A stretch of 64,000 nt of DNA from Lepidodermella squamata. Taxonomy: Eukaryota > Animalia > Gastrotricha. The notes under the pieces were generated by a model. The model saw only the letters and a program-made list of their open reading frames with translations, was not told where the DNA came from and made no database searches. This document shows, one piece after another, positions 1 through 64,000 of this stretch. A program made the position numbers and the translations under genes. Position 1 is the stretch's first letter, and each line of letters starts with the position of its first letter. The stretch spans positions 62,001-126,000 of the forward strand of contig JBLDXI010000105.1 of assembly GCA_047495785.1 (NCBI GenBank). The letters are read 5' to 3'.

Positions 1-1139
1 AATCGCGCGTTGTTTAGTCGCGGAGATCGATGAAGCGGAAATCATAGGCTTAGTAGTAATGAGTTGGTACATCATTATCCTCCTTTTTACCCCGGAAAAG
101 TTTCAAATTTTACTATTGACCGATACAAAATATAAGCCCCGACAATGTCTGAAAAAAGTATACACGTGAGAGTTAGCCGCCAGAGAGAAACTTCGCGTAT
201 CAATTTCGCGAGAAATCGCTATATTGCATTTTTCTAAAGCAAAAGCACTTTACATTTAAAAGCAGGTGTTAATTACAGGAAATCACAGCATATGCTTCGT
301 TAAATTAGCCTTCAGATTTTTGAATTTTGAATCGCTGTCTGCATATTGAAGATTAAAATCACAGTCGAGCACTTTGCAAACGAAAAACACATTATTTCGT
401 GACGGGCCAGTCAAAGTCAGTCTGTCCGTCAAAGTTGTCGTGTCAAAGTTTATTTTCCGAAATACCTAGGTTAATATTTCGTTGAGAAATACATTGCGAA
501 AGGATTTCTGAATTTGAGAATACTACTTTCCTGCCTGGAACGCGAAAACTTGAAATATTCATTGAAACTCGGAATAGATCCTTAGAACTGAGGTGAGCAG
601 GCACAGATCTGAAACTCGCCAAAATTATTCGAGTTCGAACAATGTGTTCACTTTGAGCCTGAGTACGAAAGAATTTGTCTGCGTACTTGATGAGTAAAAT
701 GCATCCCGCCTCCGATCCCATAAGTGGCACACGTGAGTTGCCGCGATCGATAATATGCACTTCGCAACAGCGCGAAATTACCATGCAGAAGTTTAGTCTT
801 GGTCCCGTCAGCTTTCATCATACACGGCAAGAATGAATTCGAGCTGGCTTGATTTCGCATCACGTTTGCGGCGAAGCATAAATAGGTCCATTTGACGGCA
901 CGGCCAGGTTACAATTTTTCTACGATTACGGTTGAATGTTGCCTCGCACGAATATAGATATTCCTTAGAAATACCTAGCTAACTCAATTCATCTTCTTAC
1001 AGTTTAGGTCTTTTTGCTCGAAAAATGTCATACAAAGCAATGGGAGATTTACATTCTGATTTCATTTTTTAAATAGCTTTAAGAATAATCTACCCTGTGT
1101 ACCCTGGTTTCTACCTGAAATCTCGAATCAGAGCACACT

Positions 1140-2839
1140 ATGTCGACGTCGATTTTACCAGGATCTTCAAATGCTGCTAAAGCGACGAAAAAATACCTCA
1201 ACTGCAAAGCATGCGACGTTCCGGTGCCGAGGCGGCAGTCGCATCAACCCCGAGTTTGCTCGGCCTGTCACAAGTTCTTCAGACGAAATGCTGAGATTTG
1301 GCGGTCACTTGAATGCAATCATAAATACGAACCAAGGGCTGCTGCAGAACTGCAGGACGATCGGGCTAAGCGGCGATCTATGTGCACGAAATGCCGTTTT
1401 GATAGATGCCTGCAGGCAGGCATGCGAAGTAAGTTATGAACGTGGCGCAACAGTTCGGATAGAGCTTAACCCGAAAGCAGAACTCGAATACGACTTTGCA
1501 GTACGAAGGAAGTTCTGCTTTCGGATTATTAAACAGCGATGCCTATTTAATTAGAAGACACGAGCTTTGCTGCTCTGGAAATTTAGGATCATCCTAATAT
1601 TCGCTAATATTCCATCAATCAATATATGAAATCAGCATCAATCGGTTGACGAATCGATAAATGCCCTGACCTATCCTTTGCTCCTTTGCTGTTCTTGAGC
1701 TCAAACTGCTCATAACAAAATTGTTAGTAATAATTTATGGGCCCCATTGATATAGGCTGAAGAGATTTCATTGGGGATGAAAAACACGGTTTTTGTGGGG
1801 TGTACGAAACATTATGGCAACCCACTGTATTTTTATAATACCGGTTTCTATAATAGGTAGATTTTTTGTTGGCTCTGCAGTGGAAATAGAAAAATTCCCG
1901 TCAACTATGGAGTATTCGCTAGTTGAGGGAACTGTGAGAAAATCAATTGATGCGCAGCTACAGCTTCATGGCTTCGAACATGTGAGAATCTAAAAAAACG
2001 AAATAGCCCGAATACTAAAACTTTTCTTTAGCTGCCAATGAAGTGCAACCACAGTATAAGAGATTTGAAGGATGAAAGGTTTCTGCGAAGCCTCATGACT
2101 GGAAACGTTGCTGGCATTATGCGTCTTGGCTTGAATTTTTCGAATTACATTCAAGGTTTGAAGGTTTAGGCATAATCAATAATGAAAACTATACAAATCA
2201 TTTCACAAGAATCTTTCAACTTGAGCCAGACTGAAGTTAATACCCTGCTTGCTCGCAACTGGAAACTTATCACAGTCGCTTACTCGGCTCTTCCAGGCAC
2301 CAGCGGATGCTTACTGGCGAATTACGATATTCTTCCGTTTTTTCTAGAAAGCAACCCCGAACTTTTAGTAAGTTATTTCATTTTGTTGTCCGTCATAATA
2401 TTTTTACAATTTATATAGCCAGCTAAGGCCTCTTGCAGTAAAGTTGCTGATTCCATGGGGGAATGGAACCCGTCGTTTATCGAAGCAGCTCTCTTCACAT
2501 GTCGACTGTTTTTGCAAAGTAAATTAAATAATTACGTGACACATTTGGATTTCCGATTCAAAAACATTCCTAGATCCAGATGAAGTCGAAACATCTGCGA
2601 ATTTACGGGCTGCACGGGATTGTGTCGATAAGGCATTTGAAATGACCTGTTGGAAACTTCATGGATCCAATTCCGGTCGTGTGAGGATGCAAAGTTCCAT
2701 TGTCGAAAATCTTATCGGGATTACGGCGCGAGTTGTTGACGAGTGCGCCACGGCTGTTATAAAACGGCTGGGAGCAGAATCTAGCCGCGCGGAACTCGCC
2801 TTAGCCGTCGAATTCACTTTGGGAATTCCTTGTTCGTGA
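1140..2839 (+). CDS. R1: divergent nuclear receptor (atypical C4+CHC2 DBD, LBD), 6 exons, 353 aa
   Basis: Exons 1140-1428, 1857-1981, 2032-2155, 2210-2367, 2419-2518, 2574-2839 have GT-AG boundaries and are in frame. CKAC..CSACHKFFRR..CNH..CTKCRFDRCLQAGM; LBD-signature-like FNLSQTEVNTLLARNW. Confidence 0.88.
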
Positions 2840-2997
2840 GAGCTATACCAGAAAAATTGAACAATCAAACATTCGGGTATATAATAATATCTGCGCAATG
2901 CGCAAAGATATTCCTAAAAAGGATGTATTAGATGATATATAAATAAAATAGTGCAGAAAAAGAAAATGAGAGAAGCTTGTCGGTAAAGAATATCAAA

Positions 2998-3653
2998 CTA
3001 GTCATTAGCGTTTCCCAAAAAACTTGGCGCAAGTTGGTGCGATGCAAGGATGGGACATTCGCACCAACTTTCAAGTGTCCTATGTGCCTCAAATTAAAAG
3101 TGTTAAAAATAGATCGGCGATCGGCACTTCGAAACAATCTCGATCGGACTTATTGTATAAAACAGTGGGATAAATTCTCATTTTGTTGTCTGGCCCGGCC
3201 GAGCTGGAAGTCCCCCTGAAAGTCGCACACTGGATTACGGTAAAAAATGCCGCTGAACAAGATGGCGACATCAAATCTTTTGTATCTGTAACCGATAATA
3301 GATTATCGGAGGCTAATCAACAGATCGGATTTCAAATTTTGTTTCTTTTTTTCAACGGCTGATCGATCAATCGAGTCGATTCCACGGACGAAAAATTGTT
3401 TTTAATTCCATTGGATTACGATTCATTGACCCTGTAAGTCAAATAAAATAATCATTTAGCGTCATCACCATATAGCGACAGTGTCGAGATTCGATTTTTT
3501 CGGGGATCTGATTTATTTCATCTGAACGAAATGGCCAATAAATTAATGACCGCGGTGAAATACGGTAAAAGATTTTGATACTGGATCTATCGAGCTACCC
3601 ACCGACCACCGAGCTCCAATAGATAATATACAGAGACAATAGATTAGTATAGA
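2998..3653 (-). mobile_element. Helitron-like non-autonomous element
   Basis: On the minus strand it begins A|TCTATACTAAT and ends CTAG|T. Hairpins lie near the 3' end (aacttg-gcg-caagtt at 3021-3035; aagttggtgcga/tcgcaccaactt). No TSD. Confidence 0.5.
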
Positions 3654-3980
3654 TTATTAACTAATTAATTTATCGAGCAATAAAGCGCGGTGTTTTCTAG
3701 CCTATGCTTTTTTATAGCAACAGCTGTTTTCGTCCTTCGCTGTTTTGTCGCGTTGTTAGTAATAAAAATACTTTTCAACGCTGTTATGTCGCGTTTAGCC
3801 TTAATCGCCGTTCGGTCGCACTCTGTTACGCCGCAAGTGGTAATTTCGATGTTTTGTCGCGTTCGCTGTTTTGTGACTACGCTGTTTTGACGGTCTGCCA
3901 AACTTTGCATTGTTTATGAAACTGTTACTCAGGCCTAATCATAGAGAACATAGTGATCTATGGGCCTAATATCAAACTGA

Positions 3981-4025
3981 TTGCCCTGAAGAAGCTTTAA
4001 TAAATAAAGCGAAACGTCCGCGACT
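3981..4025 (+). ncRNA. Minimal hammerhead-ribozyme-like motif (Penelope/retrozyme type)
   Basis: CTGAAGA, then stem II GCTTTA-ataaa-TAAAGC, then GAAACGTC. Stem I is imperfect. Confidence 0.5.
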
Positions 4026-4623
4026 TTTGGACATCTTTTTGGAAGTACATCGAGGTAGTATCGTGTATCGAGGTAGTCCGAAATCGTACATCATTCAAAC
4101 TTTCATTACTCTTCCCTCGATGAACGTCGAAACCGTCTTATTGCAATTAGTAATTTATTACTTTGTTTATTTAATCATCTCTGCCTCTCTCTCTCTCTCT
4201 CACTCTATTTCGCTATATTGATGTTCTCACCTCGTCGCCGCACCAACCTTTCCGTGTCTTTCTGTCTATGGCCACATCTGTGTCGTCCCCTTTTCTTTGT
4301 CCGATAAGTCCCGCTGTCCATGATAAATTCTCTAATTTGCTTCATCAATATCATCGCCTACGCACTGTCTAGGACAAACGCCAGTTCACCCTATGCCTGA
4401 GCCTTTATCTTTTCATACTATTTCGCTCTGGCTATTAGATTGTTGTTTACTTACATTGCCTCTAAATTATTGATAAAAAACGTTGTTTAAGTAAAGTCTT
4501 CAATAAAAATAGTTTCGTTCACTCGTTTAAGACTTATTGTAGAAACGAGACAGTCTCTATGAAAAATCTTTTGACTGTGTGAAGCTGTTCATGATCTCCA
4601 AACCTAGTTGGTCATAGCTGATC

Positions 4624-5043
4624 CAGAGCTTTGGATTTGATTTGATTGGATTTACGGCTTAAATCACGGACCTTCTTCAATCAATCAAAATCAACCATTG
4701 TCCCTTTTTCCAGGACTAAATCAATCAAATCAAATCATCGACAACCATAAATCATAATAAATCGCGAAACAGCGGGATTTTCAAGAAGCTGGGGCTTGGA
4801 AGTTTCAAGAAATGATTAAAATTTAAAATAACGCGAATTTGAAGTAACTGTCCCTTTCCATAGCAAAATTTCATCAAAAAGGAGGAGAGATCTTGGTTTC
4901 GCGGTATTAAGTTTTTCGATTGCATCACCACGGCTAAATCAAAATCAATCAAATCAAAATGCTTCCCCGCGTAAATCAATCATTTTAAATCTAAATCAGT
5001 GAAAGTAGGGTCTAAATCAAATCAAATCGAATCCAAAGCACTG
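4624..5043. mobile_element. hAT-type MITE with (GATTT)n subterminal repeats
   Basis: TIR CAGAGCTTTGGATT..AATCCAAAGCACTG; 8-bp TSD AGCTGATC on both sides. A partial second copy lies at about 39350-39571. Confidence 0.85.
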
Positions 5044-5703
5044 AGCTGATCGTCCCATTACTATAGTCAACCGTTGAATCTCGCTTCAAGAAAGAAGGTA
5101 AATAACTATGCCCATGCCTGCGAGTAGGATGACAATCTCTTTTCAGTTGTCTAGTGATTAATGAAAAGGAACACGGGAATGTAGTAATATAAGGACATTA
5201 CAAAACAACACTATATAGGTATAGGTATAAGCGACAGCTTTCTCCGTCTGCATGTGATATTCAAGTTACTATTTTCAACCTTCTCATAGGACTAAAAACG
5301 ACGTGCTACGTATAGCTGTGTCTAGCGAACCGAAGTCTGTGCAATATGATGACTCAAATTAGTCGCGGCGTCTTGTGTAGGTTTAAACAGCTTTGCATCA
5401 CAAGCTTACTACATCATCATTTGTCATGCTCATTTTATCGAGAACGACATTTTCCTAAAGAAAATCATAAACAGATCCTGGAGAAATTCATTAGCATAAG
5501 TAGATGATCGAGAGTATTTGTCAATGAGCTTCATAATTACAGCAACGATCGCCAAAGAAAATGGCCAGTGTAAGAAGTAGGATCCTCGATCCTCGAGCTG
5601 GAGGGTCATTTCGGGTATTTTCAGCCCCGACTTAGTGCGAAGTACCACTAGGGATGGTAGGAATCATCTCTACCAGCTACCAGTTCAATCGGTCCGCAAG
5701 GTA

Positions 5704-6225
5704 CCGTATATGCCGAATTATTATCCCATGCTCAATTTACTTCCCCAGCCTGTTAAAGCCCCCAGTTTTCAGGTCGTTTGAAACAATAAGAACCCACGCC
5801 TACAATTGCAGCCCGCGACACAAATTGAAACGCCGCGCAATAATATTTTGCATTAATTTTCAATTACGAACCCCGTAACTGGCCAAAAGATCGTTTGCGA
5901 CTATGAATTGCGAGAAATAATTCTTCTAAAACTTGAAAACTTTGCTCTGAAGGCGGGGAAAATTAAGAAAATCTTCCTGATCATCGAAGAAAACGCGGAA
6001 GAAGATGAAAAAAAAACGAAATTTCGATGAAAGGTTCGATGAAATTTGGGTTTTGATTTCATGAACTTTCAATTTCTTTTGATTCTATTTGTGCTAAGAA
6101 CCTTCAAACTTAAACTGCAATAAATAGCGCCCCAGCTCATTTTTGGACCCCAGCCTGAATAAGCCCCCATTTTTTGGTTGCTTTGAAACAATAAAATACT
6201 CAGGATATTAATTCGGCATATACGG
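5704..6225. mobile_element. pogo/Tc1-mariner-type MITE
   Basis: TIR CCGTATATGCCGAATTA..TAATTCGGCATATACGG, flanked by TA. Confidence 0.85.
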
Positions 6226-7148
6226 TAAATTCAGTCAAAGACCAAAGGAGGACCCATAAATCGATCTGCCATTATCCCAACCAATTCGGCTGTCCTACTT
6301 CGCTCTCTGAGCCCAGAATTTATTGGACCCAAGGATCTCCCTGGGGCTTTTTGTCTCGAACTGACTGTTTGTAAATCCACCGCCGATCATTTCTGAATTC
6401 TCCCTCTGCATCTCTGCGGATTTTTTATTTCTAAATTCAGCATTCATGTGTTTAGTTTACGTGTCGCCATCATGATTACCCGACACTCATTCGTTCCGTC
6501 GTAACCTTTGGTTTTGTTTTCTTTGCTGCGATTATGACTCAGTCCCGCCGCCTCGATTTGCTCCTAGCATTCTTTTACCTGAACTTTTTCAATCGCTTAC
6601 AATTGTTTGCGCGCATAATTCGAAAGCTTTGGAAAGGCACGGGCCCCTCCCCTTCCTCCTACTCGGAACACTGCCTGCTCAACGCTTGCTTGCCGCTTCC
6701 TTTCCTCTGTTTCTTCATCTATTTCCGGCTTACTCTGTCAAGCCCCTGTCAAGTCTCTATCCTTTTGTATGTCTTCCCTCAAGAATAACATCAGACTTCC
6801 TTCTTCTAATAGGCCGCAGCTTTTGATAAATTCAGCGTGTGCCTGTCCGATAATTCGAGCGGTGCTCTTTCAGAGCATTTTGCAGCCAAGCGCCTTGTCC
6901 GATACTGTGTCCAAGCCCTAGATCTTTTCGGTGGGGCAATGCATCAATTCGATGGAATGATAATGGCTACCTCAAATGTTGACGTTTTTAGGGATTTCTA
7001 AGAGCCAGTAATTGAATACAACCTTCAACCTTATATGGAACCTAATAGCCGTCGTTAAAAGCTTACGTGAGCCCAAATCGAAGATCAATTATTTATTGCT
7101 TTTTAACTTTTCTAGGCTTAATTGAATTCAGTAGCATTATAAGTGGGA

Positions 7149-8925
7149 ATGACAACGTTTGAAGCTGATACTTCTTTTTTCTCTCAGGTAATCGAACCTC
7201 CTCGGCGCTTGTGCAAAGTTTGCGGTCTTGTAGCGACGAAACGCCCCAACTACCAGCCGCGAGCTTGTGCCGCGTGTGAAAAGTTCTTCAGGCGTTGTGT
7301 CGAACAGTGGCAAACACTGGAATGCAACCACAAACACGTAAGTGCTGACGAGCCTATAACCACGAGGGACATGCGGCGTAGCATGTGCAAGAAATGCCGA
7401 TTCGAACGATGCATCCGAGCCGGCATGAGAAGTAAGTTCCCAACATGCATTGCTATCAGAATCTCAAAACTAGTACTGTAGCTGTTCAAACTAGTAGCGA
7501 TGGTCTCGTTCAAGTCCAGTCTACCGCGGCTTTTTTGAATTTTTCAAATGCTATCGTGCATCTATCTTTATATGTAAAAGTATTTGTCGAAATACTTACC
7601 CTTACCCCTTCCTTGTTTGAAAGTCTGGGTACATTGGATGAAGCGAAGCGTTAGAGTAGGTATCGCAGCCCCGGTTCGCAAGGTCAAAGTGGAAATAAAA
7701 AACATTTAACTTCTAGCCACTAACCACCTTCATAATTGTTCATGCTCCAGGTAAATTCATGATGCAGCATACGAGAAAAGGCGTAGCCATTCACTCGGGC
7801 CCAACGTCTTTGGCTGGTACGATTGTAGAAGATACGCTGGAAAAAGCTGTCGATGTTCAACTGCTGCTCCACGGTCTCGATCACGTAGTTTGAACAATCT
7901 AGTTATGCGTTTTGAATAGCCAGTTTTATGTTTTAGATGCCGATGAGGAAAACCTATGTAGATGACAACTATTGCAACTCTGAGGTCATTAAAAAGCTCT
8001 TTTGCGATCATATTGTTGATTATCTACGACTCAGCCGAATGTTTTGCGACAAAATTCAGGGTAGGTTTTAAAACCAGTGAAGAATAATAGCATTTTTAAA
8101 CGTGAATTTACCAGAGTGTTTCAAAATGAACGAATCTGACGTGAAGCGCCTGGAAGTTCGTTGGAAGAGTGTTGTTCTGGCCTACTCCTCTCTGCCGAGC
8201 GTCAGTGGCTGCCTCACAGCTAATTCCAGTCTTCTACCCAGTTTCGTACTCAACTTCCCAGAGGTTTTGGTAACAATAACAATAATTATACATCAACTTT
8301 CAGCGCAACTAAAGAAGAAAGGGAATAATTAGCTACAATACGGCGCAATTTGTTCCTTCAGTCGAAATTTTACTTTTCCTATGACAATGATTTCAAACTT
8401 TTGTTACCGTATGCGGTAAACTCTTCCATCTTCCGCACCTGGGGCGGATTTTACCCACTAACCGGCGCTTGTTCTATGTAATTTTTAATGACTGGGCCCT
8501 TTCACTTTTTCAGCCGGCCACGGCTGCGGAAAACAAATTATCAGACGCCATGAGCGCATGGAATCCAAGCTTCATCGAACTTGCTCTTCTCACGTGCCGA
8601 CTGTTCCTCCGCAGTAATAGTTGTCGCATAAGTTTGTTTATGACTTTTTACCGTTATTCGAACCTATACAGGCAATTGTGGGGATTCGGATGGTATACAA
8701 ACAGCGCGTAGGCGTGTCGACATTGCATTCGCCATGATTTGCTACAAGCTGCACGGCGCTGGAGTGGAAAAGGTCATGCGGGATGTTTCCACTGTTGAAC
8801 AACTCGTCGACGTGGCATCGCGAGCTCTGGCGAATAGCGGCGCTGCGATTTTGAAGCGACTCACATCGACGTCCGGCTCTGCAGACTTAGCTCTAGGCAT
8901 CAGGCTCACGCTCGAAGGTGAATAA
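7149..8925 (+). CDS. R2: divergent nuclear receptor, E-type (P-box CAACEK), 349 aa
   Basis: Exons 7149-7431, 7751-7884, 7937-8060, 8115-8269, 8514-8613, 8672-8925 are in frame; same intron positions and phases as the paralogues. Confidence 0.9.
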
Positions 8926-10748
8926 CGTCAAGAAAATGGAATCAATTCGATATAAGTCCGTTCGGGATCGCCACGGTAAATTTCTGAATCTAATAGCTGA
9001 ACACCGATGTTTAGGGCTAAACAACTAATGGTAAAACGCCGGTGTGTAACGTTTCAAAATTGAAAATCACCATGACGATCGTGAACAGATATCGCATTGA
9101 TTTTTTATCTCACGGTAAGAAACAATGGTAATCATTACAATGAACAATTAACAAAGTGAATTCATTCATTGTCCGTAATAAATATTTCGTGGCTGTTTAA
9201 ACGACTTTTATCTAGCAATAAAACATTGAAACAACCAACAGCGAACCGTACAAAACACCATCAATTTTTCTGATTTGAAAAATATGAATTATATCTCTGC
9301 GCTTCGAAGTGGAAAATAGCGCACCATAAAGGTAGCAAGAAGCACTGCGTGAGAATAATTCGGCCGAAGATTTCGTATCCTAACACGCGCATCTTTCGCC
9401 ATGATTCTAGTCACAATAGTAATTGAATGCCGGATACCGGCTTTCAGGATTAAAGGGTCAAATATTATGGGCTAATAAAAATCGTGCATTTCATGAATTC
9501 GTCGTTTCGTTTCATCATAATTTCCGCGTTTTTTTAATTTGAAATAAAAGAATCAAACAATCTGAAGAAAGATTTGTTCAGCGTTCGGCCAGAAAATGGA
9601 CTGATGTTCACTATCTCGGGTGTCGGCATGTCTTCATAAGCTTTTCAGTTTTCAGTCCCTCGTGAGCGGCAGTCGCGTCCGTCTCAAGAGACCTCGAATT
9701 TTTATTTAACAGGATCAAACAGTCCTCCAATAATATCGTGACCAATCAGTGTCTACTACTGCCGAGTAGATTTAGCACATTTAATTTATGACCGGTCGAA
9801 AAACGGCCTCACCTGGACGTCTTGTGATTCATGGTCTTGTGGACGCCGGAGAACTAACCTTCGGCGGTTTTTTGACGGTAAACAGTCCGCTAAACAATCT
9901 CAGCTTTCCTCACCGTTAATTAACGAGTCGCTGTGGGCCAAAGTTGAAAAATTTAGAACCTCTCGAGTGTGCCCGGAATTTGCATAAAAGCTCTTCTGAA
10001 ACTATAATGCAAACTCGCTCAATTTCCATCCTCTTGGAATCCGGCTCTATAGATCGATGAATAAAAGTACGCTCTGCAAGACGCAACCTTCAAAACCATT
10101 CAAGCAAAAATCAGACAATAAGTTGCATCAAAATCAATCGGCTGAAATTATTCAGATATTGAATATAATTCGAACGTAAGAAGCACTGGGCATCGCGAAA
10201 AATCACTCTAATAGCTGGCTGTCGCGAAATTTGATCATCATAGCAACCCACGCTAGCCATGAGTGTATGCAGAACAACTGCTGAAAAGTTCAACGTCTAT
10301 GGCCGATCTGTGCAGACCTAAAGTGATTGTATACCGTTTCTTGTTGACAAGAAGAGGCAAGAGACAAGAAGACAAGAACATGAAGACGCGTCTCTCACCG
10401 TCTCATTTAACCCATTATCGCTCGACTGATCTAGATCTTATACAACATTGAGGAGTGAAGTCGATAAAATTATGCCTGCATTGCTTGAAGTGTACATAAA
10501 TGGTTACATTTCCCAGAGAGTTTGCTAACTTAGAATCAGCAAGCATTGTTTAGAAATTGTTCAGAAAAATTGTTTAGATATGGGTTTTATTTTTTACGAA
10601 CTGCGCATCAATTTCGAAACGTTTCAAGCAAATATTATTTAACCAGAATTTTCCAAGTTTCCATATCAGAATATTCCCGCAGTGCGTGATATAGTTAGTC
10701 TGATTGCATTTTTGCAATAGAGGATAATTACAATTGCCAGTCATTTTA

Positions 10749-12034
10749 TCATTTTTTGACGTTGAAGATGCACTTTGTTATCTTGACCTCCCCGCCGGAC
10801 ATCGTCATTTCTCGCCGCCGGAGAACAGCAGCTCCGCACTCGTCGATAACGCTCGAAGTCATGGCTATCAAGTTTTCAGCGATGGCTATTTCATGCAAAG
10901 CCCGTGCCATTTCGGAACAATGAAGCTTCGAGCAGATCATCATGAACGCTGTTTCAATTCTTTTCTGAGCTCTGAGAAACGCCGAAGATTCCCCATCACC
11001 TTTAATAGAATTCGGAAAAATGAAAAAATAAACATCAATAGCTAACCTCTGAAAAACAGCCGACAGGTAAAGAGAGCAACTTCAACGAGAGTAGGATTCC
11101 AATTGCTCAATGTCACAGAAAGCTTCGTTTCCGCATCCTTCGCTGGCTATACAGAGAATACGAATTGCAATGGATGAAATCAAGCGCAAACTCACTAGGA
11201 ATTCAGGGTTCACATCAAGAAATGCTGGGAGAACGTCTTGATGCACGAGAAAGCGACCCGAAGCCCCCGGCAGAGCAGAAAACGAAACCGTGATGTCTTT
11301 CCAATTGCGAGCCATCAGTACTCGTACTTCGCTTTCGTTTAATCTAAACGTCTCTGTAATGAGATCAAAGACATTGGAGGTAGATCCGAAATCATAGAAT
11401 TTTACCCGACATGAACTTTGAGAACGAGATGTTCAGTCGCATCAACGCAATGACATTAGAAAACATAAGTGCGGCCATGACTCTGCCATCGCTCAAATCC
11501 GATGATTCGGGAGCTTTCCTTAGCGGAAGCTGCGAAAACAAAGTCGTCAGAGTTGTCGATAATGAATCGTTAAAAACCTGTTCAAGGTCGTGAAGCTTCA
11601 ATTGTGTGTCGAGAGCTAGCCTGAGAGCTTCTTCGAGATCAAGGCCATCCGTCAACTGAGGACTTCGCTCGATATTTTCCCTTTCAGCTCCTAACATCTG
11701 TTCTAGATATTTACCTGGATATTTGCATGGGGAGAGGGACGCATTTTTTTCGGTTATAATTACCTTTTCAAAAATACTCACATTTCATCCCAGCCTTGAC
11801 GCACCGGTCGAAACGGCATTTCGTGCACATGCCTCGCCGATGAATTGCGCTGTTTTGCGACTCGCCAGATTTCCCTTTCTTGTGGTTGCACTGCAACTGC
11901 AGGTAATGATCTGCGTTCCGTCGGAAGAACTTCTGGCAAGCATGGCAAACGCGGGGCTGAAAACGCCCCCTTCTAGACACGGCCAGGCCACACACCCTGC
12001 ACTTCGGAAGAGCCGGTGGTGCAACTTCAGTCAT
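10749..12034 (-). CDS. R3: divergent nuclear receptor, Q-type (CHACQK), 340 aa
   Basis: Exons 12034-11782, 11714-11578, 11529-11406, 11353-11196, 11146-11047, 10999-10749 are in frame. Confidence 0.9.
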
Positions 12035-13391
12035 TTGTTACGCCTGATTTTTGGAATATAAGAAGAGACGAGCGGAAAAGTTCGTAAGAACAACAAAGTA
12101 TCGAGTATCCTTTTTGTATATACTCGAAAAGACAGATGCTCAGATTTATTGCCTAGCAAACTTGATTTGAATTTCAAAAAGCTGCTGGCACCTTCTCACA
12201 GAGAGAGAGCTCATATTCAGTACTGATTCAGGAAGAATAAGTGACGAATAAGTGAGCCGTATCGATCGCCAAATTGAAATCGCCTCTTGTTCGTTTGAAA
12301 ACATGCTGTTCATGCATGACGCAGGTCTTGCTTGATAGCTTTTAACCTGGAAGGTGTTATAGGTTTTTCAGTTATAGAAATCGTCGGTTTTGGGCACGGT
12401 TGATATCTTAAAACGTATTTGCGAAGTTTGCGAATTACCTAAAGTACCCCCACCTCGAGAGGTCTATGCAAAGAAACTCAAAAAATCTCAGGGCGACCTT
12501 TTAATCAAAAAGCTTCGACGCTGAAAATACTCAAACGTACCTCGCAGTGATCTTGTTTCGTAGGTAAACAAATCCTATACATTTTGCAGGGCGTTATTTA
12601 TCGATCTTTCTGTGAATTAAAAGTACTTAAATTTCCATTCCTATCCATGTGCCGCGTAATTTCAATTGATAAAAATTGATCGACTTCCCTTCAGCAGCCG
12701 AGTCCAGAGTTTAGCATGTTTAGACTAGGTACATGATGCTTTTTTATTTAGAAAAGTTTAGATACATGCCTAATTCTCGAGCTCGAATGTCTGAAGCCGA
12801 TAATTGACGCACGCAGAGAAAATGAGATTCGACGCAAATTACCTGTCGCTTGGCGAGCAAAAACCGTGCTGCCGTTGAGTACAAGTGCATCAGCGAATGC
12901 TTAAACCTGAAAACGATTCTAAAATTTTCCAGAATATTACATTCTCCACAATTGTTATCATTTTAGCTTGTTATAATGAACTCCGAAGAACAAGCGGCAA
13001 ATGATGGCGCGAGGATGAAGCAGTCATCGGAGTAAGAAGGGAGAAAGGCCTGATGAGAGCAGATACAGCTCCACGGCCTTGAACGCGTTCGTCCTGTTCC
13101 TAACTTGAGCTGGTATTTATGTATTCAGGCTCTATGCTCTTTAGCCTTTAGCTGCCTATGGGGTTACAATGCGGCAAGGGAAAAATCAAAACAGCGATTT
13201 CGCCGCGCAGCTTCTTATTGGTAATATTTCTGGAATTTTGCTGCTCGGTTTGGTTTTTGCCTGCCGCATTCAAGAAAATATGTAATTATCACTTCAACGC
13301 CTTCTTCAATTCAACGAGTTCCCTTTGTTTCCGAGTTTCCATGTTTTTCGCATTCAATTTCACATCTCTGCATTCACTGCATCATTTGCAG

Positions 13392-13703
13392 AGTGCTTCC
13401 ACTTACAAGAGTCAACAGTTGGAACTGTTTTCGCTCGCGGCTGGAAGAACATTTGCGCGGCGTATACAGCTGCAACAGCTAGCTAATCCTGATATCCTGC
13501 CCCCTGCTCTTGTTTCTCCACCAGTACCCTGAACCCTGAACTTCGCGTGAGTTTCGCTTCAAATTTTAGCAGCATCCATCAACGCATATTGTTCATTTGT
13601 TCCAGCCTGTAAACGCTGCTGGAGAAAACTTGGCGGCTGCCATGAGCAAATGGAACCCAATTCTCGTCGATAATCGAATTTTAGGGGAACGTGTGTTCCT
13701 CGA
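13392..13703 (+). pseudogene. Orphan LBD fragment (exons 4-5) of the same receptor family
   Basis: ag|ECFHLQESTVGTVFARGWKNICAAY..stop/frameshift..ANPDILP, then ag|PVNAAGENLAAAMSKWNPILVD, homologous to exons 4 and 5. No DBD exon was seen nearby. Confidence 0.75.
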
Positions 13704-14065
13704 ATGCGCGCGTTTGCCTACGACATATATCCCACATCCGATATATAGAATGCTCTGAATCATACTCATATTTAAGTACTTCCTAGAGCTTCCTCACAGG
13801 ACAGAAATCGATGCAGCATATCCAACTGAGCACGTTGCAGTCTGTGAAACGACGGTGCGTCAAATTAGCCGTAGTGCCATGCGTTAGTTAACTGTTAAAT
13901 AGCTTAGCAGTACTCCATATTTTTTTACGCACAACGAAAATGAATTGAAGCATAATATTTTCCTAACAAAATTTAGCAATTTTTTGAGCAGAGAATTCGC
14001 ATTCTTTGATTTACAATACGTCTGTTTCAACTGCATCAGCGAGAAATTCGCAGCTGTGGATAATA

Positions 14066-14511
14066 CCGTATTTCATCGATTAATAGCCTCCCTCGAATAA
14101 AAGCCCCCTCGAATAATAGCCCGAAATTTTAGGCTATTTTGAGCATTTAAAAGTAAATAATAGCCCCCTCGAATAATAGCCACGCCATGCCTTGTCCGAA
14201 GCAGGTGGCGCGCTGGAGGAGGGAGGAGGAGGGGAAAAGCTGTCCTAATTGCGTCGCCTTATACTGCCAAGCGGATTAAAGGTGGTGGACGTAAGCCGTT
14301 GTTTGTTGATGCCGAGGATTAATTAGCAGCATGGGTCAAAAAACATAGAATTCAACAGCGCAAACGACTTGCGATGATGAAATTTGCCAATTACCGATAA
14401 ATAATAGCCCCCCTCGAATAATAGCCCCCTCGAATAATTGCCTCTTTTTTTGGACCATTTTCGGAGTTTCGGAAAAAATAGTAGCCATGGCTATTATTTG
14501 AAGAAATACGG
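14066..14511 (+). mobile_element. pogo-derived MITE carrying a transposase remnant
   Basis: TA-flanked TIR CCGTATTTC..GAAATACGG and internal AATAGCCCCCTCGAATA repeats. Internal peptide KRIKGGGRKPLFVDAED*LAAWVK resembles the pogo/CENP-B HTH region. Confidence 0.8.
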
Positions 14512-15034
14512 TATTGCAAAATTGATACATTATGAAGACCTAGCTATCAGAAGTATTTGTATAGTGCCAATTGAAAAAAATAAGTTACTGGTATTTAGCA
14601 GGAAATCTACCACCGATCTCGCAAATCCAAGCTAACACGTGTATTTAGTTTCAGGGGTCCGCGGTTTTGGAAAGGGTCTCGGAGGTTTTCTGAGGTTGAG
14701 GGGTCATACTTTTTTATTCTAAATTCGCGTGTGGGTATTTTCAGCCCGAATTTATCTGACCAGAGGGTCCCATCTGTGATATTTTTGTGGTTTTCTTGTC
14801 TGGACCTCTCGAGGTGGGGGTACGATAAAACCCCGTACCACCGTACCCCGGTAGTTCGCACGCCGTTCGCAAGTAAACGACCAATAATAGCGGCTCCTCT
14901 AAATTTATTGGCTGCATTGGACACACTAGATTACCCTCGTCCATCATCCGAAATCAAATAAGCCTTGTAATACTTGCTGCTTTGCTTCTCTAGGCACTAG
15001 TGAATTTCTCAATTCAAAAAGTTCAAAAGTCATC

Positions 15035-16734
15035 ATGACAGCTTTTGAGGACAACATCAAGTTGGTTTCTCAAATTAACCAACCGCCTCAGCGCCTTTGC
15101 AAAGTATGCGGTCTCGTAGCGACGAAACGTCCCGCTTACCAACCGCGAGCCTGTGCTGCTTGCGAAAAGTTTTTCAGACGCAGTGTCGAACGGTGGCAAT
15201 CACTGGAATGCAACCACACTTACGCGAGTGCTGGCGATCCGCCACCTAACTCGAATATGCGGCGTAGCATGTGCAAGAAATGCCGGTTCGAAAGATGCAT
15301 CCGAGCTGGCATGAGAAGTGAGTTTACACAACATTTATTTATAAGGAGCATCTGTGTTCCGAGAGCAAGGTGAGACTTTCAGAGTGATGGGGATATCATC
15401 CGAACGGGCGAAAAAATGAACATTTTGTCCGCTGTTGGTGCCACGCGGCTACTCTGAGTTGGAAAATAATTCGCAATGAACGCGGGTGAAATCTCGATAG
15501 GTTGGAAATATGTTGTATTTTTATTGCGATCAAGAGAAGCTTTCTCTATTTGACAAAAGACTCATTCGTAGATGATCAATAATTATTCCTTATTCCTAAT
15601 TATTTATTCCTCTAAATTTCAGATACTTGGAAACTTACAAAACATTTTATCTAGCTGTGTCTAGTTAAAATTAGATTTTCAATTGATCCGTCTCCCGTCT
15701 AAAATTGTTATTAATTTTAATTGTTAATCAAGGTAAATTTCTGACACGCCCCGATATCAGAAATGCATCCAAGCAGGCGATTGATGTATGCCCATCGTCA
15801 TCGACTGGTTTCGTAGTGGAAAATACGTTGAAAAGAGCTATCGATATTCAACTGTTGCTTCTCGACCTAGAAAACGTATTTTCACTGCCAATTTTAGTTT
15901 TATTGAGACAAATGAAATAGTTACCTCTTAGTTACCACTGAAGACCACCTCTCTTGAGGAGTTATCTTGCAACTCCCAGGACATCTCGAAGCTGTTCTCT
16001 AGCACAATGGCTGGCTTTTTTCGGGTGGCTCAAACGTTTAGCGATCAAATGCAAGGTATGGTCTCAGAACTTGAAAAATATGTCTTCATATGTGTATTTC
16101 CAGCTTATTTTTGCTTGTCCGAATGTGAATTGCAGAGCCTTAGAGCCAGCAATTGGTGGAGCGTTGGGGTAGCCTACTCATCTCTGCCCAACAACACCGG
16201 CAGACTTATGACTAATCCCAGTGTCCTACCATTATTCCTTGCCACTTTTCCAGAAGCTCAGGTGATTCACTTGAATCTTGAGGTCCGATTTCGACAATAG
16301 CTTATCGTTTATTTTCTTTTAGCCGGCAAAAAATGCTGAAAAGAAATTGGCAGAAGCCATGAGCCAATGGAATCCCAGCCTCATCGAAATAGCTCTACTG
16401 TCTTGCCGCCTGTTTCTCCGCCGTGTGTGATTCATCTAGCAATATATAGATAAATGGCTTAATTTTTATGTGAATAGGTACTGGCGATTGCGAGTCATCT
16501 GGCATTAAAGCAGCGCGAAAGCGTGTTGGAATAGCTTTCGAATTGATGTGCTACAAATTGCACGGCTCGAACGCCCCGAAAGTCATGCGATACGTAACCA
16601 ATCTTGAATCTCTCATCAGCCTCACGTGGCGAGTTGCCTTCGATTGCTGCGCCGTGCTTATGAAACGACTCGCAGCCTCGTCCAGCTCGAATGAAATTGC
16701 TATTAGCAACAAGCAAATGCTCGATTTGATGTAG
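15035..16734 (+). CDS. R4: divergent nuclear receptor, E-type, 354 aa
   Basis: Exons 15035-15317, 15733-15875, 15932-16055, 16104-16261, 16323-16422, 16478-16734 are in frame. Confidence 0.9.
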
Positions 16735-17161
16735 ACTGGAAAAGGCTGACTGGAAAATTCATGCTAAAATATGTACAGCTCATCGCCTGGACCGTGAAAC
16801 CAGCCGTTCATTGAGCGGCCTTTGAAATGAATTAATAAAGAACTGCTCATTAGCTGCCGTTACTACGAAAAAAACCACACGGAAATAAGTATACATAGAG
16901 CTCAGAAGATCGTGCGTAGATCCAAATTTTACCATTTACCATACCATCTGAGTCGGACCCAAAAGGTCTCTCCCAGTGTCAAATTTAGGGCTACTTTTAT
17001 ATGACTGGGTAAAAGACAATGCTTCATAATCTATTAATAATTACTCGGAATTTATGGGATAATAAAAATCCACTCGTGCAATAATAACTTGTTAGAGAAC
17101 TTCTGCCGTAAAATGAAAATGAAACATTTATTATTATAAAACAAGTAATGCGTAATGTCTT

Positions 17162-18691
17162 TCACATCTTGTCAATCACACCGAGCGTGAACTTGATGCC
17201 GAGTGCCCTTTCGTCGTGGCTAACTGAAGCCTCGAGTTTCTTCATAACTGCGACGCTGCAATCGTCAATAACTCGCGAAGTGAAGCCGATGAGGTTTTCA
17301 GCTTCCGAAACCTTCTTCATCACTTGCGCCATTCGTTGGCCGTGCAGCCTGTGGCAGATCAAAGCAAAAGCCGTATCAACACATTTCCGCGCTGCTTTCA
17401 CGGCAAGTGACTCATCACAATTGCTAGCACCTTCAAATACAACGTAACTGAGTATAGAAATGATTATTCAAGGTTTAAGGCAGTATTATACCTCGCAGAA
17501 ACAGGCGGCACGAGATCAGAGCTATTTCGATGAGGCTTGGGTTCAATTCGCTCATGGCTTCCGAAACTTGGCTCTCAGCAGCTCTGGCCGGCTGTAAAAG
17601 AGATATATTTGATGCGAATAGTGGGAAAAGTGTCAATTTTACCATAACTTCTGGAAAATTGTCCAGAAGACTGGGTAAAACACTGGAATTGGCTAAAAGC
17701 CCGCCGCTAGTGCTCGGTAGAGACGAGTAGGCTACTGTGACGCTTTTCCAGTTTCGAACTAGCAGCGATTGCACATCAGATTCGCTCAAGTTGAAATTTT
17801 CTAATAACTGCAAATTTTGAAAAACAACAGTGTTACAAAAAATCGAAGCCATACCCAGCATTAGGCAGCCAAACTTTCGGCCGAGGTGAAGGAATGCTGC
17901 CATGTTGACGAAAATAAGCTTTCTAATGAACTCAAAATCGCACATGTGAGCATCTACAAAGGTGCTCCTCGTCGGCAGCTGTTGAAATGATGATCTGTAG
18001 AACGCATTCATTAGTGAAGATGAGCTTTAAAATACCTGCTCGAGGCCGTGAAGAAGCAGTTGAAGGTCAATGGCTTTTTCCAGCGTATGCTCAACTATAA
18101 AACCATATTTTGGCGATGGGCACATATCAACCCCCAGATTTTGTTCGACTTTGAATTCCGCATTCGTCAGATATTTACCTTTGAAGCATGAACAGTTACT
18201 GATATAACAGTAATTTCCTAATCATCTCATTTTGATGTTTTGTGTTCAATTTCTCATCCTTTTTGTTGTTGTAAGTCTAGTAACATTTAAATAGAAAGAA
18301 TTTGAGCCCCAGAAAGAACGGCGTGCTTCTACAACCATGGCGAACAGCCGAAATTCGCAAATGCTAATCTAGCTCCCAGATTCGGAGTATCTCGCCTGAG
18401 GATCCGAAATGTAAATCAATCTGAAATGCTTAATTTACTTTTTAGACCAGCGCGAACGCATGCTTCGAATCGGCATTTCGAACAATCAAATTTGCACCAA
18501 TCTCGAGGACTTTTCGCTTTTGCCAAAGCCGTTGCATGAAAGTCGTGGTTGCACCTCAACCGCTGCCATTTCTCACAGTTGCGGCGGAAAAATTTCTGAC
18601 AAGCCGCACAGGTTCGGGGTTGATAACAGGGGCGAGGTGGCACAAGGCACCCACAAACCTTGCATATTGCTATTGAATTAAAAGATGTCAT
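17162..18691 (-). CDS. R5: divergent nuclear receptor, Q-type (CAACQK), 348 aa
   Basis: Exons 18691-18439, 18178-18036, 17978-17855, 17800-17643, 17591-17492, 17430-17162. Clearest LBD signature of the set: FNLSESDVQSLLVRNW. Confidence 0.9.
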
Positions 18692-18824
18692 CTATCAAAA
18701 CATAACGATTTCAATTCTAGAACTTGCATCCAAAAAAGCGCATAAAATAGCATGCACAATAGGCATACTAAACTCACATTGTCGGAAATGTGGGTGATTA
18801 CTACGCTGCATGCAATAGGTATAC

Positions 18825-18920
18825 GGCTGCGTTTTAGCGTAATCGATAAAATGGCAGGTGATGCACGTTGACGTAGAAGTATACAGTGGGCAGAAGAAAC
18901 TAGGCTGAAATGACAGTGCG
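18825..18920 (-). promoter_or_regulatory. Conserved upstream module of Q-type receptor genes
   Basis: TAATCGAT..(G/A)CAG..GATGCA and AGGCT(G)AAATGACAGT; one or both motifs recur upstream of R7 (30985), the DBD pseudogene (32085), R10 (43596, 43653) and in part R11 (57032). Confidence 0.55.
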
Positions 18921-20766
18921 CCGCTTTTATTTTCTCCAGGTATGATGTGCGGTTTTATGTGATCTATGATGCGAGGTAGCGATTTCTCTTTGGAATCGTC
19001 GCATCTCAATCGACATCATGTCATAGACTTCAAACGATCTGAGTATTCAGCACCTTCAGTACTCGAGTAATACAGATAATTGTGATGAGTCCCCTGGCAG
19101 CGCGAAGGCAGCGCGAAAGGCAGCGCGAAAGCGCGTTTACCATCGAACAACCCGAACAATTTAATTTGGCCCCTTTGTTCACCTGATTTTGAGCACTTGA
19201 GGAGTTGTTTCGGAGCTGTTCGGCTGGAAATTTCTCAAAAACAGGCGAACAAAGGGTCAATCAAATTGTTCGGCATTGTTCGAATGAGTCAAAATGATTC
19301 TGAGGTAGATCCGCACGGTATATTCGTACAGTGGAATTTTCCGCACGTATTATCCGCACGCATAGAATAATGAGTGATGGAAATTTTCCGCATGGCGTTG
19401 GTGTTGCGTAATCGACAAAAAATTTGGAGCGGCAATTCCCGCACGCCACAAGCTTAACCCGTTGGTCACCGTATCATTCTTGTCAATTTATCCCTTTTTG
19501 TTTGATGAAATGGAGCTTAAGTGCGATATATGCAATAATGGAAAGACTTATGCTCCAACTAGAGGTCTCCCGTCTCGCTATTCACAAAGATAACGCGCAT
19601 AAGCAACTACAACAGACGCCGTCGAGTCAACAATGTAAGATCAGGCTATTATTTGATCTCGAGTCCCATTATAAATTCCACTTCTACAGCAATAAACGAG
19701 TCTTCCTCTGACACCGGCCGGTCATTTATCGCCTCCTCTTCAAATTTGTTACCCCCGGCACAACCTGAAATTTCATTCGCCTTACATGAGTCCAACATTG
19801 AGCCTAGATTGGCTTCAACGCCCATGCCTGTTCCTCCGATTCCATCTGTGGTTGCACCTCCTTCACCCCACGACGTCTACGGCAATGGTTTCCGCACCAA
19901 TAACTTTTTAGAGGTTGGAACAGCCATGTCAACAAAGTCGCACACGGTTTCCACCTTAATGTGTCGCGATTCTCTAATTTCCATATTCGCGAACACCGGA
20001 TCACAACATCTCGTCTTCGGCGGCTAACTATAAGCTGTCGAGAAAGAGTGTATATCAGAACGTAACAGATCGCATCAAGGCCTTTTGGGCTGAATTGGCT
20101 AACGCCCCAGCACTGCAGAACAACGCCGAACACATGGGTTGAAAATGTCTGGGTCACTGATTTCAAGAGAGTAGATGGCTTAGTAGTGAGAGAGGCTGGG
20201 TTAGGAGTGTGAGAACGATGGTTCAACTCCCACAGCCCTCGCAGATTTTTATTTTTTTTGCCTGAAATTATTTTCCTTGAAGAATTCCGAACAAGTCCGA
20301 ACAAATTGGCGTTAAAAAACCGAACAAGTCAGTACAATTCGATTTCACCCCTTTGTTCGGCAGACATTTTCAACATTCTCGATGAGGTCGACATTGACGC
20401 CACCAGTGATGATGAAGGCACTGATGATGAAGCTAGCGCTATTGCTGATATGAGGGACAGCTCAAATTGTGATGATTAAAACTTGCATTTATTCTTTAAT
20501 TTCTCGTGCGGAAAATAAAATAAAAGTTGTGTGGAAAATTCCACTCAAATTGAAGACTGCGGTTAAATTCCTATTTAAATCGTGCGGAAGGTTCCAGTCC
20601 AGATGCGGAACATTCCACAATATCGGGACCTACTGACTCAGAAACTGACTCGGACATAGTGAAGTTTTATGGTTAACATGACCCTGTTTTACCTGCATTT
20701 TAAATCTTAATATTCTCCACATTGACTGAATTCTGTCTTCCGCTCTCAATAATCACCAATGTCGTC

Positions 20767-21141
20767 CATGAGACGTACCAGGACTATATTTCAGGTTCGA
20801 AGGTCGTTGTAGCTAAAAATTACCTCATTAGCAGCGATCGTTATTTTTCTTCTGCGACCAGCAAAATATCGCATTCATGAAAATCACGTATTTACGCAAA
20901 GATAAGCTTTTAGCGGTGGCCTGAAGATCTCGATCTTAAAGAAAACGGGTCGCGAAAAGATCAGTTATACTGTTTTCAATTTTAATTATTATTATCGATG
21001 GCAATTTTATTTGTTAATAAATAAAAAATTCGCTAACGAAAGCAATTATTATGCACACTTATGCTAAACACATCACGTGATTTTTTACGCAAACCCCGAT
21101 AACGGAAGCTACGAAGCCGCTGCGTCCTGGTACGTCTCATG
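20767..21141. mobile_element. Non-autonomous DNA transposon (P-element- or hAT-like)
   Basis: Perfect 18-bp TIR CATGAGACGTACCAGGAC; 8-bp TSD ATGTCGTC. A solo TIR-like copy lies at about 35764-35781. Confidence 0.85.
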
Positions 21142-21159
21142 ATGTCGTCCACATAGTTA

Positions 21160-21470
21160 CAATCTACCAGTGGGTTGAATATTGAAGTCATCGACATACG
21201 CAAATACAGCCGAACTGCCACTGCAACAAGAGCTGGGTTAAAATAGCTTGCGACCGGCTGGGAATCGGACCCAGTAGGGCCTTCGAATGTCCTAAGGGTT
21301 GAACCGTTCACCAGATATAGCCTAGCCATATATGCTGGTAGAATTTACTAATCTTGACAGCAGATGGTACTTCGTGATTGAAGCCGCACTGCTCCTACTC
21401 GATTGAACTGAAACGGTATTTATTAGTTTCGCCTCTTTGAATTCAATCTGAAAGTAAGGCTGCTTGTGGT
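21160..21470 (-). pseudogene. Frameshifted discoidin (F5/8 C) fragment paralogous to the last exon of the 46050-53994 gene
   Basis: KQPYFQIEFKEAKLINTVSVQS..ITKYHLL / NGSTLRTFEGP..VASYFNPALVAVAVRL / VDDFNIQPTGR aligns to QPFYQITFTVMKIVSAVIVQC..ITKYHLM..NGSRLRIFDGP..ISYLSPYPLLTMAVRLVIDDFNVAPYGR, with two frameshifts. Confidence 0.8.
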
Positions 21471-22262
21471 ACGCAATCAACTCCGTTGAGGTCGTTTCGC
21501 GTGAAATCGGCAGTGACCCATTTTTTGTTGGGGGATTGGGGGATTATCAGGGCTTGGGGATTTTTGCCGTAATTTGTTCAATTAAAGTGCTAACTCGAAC
21601 TTTTTTCATGCTGATGATTCAATGCCCACAGTAAATCGATGATCTATCATCACTGTTTAACACGTCAGTCTATACTAAATATCCCAGGATATTTTATTAG
21701 GGCATGTATGAGCTAAATTAGCAAGCACCTGTCAAGTGTTTGCTTTTTGAAACACAGACCACAGACGACAGCAGACATGATAATGGCGAGATCAACAACA
21801 CCTACTACATAATGTATAGCTTATAGCTGATAGCGCAGGCATAGCTTCCTCCACTAGCAGGATGCTCTGCCCCTCATTCAAGTGCTTATTAAAGCTTCCT
21901 TATAGGGCAGACGGCAGACATCGATGTGGCGTATCCAGCTGTATTCTGTACACTAAAGTCTGTGCAAAATGTTGATGAGTCGAATTAGCGGTTGAGTGAA
22001 CCATTAAACAGCTTTTAGTGTTACTCCGTAATTGCATTCAAGCAGCACATTTCCCTAACAATATTTGAGAAAACACAGAAAGTTCATTGATTTGCCCTAG
22101 TTCAAATACTGTTCCAACCGCGACAGCGAGAAATGCATAGCCATGACCTCTTTTTGCCTCTCTTCTCTCTTTGTAGCTTAGCTAGGACCGATACATAGCT
22201 AAGCCAATACGTAATTCGTCGTTATCCCAAAACTTAGGCTATAGTGGAACATCTGACACCTA

Positions 22263-23229
22263 CCGTCATTCGGGGCTATCGCGGGATACGGGGCTATTCG
22301 GTAAAAAGTTTATTCAATTAGTAGAATAAAGCTTACTCAAAAACTATAAAGTCAAAGTCGATAAATTTTTGCACGGAGCTACCTCGATAGATGACTCTTA
22401 TTCTATCAAAAGTATGAGTTCAAAGAGTAAACGGTTCTGAAGCTGCAGACTCACCTTTTAGGTGTAAGTTTAACTCAAGAAAACCCCTGTGTTGCATTGA
22501 ATTACCTGGACCGGAATAGATCATTGCGAGGCTCTGGACCAATTTCTTCTGAATCTACGGACGCTTAGGACCTTTGGAAAATTTGAAACTCCCCGATCCG
22601 ATGCATACTTTTGTCAAATTAATTGATACCGAATAGCCCCATCGAAAAGCGAAGTTGAAGGGTATTTCTTTTAACATGATTGAATATTCTAATGAGCTGG
22701 GTTGTTGGTATGTTTCTCGGTAAATTACGCCGACTTTGAATTTAAGATGCTTGATAAACTTGTAATTAAGCTTTATCGGGGAAAGGCTGATAATGCATTT
22801 GGCAATGAAAATTAAAAATTAATTGATTTACTGCGAATAAAGGAAAAACTGTCTAATTAAAAGCCAACTATTTGCATGGCATAAGTTTGTTTGCATAAAA
22901 ACGGCTGTTATTTTGCTGTAGAAAAAAATAATTTAGGCAAAAAAAACCTAAAAAATGAACCCTTGTGGAATCGAACCGCTGACCTTTTAATGATCTCGCC
23001 ATTGACAACTGTGATAAAAAACCACTCGGCCACACGTCCTTGCTTATTTACTAATATTAAGATGTCTATATATGTGTCAATAATAGCCCCACACATTTCC
23101 GAATAGCCCCATCCGTGGGGCTATTCGGAATATGAGTGCCATTCGAATCAGGAGACTTGGAAACGTGTAAAAAAGCAAAAAAACCAGGGGCTCATTTTTT
23201 GACGCATACCAAATAGCCCCAAATGACGG
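22263..23229. mobile_element. TA-flanked Tc1/pogo-type non-autonomous element
   Basis: TIR CCGTCATT(C/T)GGGGCTAT..ATAGCCCCAAATGACGG, TA on both sides; internal CCGAATAGCCCC repeats. Confidence 0.8.
22957..23038 (-). ncRNA. tRNA-derived Pol III-like unit (pseudo-tRNA or SINE head) inside the MITE
   Basis: A-box TGGCCGAGTGG and B-box GGTTCGATTCC, followed by a T-run. The cloverleaf is degenerate. Confidence 0.55.
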
Positions 23230-23365
23230 TAGAGGACACCTTTAAGCAACGAAATTTCAGCCCTGTGGGCGGATATCTAGCTTTTTTTAACTTGACGGCC
23301 GAGCTCTGTTATCTCACCCAACACCCAACCTCTCGATCATTACAGAGCGTTGTTTTTTATTTAAG

Positions 23366-25553
23366 CTCATTGGGTGTTTTTTTTATTCGACCCGACTTGC
23401 CCGCGCCCGCACTGCCCGCACACGTTCATTAATTCCACCCAGACCGCCCGTACATCCACGGGCGCCCGAACACATTTTTTTATCCGCCCGGCTTGCCCGC
23501 ACTCTACACATCGCCCATAACGCCCGGCCTCTCAAGACCGGGCAGCTGCGGGAAAAATGATCACGCACGCGATTCGCAGCAGCAAAAAATTGCAAAAACA
23601 CTAAATACAAGTGATAAAGCAGTGCTATTGACTTTATTTCTGCTGCTGAATAATAATTCAGAAAATTATAAAAATAAATGCAAAATAATTATGCTCAATA
23701 AGAAGTACGGTGAAATCGCAGCGATTGACAAGCGATATCGGGTGGGTACTTCACCTCAATTTATCTCAAATGGTCCCACATTGGATTTGCTTTACATTAT
23801 TTTTGCTTCGCGGTATAGAACTGAGAGATGCGAAGTTCGGATCGCTTTTCATCATAGCCACGGGTATCGAATCACAATAGCAGTGGTAGAAAACTACTGA
23901 ACGTCTAAAACCATATCAATTATCCAATTTTAATAATGCTGCATTAAACAGCCGTTAATGAATATTATATCACATCTAAATAATTTAATCATTCATCGAT
24001 TATTATCTTCATCTTTTTCTGATTTTGGAGCTGCGTTTTAAAAACAGGTCTGCCTAAAAAACACGGACATTTTCGCAAAATTCGCAAATTTTGAATTCAA
24101 GATTCCAGCTATGGGAAATTGCGATAAGAAATATCATATGAAATCAAACACTACTTGGTCACATTTCAGGCTGTAGGCTGGAATATGCGAATAACATTTT
24201 CCCTTGGTTTGTGAGCATAGGCATGAATCAGCTATCGCAGTAAAAAATCGCGAAAATAAAGTTATATTAGCTCTAGAGCCCGATTACGTTTTTATACTCG
24301 CCCGTATTTCCCAGCTCGCCCGCGTAGAAGTTGTTTTGATAAAAAAACGTTTTCGGACCGCCCGCACAGCCCGGATTTTTTTATTCATGTCGCCCGTGAT
24401 GCCCAACTCACCGCGCGGAGGGTGTTTTTTTTTATTCGACCCGGCTTGCCCGCGCCCGCACTGCCCGCACACGTTCATTTATTCTGCCCAGACTGCCCGA
24501 ACATCCACGGGCACCCGAACACATTTTTTTATCTACCCAGCTTGCCCGCACTCTACACATCGCCCATAACGCCCGGCCTCTCAAGACCGGGCAGCTGCGG
24601 GAAAATGATCACGCACGCGATTCGAAGCAGCAAAAAATTGCTAAAAAAAAAACGTAGTGCAAGTGATTTTTATTCTGATGCTGAATAATGATTCAGGAAA
24701 TCATAAAATAAATGCAAATAATTTAAAAATGAATTATGCTCAATAAGGAGTACATTAAAATCGCAGCGATACAAGCAATCCCGGGTGGTTATTTCACCTC
24801 AATTTATCTCTATAATGGCCCCGCATTGGAATTGCTTTAAATTATTTTTGCTTTCCGCTATCGAACCGAGAGATGTGAAATTTGGATCGCTTTTCATCGT
24901 AGACTCGTGTATCGAATCACAATAACAGATAACAGTGGAGAAAAATACCGAAAGTCTAAAACCGTATTGATTATCATATGAAATCAAACTGAGCATTTAG
25001 AACATTTCATTCAATCATGCTGCAAATTTTCCATCAAAATTCACGGGAATAATCAAGTTAAACTGCAATAATGCGAAAAATATTTTCCCTTGGTTTTTGT
25101 GGGCATAAGCATGAATCGCCTATCGCAGTAAAAAATCGCGAAAATAAAGTTATATTAGCACTAGAGCCCGATTACGTTTTTTACTCGCCCGTGTTTCCCA
25201 GCTCGCCCGCGTAGAAGTTGTTTTGATAAAAAAACGTTTTCGGACCGCCCGCACAGCCCGGATTTTTTTATTCACGTCGCCCGTGATGCCCAACTCACCG
25301 CCCGGACGAAAAATCCGGGGAATAAAAAAATGTACACGCGCCCGCAAAGCCCGTATTTTTTTATTGCTCGCCCGTACAATCCGCCGGATCTCCCCGGGCG
25401 CAGTGGGGAATAAAAAAAAACACCCGGACGAAAAATCCGGGGAATAAAAAATGTACACGCGCCCGCAAAGCCCGTATTTTTTTATTGCTCGCCCGTACAA
25501 TCCGCCGGATCTCCCCGGGCGCAGTGGGGAATAAAAAAAAAACACCCATTGAG
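23366..25553. repeat. Compound GCCCG-rich TIR element with internal tandem duplications
   Basis: Ends CTCATTGGGTGTTTTTTTATTC..GAATAAAAAAAAAACACCCATTGAG. Contains two ~0.9-1.05 kb units (from about 23372 and 24421) plus two ~120-bp units (25301, 25423). Confidence 0.7.
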
Positions 25554-25820
25554 ATTGCGAATCAAAAATATCGTGCGCACGCGATTTTTCAAGTTTTTTG
25601 CTTTTACAAATACTAGAACCTATTGAAACCAATGAAAGTTGACAGAATTCGTTCCGGCTTATCTTATAATATGGCTAACCAGTAAAATCATCATAGCCTT
25701 AGCAACTAAGAAAAAACTAAGCGACGCACTTATGATTCATCGCCAGCTCTTTAACAGCCCTCTATGAAAGCAACCATCCGTAAATGCAAACGCCTGTCTA
25801 CCGACCCTTTGCATTTATGG

Positions 25821-26263
25821 CAGAGACTTTGATTTGATTTGATTGCGATTTGATTTTTTATTTGATTTAGGCCGTTATTTGATGATTTGATTTGCAAATG
25901 ATTTAGCCCCCATGATTTACTGATGATTTAGAGTATGCAACACTCTCGGAACTCCCCCTGTTGCTAAACATGAGAACCCACATTTGCCTCGAAAACACCT
26001 GTTTTCCAATGTCTAGAGCAATTCAACTACTTGTAGACTCATTCTGCCATAAACAACCTTAAAGTGTGAAAGAATCTCTAGAAATGTACCCTAATACTCA
26101 TACTTCACTGGGCGAAGATTTGATTTGATTTGATTTAGACTGGTCTGATGATTTGATTTGATTGATTTACCATGGATTTTTGGGGGATTTGATTTGAAAA
26201 GATTGATTTAACAAGACCTGTGATTTACTGAAGAAATCAAATCAAATCAAATCAAAGTCACTG
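25821..26263. mobile_element. hAT-type MITE with (GATTT)n repeats
   Basis: CAG(A/T)GACTTTGATTTGATTT TIRs; 8-bp TSD ATTTATGG. Confidence 0.85.
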
Positions 26264-26429
26264 ATTTATGGAGGTCACACTGTATTAGGTTCCAATAAAT
26301 ACAACGCTGTATTGAACGCAATGGTTTTTCCTTGTCGATCAACTCAAGCCAAAGCTAATATATGAAATCGTTGTTTTTTACTTCTCTAGGCTCAATTCAA
26401 TTTCTCAATTCAAAACCTCGAAAGCCATC

Positions 26430-28390
26430 ATGACAACTTTTGAAGCTGATACTACGTTTTTTTCTCAAGTAACGGAAACGTCTCAGCGCCTCTGCAAAGT
26501 TTGCGGTCTTGTAGCGACGAAACGTCTCAGCTACCAGCCGCGAGCTTGTGCCGCTTGTGAAAAGTTCTTCAGACGCAGTGTCGAGCATTGGCAATCACTG
26601 GAATGCAACCACAAGTGCGCAAGTGCTGATGAGCTTATAACCACCAGGGACATGCGGCGTAGCATGTGCAAGAAATGCCGATTCGAGAGGTGCATTCGAG
26701 CTGGCATGAGAAGTAAGTTCACACCAGGCAGCAGGCCGCGCAACTAGCGAAAATACAATGTCGCTAGTTGTTCAATCTTCGTAATGTAGCGATGATCCCA
26801 CAGCACTGGGCCTGGTCTAACGGGGTTAGTTTAGTCACTAGAATTTTTAGTCTTAGTCACTAGTCTTAGAATTTTTTTTCGTGTTTTCCCCGTGAATATA
26901 TTTTTAATTACAGTATTCGTCGAAATACTAATCCCTCTCCTTGTTTAGTCTCGTTTAAAATTCACATACGGAAATTTGTTTGAAATTGAAACTTTGTTTG
27001 ATTGGCTACTATAGCCACATTCATAATTGTTCATGATTTATGCCAGGCAAATTCCTGATGCCTCCTGCGAAAAAAGACGTGATACAACCGGTGATAGATA
27101 TGGGCCTATCGTCATCGGCTGGTACCTTTGTGGAAGATACACTGGAAAGAGCAATCGACGTTCAACTGCTGCTTCACGGCCTCGAACAGGTATTTTAAAC
27201 GCTGATGTTGCGCTTTGAATAGCCTATTTTATAATTTAGATGCCGATGAGAAAAACCTACGTCGCGGATAACTTTTGCAGCTCTGAGATTATTAAAAAGC
27301 TCTTTTTTGATCATATTGTTGATTATCTACGGCTCGGCCAAATGTTTTGCGACAAAATTCAAGGTATGGTTTCAAAACGATCGAAGAACTGTTGTCAAAA
27401 CGTGAATATAATATATTAGAGTGTTTCAAAATTACCGAATCTGACGTCAAGCGCCTGGAAGTTCGTTGGAAAAGTGTTGTACTGGCCTACTCATCTATGC
27501 CAAGCGTCAGTGGCTGCCTCACTGCTAATTCCAGTCTCCTACCCAGTTTCTTGCACAATTTCCCTGAAGTTTTAGTAATATCCATAATAATTTTATAACG
27601 TGGTGCATTAATTTTTGTAAAGGAAAGAATTAGCGCATTTTTTTTGAAGTCGAAATTATAATTTTCCCATGAGAAAATTAGGAAAGATTGCAATATGTCA
27701 ACAAATTATTATTTTTATTTATTTAAAGAGCCATAACGCCCAGAAGAGGACAGTTCAGACAAGTGATCAATAAAAAAGTAGAGACAACAACAAAATTGAA
27801 AATCGAAATAGCGATAATTAAACCCGAAAAATACCAGTAAATTTCCAACTACTTTCTAAATCGGGAAAAAACCTTCCCGCTCGAGGATCCTACTTCGTAC
27901 CCTGAGTTTAGGACCAACGACCGTGTGGCTTTCCTTGAAAGTTGTATAATGTATAATTTACAATGACCGGGACTTTTCAGCCGGCCAAAGCTGCGGAAAG
28001 CAAACTATCAGAAGCCATGAGCACATGGAATCCAAGCTTCATCGAACTTGCTCTTCTCACTTGTCGACTGTTCCTCCACAGTAATGATTGTCCTTCTAAA
28101 AATGGTTTAATTATTTTTTGCCATTAACAGCTGCAGGCAATTGTGAGGACTTGACTGGAATGCAAGCAGCGCGGAAGCGTGTCGACATTGCTTTTGCCAT
28201 GGTTTGCTACAAGCTGCACGGCTTTAGAGTGGCAGAAGTCATGCAGGATATTTCCACTGTTGAACATCTCGTCGACTTGGCTTCGCGAGCTCTGGCTGAT
28301 AGCGGCGCTGCGATTTTGAAACGACTCGAAGCGACGTCGGGCTCTGAAGAATTAGCTGTAGGCATCAGGCTAACGCTCGAAGGCGAATAG
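26430..28390 (+). CDS. R6: divergent nuclear receptor, E-type, 354 aa (closest to R2)
   Basis: Exons 26430-26712, 27047-27189, 27240-27363, 27420-27574, 27981-28080, 28131-28390 are in frame. Shares the 155-nt exon 4 with R2. Confidence 0.9.
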
Positions 28391-28763
28391 CATGACATTA
28401 GTGTGAAAGCACGTTAAACAAACAGAAATCATTGTACTTGTAAGGTACAAGGAATCTGACTGCATATTAAATGTATTCAATATTTTATGAACATTTATAA
28501 AAAAAATGAAAAAAGTAGGCGCTTGTTTGCCATTGCTCATTAGTAGATGTGACGTACTTTTTGTCGGCCCGTGTTATTTCTATGTTATACTATCGCGATG
28601 CGAACCACACCAAGTCCGAAAAAGCCACAGGAGGGACCATTCAGTCAATTTATTTATGTATACTGTGAGAGGACAATAAAACTGACGAAATGAGAGCAAT
28701 ATCATCTGTTTATGCAGCGGTGATGTCCGCATTCGCATATATAACTGAGCGTAACCGGCCTCC

Positions 28764-30637
28764 TCAATTTGTGTCAACACCGAGCGTGAATATGCTGCCG
28801 AGAATCTTTTGTTCGCTACTAACCGAGGCTTCGAGTCTCTTCATAACTGCGACGCTACAATCGGTGATAACCAGCGATGCAAAATCGATGAGTTGTTCAG
28901 CTTCAGCAACCTTCTTCATAACTTGCACCATTCGCTGGCCGTGCAGCCTGTGGCAGATCGTGGCAAAAGCTGTTTCAACGCATTCTCGTGCTGCCTGTAC
29001 GCCAGGTGAATCGTCAATATTTCCAACTCCTTAAAATATAACTCGATAGAATGGACATCAAAGAATTTAAGGCGAATAGCTACCGCGGAGAAACAAGCGA
29101 CAAGACATAAGAGCTATTTCGATGAGACTTGGGTTCCATTCGCTCACGGCTTCTGAGACCTGGTGTTCAGCAGCTTTGGCCGGCTAAAACATAAATAATT
29201 TAGTTAATTTGTGTTCAATTAATTTGGTTAATAATTATGAATAATAATATTCTAGATAGCTTGAGATGGCCCGAGCCGAATAAAACAAAATATTTCTTCA
29301 ATGATCAAATTCTAAGACAGCGCAGCTGCATCGAAAAAAAATGCAATCGTTTTTCCCATGAGCAAAGTATGCCCGAAGCCCGACTATAATAATAACTGCT
29401 GCTGATAACTGGTTTGCTGATTACTGTTTCAATTAACAATTTTCAGCTTTACCAGAACTTCAGGATAAATGTCGAGAATACTGGGTAGAAGGCTGGAATT
29501 GGCCAATAGCCGGCCACTAGTGCTCGGCAGAGACGAGTAGGCTACTGCAACGGCCTTCCAATTGCGAACCAGCAGCAACTGCACATCGGACTCTCTCAAA
29601 CCGAAGCAGTCTTATGATTCAAAATTAAAAAGAATCAGTTTAGTCAAAGTTCAGAAGCCATACCCATCATTACGCTGCTAAACAACCGGCCGAGACTAAG
29701 AAAGCCTGCCATGTTATCGAAAGTAAGCTTTTTAATAAAGCCAGAATCGCAAATGCCATTCTCAACATAGGTACTCCTCATTGGCAACTGTAAAAGCGGA
29801 AATACGCCACTATTCTCAAGAACGATTTCATAAAAAAAGTACCTGTTCGAGGCCGTGAAGCACCAGTTGAACATCAATGGCCCTATCCAGCGTATGTTCT
29901 ATTATTGAACCCACTGTTGACGACGGTTCTAAATCGATCCCGAATTTCGGTTCGCTTCTGCATTTGACATTCGTCAGGTATTTACCTTGAGTATAAACAG
30001 ATTAACGTAGCATTTTTGCCATATTTTCAGTTTGTTGTCATTCGTGTTATTGTCAGAAGTGTGCGAAGTACCGGATGGTTAAGGGGTACAGTACACCGTA
30101 CTCCCACCTCGGGATTTCCTGGCAAGAAAGCCCCAAAAAACCACAGGGGGAAGGAGGACCCTTTTGTCTGATAAATTCGGGGCTGAGAATACAGAATTCC
30201 CACGCGTACCACGCTATAAAGCAAACATTGAGAGCTCATTGACATTCTCCGAGTTTGCTTCCAGCGTGTCTTGCTTTCCGGGTCACACTAATGCTTTATT
30301 TGCAGCTGGTTGGCGATTCTAGCTAAAGGAAATTGCTCAAGGCTCCAGGGAAAATTTTTTTGTGATCTGATAGTTTCTCCTTACTTTTGAGACCAGCGCG
30401 AACGCATGCTTCGAATCGGCATTTCGAACAATCGAATTTGCGCCAATCTCGAGGACTCTTCGCTTTTTCCATAACTGTCGGATCGAAGTCGTGGTTGCAC
30501 TTCAACCGCTGCCATTTCTCACAGTTGCGGCGGAAAAATTTCTGACAAGCCGCACAGGTTCGTGGTTGATAACAGGTACGAGGTGGTACAAGGCACCCAC
30601 AAACCTTGCATGGTATAATTGACTTCAAGGATTTCAT
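28764..30637 (-). CDS. R7: divergent nuclear receptor, Q-type, 347 aa (closest to R5)
   Basis: Exons 30637-30385, 29985-29843, 29787-29664, 29610-29453, 29183-29084, 29029-28764 are in frame. Confidence 0.9.
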
Positions 30638-31727
30638 CTATCATAATAAAATTCCAGAACTTTAACAAATTAATGGAAAAATAGCTTTGGGTGAAGGGCC
30701 TAAAATGTAAGAAAACCTTTTGAGGTGAACTTTATCGAAGGCTGGCTTGCGGGAGGTCATTTTTAGCCTTCTTTAGTAATGTGTCTTGACCTTCGAACTG
30801 CATGAAACCAAAAGGAAATTTTAGAAAAGCTTCTAATTTTACATAAATTCATAAACAGCAGTTTTTGAAAATCTGGGGCACACTACAATTTACTTCATTA
30901 CATAGGACTACTTTCGTCGCTTCGTCGGGTATGCGGGGTGATGATAGGCAGACTGCAGCAAGTATGGCTGGCTGTAATCCAGCCTAATCGATTACGACAG
31001 ATGATGCACACAGACACTTGGCGGATATAGCTAGCGAAGTGTCAGTGTATATTGCATTTTTTAAAAGCATACGTGTATGTCCCCAGTTATAAGTGCATAA
31101 CATGGATTGGCGGGAGATTTGTGTGAAATATACAAAATTGAGTCACTTCTTGGACACAGTGTTCCTAGTAAGTCGATATCAGAGATCATAGATTACGTTA
31201 GAGCTCATAGTTTCCCGGTCCGCGAAATTACGGTGCTTCATATAATAATGAATATAATAATAATAATAATAATAATAATAGTTTTATTTTGCCTCTTCGA
31301 GACTGAGCGTCATGTACCGTTTCCGGTTTTGAAGAGGGCGAAGGCAGGCGAAGAATGATCCTCACCCACCCCTACAGTCGAGGATTCTGCTTTTTGTATA
31401 GAATTCATAATTTTCAATCGAGTAGTGCTTCAGTTAAAAGTAAAAGCCAATTTACTTTTCTATCCTAACTCTTCTAACTGATTTTACACGGGATCTGTTA
31501 TTGATATAAATTGTGAGTTAGCCTCTAACGCTCTCCGTCACGGTCTAAGCTGGAGAAGAAATGTTCACTAGGGGCAACATATCGTTAGCATCGTTGAATA
31601 ACTCGGATTTAGTCTGTTTTGCATCCGTTTCAAGGTGGGAGGTGACAGCTAGAGTCTTTTGTTTTTCTCCCTCTGTTCACTCTAAAAAACGCCGCTTTTT
31701 ACTTGTCACCTTTGAAACGGGTGTAAA

Positions 31728-31940
31728 CAAGCAATAAAATTTGCGCCAATCTCGCGGACTCTTCGCTTTAGCGATTGCCATAGCATCGGAGTCATGGCTG
31801 CACCTCAAGCGTTGCCATTTCTCACAGTTGCGGTGAAAGAATTTCTAGCAAGCAGCACAAGTTTGGGGCTGGTAATAAGTGCGAGGTAGCACAGAGCATC
31901 CACAAACCTTGCATACTGTAATCGGCTTCGAAGTTTTCAT
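31728..31940 (-). pseudogene. Solo DBD exon pseudogene (R5/R7 type)
   Basis: MKTSKPITVCKVCGCSVLPRTYYQPQTCAAC*KFFHRNCEKWQRLRCSHD..SPRDWRKFYC has an in-frame TAG in the P-box. It is truncated next to a ~110-bp inverted-repeat element (about 31616-31727). Confidence 0.85.
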
Positions 31941-33912
31941 CTATCAAATCGAAATGATTTTTTAAGTTCCAGAACTTCAGAAATGTAATGAAAAAAACCA
32001 GCGTACATTTACTATTAGGACTCCCACAGTCACATTGTCGGGGGTTGAAAAGCTGCGTGAAATAAGTAGGGCTGCGTTCCAGCCTAATCGATAACGACAG
32101 ACAGAATGATACCCACAGACACCTGGCACAGACTCTGGCAATCTTGCGAGATATGTCGGGGTATAGCTCTTTTTAAAAGCATACGCAATCATTTTCATGA
32201 ACGAAAGACTGAATGCGGAGTTTTATTCATTTTTAAACCAAAATTCAAAAGATCTGCCTTAGGAGCGGTACATAGCCGTGGAGAAATAATTAAAAATTAG
32301 CTCGGCTGAGGTCTATGCATGCCCAGCACCTTGCTTTTAGTATGAAATGAAAAGAAATTCGAATTTAGTTTACGAATTTATCTGAGATGAAGTAAAATAA
32401 TTTAAATGCTTAAGAAATAATATTCAAAGTCGACACATCTAGAATCTAGATAGCGGATAAAAATGTATGAAATATTGCCAATGGTTGTTCCAATATGATT
32501 CAAATAATTTAGGGAGGATTCTCTCGTAAATATTATAAAATTCAATGTATAGCTCCTTCTATAAAACCTTTTATAAAAATCTCGAAACTTTCAACTTGTT
32601 CTGATTTTAGATTTGTTTTCTACCATTTCGTCCATGCAATTTTGTCGAAAGTCACGAATCATGGCCCTTTTCAGCGATTTTTAAAATATTATCCAGAATG
32701 GACTCATAGTCTTCTGATAGTGCGTTGGGTTGCATTAAAAGTGGTCGCGTGTAGACTCTTTACAAATTCTGCACGAATAAATTCACTTTACAAAGATCGT
32801 TAATTTCTTATCTGTTAGAGTGTTGTCTATATGATGGCTGTCCTATACGTAGTCAGGGCTGCGGACCTTAGTGCAATCCATTCATGTTAGGTCAGCCGTG
32901 AAAAAAATCTGCGTTAATTTGACGACTGCAGGACACAAATCGATATTAGGACATGCACGGTTTTATCTAGTCTCATTATCTACTCATATTGCGAGATGTT
33001 GTTTTCTGAAATATCAAAAAGCTCACGTTTACGCTTTACGCATTAACAGGCATTATGTGACGTACACTACAATATAAGTTTTATTATATGTGTTCCATAA
33101 TGATCCTCCATAGTGATCTTTCAAAGCTTCATGATCGGCATTTGATTCGTTTTGAAAACAGTTAACCAAACCGATGCCCAATGCGCAAAACTACTAGCAG
33201 GCTATATTATCGACATCCAATAAGCGAATTGGATGCTAAACTTAGTATGGCGCCCATGTTCTCTAGATGGCTTTTAACGAGATGGACTCAAGCTAGCTTT
33301 AGGCTAAATGACCCAAATACTAAACAACCCGCGCTAATACCAATCAAATGTTTTCTTCTTGTTTTCTAGGACTCAGCCGAAGAAACCAAAGGGTCGCGAC
33401 ACAGATATTTTGTTTAGGAGGAGTCAAGCCCCGGCGTCCTATTACGTCTCTTAATGACTTGAGTCGATGATCAAAGTCGAATAGAAAACAACTGATGGCT
33501 TTAAGCTAAAATTCCTCAGAATAACATTTTCATTTTGCAATTTATTAATACATACTGTAGTTCATACGTTTAAAAATGATTACCATTTTCTAACGAAATT
33601 TAGCGAACTTTCGGAATGTATCGACACCTTATCCCGAGCAAAGAGGGGAATATTCAAAGAATATTCCTGATTCACACGTCTTTTCCCGTTTCACTTTTTG
33701 GAATCAACTTGGAAATAGAGGGAAGATAATTCAATTTTACTTAGTAAATTCCCTTAAGTGATTTTATGCTTATTCAATAATAAATCGATTAGGAGTAGTA
33801 AATGATGAACAAGTTGATAGCTGATATGTGTTGTACGCCTATAGAGGATCTAAGCTTATACGGTATAGGCTCAAGCCTATACGGGATAAGCAATATTTTA
33901 AACTGTCATAAC

Positions 33913-34184
33913 GGTCAAACCGTGAGGGTCACCATCGATCATCATATATCAATCGATTGCTGTAATTAAGGGCTATCGATTGGTGCCAAATCGAATTCCA
34001 CGCGGCACACTCAGGGTCAAGTTTTGGCCAAAAAACGCAAATTTTCCGCATTTTTTTAACTTTAAAGGCAAAAATCATATTTCCAAAAGTTCCGCGCGGA
34101 ATTCGATTTGGCACCAATCGATAGCCCTTAATTACAGCAATCGATTGATATATGATGATCGATGGTGACCCTCACGGTTTGGCC
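33913..34184. mobile_element. Foldback MITE with ~90-bp near-perfect inverted arms
   Basis: 33916-34005 is the reverse complement of 34092-34181. It is nested in an outer imperfect IR (TGTTGTACGCCTATA, about 33829-34246). Confidence 0.8.
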
Positions 34185-34629
34185 ATTGTTTCGGTTGAAT
34201 ATAATGCTCATACCCTAAAGGCTTAAATACCGTATAGGCGTACAACATATATGTATCAAGCGAAGCGAGCGAATTTTTAGTAAAATCAGCAAAAATATGC
34301 TTATTTGACTGATTGGAAAGGCTCCTAATTGCAGAGCTTAACGAGCAATTAAAAGCTCAGAAATATTCCTAAAATTGATAGTAAAACTGACATATTCGCC
34401 AGTTACTAGCGGGCCTTTGCTTGGAACCGGCCCCAAGGCCGTAATCTGCCAGGTGTGAATCCTATGAAAATATATTGACTCTTTTGGTTGGTTGTAGTCT
34501 TCGAAGAACACAGCACTGTCCGTCTGGTTTTGTCGAAGATCTACGGTAAAAAGCGTATTGCTGACTCTTGAGTTGTTCAATTTGAATCTACTTTCTGCTC
34601 AAATGAATTGTTTACTTAAGGAATTTAAA

Positions 34630-37620
34630 ATGTCATCGTTTGAAGCCACATCAGATGGGCTATCATTTTCTTCTCAGGAAATAAAGCTGCCCCAATGCCG
34701 GTGCAAAGTTTGTGGTCTCGTGGCGAGGAAACGTCCCAGCTACCAGCCGCGAGCCTGTGCCGCTTGTGAAAAGTTTTTCAGGCGGACTGTCGAGCATTGG
34801 CAATCACTGGAATGCAACCACACTTACGTGAGTGCTGGCGAGCCTCCAACCTCGAGGGACATGCGGCGCAGCATGTGCAAGAAATGCCGATTCGAAAGAT
34901 GCATTCGGGTTGGCATGAAAAGTAAGTTCATATCTACAAATAATGACAATTTTCAGCAAATCGCAGCCAATTTTTCTATAAAAGGTTTAAGAAGTGCTAA
35001 ATTGTCAATTAAAAAGGCCACAAATGACCACAAATGAAATGATTTATATTACGTCCTCCAGTGGAATTAAAAAAGTACAACAAAAGTACCAAATTCCAAA
35101 ATACCCGTGCGGGTTTTGGGGACGGCGACGGGCGATCAGCTTGAGTCCGAGAGATCAGTCGCGAACAGTCTGCTTTTATTATAAAATTCATAATTTTCTA
35201 TAGTTAGGCAAGCCATCTGCTATTCATCTCGATTTCTGGCTGTGATTTCAGCTAATTCCCAATCAGCTATTATTTTGATTTTGGTGCGTCGCAAGTTTAA
35301 GGTCGATTTCCTGGGCCTTCCCCGTTTTTTCGGTTCATTTGGATTTTGTAGCCTTATGATGCGGTGCTCTACAATACCGATTTTTATCAAACTTCGTCCA
35401 ACACAATTTACCCACCTGGTTGGCGGTCTTCCCCGTGGGAAGAACCAGCTTGGGTCGACCGCTTTCCAGTAATAAATTTTGCTCACAAGACTTTCAGTGT
35501 CATATTCGTCCTGACGGATAATATGTCCTAAGTATTTCAACCTAAAAATTAAAAAGGGCTCAGGAAAAAGGGAGCAAAGTAGGGAATCAGGACTATTATT
35601 TATTAAGAGAAATTCGATAAAGGTCCCTCCTTTGATCTTTGGATGGAACAGTAATGAGACTTATCAGGACGCCGGAGCTTTATAGAATAGCGTAGTATTG
35701 AATAGTCCAGTAAGTGTCGCAGATATTTAATAAGGAGGATTCAAGCATGATTCGAACCCCTGCGTCCTGGTTCGTCTCATGCTTAGAATCGAAATACCGG
35801 GAATGCTTTTGACGCAGACATTTGTGGCTGCTGAACGCAAAACGGTTTGTTTGTTCATTCCCCTTTCAGTGAAGAGGAAGAACTGCCAACTTTTGGACCT
35901 ACATTTCTTCAATGACTCACTTTCATGAATGATGAATGGTTTCATTCAATCGATAGTTAGGAATTTCAATGACACTCATGGAAATGAAATAGGTTGCAAT
36001 TTAGCTTATCACTTAGCGCATCAAATACTTACCCCCTCACTATTCGCTATGTCCTAGCTGTACTCCTAATTGTTCATGCTCAAGGTAAATTCCTGAGGCA
36101 TCCTGCGAACAAAGACGTACCACAACTGGCGATAGATGTTTGCCCCTCGTCATCGGCTGGTTCGATTGTGGAAAAAACGCTGGCAAAAGCAATTGACGTC
36201 CAGCTGCTGCTTCACGGCCTAGATCAAGTATTTTGAACGACAGTCTTCATTTGATGCCTTTAGACATATATTTGTGTTAACAGCTGCCATTGAGGAAAAC
36301 TTATGTTAATGATAACTTTTGCGACTCAGCAGTCATTAAGAAGCTACTTTTCGACCACATCATGGATTTTTTACGGCTCGGTCGAATTATTAGCCAGCAA
36401 ATGCGAGGTAAGGTTTCAAAATCATGAAAAATGCCGCTTTTAAATGTGAACTTTTCAGATTGTTTCAAGCTGACCGAATCTGATGTGCATTTCCTTGGTG
36501 CTCGCAATTGGAAGAGCATTGCAGCGGCCTACTCCTCCCTACCAAGCATTAGTGGCTGTCTTCTAGCCAACCCCAGTCTTCTGCCCAGTTTCTTCCGCAA
36601 TTACCCGGAAGCTTTAGTAATATTATTTGCTGACAAATGCTTTATAAATGTGACGTGTGCCAAGGGCGTATGACGTAGATAGGGCGTCACGTGGAGAGGT
36701 TTTCGGACACGAAAACTGAAGTCAGACCATCTCATATTATCTGAAATCATCGTCAACACTTCAACTGCCAAAAATAGACTGCGAGGTCCGATATTTGGAT
36801 CCAAATCCTGAATCCTCAAAAGTCGTTTTTCGGGTCAACAATGCGTCGTAGAGCAAATTACCTTGCGGCAAAGTGTAGGCCATGACCCGGTAGTTGTTTT
36901 GACTCCGAATTTGGGACAAGAGAGTTTGAGGAACGCGCAGAAAACTAACTTGTTGATCATCGAGTAAACTGTAAGATGTTGTATAGACTTAACTGTATTC
37001 GTTATTCCTTTTAAATTTACCAAACGAACGTAGGTGGGAAAGGGCTCCATCAAGAAAAGTGCCCAAGGGCACTGAAAAGCTTGAAACGGCGCCAGAGGAG
37101 ATGCATTCCGCCAGTATATTTACTATCTAGCTTACTTCTGGTAGATTCTGGTAGATTCTCTATGCAATTTGTAAACAGTAAACATATAACACTTCTTATT
37201 ATATCAGCCAGCTAAAGCTGCTGAAAACAAGCTATCAGCTGCCATGAGTGGATGGAACCCTAGCCTGGTCGAAATAGCTCTGCTCACTTGCCGGTTGTTT
37301 CTTCGAGGTATTATAATTGCCCAGCTAGACAATGGCAGATTACTCATTTGCGATTTGCAGGTGCAGACAATTTTGAAGACTTGCCTAGCATACGAGCCGC
37401 ACAGAAGCGCGTCGAAATAGCTTTTGCTATTACATGCGGCAAGCTACATGGCTCCAGAGCCCCGAACGTTATGCGGAATGTTTCCGCCGTTGAACGTCTC
37501 GTCGACCTGGCATCTCGAGTTCTTAGTGATTGTGGCACCGCGATGTCGAAACGACTCGAAGCCACGTCCGGCTCTGAAGAGTTAGCTCTAAGCATCAGGT
37601 TTACCGTCGAAGGTGAATGA
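34630..37620 (+). CDS. R8: divergent nuclear receptor, E-type, 358 aa
   Basis: Exons 34630-34921, 36085-36227, 36284-36407, 36459-36616, 37208-37307, 37361-37620 are in frame. Confidence 0.9.
35220..35540 (-). mobile_element. 3' fragment of an RTE-like non-LTR retrotransposon in R8 intron 1
   Basis: KYLGHIIRQD..KIYYW..PRGRPPTRW resembles the C-terminal GH..RPRGRP..RW motif of RTE-clade ORFs. Confidence 0.65.
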
Positions 37621-38911
37621 TATGAAGATGAAATGCGTGTGATTTCAAGAAGAAAAACAACCTGGTAGCTTTCTGGCAGCTTGCCATTCGCATTTTTCAG
37701 TGAATCTTGAATTAATAAAAATGCATTGAAATGTGGGCATTTTGAAACTTGACTTTTGGGGTGTTATGGACCGATCCACGTTGCTGTCACACTTTTCACT
37801 GAAATCAAAACTGTGGCGAGGCTACCAAAAGTATATATTTTCCTAAAGCTCAGGACTCAGAGCTATCCAAAAATAAAAAGAGCTTGGTTCATATCGCCCA
37901 TTTAACATGTTCTCTCATGAAGATCTCTTTATAACTAAATCAAGTACGGAGAATTGAAAAATCAATATTAGAAGCTTCCAGCTATTACGGCCAGAGATCG
38001 AGAGAGTTCACCAAGATGACCTAAGATTACTCCTGAGGGGGTCCTAAGGCGTCGGAAGGGCAAACAGTCAATTTTTCTGACATATTTTCTTTTCAACGTT
38101 TTCTAGGTAAGTCGACCAGGCTGAATCCAGCGCAATTTACAGAATTTGTTCCAGCATTCATAGTTTTTCATCTACAACATAGAGAACGCTAGGGCGACGC
38201 CGCGGCGCGCTCGTTGCCCAACGAACGAACAAAAAACCCGTTGCTAATGTAAACAAAATATTTTTCAAAATTCTAATTTCTCTAATATTTTAATATTTTA
38301 ATTTGTATTTAAATAAAAAATTAATTCACTGCGAAAACCAGAAGGAACGACGCGAAATTTGAATTTCTCGTCGTTTCCGTTCGCGGCCGTTTTACTCCGG
38401 GAATTCCAAATGTGCCTTTCGACAAGACGCATACGCTGTATTCATTGTATTTCAGCTAAACTACGAGCACTAAATTGTTTCATCCCGGAGTCATAGCATG
38501 TTGTGCATGGTCGCACGTTGTCCTTCGTTATCCAGCTTTAAGTTTAGGTGCATCGCATGCCGTATCTTATTGCCGTCTTGAACAGTTAACTAATGGGAGA
38601 ACATGACCGTCCCATACGCCATACGCAATTATAGCTGCGGACCTCAGTGCATAAAGCAATCAAATATTGTTAGTGAATAGTTCATCTGTAAAATCTGCGT
38701 TAAGTTATGGACGGCGCAGGACACAGGACACAGATCGATATTATAGGACATGCGCTGCTGTATCTAGTCTCATAATCATATTACTGAAATTCTGAGATTT
38801 TGTTTTTCTGAAACATCAAATAGCTCACGATCAACGCAGTAACAGGCTTTTGTTATTAGAGAAAAAAATGACTAGAGTAAGCAGTAAGCCTCTCTTTTCT
38901 CAAAACGGATA

Positions 38912-39294
38912 CCGTAATTTTCAGTATAAGGGCCGCACCTGAATAATCGCCGCAAAATCACCCTTAATACTAACTTTGGATGTTAATAAGGGCCGTACTA
39001 GTTTAATCACCGCACGGTTCAAGCGATTAGTTCTCAGTGACCTTAATAAGCCGTCCGCTGACGCCCTTCATAGACTCCAGAAACCCTCTCGAGTACGCTA
39101 ACAGATTAAAATCCTCTTAGACCTTAGGTGAGTCTGAAAGTGACCAAATATCGCGTGATCCCTATTTAATGCATACGCCTATAAAATCGAATAATTGGGA
39201 GAAATAAGGGCCGCTCCCGATTTATCGCCGCAATTTTGACTGATTTCTCGAAAAACAGGAAAATTACTCGCCGCGGCCTTTATACTGAAAATTA
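38912..39294. mobile_element. pogo-type MITE nested in a fragment of the 47824 element family
   Basis: TIR CCGTAATTTTCAGTATAAGGGCCGC..GCGGCCTTTATACTGAAAATTA (right tip lost). The flanks rejoin as ctcaaaacg..tctccgtttt, as at 47895-47917. Confidence 0.7.
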
Positions 39295-39679
39295 TCTCCG
39301 TTTTAAACTGTGCGCTTTAAACTGTGGTGCGCTTTAAACTGTCAAGAAATGGATGAAATATCGCGAATGTGAAACCACTTTCCCTTTCTAAAGCAAATTT
39401 CCATCAAAAAGAGGAAATATATATCTTAGTTCTGCGGTATCATGTTTTTCGATTGCATCCCCGAGGGTAAATCAAAATCAATCAAATCAAAATGCTTTTC
39501 CCCCATATTCTATTATTTCATATCTAAATCAGTGAAAATAGGGTCTAATTCAAATCAAATCCAAAGCACTGAATTGAAGTCATAATTTACTTACAATAAA
39601 AGGCAAATAAACATTTCGCTAATCTAGGAATTAATAATCTTTACTCTGAACTTGATTCAGAAAGTTTTTAGAATTTTAA

Positions 39680-41209
39680 ATGAAATCTTTTAGGGCTGAT
39701 GATGGAGATGACGTGGCCGCGTTTTTCCCTCGCGAAGTCAAGCCGATTCAGTGCCGGTGCAAAGTTTGCGGTCTTGAAGCAAAGAAACGTCCGAGTTACC
39801 AGCCGCGAGCCTGTGCTGCTTGCGAGAAGTTCTTCAGGCGAAGCGTCGAGCATTGGCAATCACTGGAGTGCAACCATACCTCCGCTAATGCAGGCGAGCC
39901 ACCGACTAGCAGGGACATGCGACGTAGCATGTGCAAGAAATGCCGATTTGACAGATGCATTCGGGTTGGCATGAGAAGTGAGTTCACACTAGGCCCATTA
40001 GGGCCAAGTCAACAAGATCAATGAACCGTGGCATGAACTTTTCTAGTTAGCAAGGTCCCAAATTTGAAGAGCCAAACTTAGGAACAGCAGAGAGCTGTGA
40101 GCATAAGCATTTATTCCACTTGGAAATAGGCTTGATAGGTGTATTTGATATAATCCTAACTCAACTGTCTTCGAGCTAGTTTCCTGTTTTCTAATAAATG
40201 TTCACACTCAAGGTAAATTCTTGGTGCATCCATCGAAAGAAACACCGAAACTGGAGATAGATATGGACCCATCGTCTTCAGCAGCTTCGATGGTAGAAGA
40301 TACGCTGCAGAGAGCAATCGACGTTCAACTGCTGATTCACGGCCTAGATCACGTATTTTGAACGCTAATCGCAATTAGGAGCATTCAAGTACCATATATA
40401 TTCTATTTGATAGCTACCATTGAGGAAAACCTATGTTAACGATAGCTTCTGCGACCCTGAGGTCATTAAAAAGCTTGTTTTCAACCACATTGTCGATTAT
40501 AGACGACTCGGCGGAATTATTTGCCACCAAATGCAAGGTAATGATTCAAAGCCGTGAACGTGAATCTATTTTAAAACCGGATTTTTTAGAACGTTTCAAG
40601 CTGACCGAATCTGATGTGCAATCTCTGGGGATGCGCAACTGGAAGAACATTGTACTGGCCCATTCAGCTCTACCGAGCAACAGTGGCTGTCTTTCAGCTA
40701 ATTCAAGTCTTCTGCCCAGTTTCTTTTTCAATTACCCGGAAACCTTAGTACTATTAGTAGTTACTCGAAATTTTTCATGAAAAGTTAATGCTTACTTTTC
40801 AGCCGGCCAGAGCTGCCGAAGGCAAAGTATCAGCCGCAATGAATGAATGGAACCCGAGCCTCATCGAAACAGCTCTTTTCACTTGCCGCCTGTTTCTTCG
40901 AGGTATGAGAATTGCCAGAGCAAATTTGAAATAACAACTTCAGTGCGATTCGCAGGTGCCGGCAATTGTGCAGCGAGGAAGCGTGTCGAAATAGCTTTTG
41001 CCACCATGTGCTACAAGCTGCACGGCTCCAGAGCGGCGAAAGTCATGTGCGACGTTTCCACTATAGAAAGTCTGGTCGACATGGAATCGCGAGTTCTCAA
41101 TGATTGCGGTGTTGCGGTTATGAAAAGACTCGAAGCTTCGTCCGAGTCTGAAGAATTGGCTCTTAGCATCAGGTCAACCCTTGAAAGTGAACATTATGAA
41201 ATCAAGTAA
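39680..41209 (+). CDS. R9: divergent nuclear receptor, E-type, 357 aa
   Basis: Exons 39680-39977, 40213-40352, 40414-40537, 40590-40747, 40803-40902, 40956-41209 are in frame; short in-frame deletion at the start of exon 6. Confidence 0.88.
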
Positions 41210-41333
41210 TTGTGACTCGATAAAAAATGTTTTCCTCATTGTGTATTTTATATTTCAGGCTGCTATAAAAAGTAGCATAATGGCTGCAAGCCAACATTTT
41301 GACGCCCTGTTTAAACGCTAATTTTACATCACA

Positions 41334-41842
41334 TTGTTAGGGCCCGAGCCCGAATTCGGCCCGTACGCGCTTCGGCCGGCCTGTACGCCGACGGGTAACA
41401 TTGATTTGCCGCAACGCGTTCGGCCGGTATAAAACATGCCCGTTTGCGACGTGTACTGTGAATTTAACAAATTCGAGTGAATCGGCCAGGGTGGCAGCCC
41501 GAGCACGCCGGAGAACAATGGGAACCATAGTGCCGCTTTTGTTCAGAGCCGTACTCGGGCCGCCGGGCTTGGGTCATCCTACAACCACGCCCACCCCGGC
41601 AATTTTACAAAGTCCCAGCCCGAGCCCGACGGCCCGATCCCAGAGGCCAGTGCGCGAAGTACGGGGGGAATGAGGGGTGTCGTACCCCCCAGTTCGCAAG
41701 GCCAAAAAGGAAAATCCCCCAAACAACCCTTTGGGCTCAAAAATACCCCCACCTGGCGCATTTCAGACCAACCCGAGCGCGGAGTGTTAAAGTGCAGTTA
41801 CACGACCGCGTTCGGGCCGAATTCGGGCTCGGGCCCCAACAA
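41334..41842. mobile_element. GC-rich MITE
   Basis: TIR TTGTT(A/G)GGGCCCGAGCCCGAATTCGGCCCG at both ends; TSD not resolved. Confidence 0.7.
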
Positions 41843-42142
41843 CATTACCCCTAATACAACAATCAAAAGCTGTTACTCGGTTTTGGAGAACTAATTGCTG
41901 ACAATCTAGTCCGGTCAGCTTGTTGAACGATCTAGCTATCGAGATTGGATTCTCAGCAAGTAGTTAAGAAACCAACGACTTCTTTTATTTGGAATGCAAA
42001 ATAATAAAATTATTGACAGATATTATTTGTCCAGACGGCTTTTCTGGACATTACCCGTTGCAAAAAGACGTCTCAGACCCCTCGCTTATATTCAGTCTGG
42101 ACAGTTATTTTGGAAATTAATTAAATATCAGGTAGCACGGTA

Positions 42143-43460
42143 TCAAGTGTTGAACGTAAGTTTGACGACGACGCGATCATTTTCGCTTATTTCGCCCAAC
42201 CGCCGCCTCTCCGAAACGGCGGCTCCACTCTGGTCGAGTAAGTTCGATTCTACGGCGAGCAGCCGCTCGATAGTTTTCACCTGCGTCACCGACTGGTCAG
42301 GATTCTCCCTGAATCGCCGTGAGCATATCAGAGAAAACGCTGTATCAACTCGCCGCTTTAGATAACGAGACTGCAGGCTGTATGTCTCATCATCTACGAC
42401 TTCAAAATAAGGAACAAACTTAAGATTGCTGAGACTGTTATTTTAATACAGTTGGAAACTTACTTCTCAGGAAGATTCGAAGCATCAAAACCGCTATTTC
42501 AGGTAGTGTAGGGTTCCATTTACTGATTTCAAAGGAAACTTCATCCTCAGCTTCAGCAGCGCACTGAAATAAGTATATTTCTAGATAGTATAGGGAAATA
42601 AAAAAGGAAAACTGACCCGCATCTCCGGATTGAGGTTCAGGAAATGCGCCAAATTATCAGGCCCTACTAAAACACTGCCTGTAGTCGACGGCAGAGCTGA
42701 ATAGGCCAAGGTTATCGGCTTCCAGCCTCCACGCATCATTGCAGCGACTTCTCTTTCTGGTATCTGAAATGAATCTAAGGGACACGGGGTTTAATTGCCA
42801 GGAATCGAAAGAAAACATACCTTTCAGGAAAGACGTGAATTCAAGCCCAATACGCAAAATTTCGCTGATATTTTGCATTAAAATTCGCGAGAACGTATGT
42901 GGGTTGTACATATCTTCAACGCTGATGTTCTTCCTCAACGGGAGCTACAAATTAGGATAAAAAGCTCTGTCACAATGAAAACCCCGAGGCTCACAAATTC
43001 AAGCTGGTGAAGATGAGTTTGCGCCGTTATTGCCAATCGAATGATGTTCTCAACGTCCTCTCCGTTGTAAACAGTTGGGTTGTCTATCAGCGAGCAGTCA
43101 CTGCTCGAGACTGAATCCAGAGATTGGTTCTCAGATTCCATCGAATGGCGTGCCATATATTTGCCTAAAATCAGAATAAAATAGTTTAAGAAGTTCTCTT
43201 TTGCGCGATTACTCACTTTTCATGCCTGCGCGAACGCATGCATCGAATCGGCATTTCGAACAATCATACTTGTGCAACTTCGGCTTCGATTTTGCCGTTG
43301 CAGCAGCGTCATGGTTGCATCTCAGCCGCTGCCAGTTCTCACAGTTGCGGCGGAAAAATTTCTGGCAAGCCGCACAGGTTCGGGGTTGAAAAGTAGGGCG
43401 GGGAGACACAGCGCAGTCGCACACTTTGCACTTTGCAGAGGACGACACTGAGGATTTCAT
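42143..43460 (-). CDS. R10: divergent nuclear receptor, Q-type, 350 aa
   Basis: Exons 43460-43217, 43164-42995, 42944-42821, 42774-42617, 42563-42464, 42399-42143 are in frame. Confidence 0.9.
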
Positions 43461-44444
43461 CTCTTAAAAAATGAAGCGATGCTAGGATATGAGGGCAGAT
43501 GGACTTGATGAATGGCGGCTTTATAGAACATAAAATACTTGGCTAGAAATACGAGGTGTGTGTACGTGCTGCATTCATCAAGTATTTTGTAAGCTTAATC
43601 GATTTTGACAGATTATTCATTAATGCTTTGCGACTAGGTACGAAAACGCTGCAGGCTAAATGACAGTTTGCTGCGTTTTTTACACGCTAGAAACACGAGA
43701 GTTTGATCAATATCGATTGCGGACATTGGACGTCGGACGTTGAGGGCGTCAGGAGCATGTAGTGATTCTTTTTTATTTTAGTTGATGTACGTCGAAGTGA
43801 GATGGGAGAATGATAAACCTTAATTGGCAATGTCGCCATTTCAGAAAATTGCAGAGTTCCGAGGGAAGTTGGAAGACATCCCCTTGGCACTCAAGAATTT
43901 GAAAGCTACAAATGCTCGATTTACCCCTCCCCCTCCACTCTGAGAAAAGTATCGAGTCGTATCTCTGATGAAAAACATTTTTTACCTCTATACAGCTGTT
44001 TAAAATAAGCAACTGGAACTACTTTGGGAGGTTTATGAAGCCTCATTTAGAGGGAAGTTTGTTTGGGAAATCAAACTATTAAAATTTATATTGTAGTACG
44101 GCCATCAATGCACGTATAGAGCACGTGCCAATATACGCACTAGTTCATTCATTAAATTCTGCGTAAAAAAAAGAGGATTTCTACAGCCTGATTTCACGAC
44201 GCTGATCATTTCCTTATATGTATTGATCATGTATTGATTCAATATTTCGCATAGCTAGGAGTAATTGAAGGAGACCTCCTACACGGAGTGTGCTAGAGTT
44301 TCTCCGCATTTCATGTTCTTCAGGTATCAAGAAGAAGGCCCATATATTTATTTTATTGCATTCAGTTATCTCGCTTCGGCGGATCAATTTTTGAAACAAT
44401 CAGCAACAAAGGGGTTTGCACATATCGAAAACATGAGGCAGTGG

Positions 44445-45307
44445 TCATCTAAAGTGAAACTGTGAAGCGAGGAAATGTATGCCAAGTAAAGCGATGGCTG
44501 TTTGAAGCCTGGACCCATGTGATGAACTTGAGGCGTTGCAGTAGGACCGCGAGCAGCAATATGTGCGAATCGTGAAGCCGCCGCTGTAAGATATCGCCAC
44601 TTCCTTCTCCTCGCAATTCACTGCACAGTTGTAAGCCTTTGTCACCAGGCCGCTCAAAGCGATTCGAGATTCCATTTTCTAAGATAACGATATGATATGT
44701 TAGCTGTTAGCCTTTAATTTGATTCGGATTGATTCGGGGTCAGCGTCATTCGACATTAAATTTTCGGCTTTGCGGCTCGACCATGCTTCGGATCTATACG
44801 AATAGTAAGCTAAACGATTTCCCGTCATTCAAAGTTTTTTTCTTTAGATGCTTATGAAATTTGAGCGGATGCTGTAACTTTGAAAAATTGAAAATTTAGC
44901 GGATTTGACGAAAATCGCCACGTGGACTAGGCGTACTACGGTCTGAAAATTGGGAGCTAAAAATACCCGAAAGTTTACACCCTATGTACACCCTAAGTTT
45001 ACACACAAAATTGAAAATATGTAATGTCCAGCGTAATATGTAATTAATGGGATAATTATTCAGCGTAATTCACGAAATTAACGAAATCACTTGAACCAAA
45101 TCAGCGCTTCGTCCTTACCGAACAATATCCCGTAGTAGTGCATGTTGTCTGAATGTATCCTGGTTCGCCGGTGCCAACATAACACGAGATAGTCGAATAA
45201 GTTGCTAATTTCAGAGTTAAAATGATTTCATATGAGTGACACAAACCTCAAAACTTACAAGCGACGTTAAAAGTTATCGAAGTCCACAATATCCGATAGA
45301 CTAACAT
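44445..45307 (-). CDS. Ly6/uPAR three-finger protein, probably GPI-anchored, 122 aa
   Basis: Exons 45307-45259, 45204-45119, 44678-44445. Signal-like N-terminus, ISCYVG start, 8 Cys ending CCSRSYCN, then a Ser-rich omega site and hydrophobic tail. Confidence 0.82.
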
Positions 45308-46049
45308 CGATATGTTTGATTTCCTAAACGATAACCTGAAATGAAGAATATTCCAAGTAATCAAGAAAATCACTGTTTACTCGAGGCTAGCGATCGTCAT
45401 TCAACAACTCAATTCTTCCCAGCTCAAATTTACTTGGGTAACACAAGAGCTAATTTATCAATCATGCAAAATGTGGTAGTAGCAGAGCCGCATGCAGTAA
45501 CGTTAGTAAATTCGTTCCGCATTACCTGGTGGGGCTTCATCAACAACGCTTTTATTGCCAAATACTACTGCATTCGTCGTTTTAAACCAATAAATTTGGC
45601 TTAGCCTTTTCTCTGCATGCTGTAGGAAAGAATTTCCGGCTCTGAAAGTTCGCTCAAGTGCCGCCGGCGGAAACACTCGAATATAACCGCAGAATTAGTT
45701 ATTTTTCTCGCTGTGATTATTTCACTCACCACTGCTATACTGAGCCGTTTACGAAGAACACGCTATAGAAAATAATGCATTCATTTATTACGCGCGTGCT
45801 GATCAGCATCGAATAGCGTGATTGACATGACAAGACGCGACAAGACTAAGCGATTTTTATTAAATTGCTCATTAAATTGCCAGGCGTGAAGAGTGGGCCA
45901 AAATGAACATTCAAGTTTCAGTTTCACCAATCAAACGAAAAAACACAGTCTTGCGAACTCAAAATGATTGTAAGATAGAAAAGACATTATGATTCACCGA
46001 AATCGAGCCATTATTCTGTTAAATAATCTTCAGCAAACAATTTGAACGT

Positions 46050-49000
46050 TCAAAAAACCATGAAGCGTGAAATTTGAATTGTAGAAGTGCCTTCTTTTTC
46101 TACGCTGACGTATCGGCCACTCAACGGTGGGGTGCAATGGAAAGTCAGCGCTTGTCCCTGAACTAAAGCCACGCGGTTTCCCTCAAGCCAAAAGTCGCAA
46201 ACAGGATTTGATTGAAGATTGCTACTCGTTGAGGTTCCAACTCGGATCGTCAGCTGGCAGCTACCGGGGTTTGAATCGACGACCCATGAACCGCTTTGTT
46301 GAGTGACCACAACAACCTTGCCGACGGAATACGACACGCCGAGATCGACCAGAAGCCAGCCAGTCGTCAACGATGCTCCGACACTATTAGGACCAGGGGT
46401 GGTCAGAGCCATAAGAGTTGTAGCCGGAATCGATGAGATGTTAGTTGTTACACTTTTGAAACTTGCATAGTCTGTGCCGTTGTCGTAGTAAGCTCCGAAT
46501 TGGCAGATCTCAAGCGTCGAACCAGCAGTGGCACCAACGATAGTTAGAAACCTACCAATTATAGCGCCATTCTCGCACATGAGTTGAGCTCGTCTGCCAT
46601 TCGGGATCCCGCCTAACTGAGAGCACTGAGTCTGTGCGTCCGCGTCTGAAGATGAGTTGGGGCGAGTCGAGCCTAGGCGTACAGAAACTCTTCCAACAGG
46701 AGGTGTGAGGATCGAGGCGTATTTGTTTGCTGATGTAGGGGCAGAGCAGCCTTTGAATCCGAATCGGCCATAAGGAGCCACATTGAAGTCGTCAATAACC
46801 AGTCGAACCGCCATAGTCAGGAGAGGATATGGGCTCAAATAGGAAATGAAAGGATTTGGGTTGCTTGAAGCTGATGGGCCGTCGAAGATTCGAAGCCTCG
46901 ACCCATTATGAGGCCAAACGTAACCTGTCCACATGATACCGTCCAAACTACCCATAAGGTGGTATTTCGTGATCCAGGATGTTGAATCAACGCTGCATTG
47001 AACTATCACAGCCGATACGATTTTCATTACCGTGAACGTGATTTGATAGAAAGGCTGAGGATCGGTCAACAGAGGTCGGAAATCGACAGTGCTGCCGACG
47101 ATGTAGGTTTGAGATTCAACAGCTGGTGTTTGGGTGCTGGATACCGTGACACTGCTGTTCTTCCCATCATTCAGCTCGGTCTTGCAGAAGAAATCTTTAG
47201 AAAAATCATTAAGTTTTCCCAATTCATAGAAACGAGATTCCTCACCTGGGCAACCACGGAGTAAAATCCGCATTCCGACCCCGCCCACAGAAGTTAAAGG
47301 GTGTATTCTGACATATCTAGCTGAAATGTAAGGTCGAATTGCATTCCAAACGACATCATCACTGTTTTCGTTCCCAGTGAACACCTGCGTATCCATTCGA
47401 GAGAAATATTTGAAAATAATCGTTGTTAAAACGGGCTCACTTTGATGACGCTTGGTCTCGGCAATTCGTAGACCCACGAGTAGTAATTGAAAGGCGTTCC
47501 ATATGACATTTTGAAACTTGTAACGTAGTAATCAGTAGAATAGTCCCCCTGGGTCGCAATTGAAGCTATTGTGGTCTCTTCTCCAAGATCGAGCATGAGA
47601 ATCGGGCTTGAATCAGAGACAGCTGGCTGCCAACAGCAAGCAATCGACCCAGCTGTTGCCGCATTGCCGACCCATCGATTTTGGAGACGGAACTGGTCGA
47701 ATTTCACCCCGGCTGATGATACGAACACTGAACTTGGCGTAGCTGTAGCACGAGCTGTAAGGTCACTCTCGCAAACGTGACCTTGAACTAATTAAATAAA
47801 TCATCATTTTAATGTGTTGCCAGCATAGAGAAAAAAATGACCAGAGTATGCACTCAAGCTAAAATTTTGATCTGCATTATTATAGAATTGCTTTCTCAAA
47901 ACGTATATCTCCGTTTTTCACCAAATTTTGCATGCCTATAGAACGCGAGCTGCTCTTACACGTGGTGTAAGATTTGTGGTGGGCAACTGCTGCTCAGTCT
48001 TGATCTCCTCAAAATAAATGAAAACATAGTGCAAACGAGGTTTTTGTATCGCAACAACGGTTGGGTTGCCCACCTCAAATCTTATACCACATGAAAGAGC
48101 AGCTCGCGTTCTATAGGCATGCAAAATTTGGTGAAAAACGGAGATATACGTTTTGAGAAAGTCAACAATGAATAAAAATGAAGATTTAGAAATTTTAGAT
48201 TGATTGCTTACTCTGGTCATTTTTTTCTCTATGGTTGCCAGTTTTCAACTTTTTCAGAATTTTCAATTTGAAATTTTCATGGTTTTATGATCATTTTTTG
48301 ATCCGCCAAAATACCACCATGTCCGCCATCCGCCATAGTCTGATTGAAGTAACATGAAACCATCGAACTAATACTTTCTTTCCGCGAACCATTTTTACTG
48401 AAACCATCGGAACCATCGAAATATAATTATTATTCTATATTCATATTCATCGGAAATTCGTTAATATTTAAATATTATTCCGATGGTTTAAGACATCGGA
48501 AATCAAGAATAATGAAACGAGTTGCGGGATGGCGGGAATGTATCATATTAGCGTCCAAATTGAAAATTAAGCATGACCACGGCTAGCTCGGCCCTGCCAA
48601 CGGCCTTGAACGCGAACGCTATCAGTTTGCTCTTCTTGTAGGATAGCGTCCACGGCAAGGCTTCGAGCAATCAAAATTTGTAGGGTAATTTGCTGAGGTT
48701 AGGATTCTCGCTAGAAATTAAAAAAATTTGGCGGAATCAATTTTGAATTTCTAGCATCTCTGTGCCAACTTAGATCGATAAGGCTTCTCATGGACCCTTT
48801 GAGGTTACTTGTCTCTTGAGAAGGATGGGAGCCTCCTAGAATCGACCTTGACATCGAAATTCGTTCGAGTTGGAAATTAAAAATGAAGATGAAAAAGCTG
48901 AATTCAGATCTGAATGCTGAGCCTCTAGAACTGTTTTAAATTGAATATTTTCGGTGATATTTGTGAGGGAGTATCTTAGGGACAATCATGAGAGGAATTT

Positions 49001-52000
49001 AGAATCTAAAATTTCAAAACTGAGGGCACCTGACAAAAAACTTAGGGTGCTCGAAAAAATGCCTGAAATCAGCTAAGCGGATAGGACGATTTCGGCCAGC
49101 GGATAGGACGATTTCGGCCAGTTTTCGTACAGCCTTAACGGTGATAGACAAAGACAAAGACAAACGGATTTCAAAATCGCGACCAGGGCCTTACCCATAT
49201 AACTGCCGCCAAATATTTTTTCTCCCGCAGATAAATAATTCCGCCATAAAGGTAAAGGGGCCTTAAGGACTTACGTGATACCGGTCCGGGGCATTGTGTA
49301 GCGACTTCCATCGCCAAATATTGGCTCAGATAGCCGTGAAAGACGCTGATGCATGCCATTTCGCCACGCATGACGTAATTCCAGTAAACGTCATAAGCCA
49401 AGCCGATGCGTTGAAGCGGCGGGGGCCTCGAATCGGGCATAGCCCTGCTGGCGACTCGGATGCCATCGTAGAATCCGTCGTAACGCATAGCTCCAGGGGT
49501 CATGTCGAAGGACATCATATGGTGCCGCCATACGTTGAAAAACGTGCTAACATTGCTTGCAGATGCTGGATACGCAGTGTAGGTAGTCGTAGTGGGACCG
49601 TACAACATCCCACTGTAGGCGATGGAGTTGGGTGTATACGGTCGAATGAAAATTTTCGAATTATCCGTTGATACCTCATTGAGAGTAACTACTGGTATTG
49701 CTACGTTATTGCCGGTTTCCTTGCTGTAGAAAAATAGCCCAATCGTGTAAGGTGTTGGATTAGACACGCCCTGGCCAAAGCATAGGTCTTTTCGGCCAGC
49801 TACCGAGAAGTAGTAATTCGCCGATGAGTTACTTTGCAGGCCCCAAACGTCATTCGTGTTTCCTCGCCAAGGATAACCACTTCCTGTACAAATAAACACA
49901 TTCGAGTAAAAAAATCTGCCTCAGTCGTAATTTCCTTACCCGTTTTGCGAATACACAGCGCATAAGAGATCTTTTTTACCCGCATTCACCTAATTATTCA
50001 TTTTATTTAGTTATAATTTGGATCAGGGACGGATATTAAATTTCTAATCCGCCACAGACGGTCAACAATGCATTTTCAAACTTCTGACTATGGTCAGTGC
50101 TGCAATCTCTCAAGTAGAGAATTGTTGAATTTTAGTTTAATATTTGCTTCATAGGTCTGCATTTACAATCTCTCAACAATCATTCAATCTTCTGGCAAGA
50201 GCGAGGATCGTCGTAACTTTAGCAAAAATGTAAAGCAAGTTAATTTCAGTCCTTTGAGTACAACCGCCCCCGTCCAGGCGTTATGAAATTTCTGAAAAAA
50301 GCAAGGCCCCCCCTAATGTTTTGGAAATTTCGGGCTCAAAATGGCTCGAATCAGCCCCTCAGAGCTGGAAATAGTCCATCCAGAGTTGACAATTTTTCGA
50401 GAAATTTAGGAAATTTAGGAAATTTATGCCGTTTGAGAAAAAGGCATGCTTTCAAAATGTACCGGCATTCCAATTGTTAGACGTGATAACATCACCGGCC
50501 GAAGGATTCGTGACAGAACTAGAGCCGTAAGAGCCGTCGAAAGGAACGCTCGCAGCAGCAGTCATGTCATCGGTCGAAGTCAATGGGCATCTTTTCAAAG
50601 AAGCCATTTGCCTGCGATTCAACGCTGCCTTGTAAAATTGAAGGCAAGCAACATTGATTGGCATCGAACCCCCAACTCGAAACGGGCTAGAATTGGTCTG
50701 AAGGCCGTTGGAACATGGAAATGATATCACAGAACTCCCTAAGCCATCGAGAACCAGAAGCAGGGTCCCAGCCTCACTGTCGTAGATCAGGCCTATATAA
50801 GCCCAATGATTAGGCATCGGTTGCAACGTGGTTGTGAAATTCGTGGTAGTTGATACGGCAGCACTTCGACACTTCACGCAAACTGCTAATTTACCACCGG
50901 AAATGAATAGATAGATTCCGGGATTTGTAGCTGAGGTGTACCAGCCCAGAATCACGCCATCAGCAGCAGTGGGCTGCATTATGTGAAGTAGAATAGTGAA
51001 CGAATACTGGAGGTCGAGAATATTGCCAGGGGCAGTGTTAATCTGCATCTGCAGATTGTCACTCGCTGTTGCAAGATTCCAAGCTCTGAAATGCCGATCA
51101 AATAGGAAAATATGCCTTCAATTATGAGAAAAAAACATACGTTGAAGTATATCCATAGATTTTCGAGCATTGAGGGCTGCCATTCGAAGTGAAACTCGGT
51201 GCTTGACCAGTCACGTCGTTCATGGTACAAGCAAAGGGATAAATAGCAAGGGGCGTTGGGGCTAGAATAGCAAAATCAATTTATTGATTTCTCGCCGAAT
51301 GTGATACTTACTCATCCACGGGCATCGTGAGGCTTGTTCAATCTCAGACTGATCGAGGCCTCGCTTGTAGAACTGCATGCAGGCGATGCGGCCACTCCAA
51401 TTGCCGCGAATTTCGAAATACTCAGTTAGCATGAAAACGTCCGGGGCCAGGCAGCCCTGGTAGTTAACAGCTCGATCGTACGTGTCGTAGTAGACGCGAC
51501 TCACGCCACTTCGACAGTCGACAGTTAGGGCAAAGAAGAACCAGCGATCGTACGGCGCAGCAGCGTTCTTCAAAGGCCACTGCCAGCTGCTTGTCGGACT
51601 AGTCGTGAAGTCAACAGTTATCTCGCGCGTTGCCTTGAAACGTATGTTAAACCTCCATGTCCCAGGTGTCCTGTTCGCTAACGTTTTAACACAAAACCCC
51701 GGCAACTTTATAATGACTCACCAGCTTTTAGCCTTGCATTTCATCGGGAAAAACTCGCCAGTAGTTCCAGTACTTGGGAAGTAAAGCCAAGCTGCGTAAG
51801 TCCAGCCGTTGTTCAGATCTATCATATTGATGTTATTTGTTCGAACAAGAATCGCCTGATCTGTCCCTGGCCACTGCAGAGCCCCAAGAGGCCGACCATC
51901 GAACCCAGCCATGTAGCTCATACTCGGCGGAACAATGGCGTGATTGCCGTTACTAGACAAATCATCGCCACCTCGCATGTAGTCGAAGAGCCACAGGCCA

Positions 52001-53994
52001 TCAGGGTTCAGAGTGACAGCGCCCGGTAAATTGGGTGTCACAATTTCCACCGAAGTTATCGTTCTATTCTCGCCCAAGCCAATCGTGACATAGGGGCGGC
52101 CTGAATTCGCTGGGCTCCCAGTAATCCTAGAGCAGTTCTGCTGGTGCTGTAGCCGAACATCTCGCTTCTGGGTGATCGCATTGGTTGCAGATAGCGTTGA
52201 ATCGAATGCCGAGTATGAAGTGCCTGCCCCGCTTGCTATGTTTCGCGAGTACACGGGTGTTGCTAGATAAAATTGATTAAATGTAACAATTAATTAAATA
52301 ACTTGAACGCGAACTCACTCTTGCATCCAAGCAACTCAAATCGGTAGCAATTAGTCGGTGAAAGAAATATTGGAATAATTTTGAAAAATTGGGCAATAAT
52401 AACGTTCAGGAACATGTTGACTACTACATTCTTCGCATCAGTATTGCCAGTAAATCCCAACGACCCCGAGGCATCTTGAAGCTGGAGCCAGTTGTCCATT
52501 GCCGTCGCCTTGTATTCATAGGCAAATGCAATTACCCATGAGTTCAGCCGAGCACATCCTTGAACGAGAACCGCCCTAATGAAGATCTGCTTTCTAAGGT
52601 CGATCGTCAAGCTGTTGTAGTTGTTAACAGCGGCCAACCCCCAATTCAGCCGGGAAAAGTAGCTTTGGGATATGTAATCTGTGGTTGTAATTTGGCCATC
52701 GGCAATGTCTCCATTTTCGATGCCAAGAGGATCCAAGCAATTTGCGGCGCAGCCGTATATACGAAACCGGGCACATCGATAGTAAATGCCCGTCCCGTTT
52801 TCGGCATAAATTACAGCACGGAAGTGACGCAGCATAACTGGCCGATAGAGCTCGAAAGTGACTATCTCGCCAATAGTACCATTAACCAGCTAAGAAATAG
52901 AATAGAAATAGAAACAAGAATTCGGAACACAAATAGCAACGCCTAAAGTTTGCGAGAGGTCAATTTGAGTGGGCGATGCAAACTGCTAACTAATGTTACA
53001 TCCACTTCGAGGTCTAAAATTGATTAAAGAATTGAGAAAGGGCTATGAATAATATTTTTTGCGGTAACATTTACAATCAACAATCGTGAAATGTCTACAA
53101 GTAATCGCAAAAAAATCAATTTAATTTGCACAATTTGTTGAATCATTATATTATTTACTGTGAATGGTGGGTACACATTGTTCATTGCCATATGAAGTAA
53201 AATGATGTGCATACCTGTAGAATTCCGCGTCCTGACATGAGTTGCAGATATTGACCGTCGTCTAAACTGTACTCAATCCGCATTGAGCTGATGCAGCTAG
53301 CGTCAGTGCAATGATACTCCATCTTGGTCAGCCAGGCATAGCGTTGCAGGTCGATTTTGAACCAAGATCCAATGGGTGGCGACATCGTTAGGCACGCGTG
53401 GCTCAAATGGCCCGATGTGATTCGAGCGTAGCATGACGGTTCTCTAGCCAGGGTGTACCCTGTCGCCGTCAGGTTGTTAACCGATGAAGACGAGTAGCCG
53501 AGGTCGCTGATGTAACTCGTGTCGTAGTCGAGTGTTTCCACTGCACGCGTCGGCGTGGGATCACTCGCATACTCTTTCCAGCAAGTTGGCCGGCTGACTT
53601 CACGCCTGATCGCATTGAAGTACCAACTCGTCACGCACTGATTGCTCGAACACTGCGCCGATTTCGCTAGTTGACTACGCCCAGTTAGTGTCATTGAAGT
53701 GAAGTCAGAGTTCACCACGAGTCTCGCGACACTCGACCCCTCCGGCGAGATGCTGTACAGCAGGCACGTATTTGTACTTTTTCGAAACTGCAGCGATTGG
53801 CACTGCGGATTGCTTGAACAAAACGCAGCGCATATCGATTCTTCCTGTGCTGATTTTGTAAGAATTGTGTGGCTATTTAGGTTAGGCAGGCCACTTGCCG
53901 TAGTCGGACTGATTACTTTATTTTCATAGCGTTGGAAATGCGATCCACACGCGACGGAAGAAGCGAGGAGTAGCAACGTAACCAAACGCTTCAT
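46050..53994 (-). CDS. Secreted mosaic protein: signal-PAN/apple-2x F5/8C-(F-lectin N half)-3x LamG/pentraxin-like-2x F5/8C-(F-lectin C half)-F-lectin, about 1744 aa
   Basis: Ten exons 53994-53215, 52889-52319, 52262-51722, 51670-51312, 51261-51141, 51085-50463, 49883-49275, 47787-47441, 47384-47246, 47194-46050 are all phase-compatible (5235 nt). Motifs: CAAFCSSNPQCQS..CLLY, PLGIENGDIADGQI..RFELLGC, GRIACMQFYKRGL, WLLVDLG..IRVG..C..GRYVSV. Confidence 0.85.
47824..48233. mobile_element. Palindromic MITE in an intron
   Basis: TIR CATAGAGAAAAAAATGACCAGAGTA with long internal inverted arms; 8-bp TSD GTTGCCAG. Confidence 0.88.
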
Positions 53995-55297
53995 CTCGAC
54001 AAAAAATGCGAAGAACTTGAGCGATGTAGTCGAAATGCGGCAGGCCACATAGCGATGATTGATTGAATCTAAAGGCGCTGGCTGAACGTGGTCATATCTC
54101 ATGTGATTACCCGGCGTATAGGTGGAATATGTATTCAGGAATTCGTAATTAGCCTGCTAAGGCGCAGTGGCGTTAGCAAATAAAAGGACTGGATCGAAAA
54201 CATTTTTGCAGTAGATCCGAGAGGCGCCAGGTCTGATTTTGTCCAAAAAGCACATGCGAATAGTTTGACAGACAATCAGGCTGAATTTAATCTACTCACC
54301 AGGCACGAGTTGTTGCCGTTGGTGCGATGGTAAATTGTTAAATTGTTTATCAAACATTTTTCCAATTTTATTGATCGAAGGCAATTCATTTAGATGGAAA
54401 ATTCACAGAATAATTACCTATACTATTAATTTCTTATTAAAACTTTTTTATCGTTCGAGAGATACTCGCTGGTTCAGAAGTTTCAGGAAAAAGATTGCTT
54501 CAGCTCAGTTTCTTATTTTCGATCAGAAGTAAACCAGCCGCTAAAACTGCTTGACTTTGTAATTCAGCCAGGCCAGACCACAGCAACATCAGCCAAAGTG
54601 CAAATTCCGTCCGCTGTCGACTGCGAGTGGCTTCTTCTGACGCGAGAGTGGAATCTCGTCTCTCGAATGTATCGCCGTGTTGCTACGGCCTAAACCTAAA
54701 GCACTTGCCTCATCATGTCATTTTCAACTCCGTACTCCGCGAAATGGCGCGTCTTATTTCTTCTGCTGCTGCGATAGATTGAACTAAAACAAGGGCCTCA
54801 ACGCCTAATCACAAATGCATTGTCAAAGAGAGATAATAATGTCGAAATGTCATCAGTTATTGCTACCTCTGGATGAAGGTACCTAGGGGTGTGATTTTTT
54901 GCCGTGTTGCTATGTACGCTGTAAACTGTAAATATGTTGTCAGAGTTCATCTATATCGAATAAATGACTCGAAAAAATCTATACGTTTTACCCAAAATTT
55001 TGCACAGATAATGACACAAAATTCTCTTGTTTAGCAGCTCGGAAGTTTTATGTCAGTTTCCAGCCCTGCAGCACAAGGAAAGAAAAGTCTGAAGATGACT
55101 CATGTTTTAATAAAACTGCCCTTGTCCAGGCGCTAAACTAAGAATCTATGACAATTTTTTGAATACATAACTGGAAATTGTTCTGAATTTTATTCGGGCG
55201 ATCCTGAATCCCACGGTTTCATAGGCTAGGCCAAATTTGTCTGAGAGGCAAGCCAGAGAAGACACAGTGTAAGCAGATGTTGTTACACTTTAAATTT

Positions 55298-56918
55298 TCA
55301 CAGTTTGAAAGCCAATCTCACGACAGCTGATTCTGCTTCGACCTGACGCCGATGCGCAATGGCTGCACCGCTCTCGTTGAGCTTATCAGCAGCATCGCTC
55401 GCTAGTTTCTCAATCGTTTGAACACGGCCCCATGCTTGCTTAGGGTCGTCTTGGAAACGCCGCGAGCACACCAAAGAGAAAGCGTTGTCAATGCGTCGCT
55501 TAACATTATCCATTCGAGGACTCCTCCTGTCATCGAATCCTAAAGAGCAAAATGATCCTTTAATTGGCACAGGAACACAAAGCCCAATCCCCACTCCTCT
55601 GATATCCTGAGTTTAAGAGGTCATTTGGCCATAAGAGCCAAAGTGAACTAAAACATCCTGCATTAGAATCGCCTTGAATTTCAATTCTGGGAAATAACCA
55701 GTTTCTCGTTTTTTTCATCACCTCGTACCTTTCACGAATAGCCGAAACATGAAAAGGGCGATCTCCAGCATGGATGGATCCCATTTGCCGACTTCAATTG
55801 CAAGCTTTTGCTCAGCCTCAACAGCGCACTGAAAGCAGATTTATTTAAAACAAAATATGGTCATATTAACCGCCTCACCCGCATTTCTGGATTCAAGGCT
55901 AGAAAATAAGGCAGTACTTCTTGGCCAACCAAAATACTTCCACTTGTTGCTGGAAGTGCAGAGTAAGCAAGCGTGACGAGTTGCCACCCTTTCCGCATCA
56001 TTTCGAAAGCTTCTTTATCGGGAATCTCAAAGGAGGCTGATGAAATTACATACAGACTCAAAATGGGTGTACATATGAAACTAGCGTGAAATGTGAAATA
56101 GCTTCAACTATTCACTCTAAAAATGAGAATAGTATTTACCCTGCATAAGTTTCGTGAACTCGAAGCCCAATCGCAAGATCTCTGAGAGGTTCTCATGCAT
56201 CAAGCCGAACATACATCGGGGGTCCGCAAACGCACTTTTTTCGATTGGCCTCCTCAGCGGCAGCTTCAATTCAAGAAATGGCAAACAACCGTTAAATTGG
56301 TGCGGTCCATTACAATCTATAAACTCACGAATTCCAGATCATGCAATTGTGTTTGGGCGACAATCGCCAGTCTGAGCACGTTTTCAACATCCTCTCCGTT
56401 GTAAATTGTTGGATTTTCAATGATAGAAGAATCCGGCGAGTCGTCGACTGCAATCGCATTTGTATCGGGGGAAAACGGGCCATCAAATTCTATCTTAGCC
56501 AGGTATTTGCCTGAAATGGAAAGAAAGTCATCAAAGATTGCTGGAAACCATAATCCAAGCAACAAGCAATCAAAAAATCAAGCAAGACTAATAACAAATT
56601 ATTACCACCAGAAAAAATAATGTTTACAAGATTCGGCAGTAGGCACCTAAGAAAAACGGGAAACTTATTCGGCTTACTTTTCATGCCTGCCTTCAAACAA
56701 GCTTGGAAGCGACACTTTGAGCAGTCGAAGCGTAGCGAGTAAATTCGGGTCTGCTTGCCATTTTCGCCGTGGTTGTGAGTCATGCTGCGCCATCTCTCGC
56801 AGTTTCGTCTGAAGAACTTCTGACAAGCCGAACACGCTCGGGGCTGATAATCCGTTCGAGGTGGCACTATCAACCCGCAAACTTTACACCTCGGCAGCGG
56901 CTGTTTTGATACATGCAT
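55298..56918 (-). CDS. R11: divergent nuclear receptor, Q-type (CSACQK), HNH variant, 348 aa
   Basis: Exons 56918-56678, 56510-56329, 56263-56140, 56036-55879, 55828-55729, 55539-55298 are in frame. LBD is closest to R10. Confidence 0.88.
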
Positions 56919-58245
56919 TTTTCGGAAAATTGTTGATATGGGATTCACGCTTAATTCACGAATAACTGTGTCATACTTGTCAACTGTGTCAACTGTGAGA
57001 GCAACATCAGGCTGAAAGCGTCAGGGCTGAAAATCGATAAATAAGAGCTGTCATTTGAGATTTGAACTGTGACGCTGCGCCCAGTGAACTAGATATGTAG
57101 GCCGATCGATATTTCCAATTACAAGTAAAATTCGTTCACCACGTGTGCTCAAAGTTGAAACCGAAAGATTACTAGAAGCAACGCATTTTTCTGGAAATTT
57201 AAATTGCAGAATTAAATTATGACTGCATGGAAAGCTTGAGGGTACCGTTTACTAACTGAACACGAGATCAACAATGAGCTGTCCGTGATGTTAAGATAAT
57301 CTGCGATCACGTTAATCACGTGTAACCCTGGACATTTCGTGCGTGACTGTGAGGTTTTTTGTTCAATAATAATTGTCGAAACCAGATTAGGACGTCCGGT
57401 TTAGAGCAAGAAAATTTGGTCTAAACGAACGCGCTTGGAATAGGAGATCTACTTGTACTTTTTTATGACATCCAGCCAATTTAATTTGGCATTTCACCCT
57501 GTTGAACAAAAAGCATTGCTTGAAAACAAGATTGAAACATTCAAATACGAAAATACGGCCTCTCCTAAAATGATGTGTGAGGGAAATTACATGTCACATA
57601 TATTTCAGTATTAGCAATTTTAATCTTTTCACAACAAAACCCATCCTTACGTCAGGAGGCTGAAACCACTGGGATGGGAACTTTGTTAAACTCTCTTGCC
57701 AATATGCTGTGGACTTTGTTCGAACTGGGAAGTAAGGAAAAACAACTAAAGGTAGACTTCCTTCCGGATTGCAGTGTCATGCCTCATCCTGGAGAGGCGT
57801 CACAGCGTGGAGCGTGTAGTGCGGATTTCCTAATGCACACATCCGAAATGTAAAAAATGTATGTTGAGGGTTCAACAACTGAGAATCATGTTTCCTTTCC
57901 GTTCATTGCGCAGATTAGAAGATCAGATTGAGCGATTGCCGTTGGAGGATTTGAGAAATTGTAGGCGCTTACTAGAATTTCAAATTCACTGGCATTCATT
58001 CGCGACGGAGAGTCTCAGCAGGTTCTTGTTCTAGCGGAGCCTCTGTTCTTGGTTGAGAGCCTATTTCGGAAAAAGGCGTGTCGAATTAAAAGTATTTCCG
58101 GGGCTGTGAAAGCTTGGTTGATCGCAGACAGAAATCCTCCAGCCGTAATTCCTGTTTAAATTGTTCAGCTAATGCATTGCGGGGGTATAAAAGCTTAGAA
58201 ACACAGATTCTGCACTGCATCTCTCTTTTGAGACAAGCAATAAGA

Positions 58246-60552
58246 ATGAACAACATCTTACTGATTTTTTCTCTGGTGCACATTGGCATGGCTCAACAAC
58301 CAAACAACTTGCTGATACTGACCCAACTGCCGCCAATTCAGCGGTGCAATTTCGCGATAGGCCAGGTCGAAGAAACCGTCAACGAACGCACCTTGCTGCC
58401 TGGCTATCGCGTCAAATTTGTGATCAAGGACGAGGTGATGTTCAGTGCTAACGCCGCTATGGAGGGTGTTAAATTCGTGGATGAAAACTTGCTATCAAGC
58501 GAAAACTTCATATCCCCAATTACTGTTGGCACAATCGCAGCTGCTGGCTGCAGAGCTTGGGGCTCCATTGCCAATTACATGAACATGGTGATGATCGCGG
58601 CGGCGTGCACTGCGCCAAGCCTCATAGCTAGGCGGGATCTCTACCCCAACATGTACCGCGTTCGAGGTCCGGCTGATCTCGGCCTGATCGCACGTCTCCA
58701 TTTCATCACGCAATTCACGCCTTGGAACAAGCTGGCAATCATCGCAGAGATAGGAAATCCACATTCGGTTCAAACAGCTAGCTTCTTTCATGAAGTTGCA
58801 ACGAAAGCTGGTATCAAAGTCCAGCACTTCGAGGCGTATCACGAACTTACTGACGAGCTTCTGCAACTTATGTTGAAAAGCGACGTCAGAATCTTCGCGC
58901 TTGACATCGCGTCGTCTGCTGAAGTAACAATAGGTTTCCTATGCCAAGCCTACAAAAACGGGATAACTGGGCGTCGGTTCATGTTTTTCATCCAAGCGAT
59001 CGTATTTTTGGATCCCTCGCCTACACAAGTTTTTCCCCGCGGCTGCACTAGGGATCATTACCTCGAGCAATTGAAATCGCTCGTGATTATCGGCTCGATC
59101 GACGCTGCTCCTATTGTATCGTCCAGATTCGACGAATTGGGAAACACGCAAGTTGCATTTGAGAAGGTCCTAGCAGAACGGGGCCAAAATCTGTCAAGAA
59201 GTGGTGAGTTGTTTCGAGGTTCTTGCTACGACGCGGCTCTTCTGGCTGTGGTCGCGCTCAATGAAACCGAGAAGAAGCTTTCTGCATTAAACATGAGTCT
59301 CAAAGATTACCGAGCGCAACCGCAGCTTGTTATGAAGATTGCGAATCAATCTGTCAGCTCGATCAGATACGAAAGCTTGAGATACGCCAACTTTCGCTAC
59401 TCGAACCGCCTCGAGTGGGACTACGAGCCTCAAGTTGTCATGACGTGGGAGCAGGGCAAAGGCCTCGTCGTTCGCTACGTCGGAAATTTGATGCCGAATG
59501 CAACGAATTTGAAGACGACTAACATTTTTACGTTCACAACTATTCAACCCATGACAGTGCTGCCTCACGACTCGCCTGCTGTTGTCATCCAGGAAGAAGG
59601 TGTGCCATTGCCGGTTTACGTTATCCTTGCCATTGTTGCAACGGGTTTGTTCATATATCAAGCTGTATTCGTTGCCAAGAAATACGTTTTCGACAAAACG
59701 ATACGGAAACGCATGGTGAAGAACTTACTCTCCTTGACGAGCTATTTCCTGTTTTCGCTGTCTGTTCTGTTGATAGCTACGCCGTTCAACTTGCGTTCAA
59801 ATATTGTTTGTCGATCAGCTACAGTTGCACTTGCTATAGGTGTTTCAATGTTTTTGAGCGGCTTAGTGATTAGTGTCATCAGTTACTTCAACGTTGTGGC
59901 GGCACAGCACCCCAAATATAGAGACAAGAGGCCAAAGTCGAGGCTACAACGCACGAAAACAGCCGGCACGACCTGTTTCACTGATGTATCTGTCAAGTCC
60001 GAGCAAATCGATTTGATTGACGTTGAAGTTGGGTCGAAACGTTTGGCGGCATTGACGCTGCTCGCAACAGCGATCAGTCTCGCCGTGGTCTTAGCCTGGC
60101 TGATAGCAGACCCTGTTGTAGCAATTTCAGCCGAAGATTCTGCTGCTCAGTATAACGAAATCGATGACTCTTACTTGATAACTCGCGAGAAGATTTGCCG
60201 GTCGAACTGGGCAATGGCTTGGATAGGATTCCTAGCCAGCTTCAACTTCGCCTTGATTCTCATTGGCTTGATTTTTGTCTTGAAATTTCAACCAATGATG
60301 CGACAATTGAAAATGTACCCCGCTATAAAAGCGGCAAATGTTTCGATGGGCGTTGCAGCAACACTGTACGGCGCGTCGGTGGCCATTGGCTATCTGATGG
60401 CGCCCAGTTTTCAATACGACATACTGTTGTCGGTTTTCCTGATTGCCGGTTCGGCTTCGAGCAGTTTTCTGCAGCGAATGGGTGAAACTGAAAATAATCG
60501 GAATGAAGTTGACCCAAAAGCAACTCGTAGCAACAATTTGAGCAACATATAA
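58246..60552 (+). CDS. Intronless class C GPCR, GABA-B-receptor-like (Venus flytrap + 7TM), 768 aa
   Basis: Signal peptide; SLIARRDLYPNMYRV, WNKLAII, KSDVRIF, FLCQAYKNGITG, YDAA; no Cys-rich domain; seven hydrophobic segments including WLIADP..C..W. Confidence 0.85.
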   Translation: MNNILLIFSLVHIGMAQQPNNLLILTQLPPIQRCNFAIGQVEETVNERTLLPGYRVKFVIKDEVMFSANAAMEGVKFVDENLLSSENFISPITVGTIAAAGCRAWGSIANYMNMVMIAAACTAPSLIARRDLYPNMYRVRGPADLGLIARLHFITQFTPWNKLAIIAEIGNPHSVQTASFFHEVATKAGIKVQHFEAYHELTDELLQLMLKSDVRIFALDIASSAEVTIGFLCQAYKNGITGRRFMFFIQAIVFLDPSPTQVFPRGCTRDHYLEQLKSLVIIGSIDAAPIVSSRFDELGNTQVAFEKVLAERGQNLSRSGELFRGSCYDAALLAVVALNETEKKLSALNMSLKDYRAQPQLVMKIANQSVSSIRYESLRYANFRYSNRLEWDYEPQVVMTWEQGKGLVVRYVGNLMPNATNLKTTNIFTFTTIQPMTVLPHDSPAVVIQEEGVPLPVYVILAIVATGLFIYQAVFVAKKYVFDKTIRKRMVKNLLSLTSYFLFSLSVLLIATPFNLRSNIVCRSATVALAIGVSMFLSGLVISVISYFNVVAAQHPKYRDKRPKSRLQRTKTAGTTCFTDVSVKSEQIDLIDVEVGSKRLAALTLLATAISLAVVLAWLIADPVVAISAEDSAAQYNEIDDSYLITREKICRSNWAMAWIGFLASFNFALILIGLIFVLKFQPMMRQLKMYPAIKAANVSMGVAATLYGASVAIGYLMAPSFQYDILLSVFLIAGSASSSFLQRMGETENNRNEVDPKATRSNNLSNI

Positions 60553-60812
60553 CACTTCTTACATGCCACGAGTGAATATCAGTCAATGAATCATTTTTGA
60601 TTTTTGAACGACAAATCACTGATTATCGATTATCGACTTTGAAATCTAGCAACTTTTCTCACCTGACTTCGTAGAATTCATAATATTCGAAAGTTTCAAA
60701 AGAAATTCAATTTATTGATTCTTGTTGTTGATGTTCCTGAATGATGAATTCGAAGTAGAACCATCTCATTTCAATCAGTCACGATGGGACGGGATTCATT
60801 GAGTCTCCACAG

Positions 60813-60936
60813 CACAGACCGGCACGAAATAAGCTGAAATAAGCTGGCAAATGATTTAAGTGGATTTCAGCTTAGAGTTTTTCCAACTTATGAAATCGGT
60901 TCCAGCACATTTCAGCTTATTTCGTGCCGGTCTGTG
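60813..60936. mobile_element. Short CAC-ended MITE
   Basis: TIR CACAGACCGGCACGAAATAAGCTGAAAT; possible 2-bp TSD AG. Confidence 0.75.
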
Positions 60937-60985
60937 AGTCAACCCGCAAAAGTAGAAAAACCATCAAGTCCCTTGGAATTCGAGG

Positions 60986-61342
60986 TTGGAACAGGATTTA
61001 TGTCACAATCAAAACAGCAAAACAGCCGAATCCATCGACTCACCTCAAGTCGTTGACAGAAAGGTTCAAACGAAGTCACTTTTTCATTTTCAAACCATAT
61101 CTACGTCAACCGTTAAAGAGTGTTTGAACAAATTGTCACCACGCAAGCCTACGACGGGTTCAGACGGAATACCTGAGTGTGTTCTCAAGGTGGCAGCCGA
61201 TTTCCTAGCGCCACATTTAGCTTTAATTTACAATAAAGTCTTGCTAGAACGCCAGATTCCAGCCGCCTGGAAATTAGCTACAACAACGCCTTTGTTCAAA
61301 AAAGGTTCGAAAGACCTTGTCGGGAACTATCGTCCTGTCGTC
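60986..61342 (+). mobile_element. LINE reverse-transcriptase N-terminal fragment (CR1/L2/Jockey-like)
   Basis: FHFQTIS..V..LNKL..GSDGIP..LK..APHLALIYN..IPAAWKLA..PLFKKG..NYRPV. Confidence 0.85.
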
Positions 61343-61459
61343 AAATTTGAAATGGATGGCTTCGTGCTGAAAACCTCGCTCGGAAACTTTGTCTATTCAT
61401 TTGAAGAACAAAATATGGTCGAAATGGCTGACTAGGGTCCAGCAGATCTTACTACGGCC

Positions 61460-64000
61460 AAAATCTATTACTGTAACGCGCAATCCTTGGTTAATAAATT
61501 GACAGAACTCTTAATCTTGCTTGAACTACTCATTTATGATATATTATTATTTTCGGAAAGTTGGCTCACTAACAAAATAACGAATGGTGAAATTCTTAAA
61601 AATTCGAAGTACTCTGTTGGACGTTGTGATCGAGGTGCACGTGGTGGTGGTGCCTGTATCCTAATTAGAGAAGGTATTAATTATAACGTGGTTGAAATTC
61701 CCAAGAAATTCGACGAATTGGAAATTATTGCTATTGATGTTTACTTCACGAAACTTTGCGTCAAGCGATTTGCTTGTTTTTATCGCCCCGGTAAGCATGT
61801 TGTCAATGAAACCTGCCGTAAAACCGAGCTTCTGAGCGAATGCATCTCTTTCCTGTCTGAATGTGATCATCCTATTTACGTTTTAGGTGACCTGAATATG
61901 TCTTGGCTAAACTGGGAAGACCTAAATGCGAACGAAGATAATATTTCTGAAGCCTTTAACACTCTATCGGCCGAAGGTTTTCGCGTGTACCTTTCCTGTA
62001 GCGCCGGGGTTTTTTCGATGTACCTACCAAAAAATTCGACCCCCAGATTATTATATTTACTTGAAGGTCACGGAAATCTAAGATCATTGGTCGATGTCCC
62101 GGATTTTTCCGGCTCATCCTTCTTACGTAATAACAAAAAAACACTTACTCATATTTGAGTATACGGCGCCATCGTGCAAACTGCTTACTCACCTATGAGT
62201 ATCCGGCGTTTTCCAGCAAATCTCATTTACTCACCTATGAGTATACGGCATCAGGTCTTACTCAGGTTTACTCTCATATGAGTATACGGCCTTAAAGCTC
62301 AAAATTGCTATACTCACCTATGAGTATTTAGCGCTAGCTTGGAAACATTGCAAGACCAAATTATGCAGCTATCATGTGGTTTTACGGTTTGGTTGTTGAA
62401 AAGACACTACCAGCGATTTTTTGGAATTTTTTTCCTGGATAGCGTGCCTTCTAAAAATAAGCTGATTTACACGAAAAATACTTTGAAACATGGCGCATCT
62501 CATGTAGGTGAAATGAAAAAATTAGCTAATTCTGGAATTCGATAATCTATCTATAATCGATAATCGATAATCGATAATCAGTGATTTCTTATTCAAGGAA
62601 TGAGTATAGGGTGATTTCGACTTCAGATTCGACATCTACGGGTGTGACTTGTGTCTTGGGGTGCATCATGGGTATTTTCAGATGCACAGGTCTCACGTAA
62701 AAAAATCGCAAAAAAGCAACACTTCTATGTACTCATATATGAGTATACGGCGAATTTCTGCAAATTGGAGGCTACTCAAATGTGAGTATATAGCGAATTT
62801 CTGCAAATCCGAGAATACTCACATATGAGTATTTGGACGATAGAGTGTTAAGCCTTGCCTTATCTCTAATTCTTTGTCTCAGTTGAATCAGTGCTCAATG
62901 TTGAAGTAACCTTACCGTTCTCTACCACCATACACAATGCCGTTAAATTCGAAATTGTAACTAATAATCCCAGACACCGTCCTACTTCGATGAACAATAA
63001 TTTTCGTAAAGCTGACTATTTAAAAATTGCTGAGTCCTTAAACGACGTAAACTGGATGGAATTCTTCCGAGGGTGTGATGACGATATTGAACTGGCATTT
63101 ACTAAATTTAATAGCTTCTTGCTATCGCTCGTTAATCAATATGTACCTCTGCGTGGTCCTTTATGTGTACAAAAGTGAAGTTGAAAAATTCGAGAAAAAT
63201 AATGTATCTAATGTTATTAAATCAAAAAAAAAATGTCGTCAATCTATAATTATATTAATTGCCAACTAAAAGCTAATAACCGCCTTATTCCACCTTTATT
63301 AAACAAAAATGAAGTACTGTGTGTTGATGATTATGAAAAAGCTGAACCCCTAAATGAGCAATTTGTTTCTGTTTTTACCGATGATGATGACAAGTGCCCT
63401 GATACCTCAAGTTTCAAGTTCACGGAAGACTCCCTTTGTAATATCGTCTTTGCAATCTGTCCAGACAATTTACCAGACAATTTGTAATTTTATAATTTAC
63501 AATTTATATATTTATATATATATATTACAATATATTTCGGATAAATTCCTTTCACACATAAAGGACCACGCAGAGGTACATATTGATTAACGAGCGATAG
63601 CAAGAAGCTATTAAATTTAGTAAATGCCAGTTCAATATCGTCATCACACCCTCGGAAGAATTCCATCCAGTTTACGTCGTTTAAGGACTGTTTTTTATAA
63701 AGTTTTGCGCTCTCAACTATCTAAACATCTATCTTATATTTTTAATATATCTTTCCAGAATGGCTCTATACCCAGATGTTGGCGCGATGCTCTAGTTACT
63801 CCTATACCTAAAAAAGGTAACTCTAAAAAACCCGCTGACTACCCTCCTATCTCTCTTACGAGTACACCCTGTCGTATATTTGAGTCACTGATACATGACA
63901 AAATCCTCGATTTCCTATTCTATCATAAAATTATTACAGCTGACCAGCATGGCTTCATGAAAAAAAATCGACTTCTACTCAAATGCTGGAATGCACTTAT
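61460..64000 (+). mobile_element. Decayed, rearranged CR1-like LINE (APE endonuclease, linker, RT start)
   Basis: NAQSLVNK..ESWL..RCDR..GGG..GDLN endonuclease motifs; NFRKADY..L..VNW; KAEPLNEQFVSVFT; WRDALVTPIPKKG..PISLTS..QHGF at the window end. Confidence 0.85.
61960..62847. mobile_element. piggyBac-like non-autonomous element inserted in the LINE
   Basis: TTAA TSD; TIR CACTCTATCG; eight quasi-palindromic TACTC-N6-GAGTA subterminal repeats. Confidence 0.8.

Follow-up and report, generated by a model that had tools for sequence, protein, structure and literature searches.

The canonical DNA-binding domain (DBD) of nuclear receptors contains eight cysteines, arranged as C-x2-C-x13-C-x2-C in the first finger and C-x5-C-x9-C-x2-C in the second, and few motifs in animal transcription factors are as strongly conserved as this layout. 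According to the textbooks, the spacing of receptor dimers on DNA is set by the D-box. The 64,000 nucleotides of Lepidodermella squamata DNA that we analyzed (the window) contain 11 intact nuclear-receptor genes whose second finger lacks the sixth cysteine, as well as 2 decayed relics. How might these receptors hold their second zinc, and what would that imply for how they bind DNA? Our preferred reading, to which we give a probability of about 60%, is that they form a lineage-specific nuclear-receptor array with a Cys-His-Cys-Cys second zinc site, with the dimer contacts of the D-box gone, and with a changed half-site.

Eleven receptor genes and two relics

The window appears to cover one section of a large tandem array of nuclear receptors that belong to a lineage-specific subfamily; 11 of its genes are intact and under selection. 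A six-frame pattern scan and an alignment identified exactly 11 uninterrupted DBD exons, at the places given by the first-pass annotation, and the span that it gave runs from the first ATG (position 1140) to the last (position 56918). In the predicted models, all 11 genes have six exons with GT-AG splice sites and complete open reading frames. Exon lengths are conserved (124, 155/158, and 100 nt), and the predicted proteins have 327-358 amino acids, with one DBD each. When four of the DBD exons were scanned with Pfam's zf-C4 (PF00105), all of them scored above the cutoff, which was the gathering score of 21.1 bits (R8, 39.8; R11, 33.4; R1, 26.1; R5, 22.7). Because all four of the scanned exons match zf-C4 and all 11 genes have six-exon GT-AG models, we do not attribute the DBD exons to chance.

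Five of the genes are A-type, with the P-box CAACEK, and lie on the + strand: R2 (7149..8925, 349 amino acids, with CNH codons at 7323-7331 and then an 18-residue loop), R4 (15035..16734, 354 amino acids, CNH at 15209-15217), R6 (26430..28390, 354 amino acids, CNH at 26604-26612), R8 (34630..37620, 358 amino acids, CNH at 34813-34821, with an alternative ATG upstream at 34603), and R9 (39680..41209, 357 amino acids, CNH at 39869-39877). Three genes on the - strand have a B-type DBD with the P-box CAACQK: R5 (17162..18691, 348 amino acids, CNH at 18545-18553, 20-residue loop), R7 (28764..30637, 347 amino acids, CNH at 30491-30499), and R10 (42143..43460, 350 amino acids, CNH at 43311-43319, then a 16-residue loop). 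R5 and R7 have this DBD fused to an A-like C-terminal domain. The other three genes have P-boxes of their own: R1 (1140..2839, + strand, 353 amino acids) has CSACHK and CNH codons at 1314-1322, followed by a loop of 20 residues (from the gene model, the DBD alignment, and zf-C4); R3 (10749..12034, - strand, 331 amino acids) has CHACQK and CNH at 11882-11890, then an 18-residue loop; and R11 (55298..56918, - strand, 327 amino acids) has CSACQK and, at 56769-56777, HNH instead of CNH, then a 15-residue loop.

To find relics, we compared the 11 models to the window by tblastn, with the genes masked. One relic is a degenerate and isolated exon that resembles exon 5, the exon with the WNP motif (13603..13710, + strand, E about 1e-4). 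The other, which was also found by the six-frame scan, is a decayed, R7-like DBD exon (31731..31940, - strand, 71% identity). A stop interrupts its P-box, it reads QPQ, FFHR, and CSH, and it ends before C-x2-C-RF; tblastn against the masked window found no exons downstream of it.

Are the other genes decaying as well? These two relics lie within the same array, and none of the RNA runs that we searched carries the window's receptor genes (the sole match, X1, is colinear genomic DNA), as might be expected if the 11 genes were recent pseudogenes or drifting, functionless copies. But in each of the 11 genes the reading frame is complete over the six exons, exon lengths and splice sites are conserved, and both domains have a dN/dS far below 1, at a dS that ranges from 0.35 to saturated. 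Purifying selection on the DBD core is strong (omega of 0.06-0.2, with dS saturated between subgroups), and omega for the C-terminal domain is 0.23-0.44 among the pairs with usable dS, which exclude R1, R3, R10, and R11. So we consider it very improbable that the genes are functionless.

A rebuilt second finger in a familiar fold

We could not fit the DBDs from the window to the canonical eight-cysteine layout, as finger 1 has x14 and finger 2 is C-x-H-x15..20-C-x2-C. In all 11, finger 1 is C-x2-C-x14-C-x2-C, which has one more loop residue than the canonical x13, and the usual HYG site is replaced by HQPR (R1), FQPR (R3 and R10), or YQPR (the other eight). Finger 2 begins with C-N-H in 10 of the 11, and a loop of 16, 18, or 20 residues separates this from C-x2-C-R-F-x2-C...G(M/L); in R11 the codons CAC AAC CAC encode H-N-H, and 15 residues follow. 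Each DBD thus has seven cysteines and one histidine in this pattern, or six and two in R11. The finger 1 spacing, the QPR motif, the P-boxes, and the CNH (or HNH) finger had all been described in the first-pass annotation, and the scan and the alignment recovered them in every gene.

The alignment also shows which positions of finger 2 are fixed. N45, H46, C65, and C68 are among the columns that are invariant in all 11 copies, and the codons for His46 vary synonymously (CAT in three and CAC in eight). Column C44 is cysteine in 10 copies and histidine in R11 (TGC to CAC), an exchange that would be typical of a metal-ligand position. In a profile alignment to solved DBDs, the cysteine of CNH aligns with the canonical Cys5 and nothing aligns with Cys6; the columns that correspond to Cys6 vary among the 11 DBDs. 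The loop that follows CNH is almost free to evolve (pN of 0.56 versus pS of 0.68), and it has no other Cys, His, Asp, or Glu that is conserved across the 11 copies.

Despite these changes, this is a variation on a well-known protein family and not a new kind of system. We modeled the DBD of R8 with AF2 (pLDDT of 79), and the model has helices at residues 26-41 and 66-75. Its best 50 matches in PDB, from Foldseek, are all receptor DBDs, with TM-scores of 0.58-0.69. As modeled, R8 has the DBD fold, in which a helix follows each of two zinc modules and the two helices pack at right angles. Together with the zf-C4 scores of the four DBDs that were scanned, the model upholds the original assignment of these genes to the nuclear receptors. 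The pLDDT drops over residues 41-60 (block means of 74 and 53, and below 50 for residues 50-52). A long variable loop had been proposed to replace the D-box, and this agrees with what we see: the loop is longer, nearly neutral, and modeled with low confidence.

Each receptor would then consist of a DBD encoded by a single exon, a short hinge, and a C-terminal domain of about 230 amino acids that has diverged greatly and would have a fold like that of a ligand-binding domain (LBD). Pfam's Hormone_recep did not match the C-terminal open reading frames that we checked (four from R8 and one from R5) or the full-length sister protein P0164, and hhalign of the C-terminal domain against four recognized LBDs gave no match. 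P0164 and the window's receptors have homologous C-terminal domains (1e-18 by hmmsearch). The AF2 model of P0164 residues 140-435 is mediocre (pLDDT of 58), but its best 50 matches in PDB are all receptor LBDs, with weak E values of 0.01-0.05 and target-normalized TM-scores of 0.37-0.58. By protein-language-model features, the C-terminal domain matched Hormone_recep clusters 54 times out of 60. An LBD-like fold is suggested by this mediocre model of a sister protein and its weak E values.

Relatives and the origin of C-x-H

In a tree of 62 DBDs, the 11 from the window form one clade (100/96). They join a family from ENA metagenome contigs, with the P-box CEACQK, in a larger clade (97/92) whose inner branching is unsettled. 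The CEACQK family (P0004, P0005, P0007, P0009, P0011, P0015, P0016, P0018, P0020, and P0022/P0164) includes the closest public relatives. Like the window's receptors, its members have an x14 finger 1, an aromatic-x-Pro or aromatic-x-Ser/Thr motif before Cys3, a CxACQKFFRR helix, GMKSKF, and a homologous C-terminal domain. Unlike them, they have glutamate at the first P-box position, few or no introns, and a full four-cysteine finger 2 (C-x6-C-x8-C-x2-C). Because these relatives retain the C-x6-C form, CNH is derived.

In some DBDs of the multi-DBD proteins P0001/P0151 and P0122 from UniParc, Cys6 is missing and C-N-H, C-C-H, or C-K-H is present. Otherwise these proteins differ from the window's receptors: they have an x13 finger 1, different P-boxes, 3-5 DBDs per protein, and a loop of ordinary length, with Cys5 and Cys7 separated by 15 residues. 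In the tree, P0001 and P0122 make up a clade of their own (97/90), which indicates that C-x-H arose independently. As these two may come from one organism, we count only two independent origins. In other words, the change in the finger occurred in at least two lineages.

How the second zinc might be held

The first zinc would be bound by the usual four cysteines, with an x14 loop. At the second site, the sixth canonical cysteine has been lost, and the second zinc is most likely bound by Cys5 (His in R11), by the histidine at +2, and by the C-x2-C that starts the last helix. This would be a Cys-His-Cys-Cys site that is built on a C-x-H knuckle, with the former region of the D-box and Cys6 turned into a freely evolving loop of 15-20 residues. 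Of the earlier claim that the invariant histidine is a zinc ligand, the invariance stands (11 of 11) and the ligation is an inference from indirect evidence. We argue that His46, two residues past Cys5, is probably a relocated zinc ligand because it is invariant over saturated dS, because its appearance recurs in an independent lineage that also lacks Cys6, and because Cys44 has become histidine in R11.

Alternatively, the second zinc might be bound by Cys5 and C-x2-C, with water, a loop residue, or the ninth cysteine (of CRFxxC) as the fourth ligand; the Asn-His pair would be conserved for some other reason, say to contact the DNA backbone or to cap the recognition helix. Asn45 and His46 are equally invariant, so they might act together as a contact motif, and some copies do have an extra Cys or His in the loop (CNHKC in R6, CNHKH in R2, and WCKFDC in R5). 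But no such residue, nor any Asp or Glu, is conserved in the loop across the 11 copies, and the ninth conserved cysteine is not a zinc ligand in canonical DBDs. Furthermore, histidine at +2 tracks the loss of Cys6 in two clades, while it is found in only 2 of 179 DBDs that retain a Cys6-type cysteine. We consider this alternative to be unlikely.

It seems less likely still that the second module is free of zinc, so that a one-zinc DBD would be held together by its hydrophobic core with some leftover cysteines. The canonical set of ligands is incomplete, and the loop is long, variable, and modeled with low confidence, as this idea would have it. However, C44 (His in R11), C65, and C68 are invariant at an omega of about 0.1 with saturated dS, and the sole copy that has been freed from selection has already gone from CNH to CSH and lost the C-x2-C.

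If His46 is the ligand, what would change in DNA binding? Since the D-box region has become a free loop, its DNA-dependent dimer contacts are probably gone, and with them D-box dimerization. The recognition helix retains FFRR, while A, S, or H followed by A replaces E-G, and E, Q, or H followed by K replaces K-G. Given these altered P-box residues, the half-site likely differs from AGGTCA. A bolder claim is that the C-x-H knuckle is a new architecture, in which the ligand has moved four positions, the D-box has been deleted, a loop of 15-20 residues has been freed, and all of this has at least two origins. We hold this claim tentatively, at somewhat below even odds. If it is true, then with the CxAC(E/Q/H)K helix, dozens of receptors in this animal would bind DNA with a half-site and a stoichiometry unlike those of any characterized receptor.

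Comparison with known receptors and zinc fingers

Could these proteins belong to a subfamily that has already been described with the same finger? The first-pass annotation mentioned histidine-for-cysteine fingers in some other invertebrate receptors, and there is one: the second finger of HR96b, or Vitellogenic factor 1 (Vf1), of parasitic flatworms is of the CHC2 type (Wu and LoVerde 2021, PMC8363021), and the receptor is reported to be essential for female sexual development (PMC8363021). As in the window, one cysteine ligand of finger 2 is swapped for histidine and the recognition helix has an FFRRN-type context. But the histidine of HR96b is at Cys6, at the end of the D-box (PMC8363021), while the window's receptors have lost Cys6 and have histidine two residues past Cys5. 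Also, the HR96b DBD is split by extra exons, while the window's DBDs are each a single exon, and HR96b is a single-copy orthologue group rather than a tandem expansion. HR96-like matches (CESCKAFFRRNA) form a separate clade (96/91) from the window's DBDs, with deeper nodes unsettled.

The supplementary receptors of nematodes, which derive from HNF4, are another candidate. They have undergone lineage-specific tandem expansion, and their divergent P-boxes change half-site recognition (PMC12856210, PMC3908500). The window resembles them in its tandem expansion; some nematode-type matches also have an x14 finger 1 and odd P-boxes such as CAACAA, and protein-language-model features of both the DBD and the C-terminal domain point to nematode clusters. 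Yet the nematode receptors keep a four-cysteine finger 2, and we found no phylogenetic link to them in our tree, which did not include named HNF4 sequences. More broadly, when 1.84 billion representative proteins were searched with a profile, no match fell below 1e-30 and none of the x14 proteins had CNH, the metagenome contigs that we scanned contained no relative of the window family, and a full-text literature search turned up no description of a C-x-H receptor finger. All told, membership in an already described subfamily with this same finger seems improbable. We also rejected the 2DBD nuclear receptors, as all 11 models have one DBD and not two in tandem.

The proposed geometry does have a precedent outside of the receptors. 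In RING fingers, a C-x-H pair (the third and fourth ligands) binds a single zinc. As in the proposed site, a cysteine and a histidine one residue apart share a zinc with a later C-x2-C. The RING domain is not related to these receptors and has a cross-brace topology, so this is an analogy of mechanism and not of membership, but it implies that the geometry we propose is chemically ordinary.

We expect this family to be of value for receptor evolution and for the structural biology of zinc fingers, even though it adds no new class of system. If selection has kept these receptors while the ligand moved and the D-box was discarded, then they are a natural test of how much of the layout is needed for folding and for DNA recognition. 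HR96b is functional in vivo. Beside this single published case of a histidine-containing finger, the window family would be a second and structurally different one.

A family of receptor fingers with C-N-H

A six-frame scan of the window found 12 receptor-type finger matches, of which 11 are uninterrupted and one contains a stop. We took the segments and coordinates of 11 DNA-binding domains (DBDs), one for each of the intact genes R1-R11, from a stricter pattern, and we identified invariant columns from their alignment. In all 11 domains, the first finger is C-x2-C-x14-C-x2-C and its third cysteine is directly preceded by [H/F/Y]QPR. The P-box is CAACEK in R2, R4, R6, R8, and R9 (the A-type genes); CAACQK in R5, R7, and R10 (B-type DBDs); CSACQK in R11; CHACQK in R3; and CSACHK in R1. 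The FFRR motif is kept throughout (11/11), and C-N-H, or H-N-H in R11, starts nine residues on. Then come a loop of 15-20 residues and C-x2-C-R-F-x2-C...G[M/L], again in every gene. The scan, the stricter pattern, and the alignment agree in all details with the motifs described in the first-pass annotation, including their span (1140-56918).

Pfam's zf-C4 model matched above its gathering score in all four of the DBD exons tested. An AlphaFold2 model of the R8 DBD (34684-34923), built from a 62-sequence alignment, has a mean pLDDT of 79 and two helices (residues 26-41 and 66-75), and it is least confident in the loop that follows C-N-H. A Foldseek search of the PDB with this model gave receptor DBDs (ERR, RXR, EcR, TR, GR, and AR) as each of the best 50 matches, with TM scores of 0.58-0.69.

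Gene structure and selection

The window has a GC content of about 42% and no Ns, and R1-R11 are compact genes with short introns. To model them, we started with dynamic programming on codon bias, brought in similarity between paralogues, and finally imposed the conserved exon lengths. All 11 predicted genes have six exons with GT-AG borders, lack internal stops, and encode 327-358 amino acids. Every gene has 124 nt in exon 3, 155 or 158 nt in exon 4, and 100 nt in exon 5. Introns 2-5 usually span 46-65 nt, while intron 1 ranges from 52 to 1163 nt. Exon 1 carries the DBD, and its last base is the first of the Ser codon after GM[K/R]. We also note that R3 and R4 each have a 48-nt intron (11530-11577 and 16056-16103) that is in frame and free of stops, so its retention would add 16 residues and leave the frame intact.

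We sought RNA in sequencing runs and found none. The only run that contains the sequence, X1, is genomic DNA: its contigs over 39400-43600 follow the genome colinearly and contain the introns. We therefore infer both the expression and the splice junctions of R1-R11.

The DBD core has pairwise dN/dS ratios of 0.06-0.2. For the C-terminal domain, 21 pairs, none of which involve R1, R3, R10, or R11, have a usable dS (0.35-1.2), and their omega is 0.23-0.44. Two relics illustrate what relaxed copies of this family look like. A decayed DBD exon at 31731-31940 (minus strand) has a stop in its P-box, QPQ, FFHR, and CSH in place of CNH, and it is truncated ahead of the last C-x2-C. An isolated and decayed fragment that resembles exon 5 lies at 13603-13710 on the plus strand.

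The histidine of the second finger

When we aligned a profile of the 11 DBDs to solved receptor DBDs, the first residue of C-N-H corresponded to Cys5, the first canonical ligand of the second finger, and the histidine to the second residue of the D-box. Variable loop columns take the place of Cys6 and the nine residues after it, so Cys6 is absent from this family. As potential ligands for the second zinc, only position 44 (Cys, or His in R11), His46, and the two cysteines of the C-x2-C (65 and 68) are invariant. Asn45 and His46 are invariant despite variation in their codons (AAT or AAC for Asn; CAT in three genes and CAC in eight for His) and despite the saturation of synonymous sites in the DBD between subgroups (32 of 55 pairs). 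The 16-18 columns after C-N-H have a pN of 0.56 as compared to a pS of 0.68. In R11, Cys5 became His through two nucleotide changes, and replacement of Cys by His is of the kind that is tolerated at metal-ligand positions. There is also a model for such an arrangement: in RING fingers, the third and fourth ligands are normally a C-x-H pair that shares one zinc with a later C-x2-C.

A similar change is seen in P0001 and P0122, which are public proteins with several DBDs each. In a tree of 62 DBDs, they form a separate and unrelated clade (97/90), with an x13 first finger and a loop of normal length. Three DBDs of this clade have lost Cys6, and all three (two in P0001 and one in P0122) have His at Cys5+2. 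Our hit list has 179 distinct DBDs with a retained Cys6-type cysteine, and just two of them have His at Cys5+2.

These lines of evidence, together with the derived state of C-N-H set out below, are indirect, but there are several of them, and they point to His46 as the fourth ligand of the second zinc, with a probability of roughly 0.6. As for the interpretation in the first-pass annotation, the architecture is as described there and is under selection, while the role of the histidine as a zinc ligand is the best reading of the data rather than a demonstrated one.

The recognition helix and the dimer surface

In canonical receptors, the sequence that reads half-sites of the AGGTCA type is C-E-G-C-K-G/A-F-F-[K/R]-R. 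Relative to it, R1-R11 have A, S, or H instead of Glu and A instead of Gly, with FFRR unchanged. Also, the Lys after the fourth Cys, which is otherwise invariant in receptors, is E, Q, or H and is followed by Lys. In nematode receptors, P-box changes of comparable size redirect the choice of half-site (PMC12856210, PMC3908500). By analogy, it is reasonable to infer that R1-R11 would bind a half-site other than AGGTCA.

By definition, the D-box comprises the five residues that separate Cys5 from Cys6 (PMC10497141). The D-box as such is gone from this family, and the loop that replaces it is unconstrained. Contacts between DBDs via this loop seem unlikely.

The C-terminal domain

The C-terminal 230-250 residues have a homologous counterpart in the C-terminal part of P0164, a full-length metagenome protein from the family of receptors with CEACQK P-boxes (hmmsearch 1e-18; blastp down to 3e-12). 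We found no Pfam match when we scanned four C-terminal ORFs of R8, one of R5, and P0164. A model of P0164 residues 140-435, based on an anchored alignment of exon fragments that takes in the window's exons, has ten helices at moderate confidence (pLDDT 58). Its top 50 PDB matches are all receptor ligand-binding domains, with weak E values (0.01-0.05) and target-normalised TM-scores of 0.37-0.58. When the C-terminal part alone was searched by language-model features, 54 of the 60 matches were Hormone_recep clusters. An hhalign comparison of a 7-sequence C-terminal alignment with four sequences that have a recognised Hormone_recep domain gave no match (probability 0.06). Thus, it is supported but not proven that R1-R11 have a very divergent domain of the ligand-binding type.

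Organisation of the array

From 7149 to 43460, the strands of the genes alternate, the plus strand carrying the A-type genes and the minus strand the B-type genes. This gives three convergent pairs (R4/R5, R6/R7, and R9/R10), so the duplicated unit may have been a two-gene block. R2 and R3 are likewise convergent, though R3 belongs to neither type.

The two ends of the proteins give conflicting trees. In the DBD tree, R5 (17162-18691) and R7 (28764-30637) group with R10 (42143-43460) and R11 (55298-56918), with support of 95/95, but the tree of the C-terminal domain unites R5 and R7 with the A-type genes (93/95). Approximately unbiased tests reject the alternative groupings of R5/R7 (p = 0.012 and 0.0005), for groups that were picked after the identity matrix was seen. 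This conflict suggests an ancestral event of exon shuffling or recombination within the long intron 1, which would have placed a B-type DBD exon ahead of ligand-binding domain exons of the A type.

The segments at 39400-39680 and 41230-41940 are high-copy repeats with several joints and loose ends; the summed depth of X1 contigs is 280-1900 at these repeats, as compared to about 32 in the genes that flank them. Unrelated genes lie between R10 and R11, at 46053-47531, 50455-51117, and 51265-51717, all on the minus strand. One ORF in this interval has 493 codons and encodes F5/8 type C (discoidin) domains; it has no close named relative, and its only relative in the databases is a metagenome protein with 34% identity. 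Two ORFs in the interval have weak matches to Laminin_G_3 or concanavalin-like lectin domains.

Relatives and known systems

In the 62-DBD tree, the window's receptors form a single, long-branched clade (100/96), and together with the CEACQK family they form a larger clade (97/92). The tree resolves neither the branching order between the two families nor the deep nodes. The x14 finger and the CxACQKFFRR helix are common to both families; where ours has the C-N-H finger, the CEACQK family retains C-x6-C-x8-C-x2-C. Because this related family retains a four-cysteine second finger, C-N-H is the derived state. The CEACQK receptors are also in tandem, at 7905-11305 and 9983-11215 of the ENA metagenome contigs L001 and L002, respectively, and have few or no introns. 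No named relative of a conserved gene beside them exceeds about 35% identity, so the animal that these contigs come from has no close sequenced relative.

We searched 1.84 billion representative proteins with HMMER and a profile of the family and obtained 618 matches below 1e-3 and none below 1e-30; no x14 protein with C-N-H was among them. A scan of metagenome contigs with the DBD profile gave 146 pattern matches, none of which were relatives by tblastn, and full-text searches of papers found no C-x-H receptor finger. Given these searches, the family appears to be confined to the lineage of its organism. The protein library searched includes a protein of the bdelloid rotifer Didymodactylos carnosus, and that close family members are missing from this library speaks against a close relationship of the organism to any rotifer whose proteome is in it. 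A word-index search with the P0122 DBD returned a single weak relative, from the mite Medioppia. Some predicted public proteins have zf-C4 domains in a row: five in P0001 (876 aa), six in P0002 (875 aa), and three in P0122 (450 aa). These are either true multi-DBD receptors that go beyond the 2DBD type or tandem arrays fused into single gene models.

The closest precedent for the altered finger is HR96b/Vf1 of parasitic flatworms, which has a CHC2 second finger. According to its authors, this finger is absent from the receptors of every other animal studied (PMC8363021). In our tree, HR96-like sequences lie outside the clade of R1-R11. The histidine of HR96b is at Cys6, whereas that of R1-R11 is at Cys5+2, and the two also differ in gene structure and in copy number.
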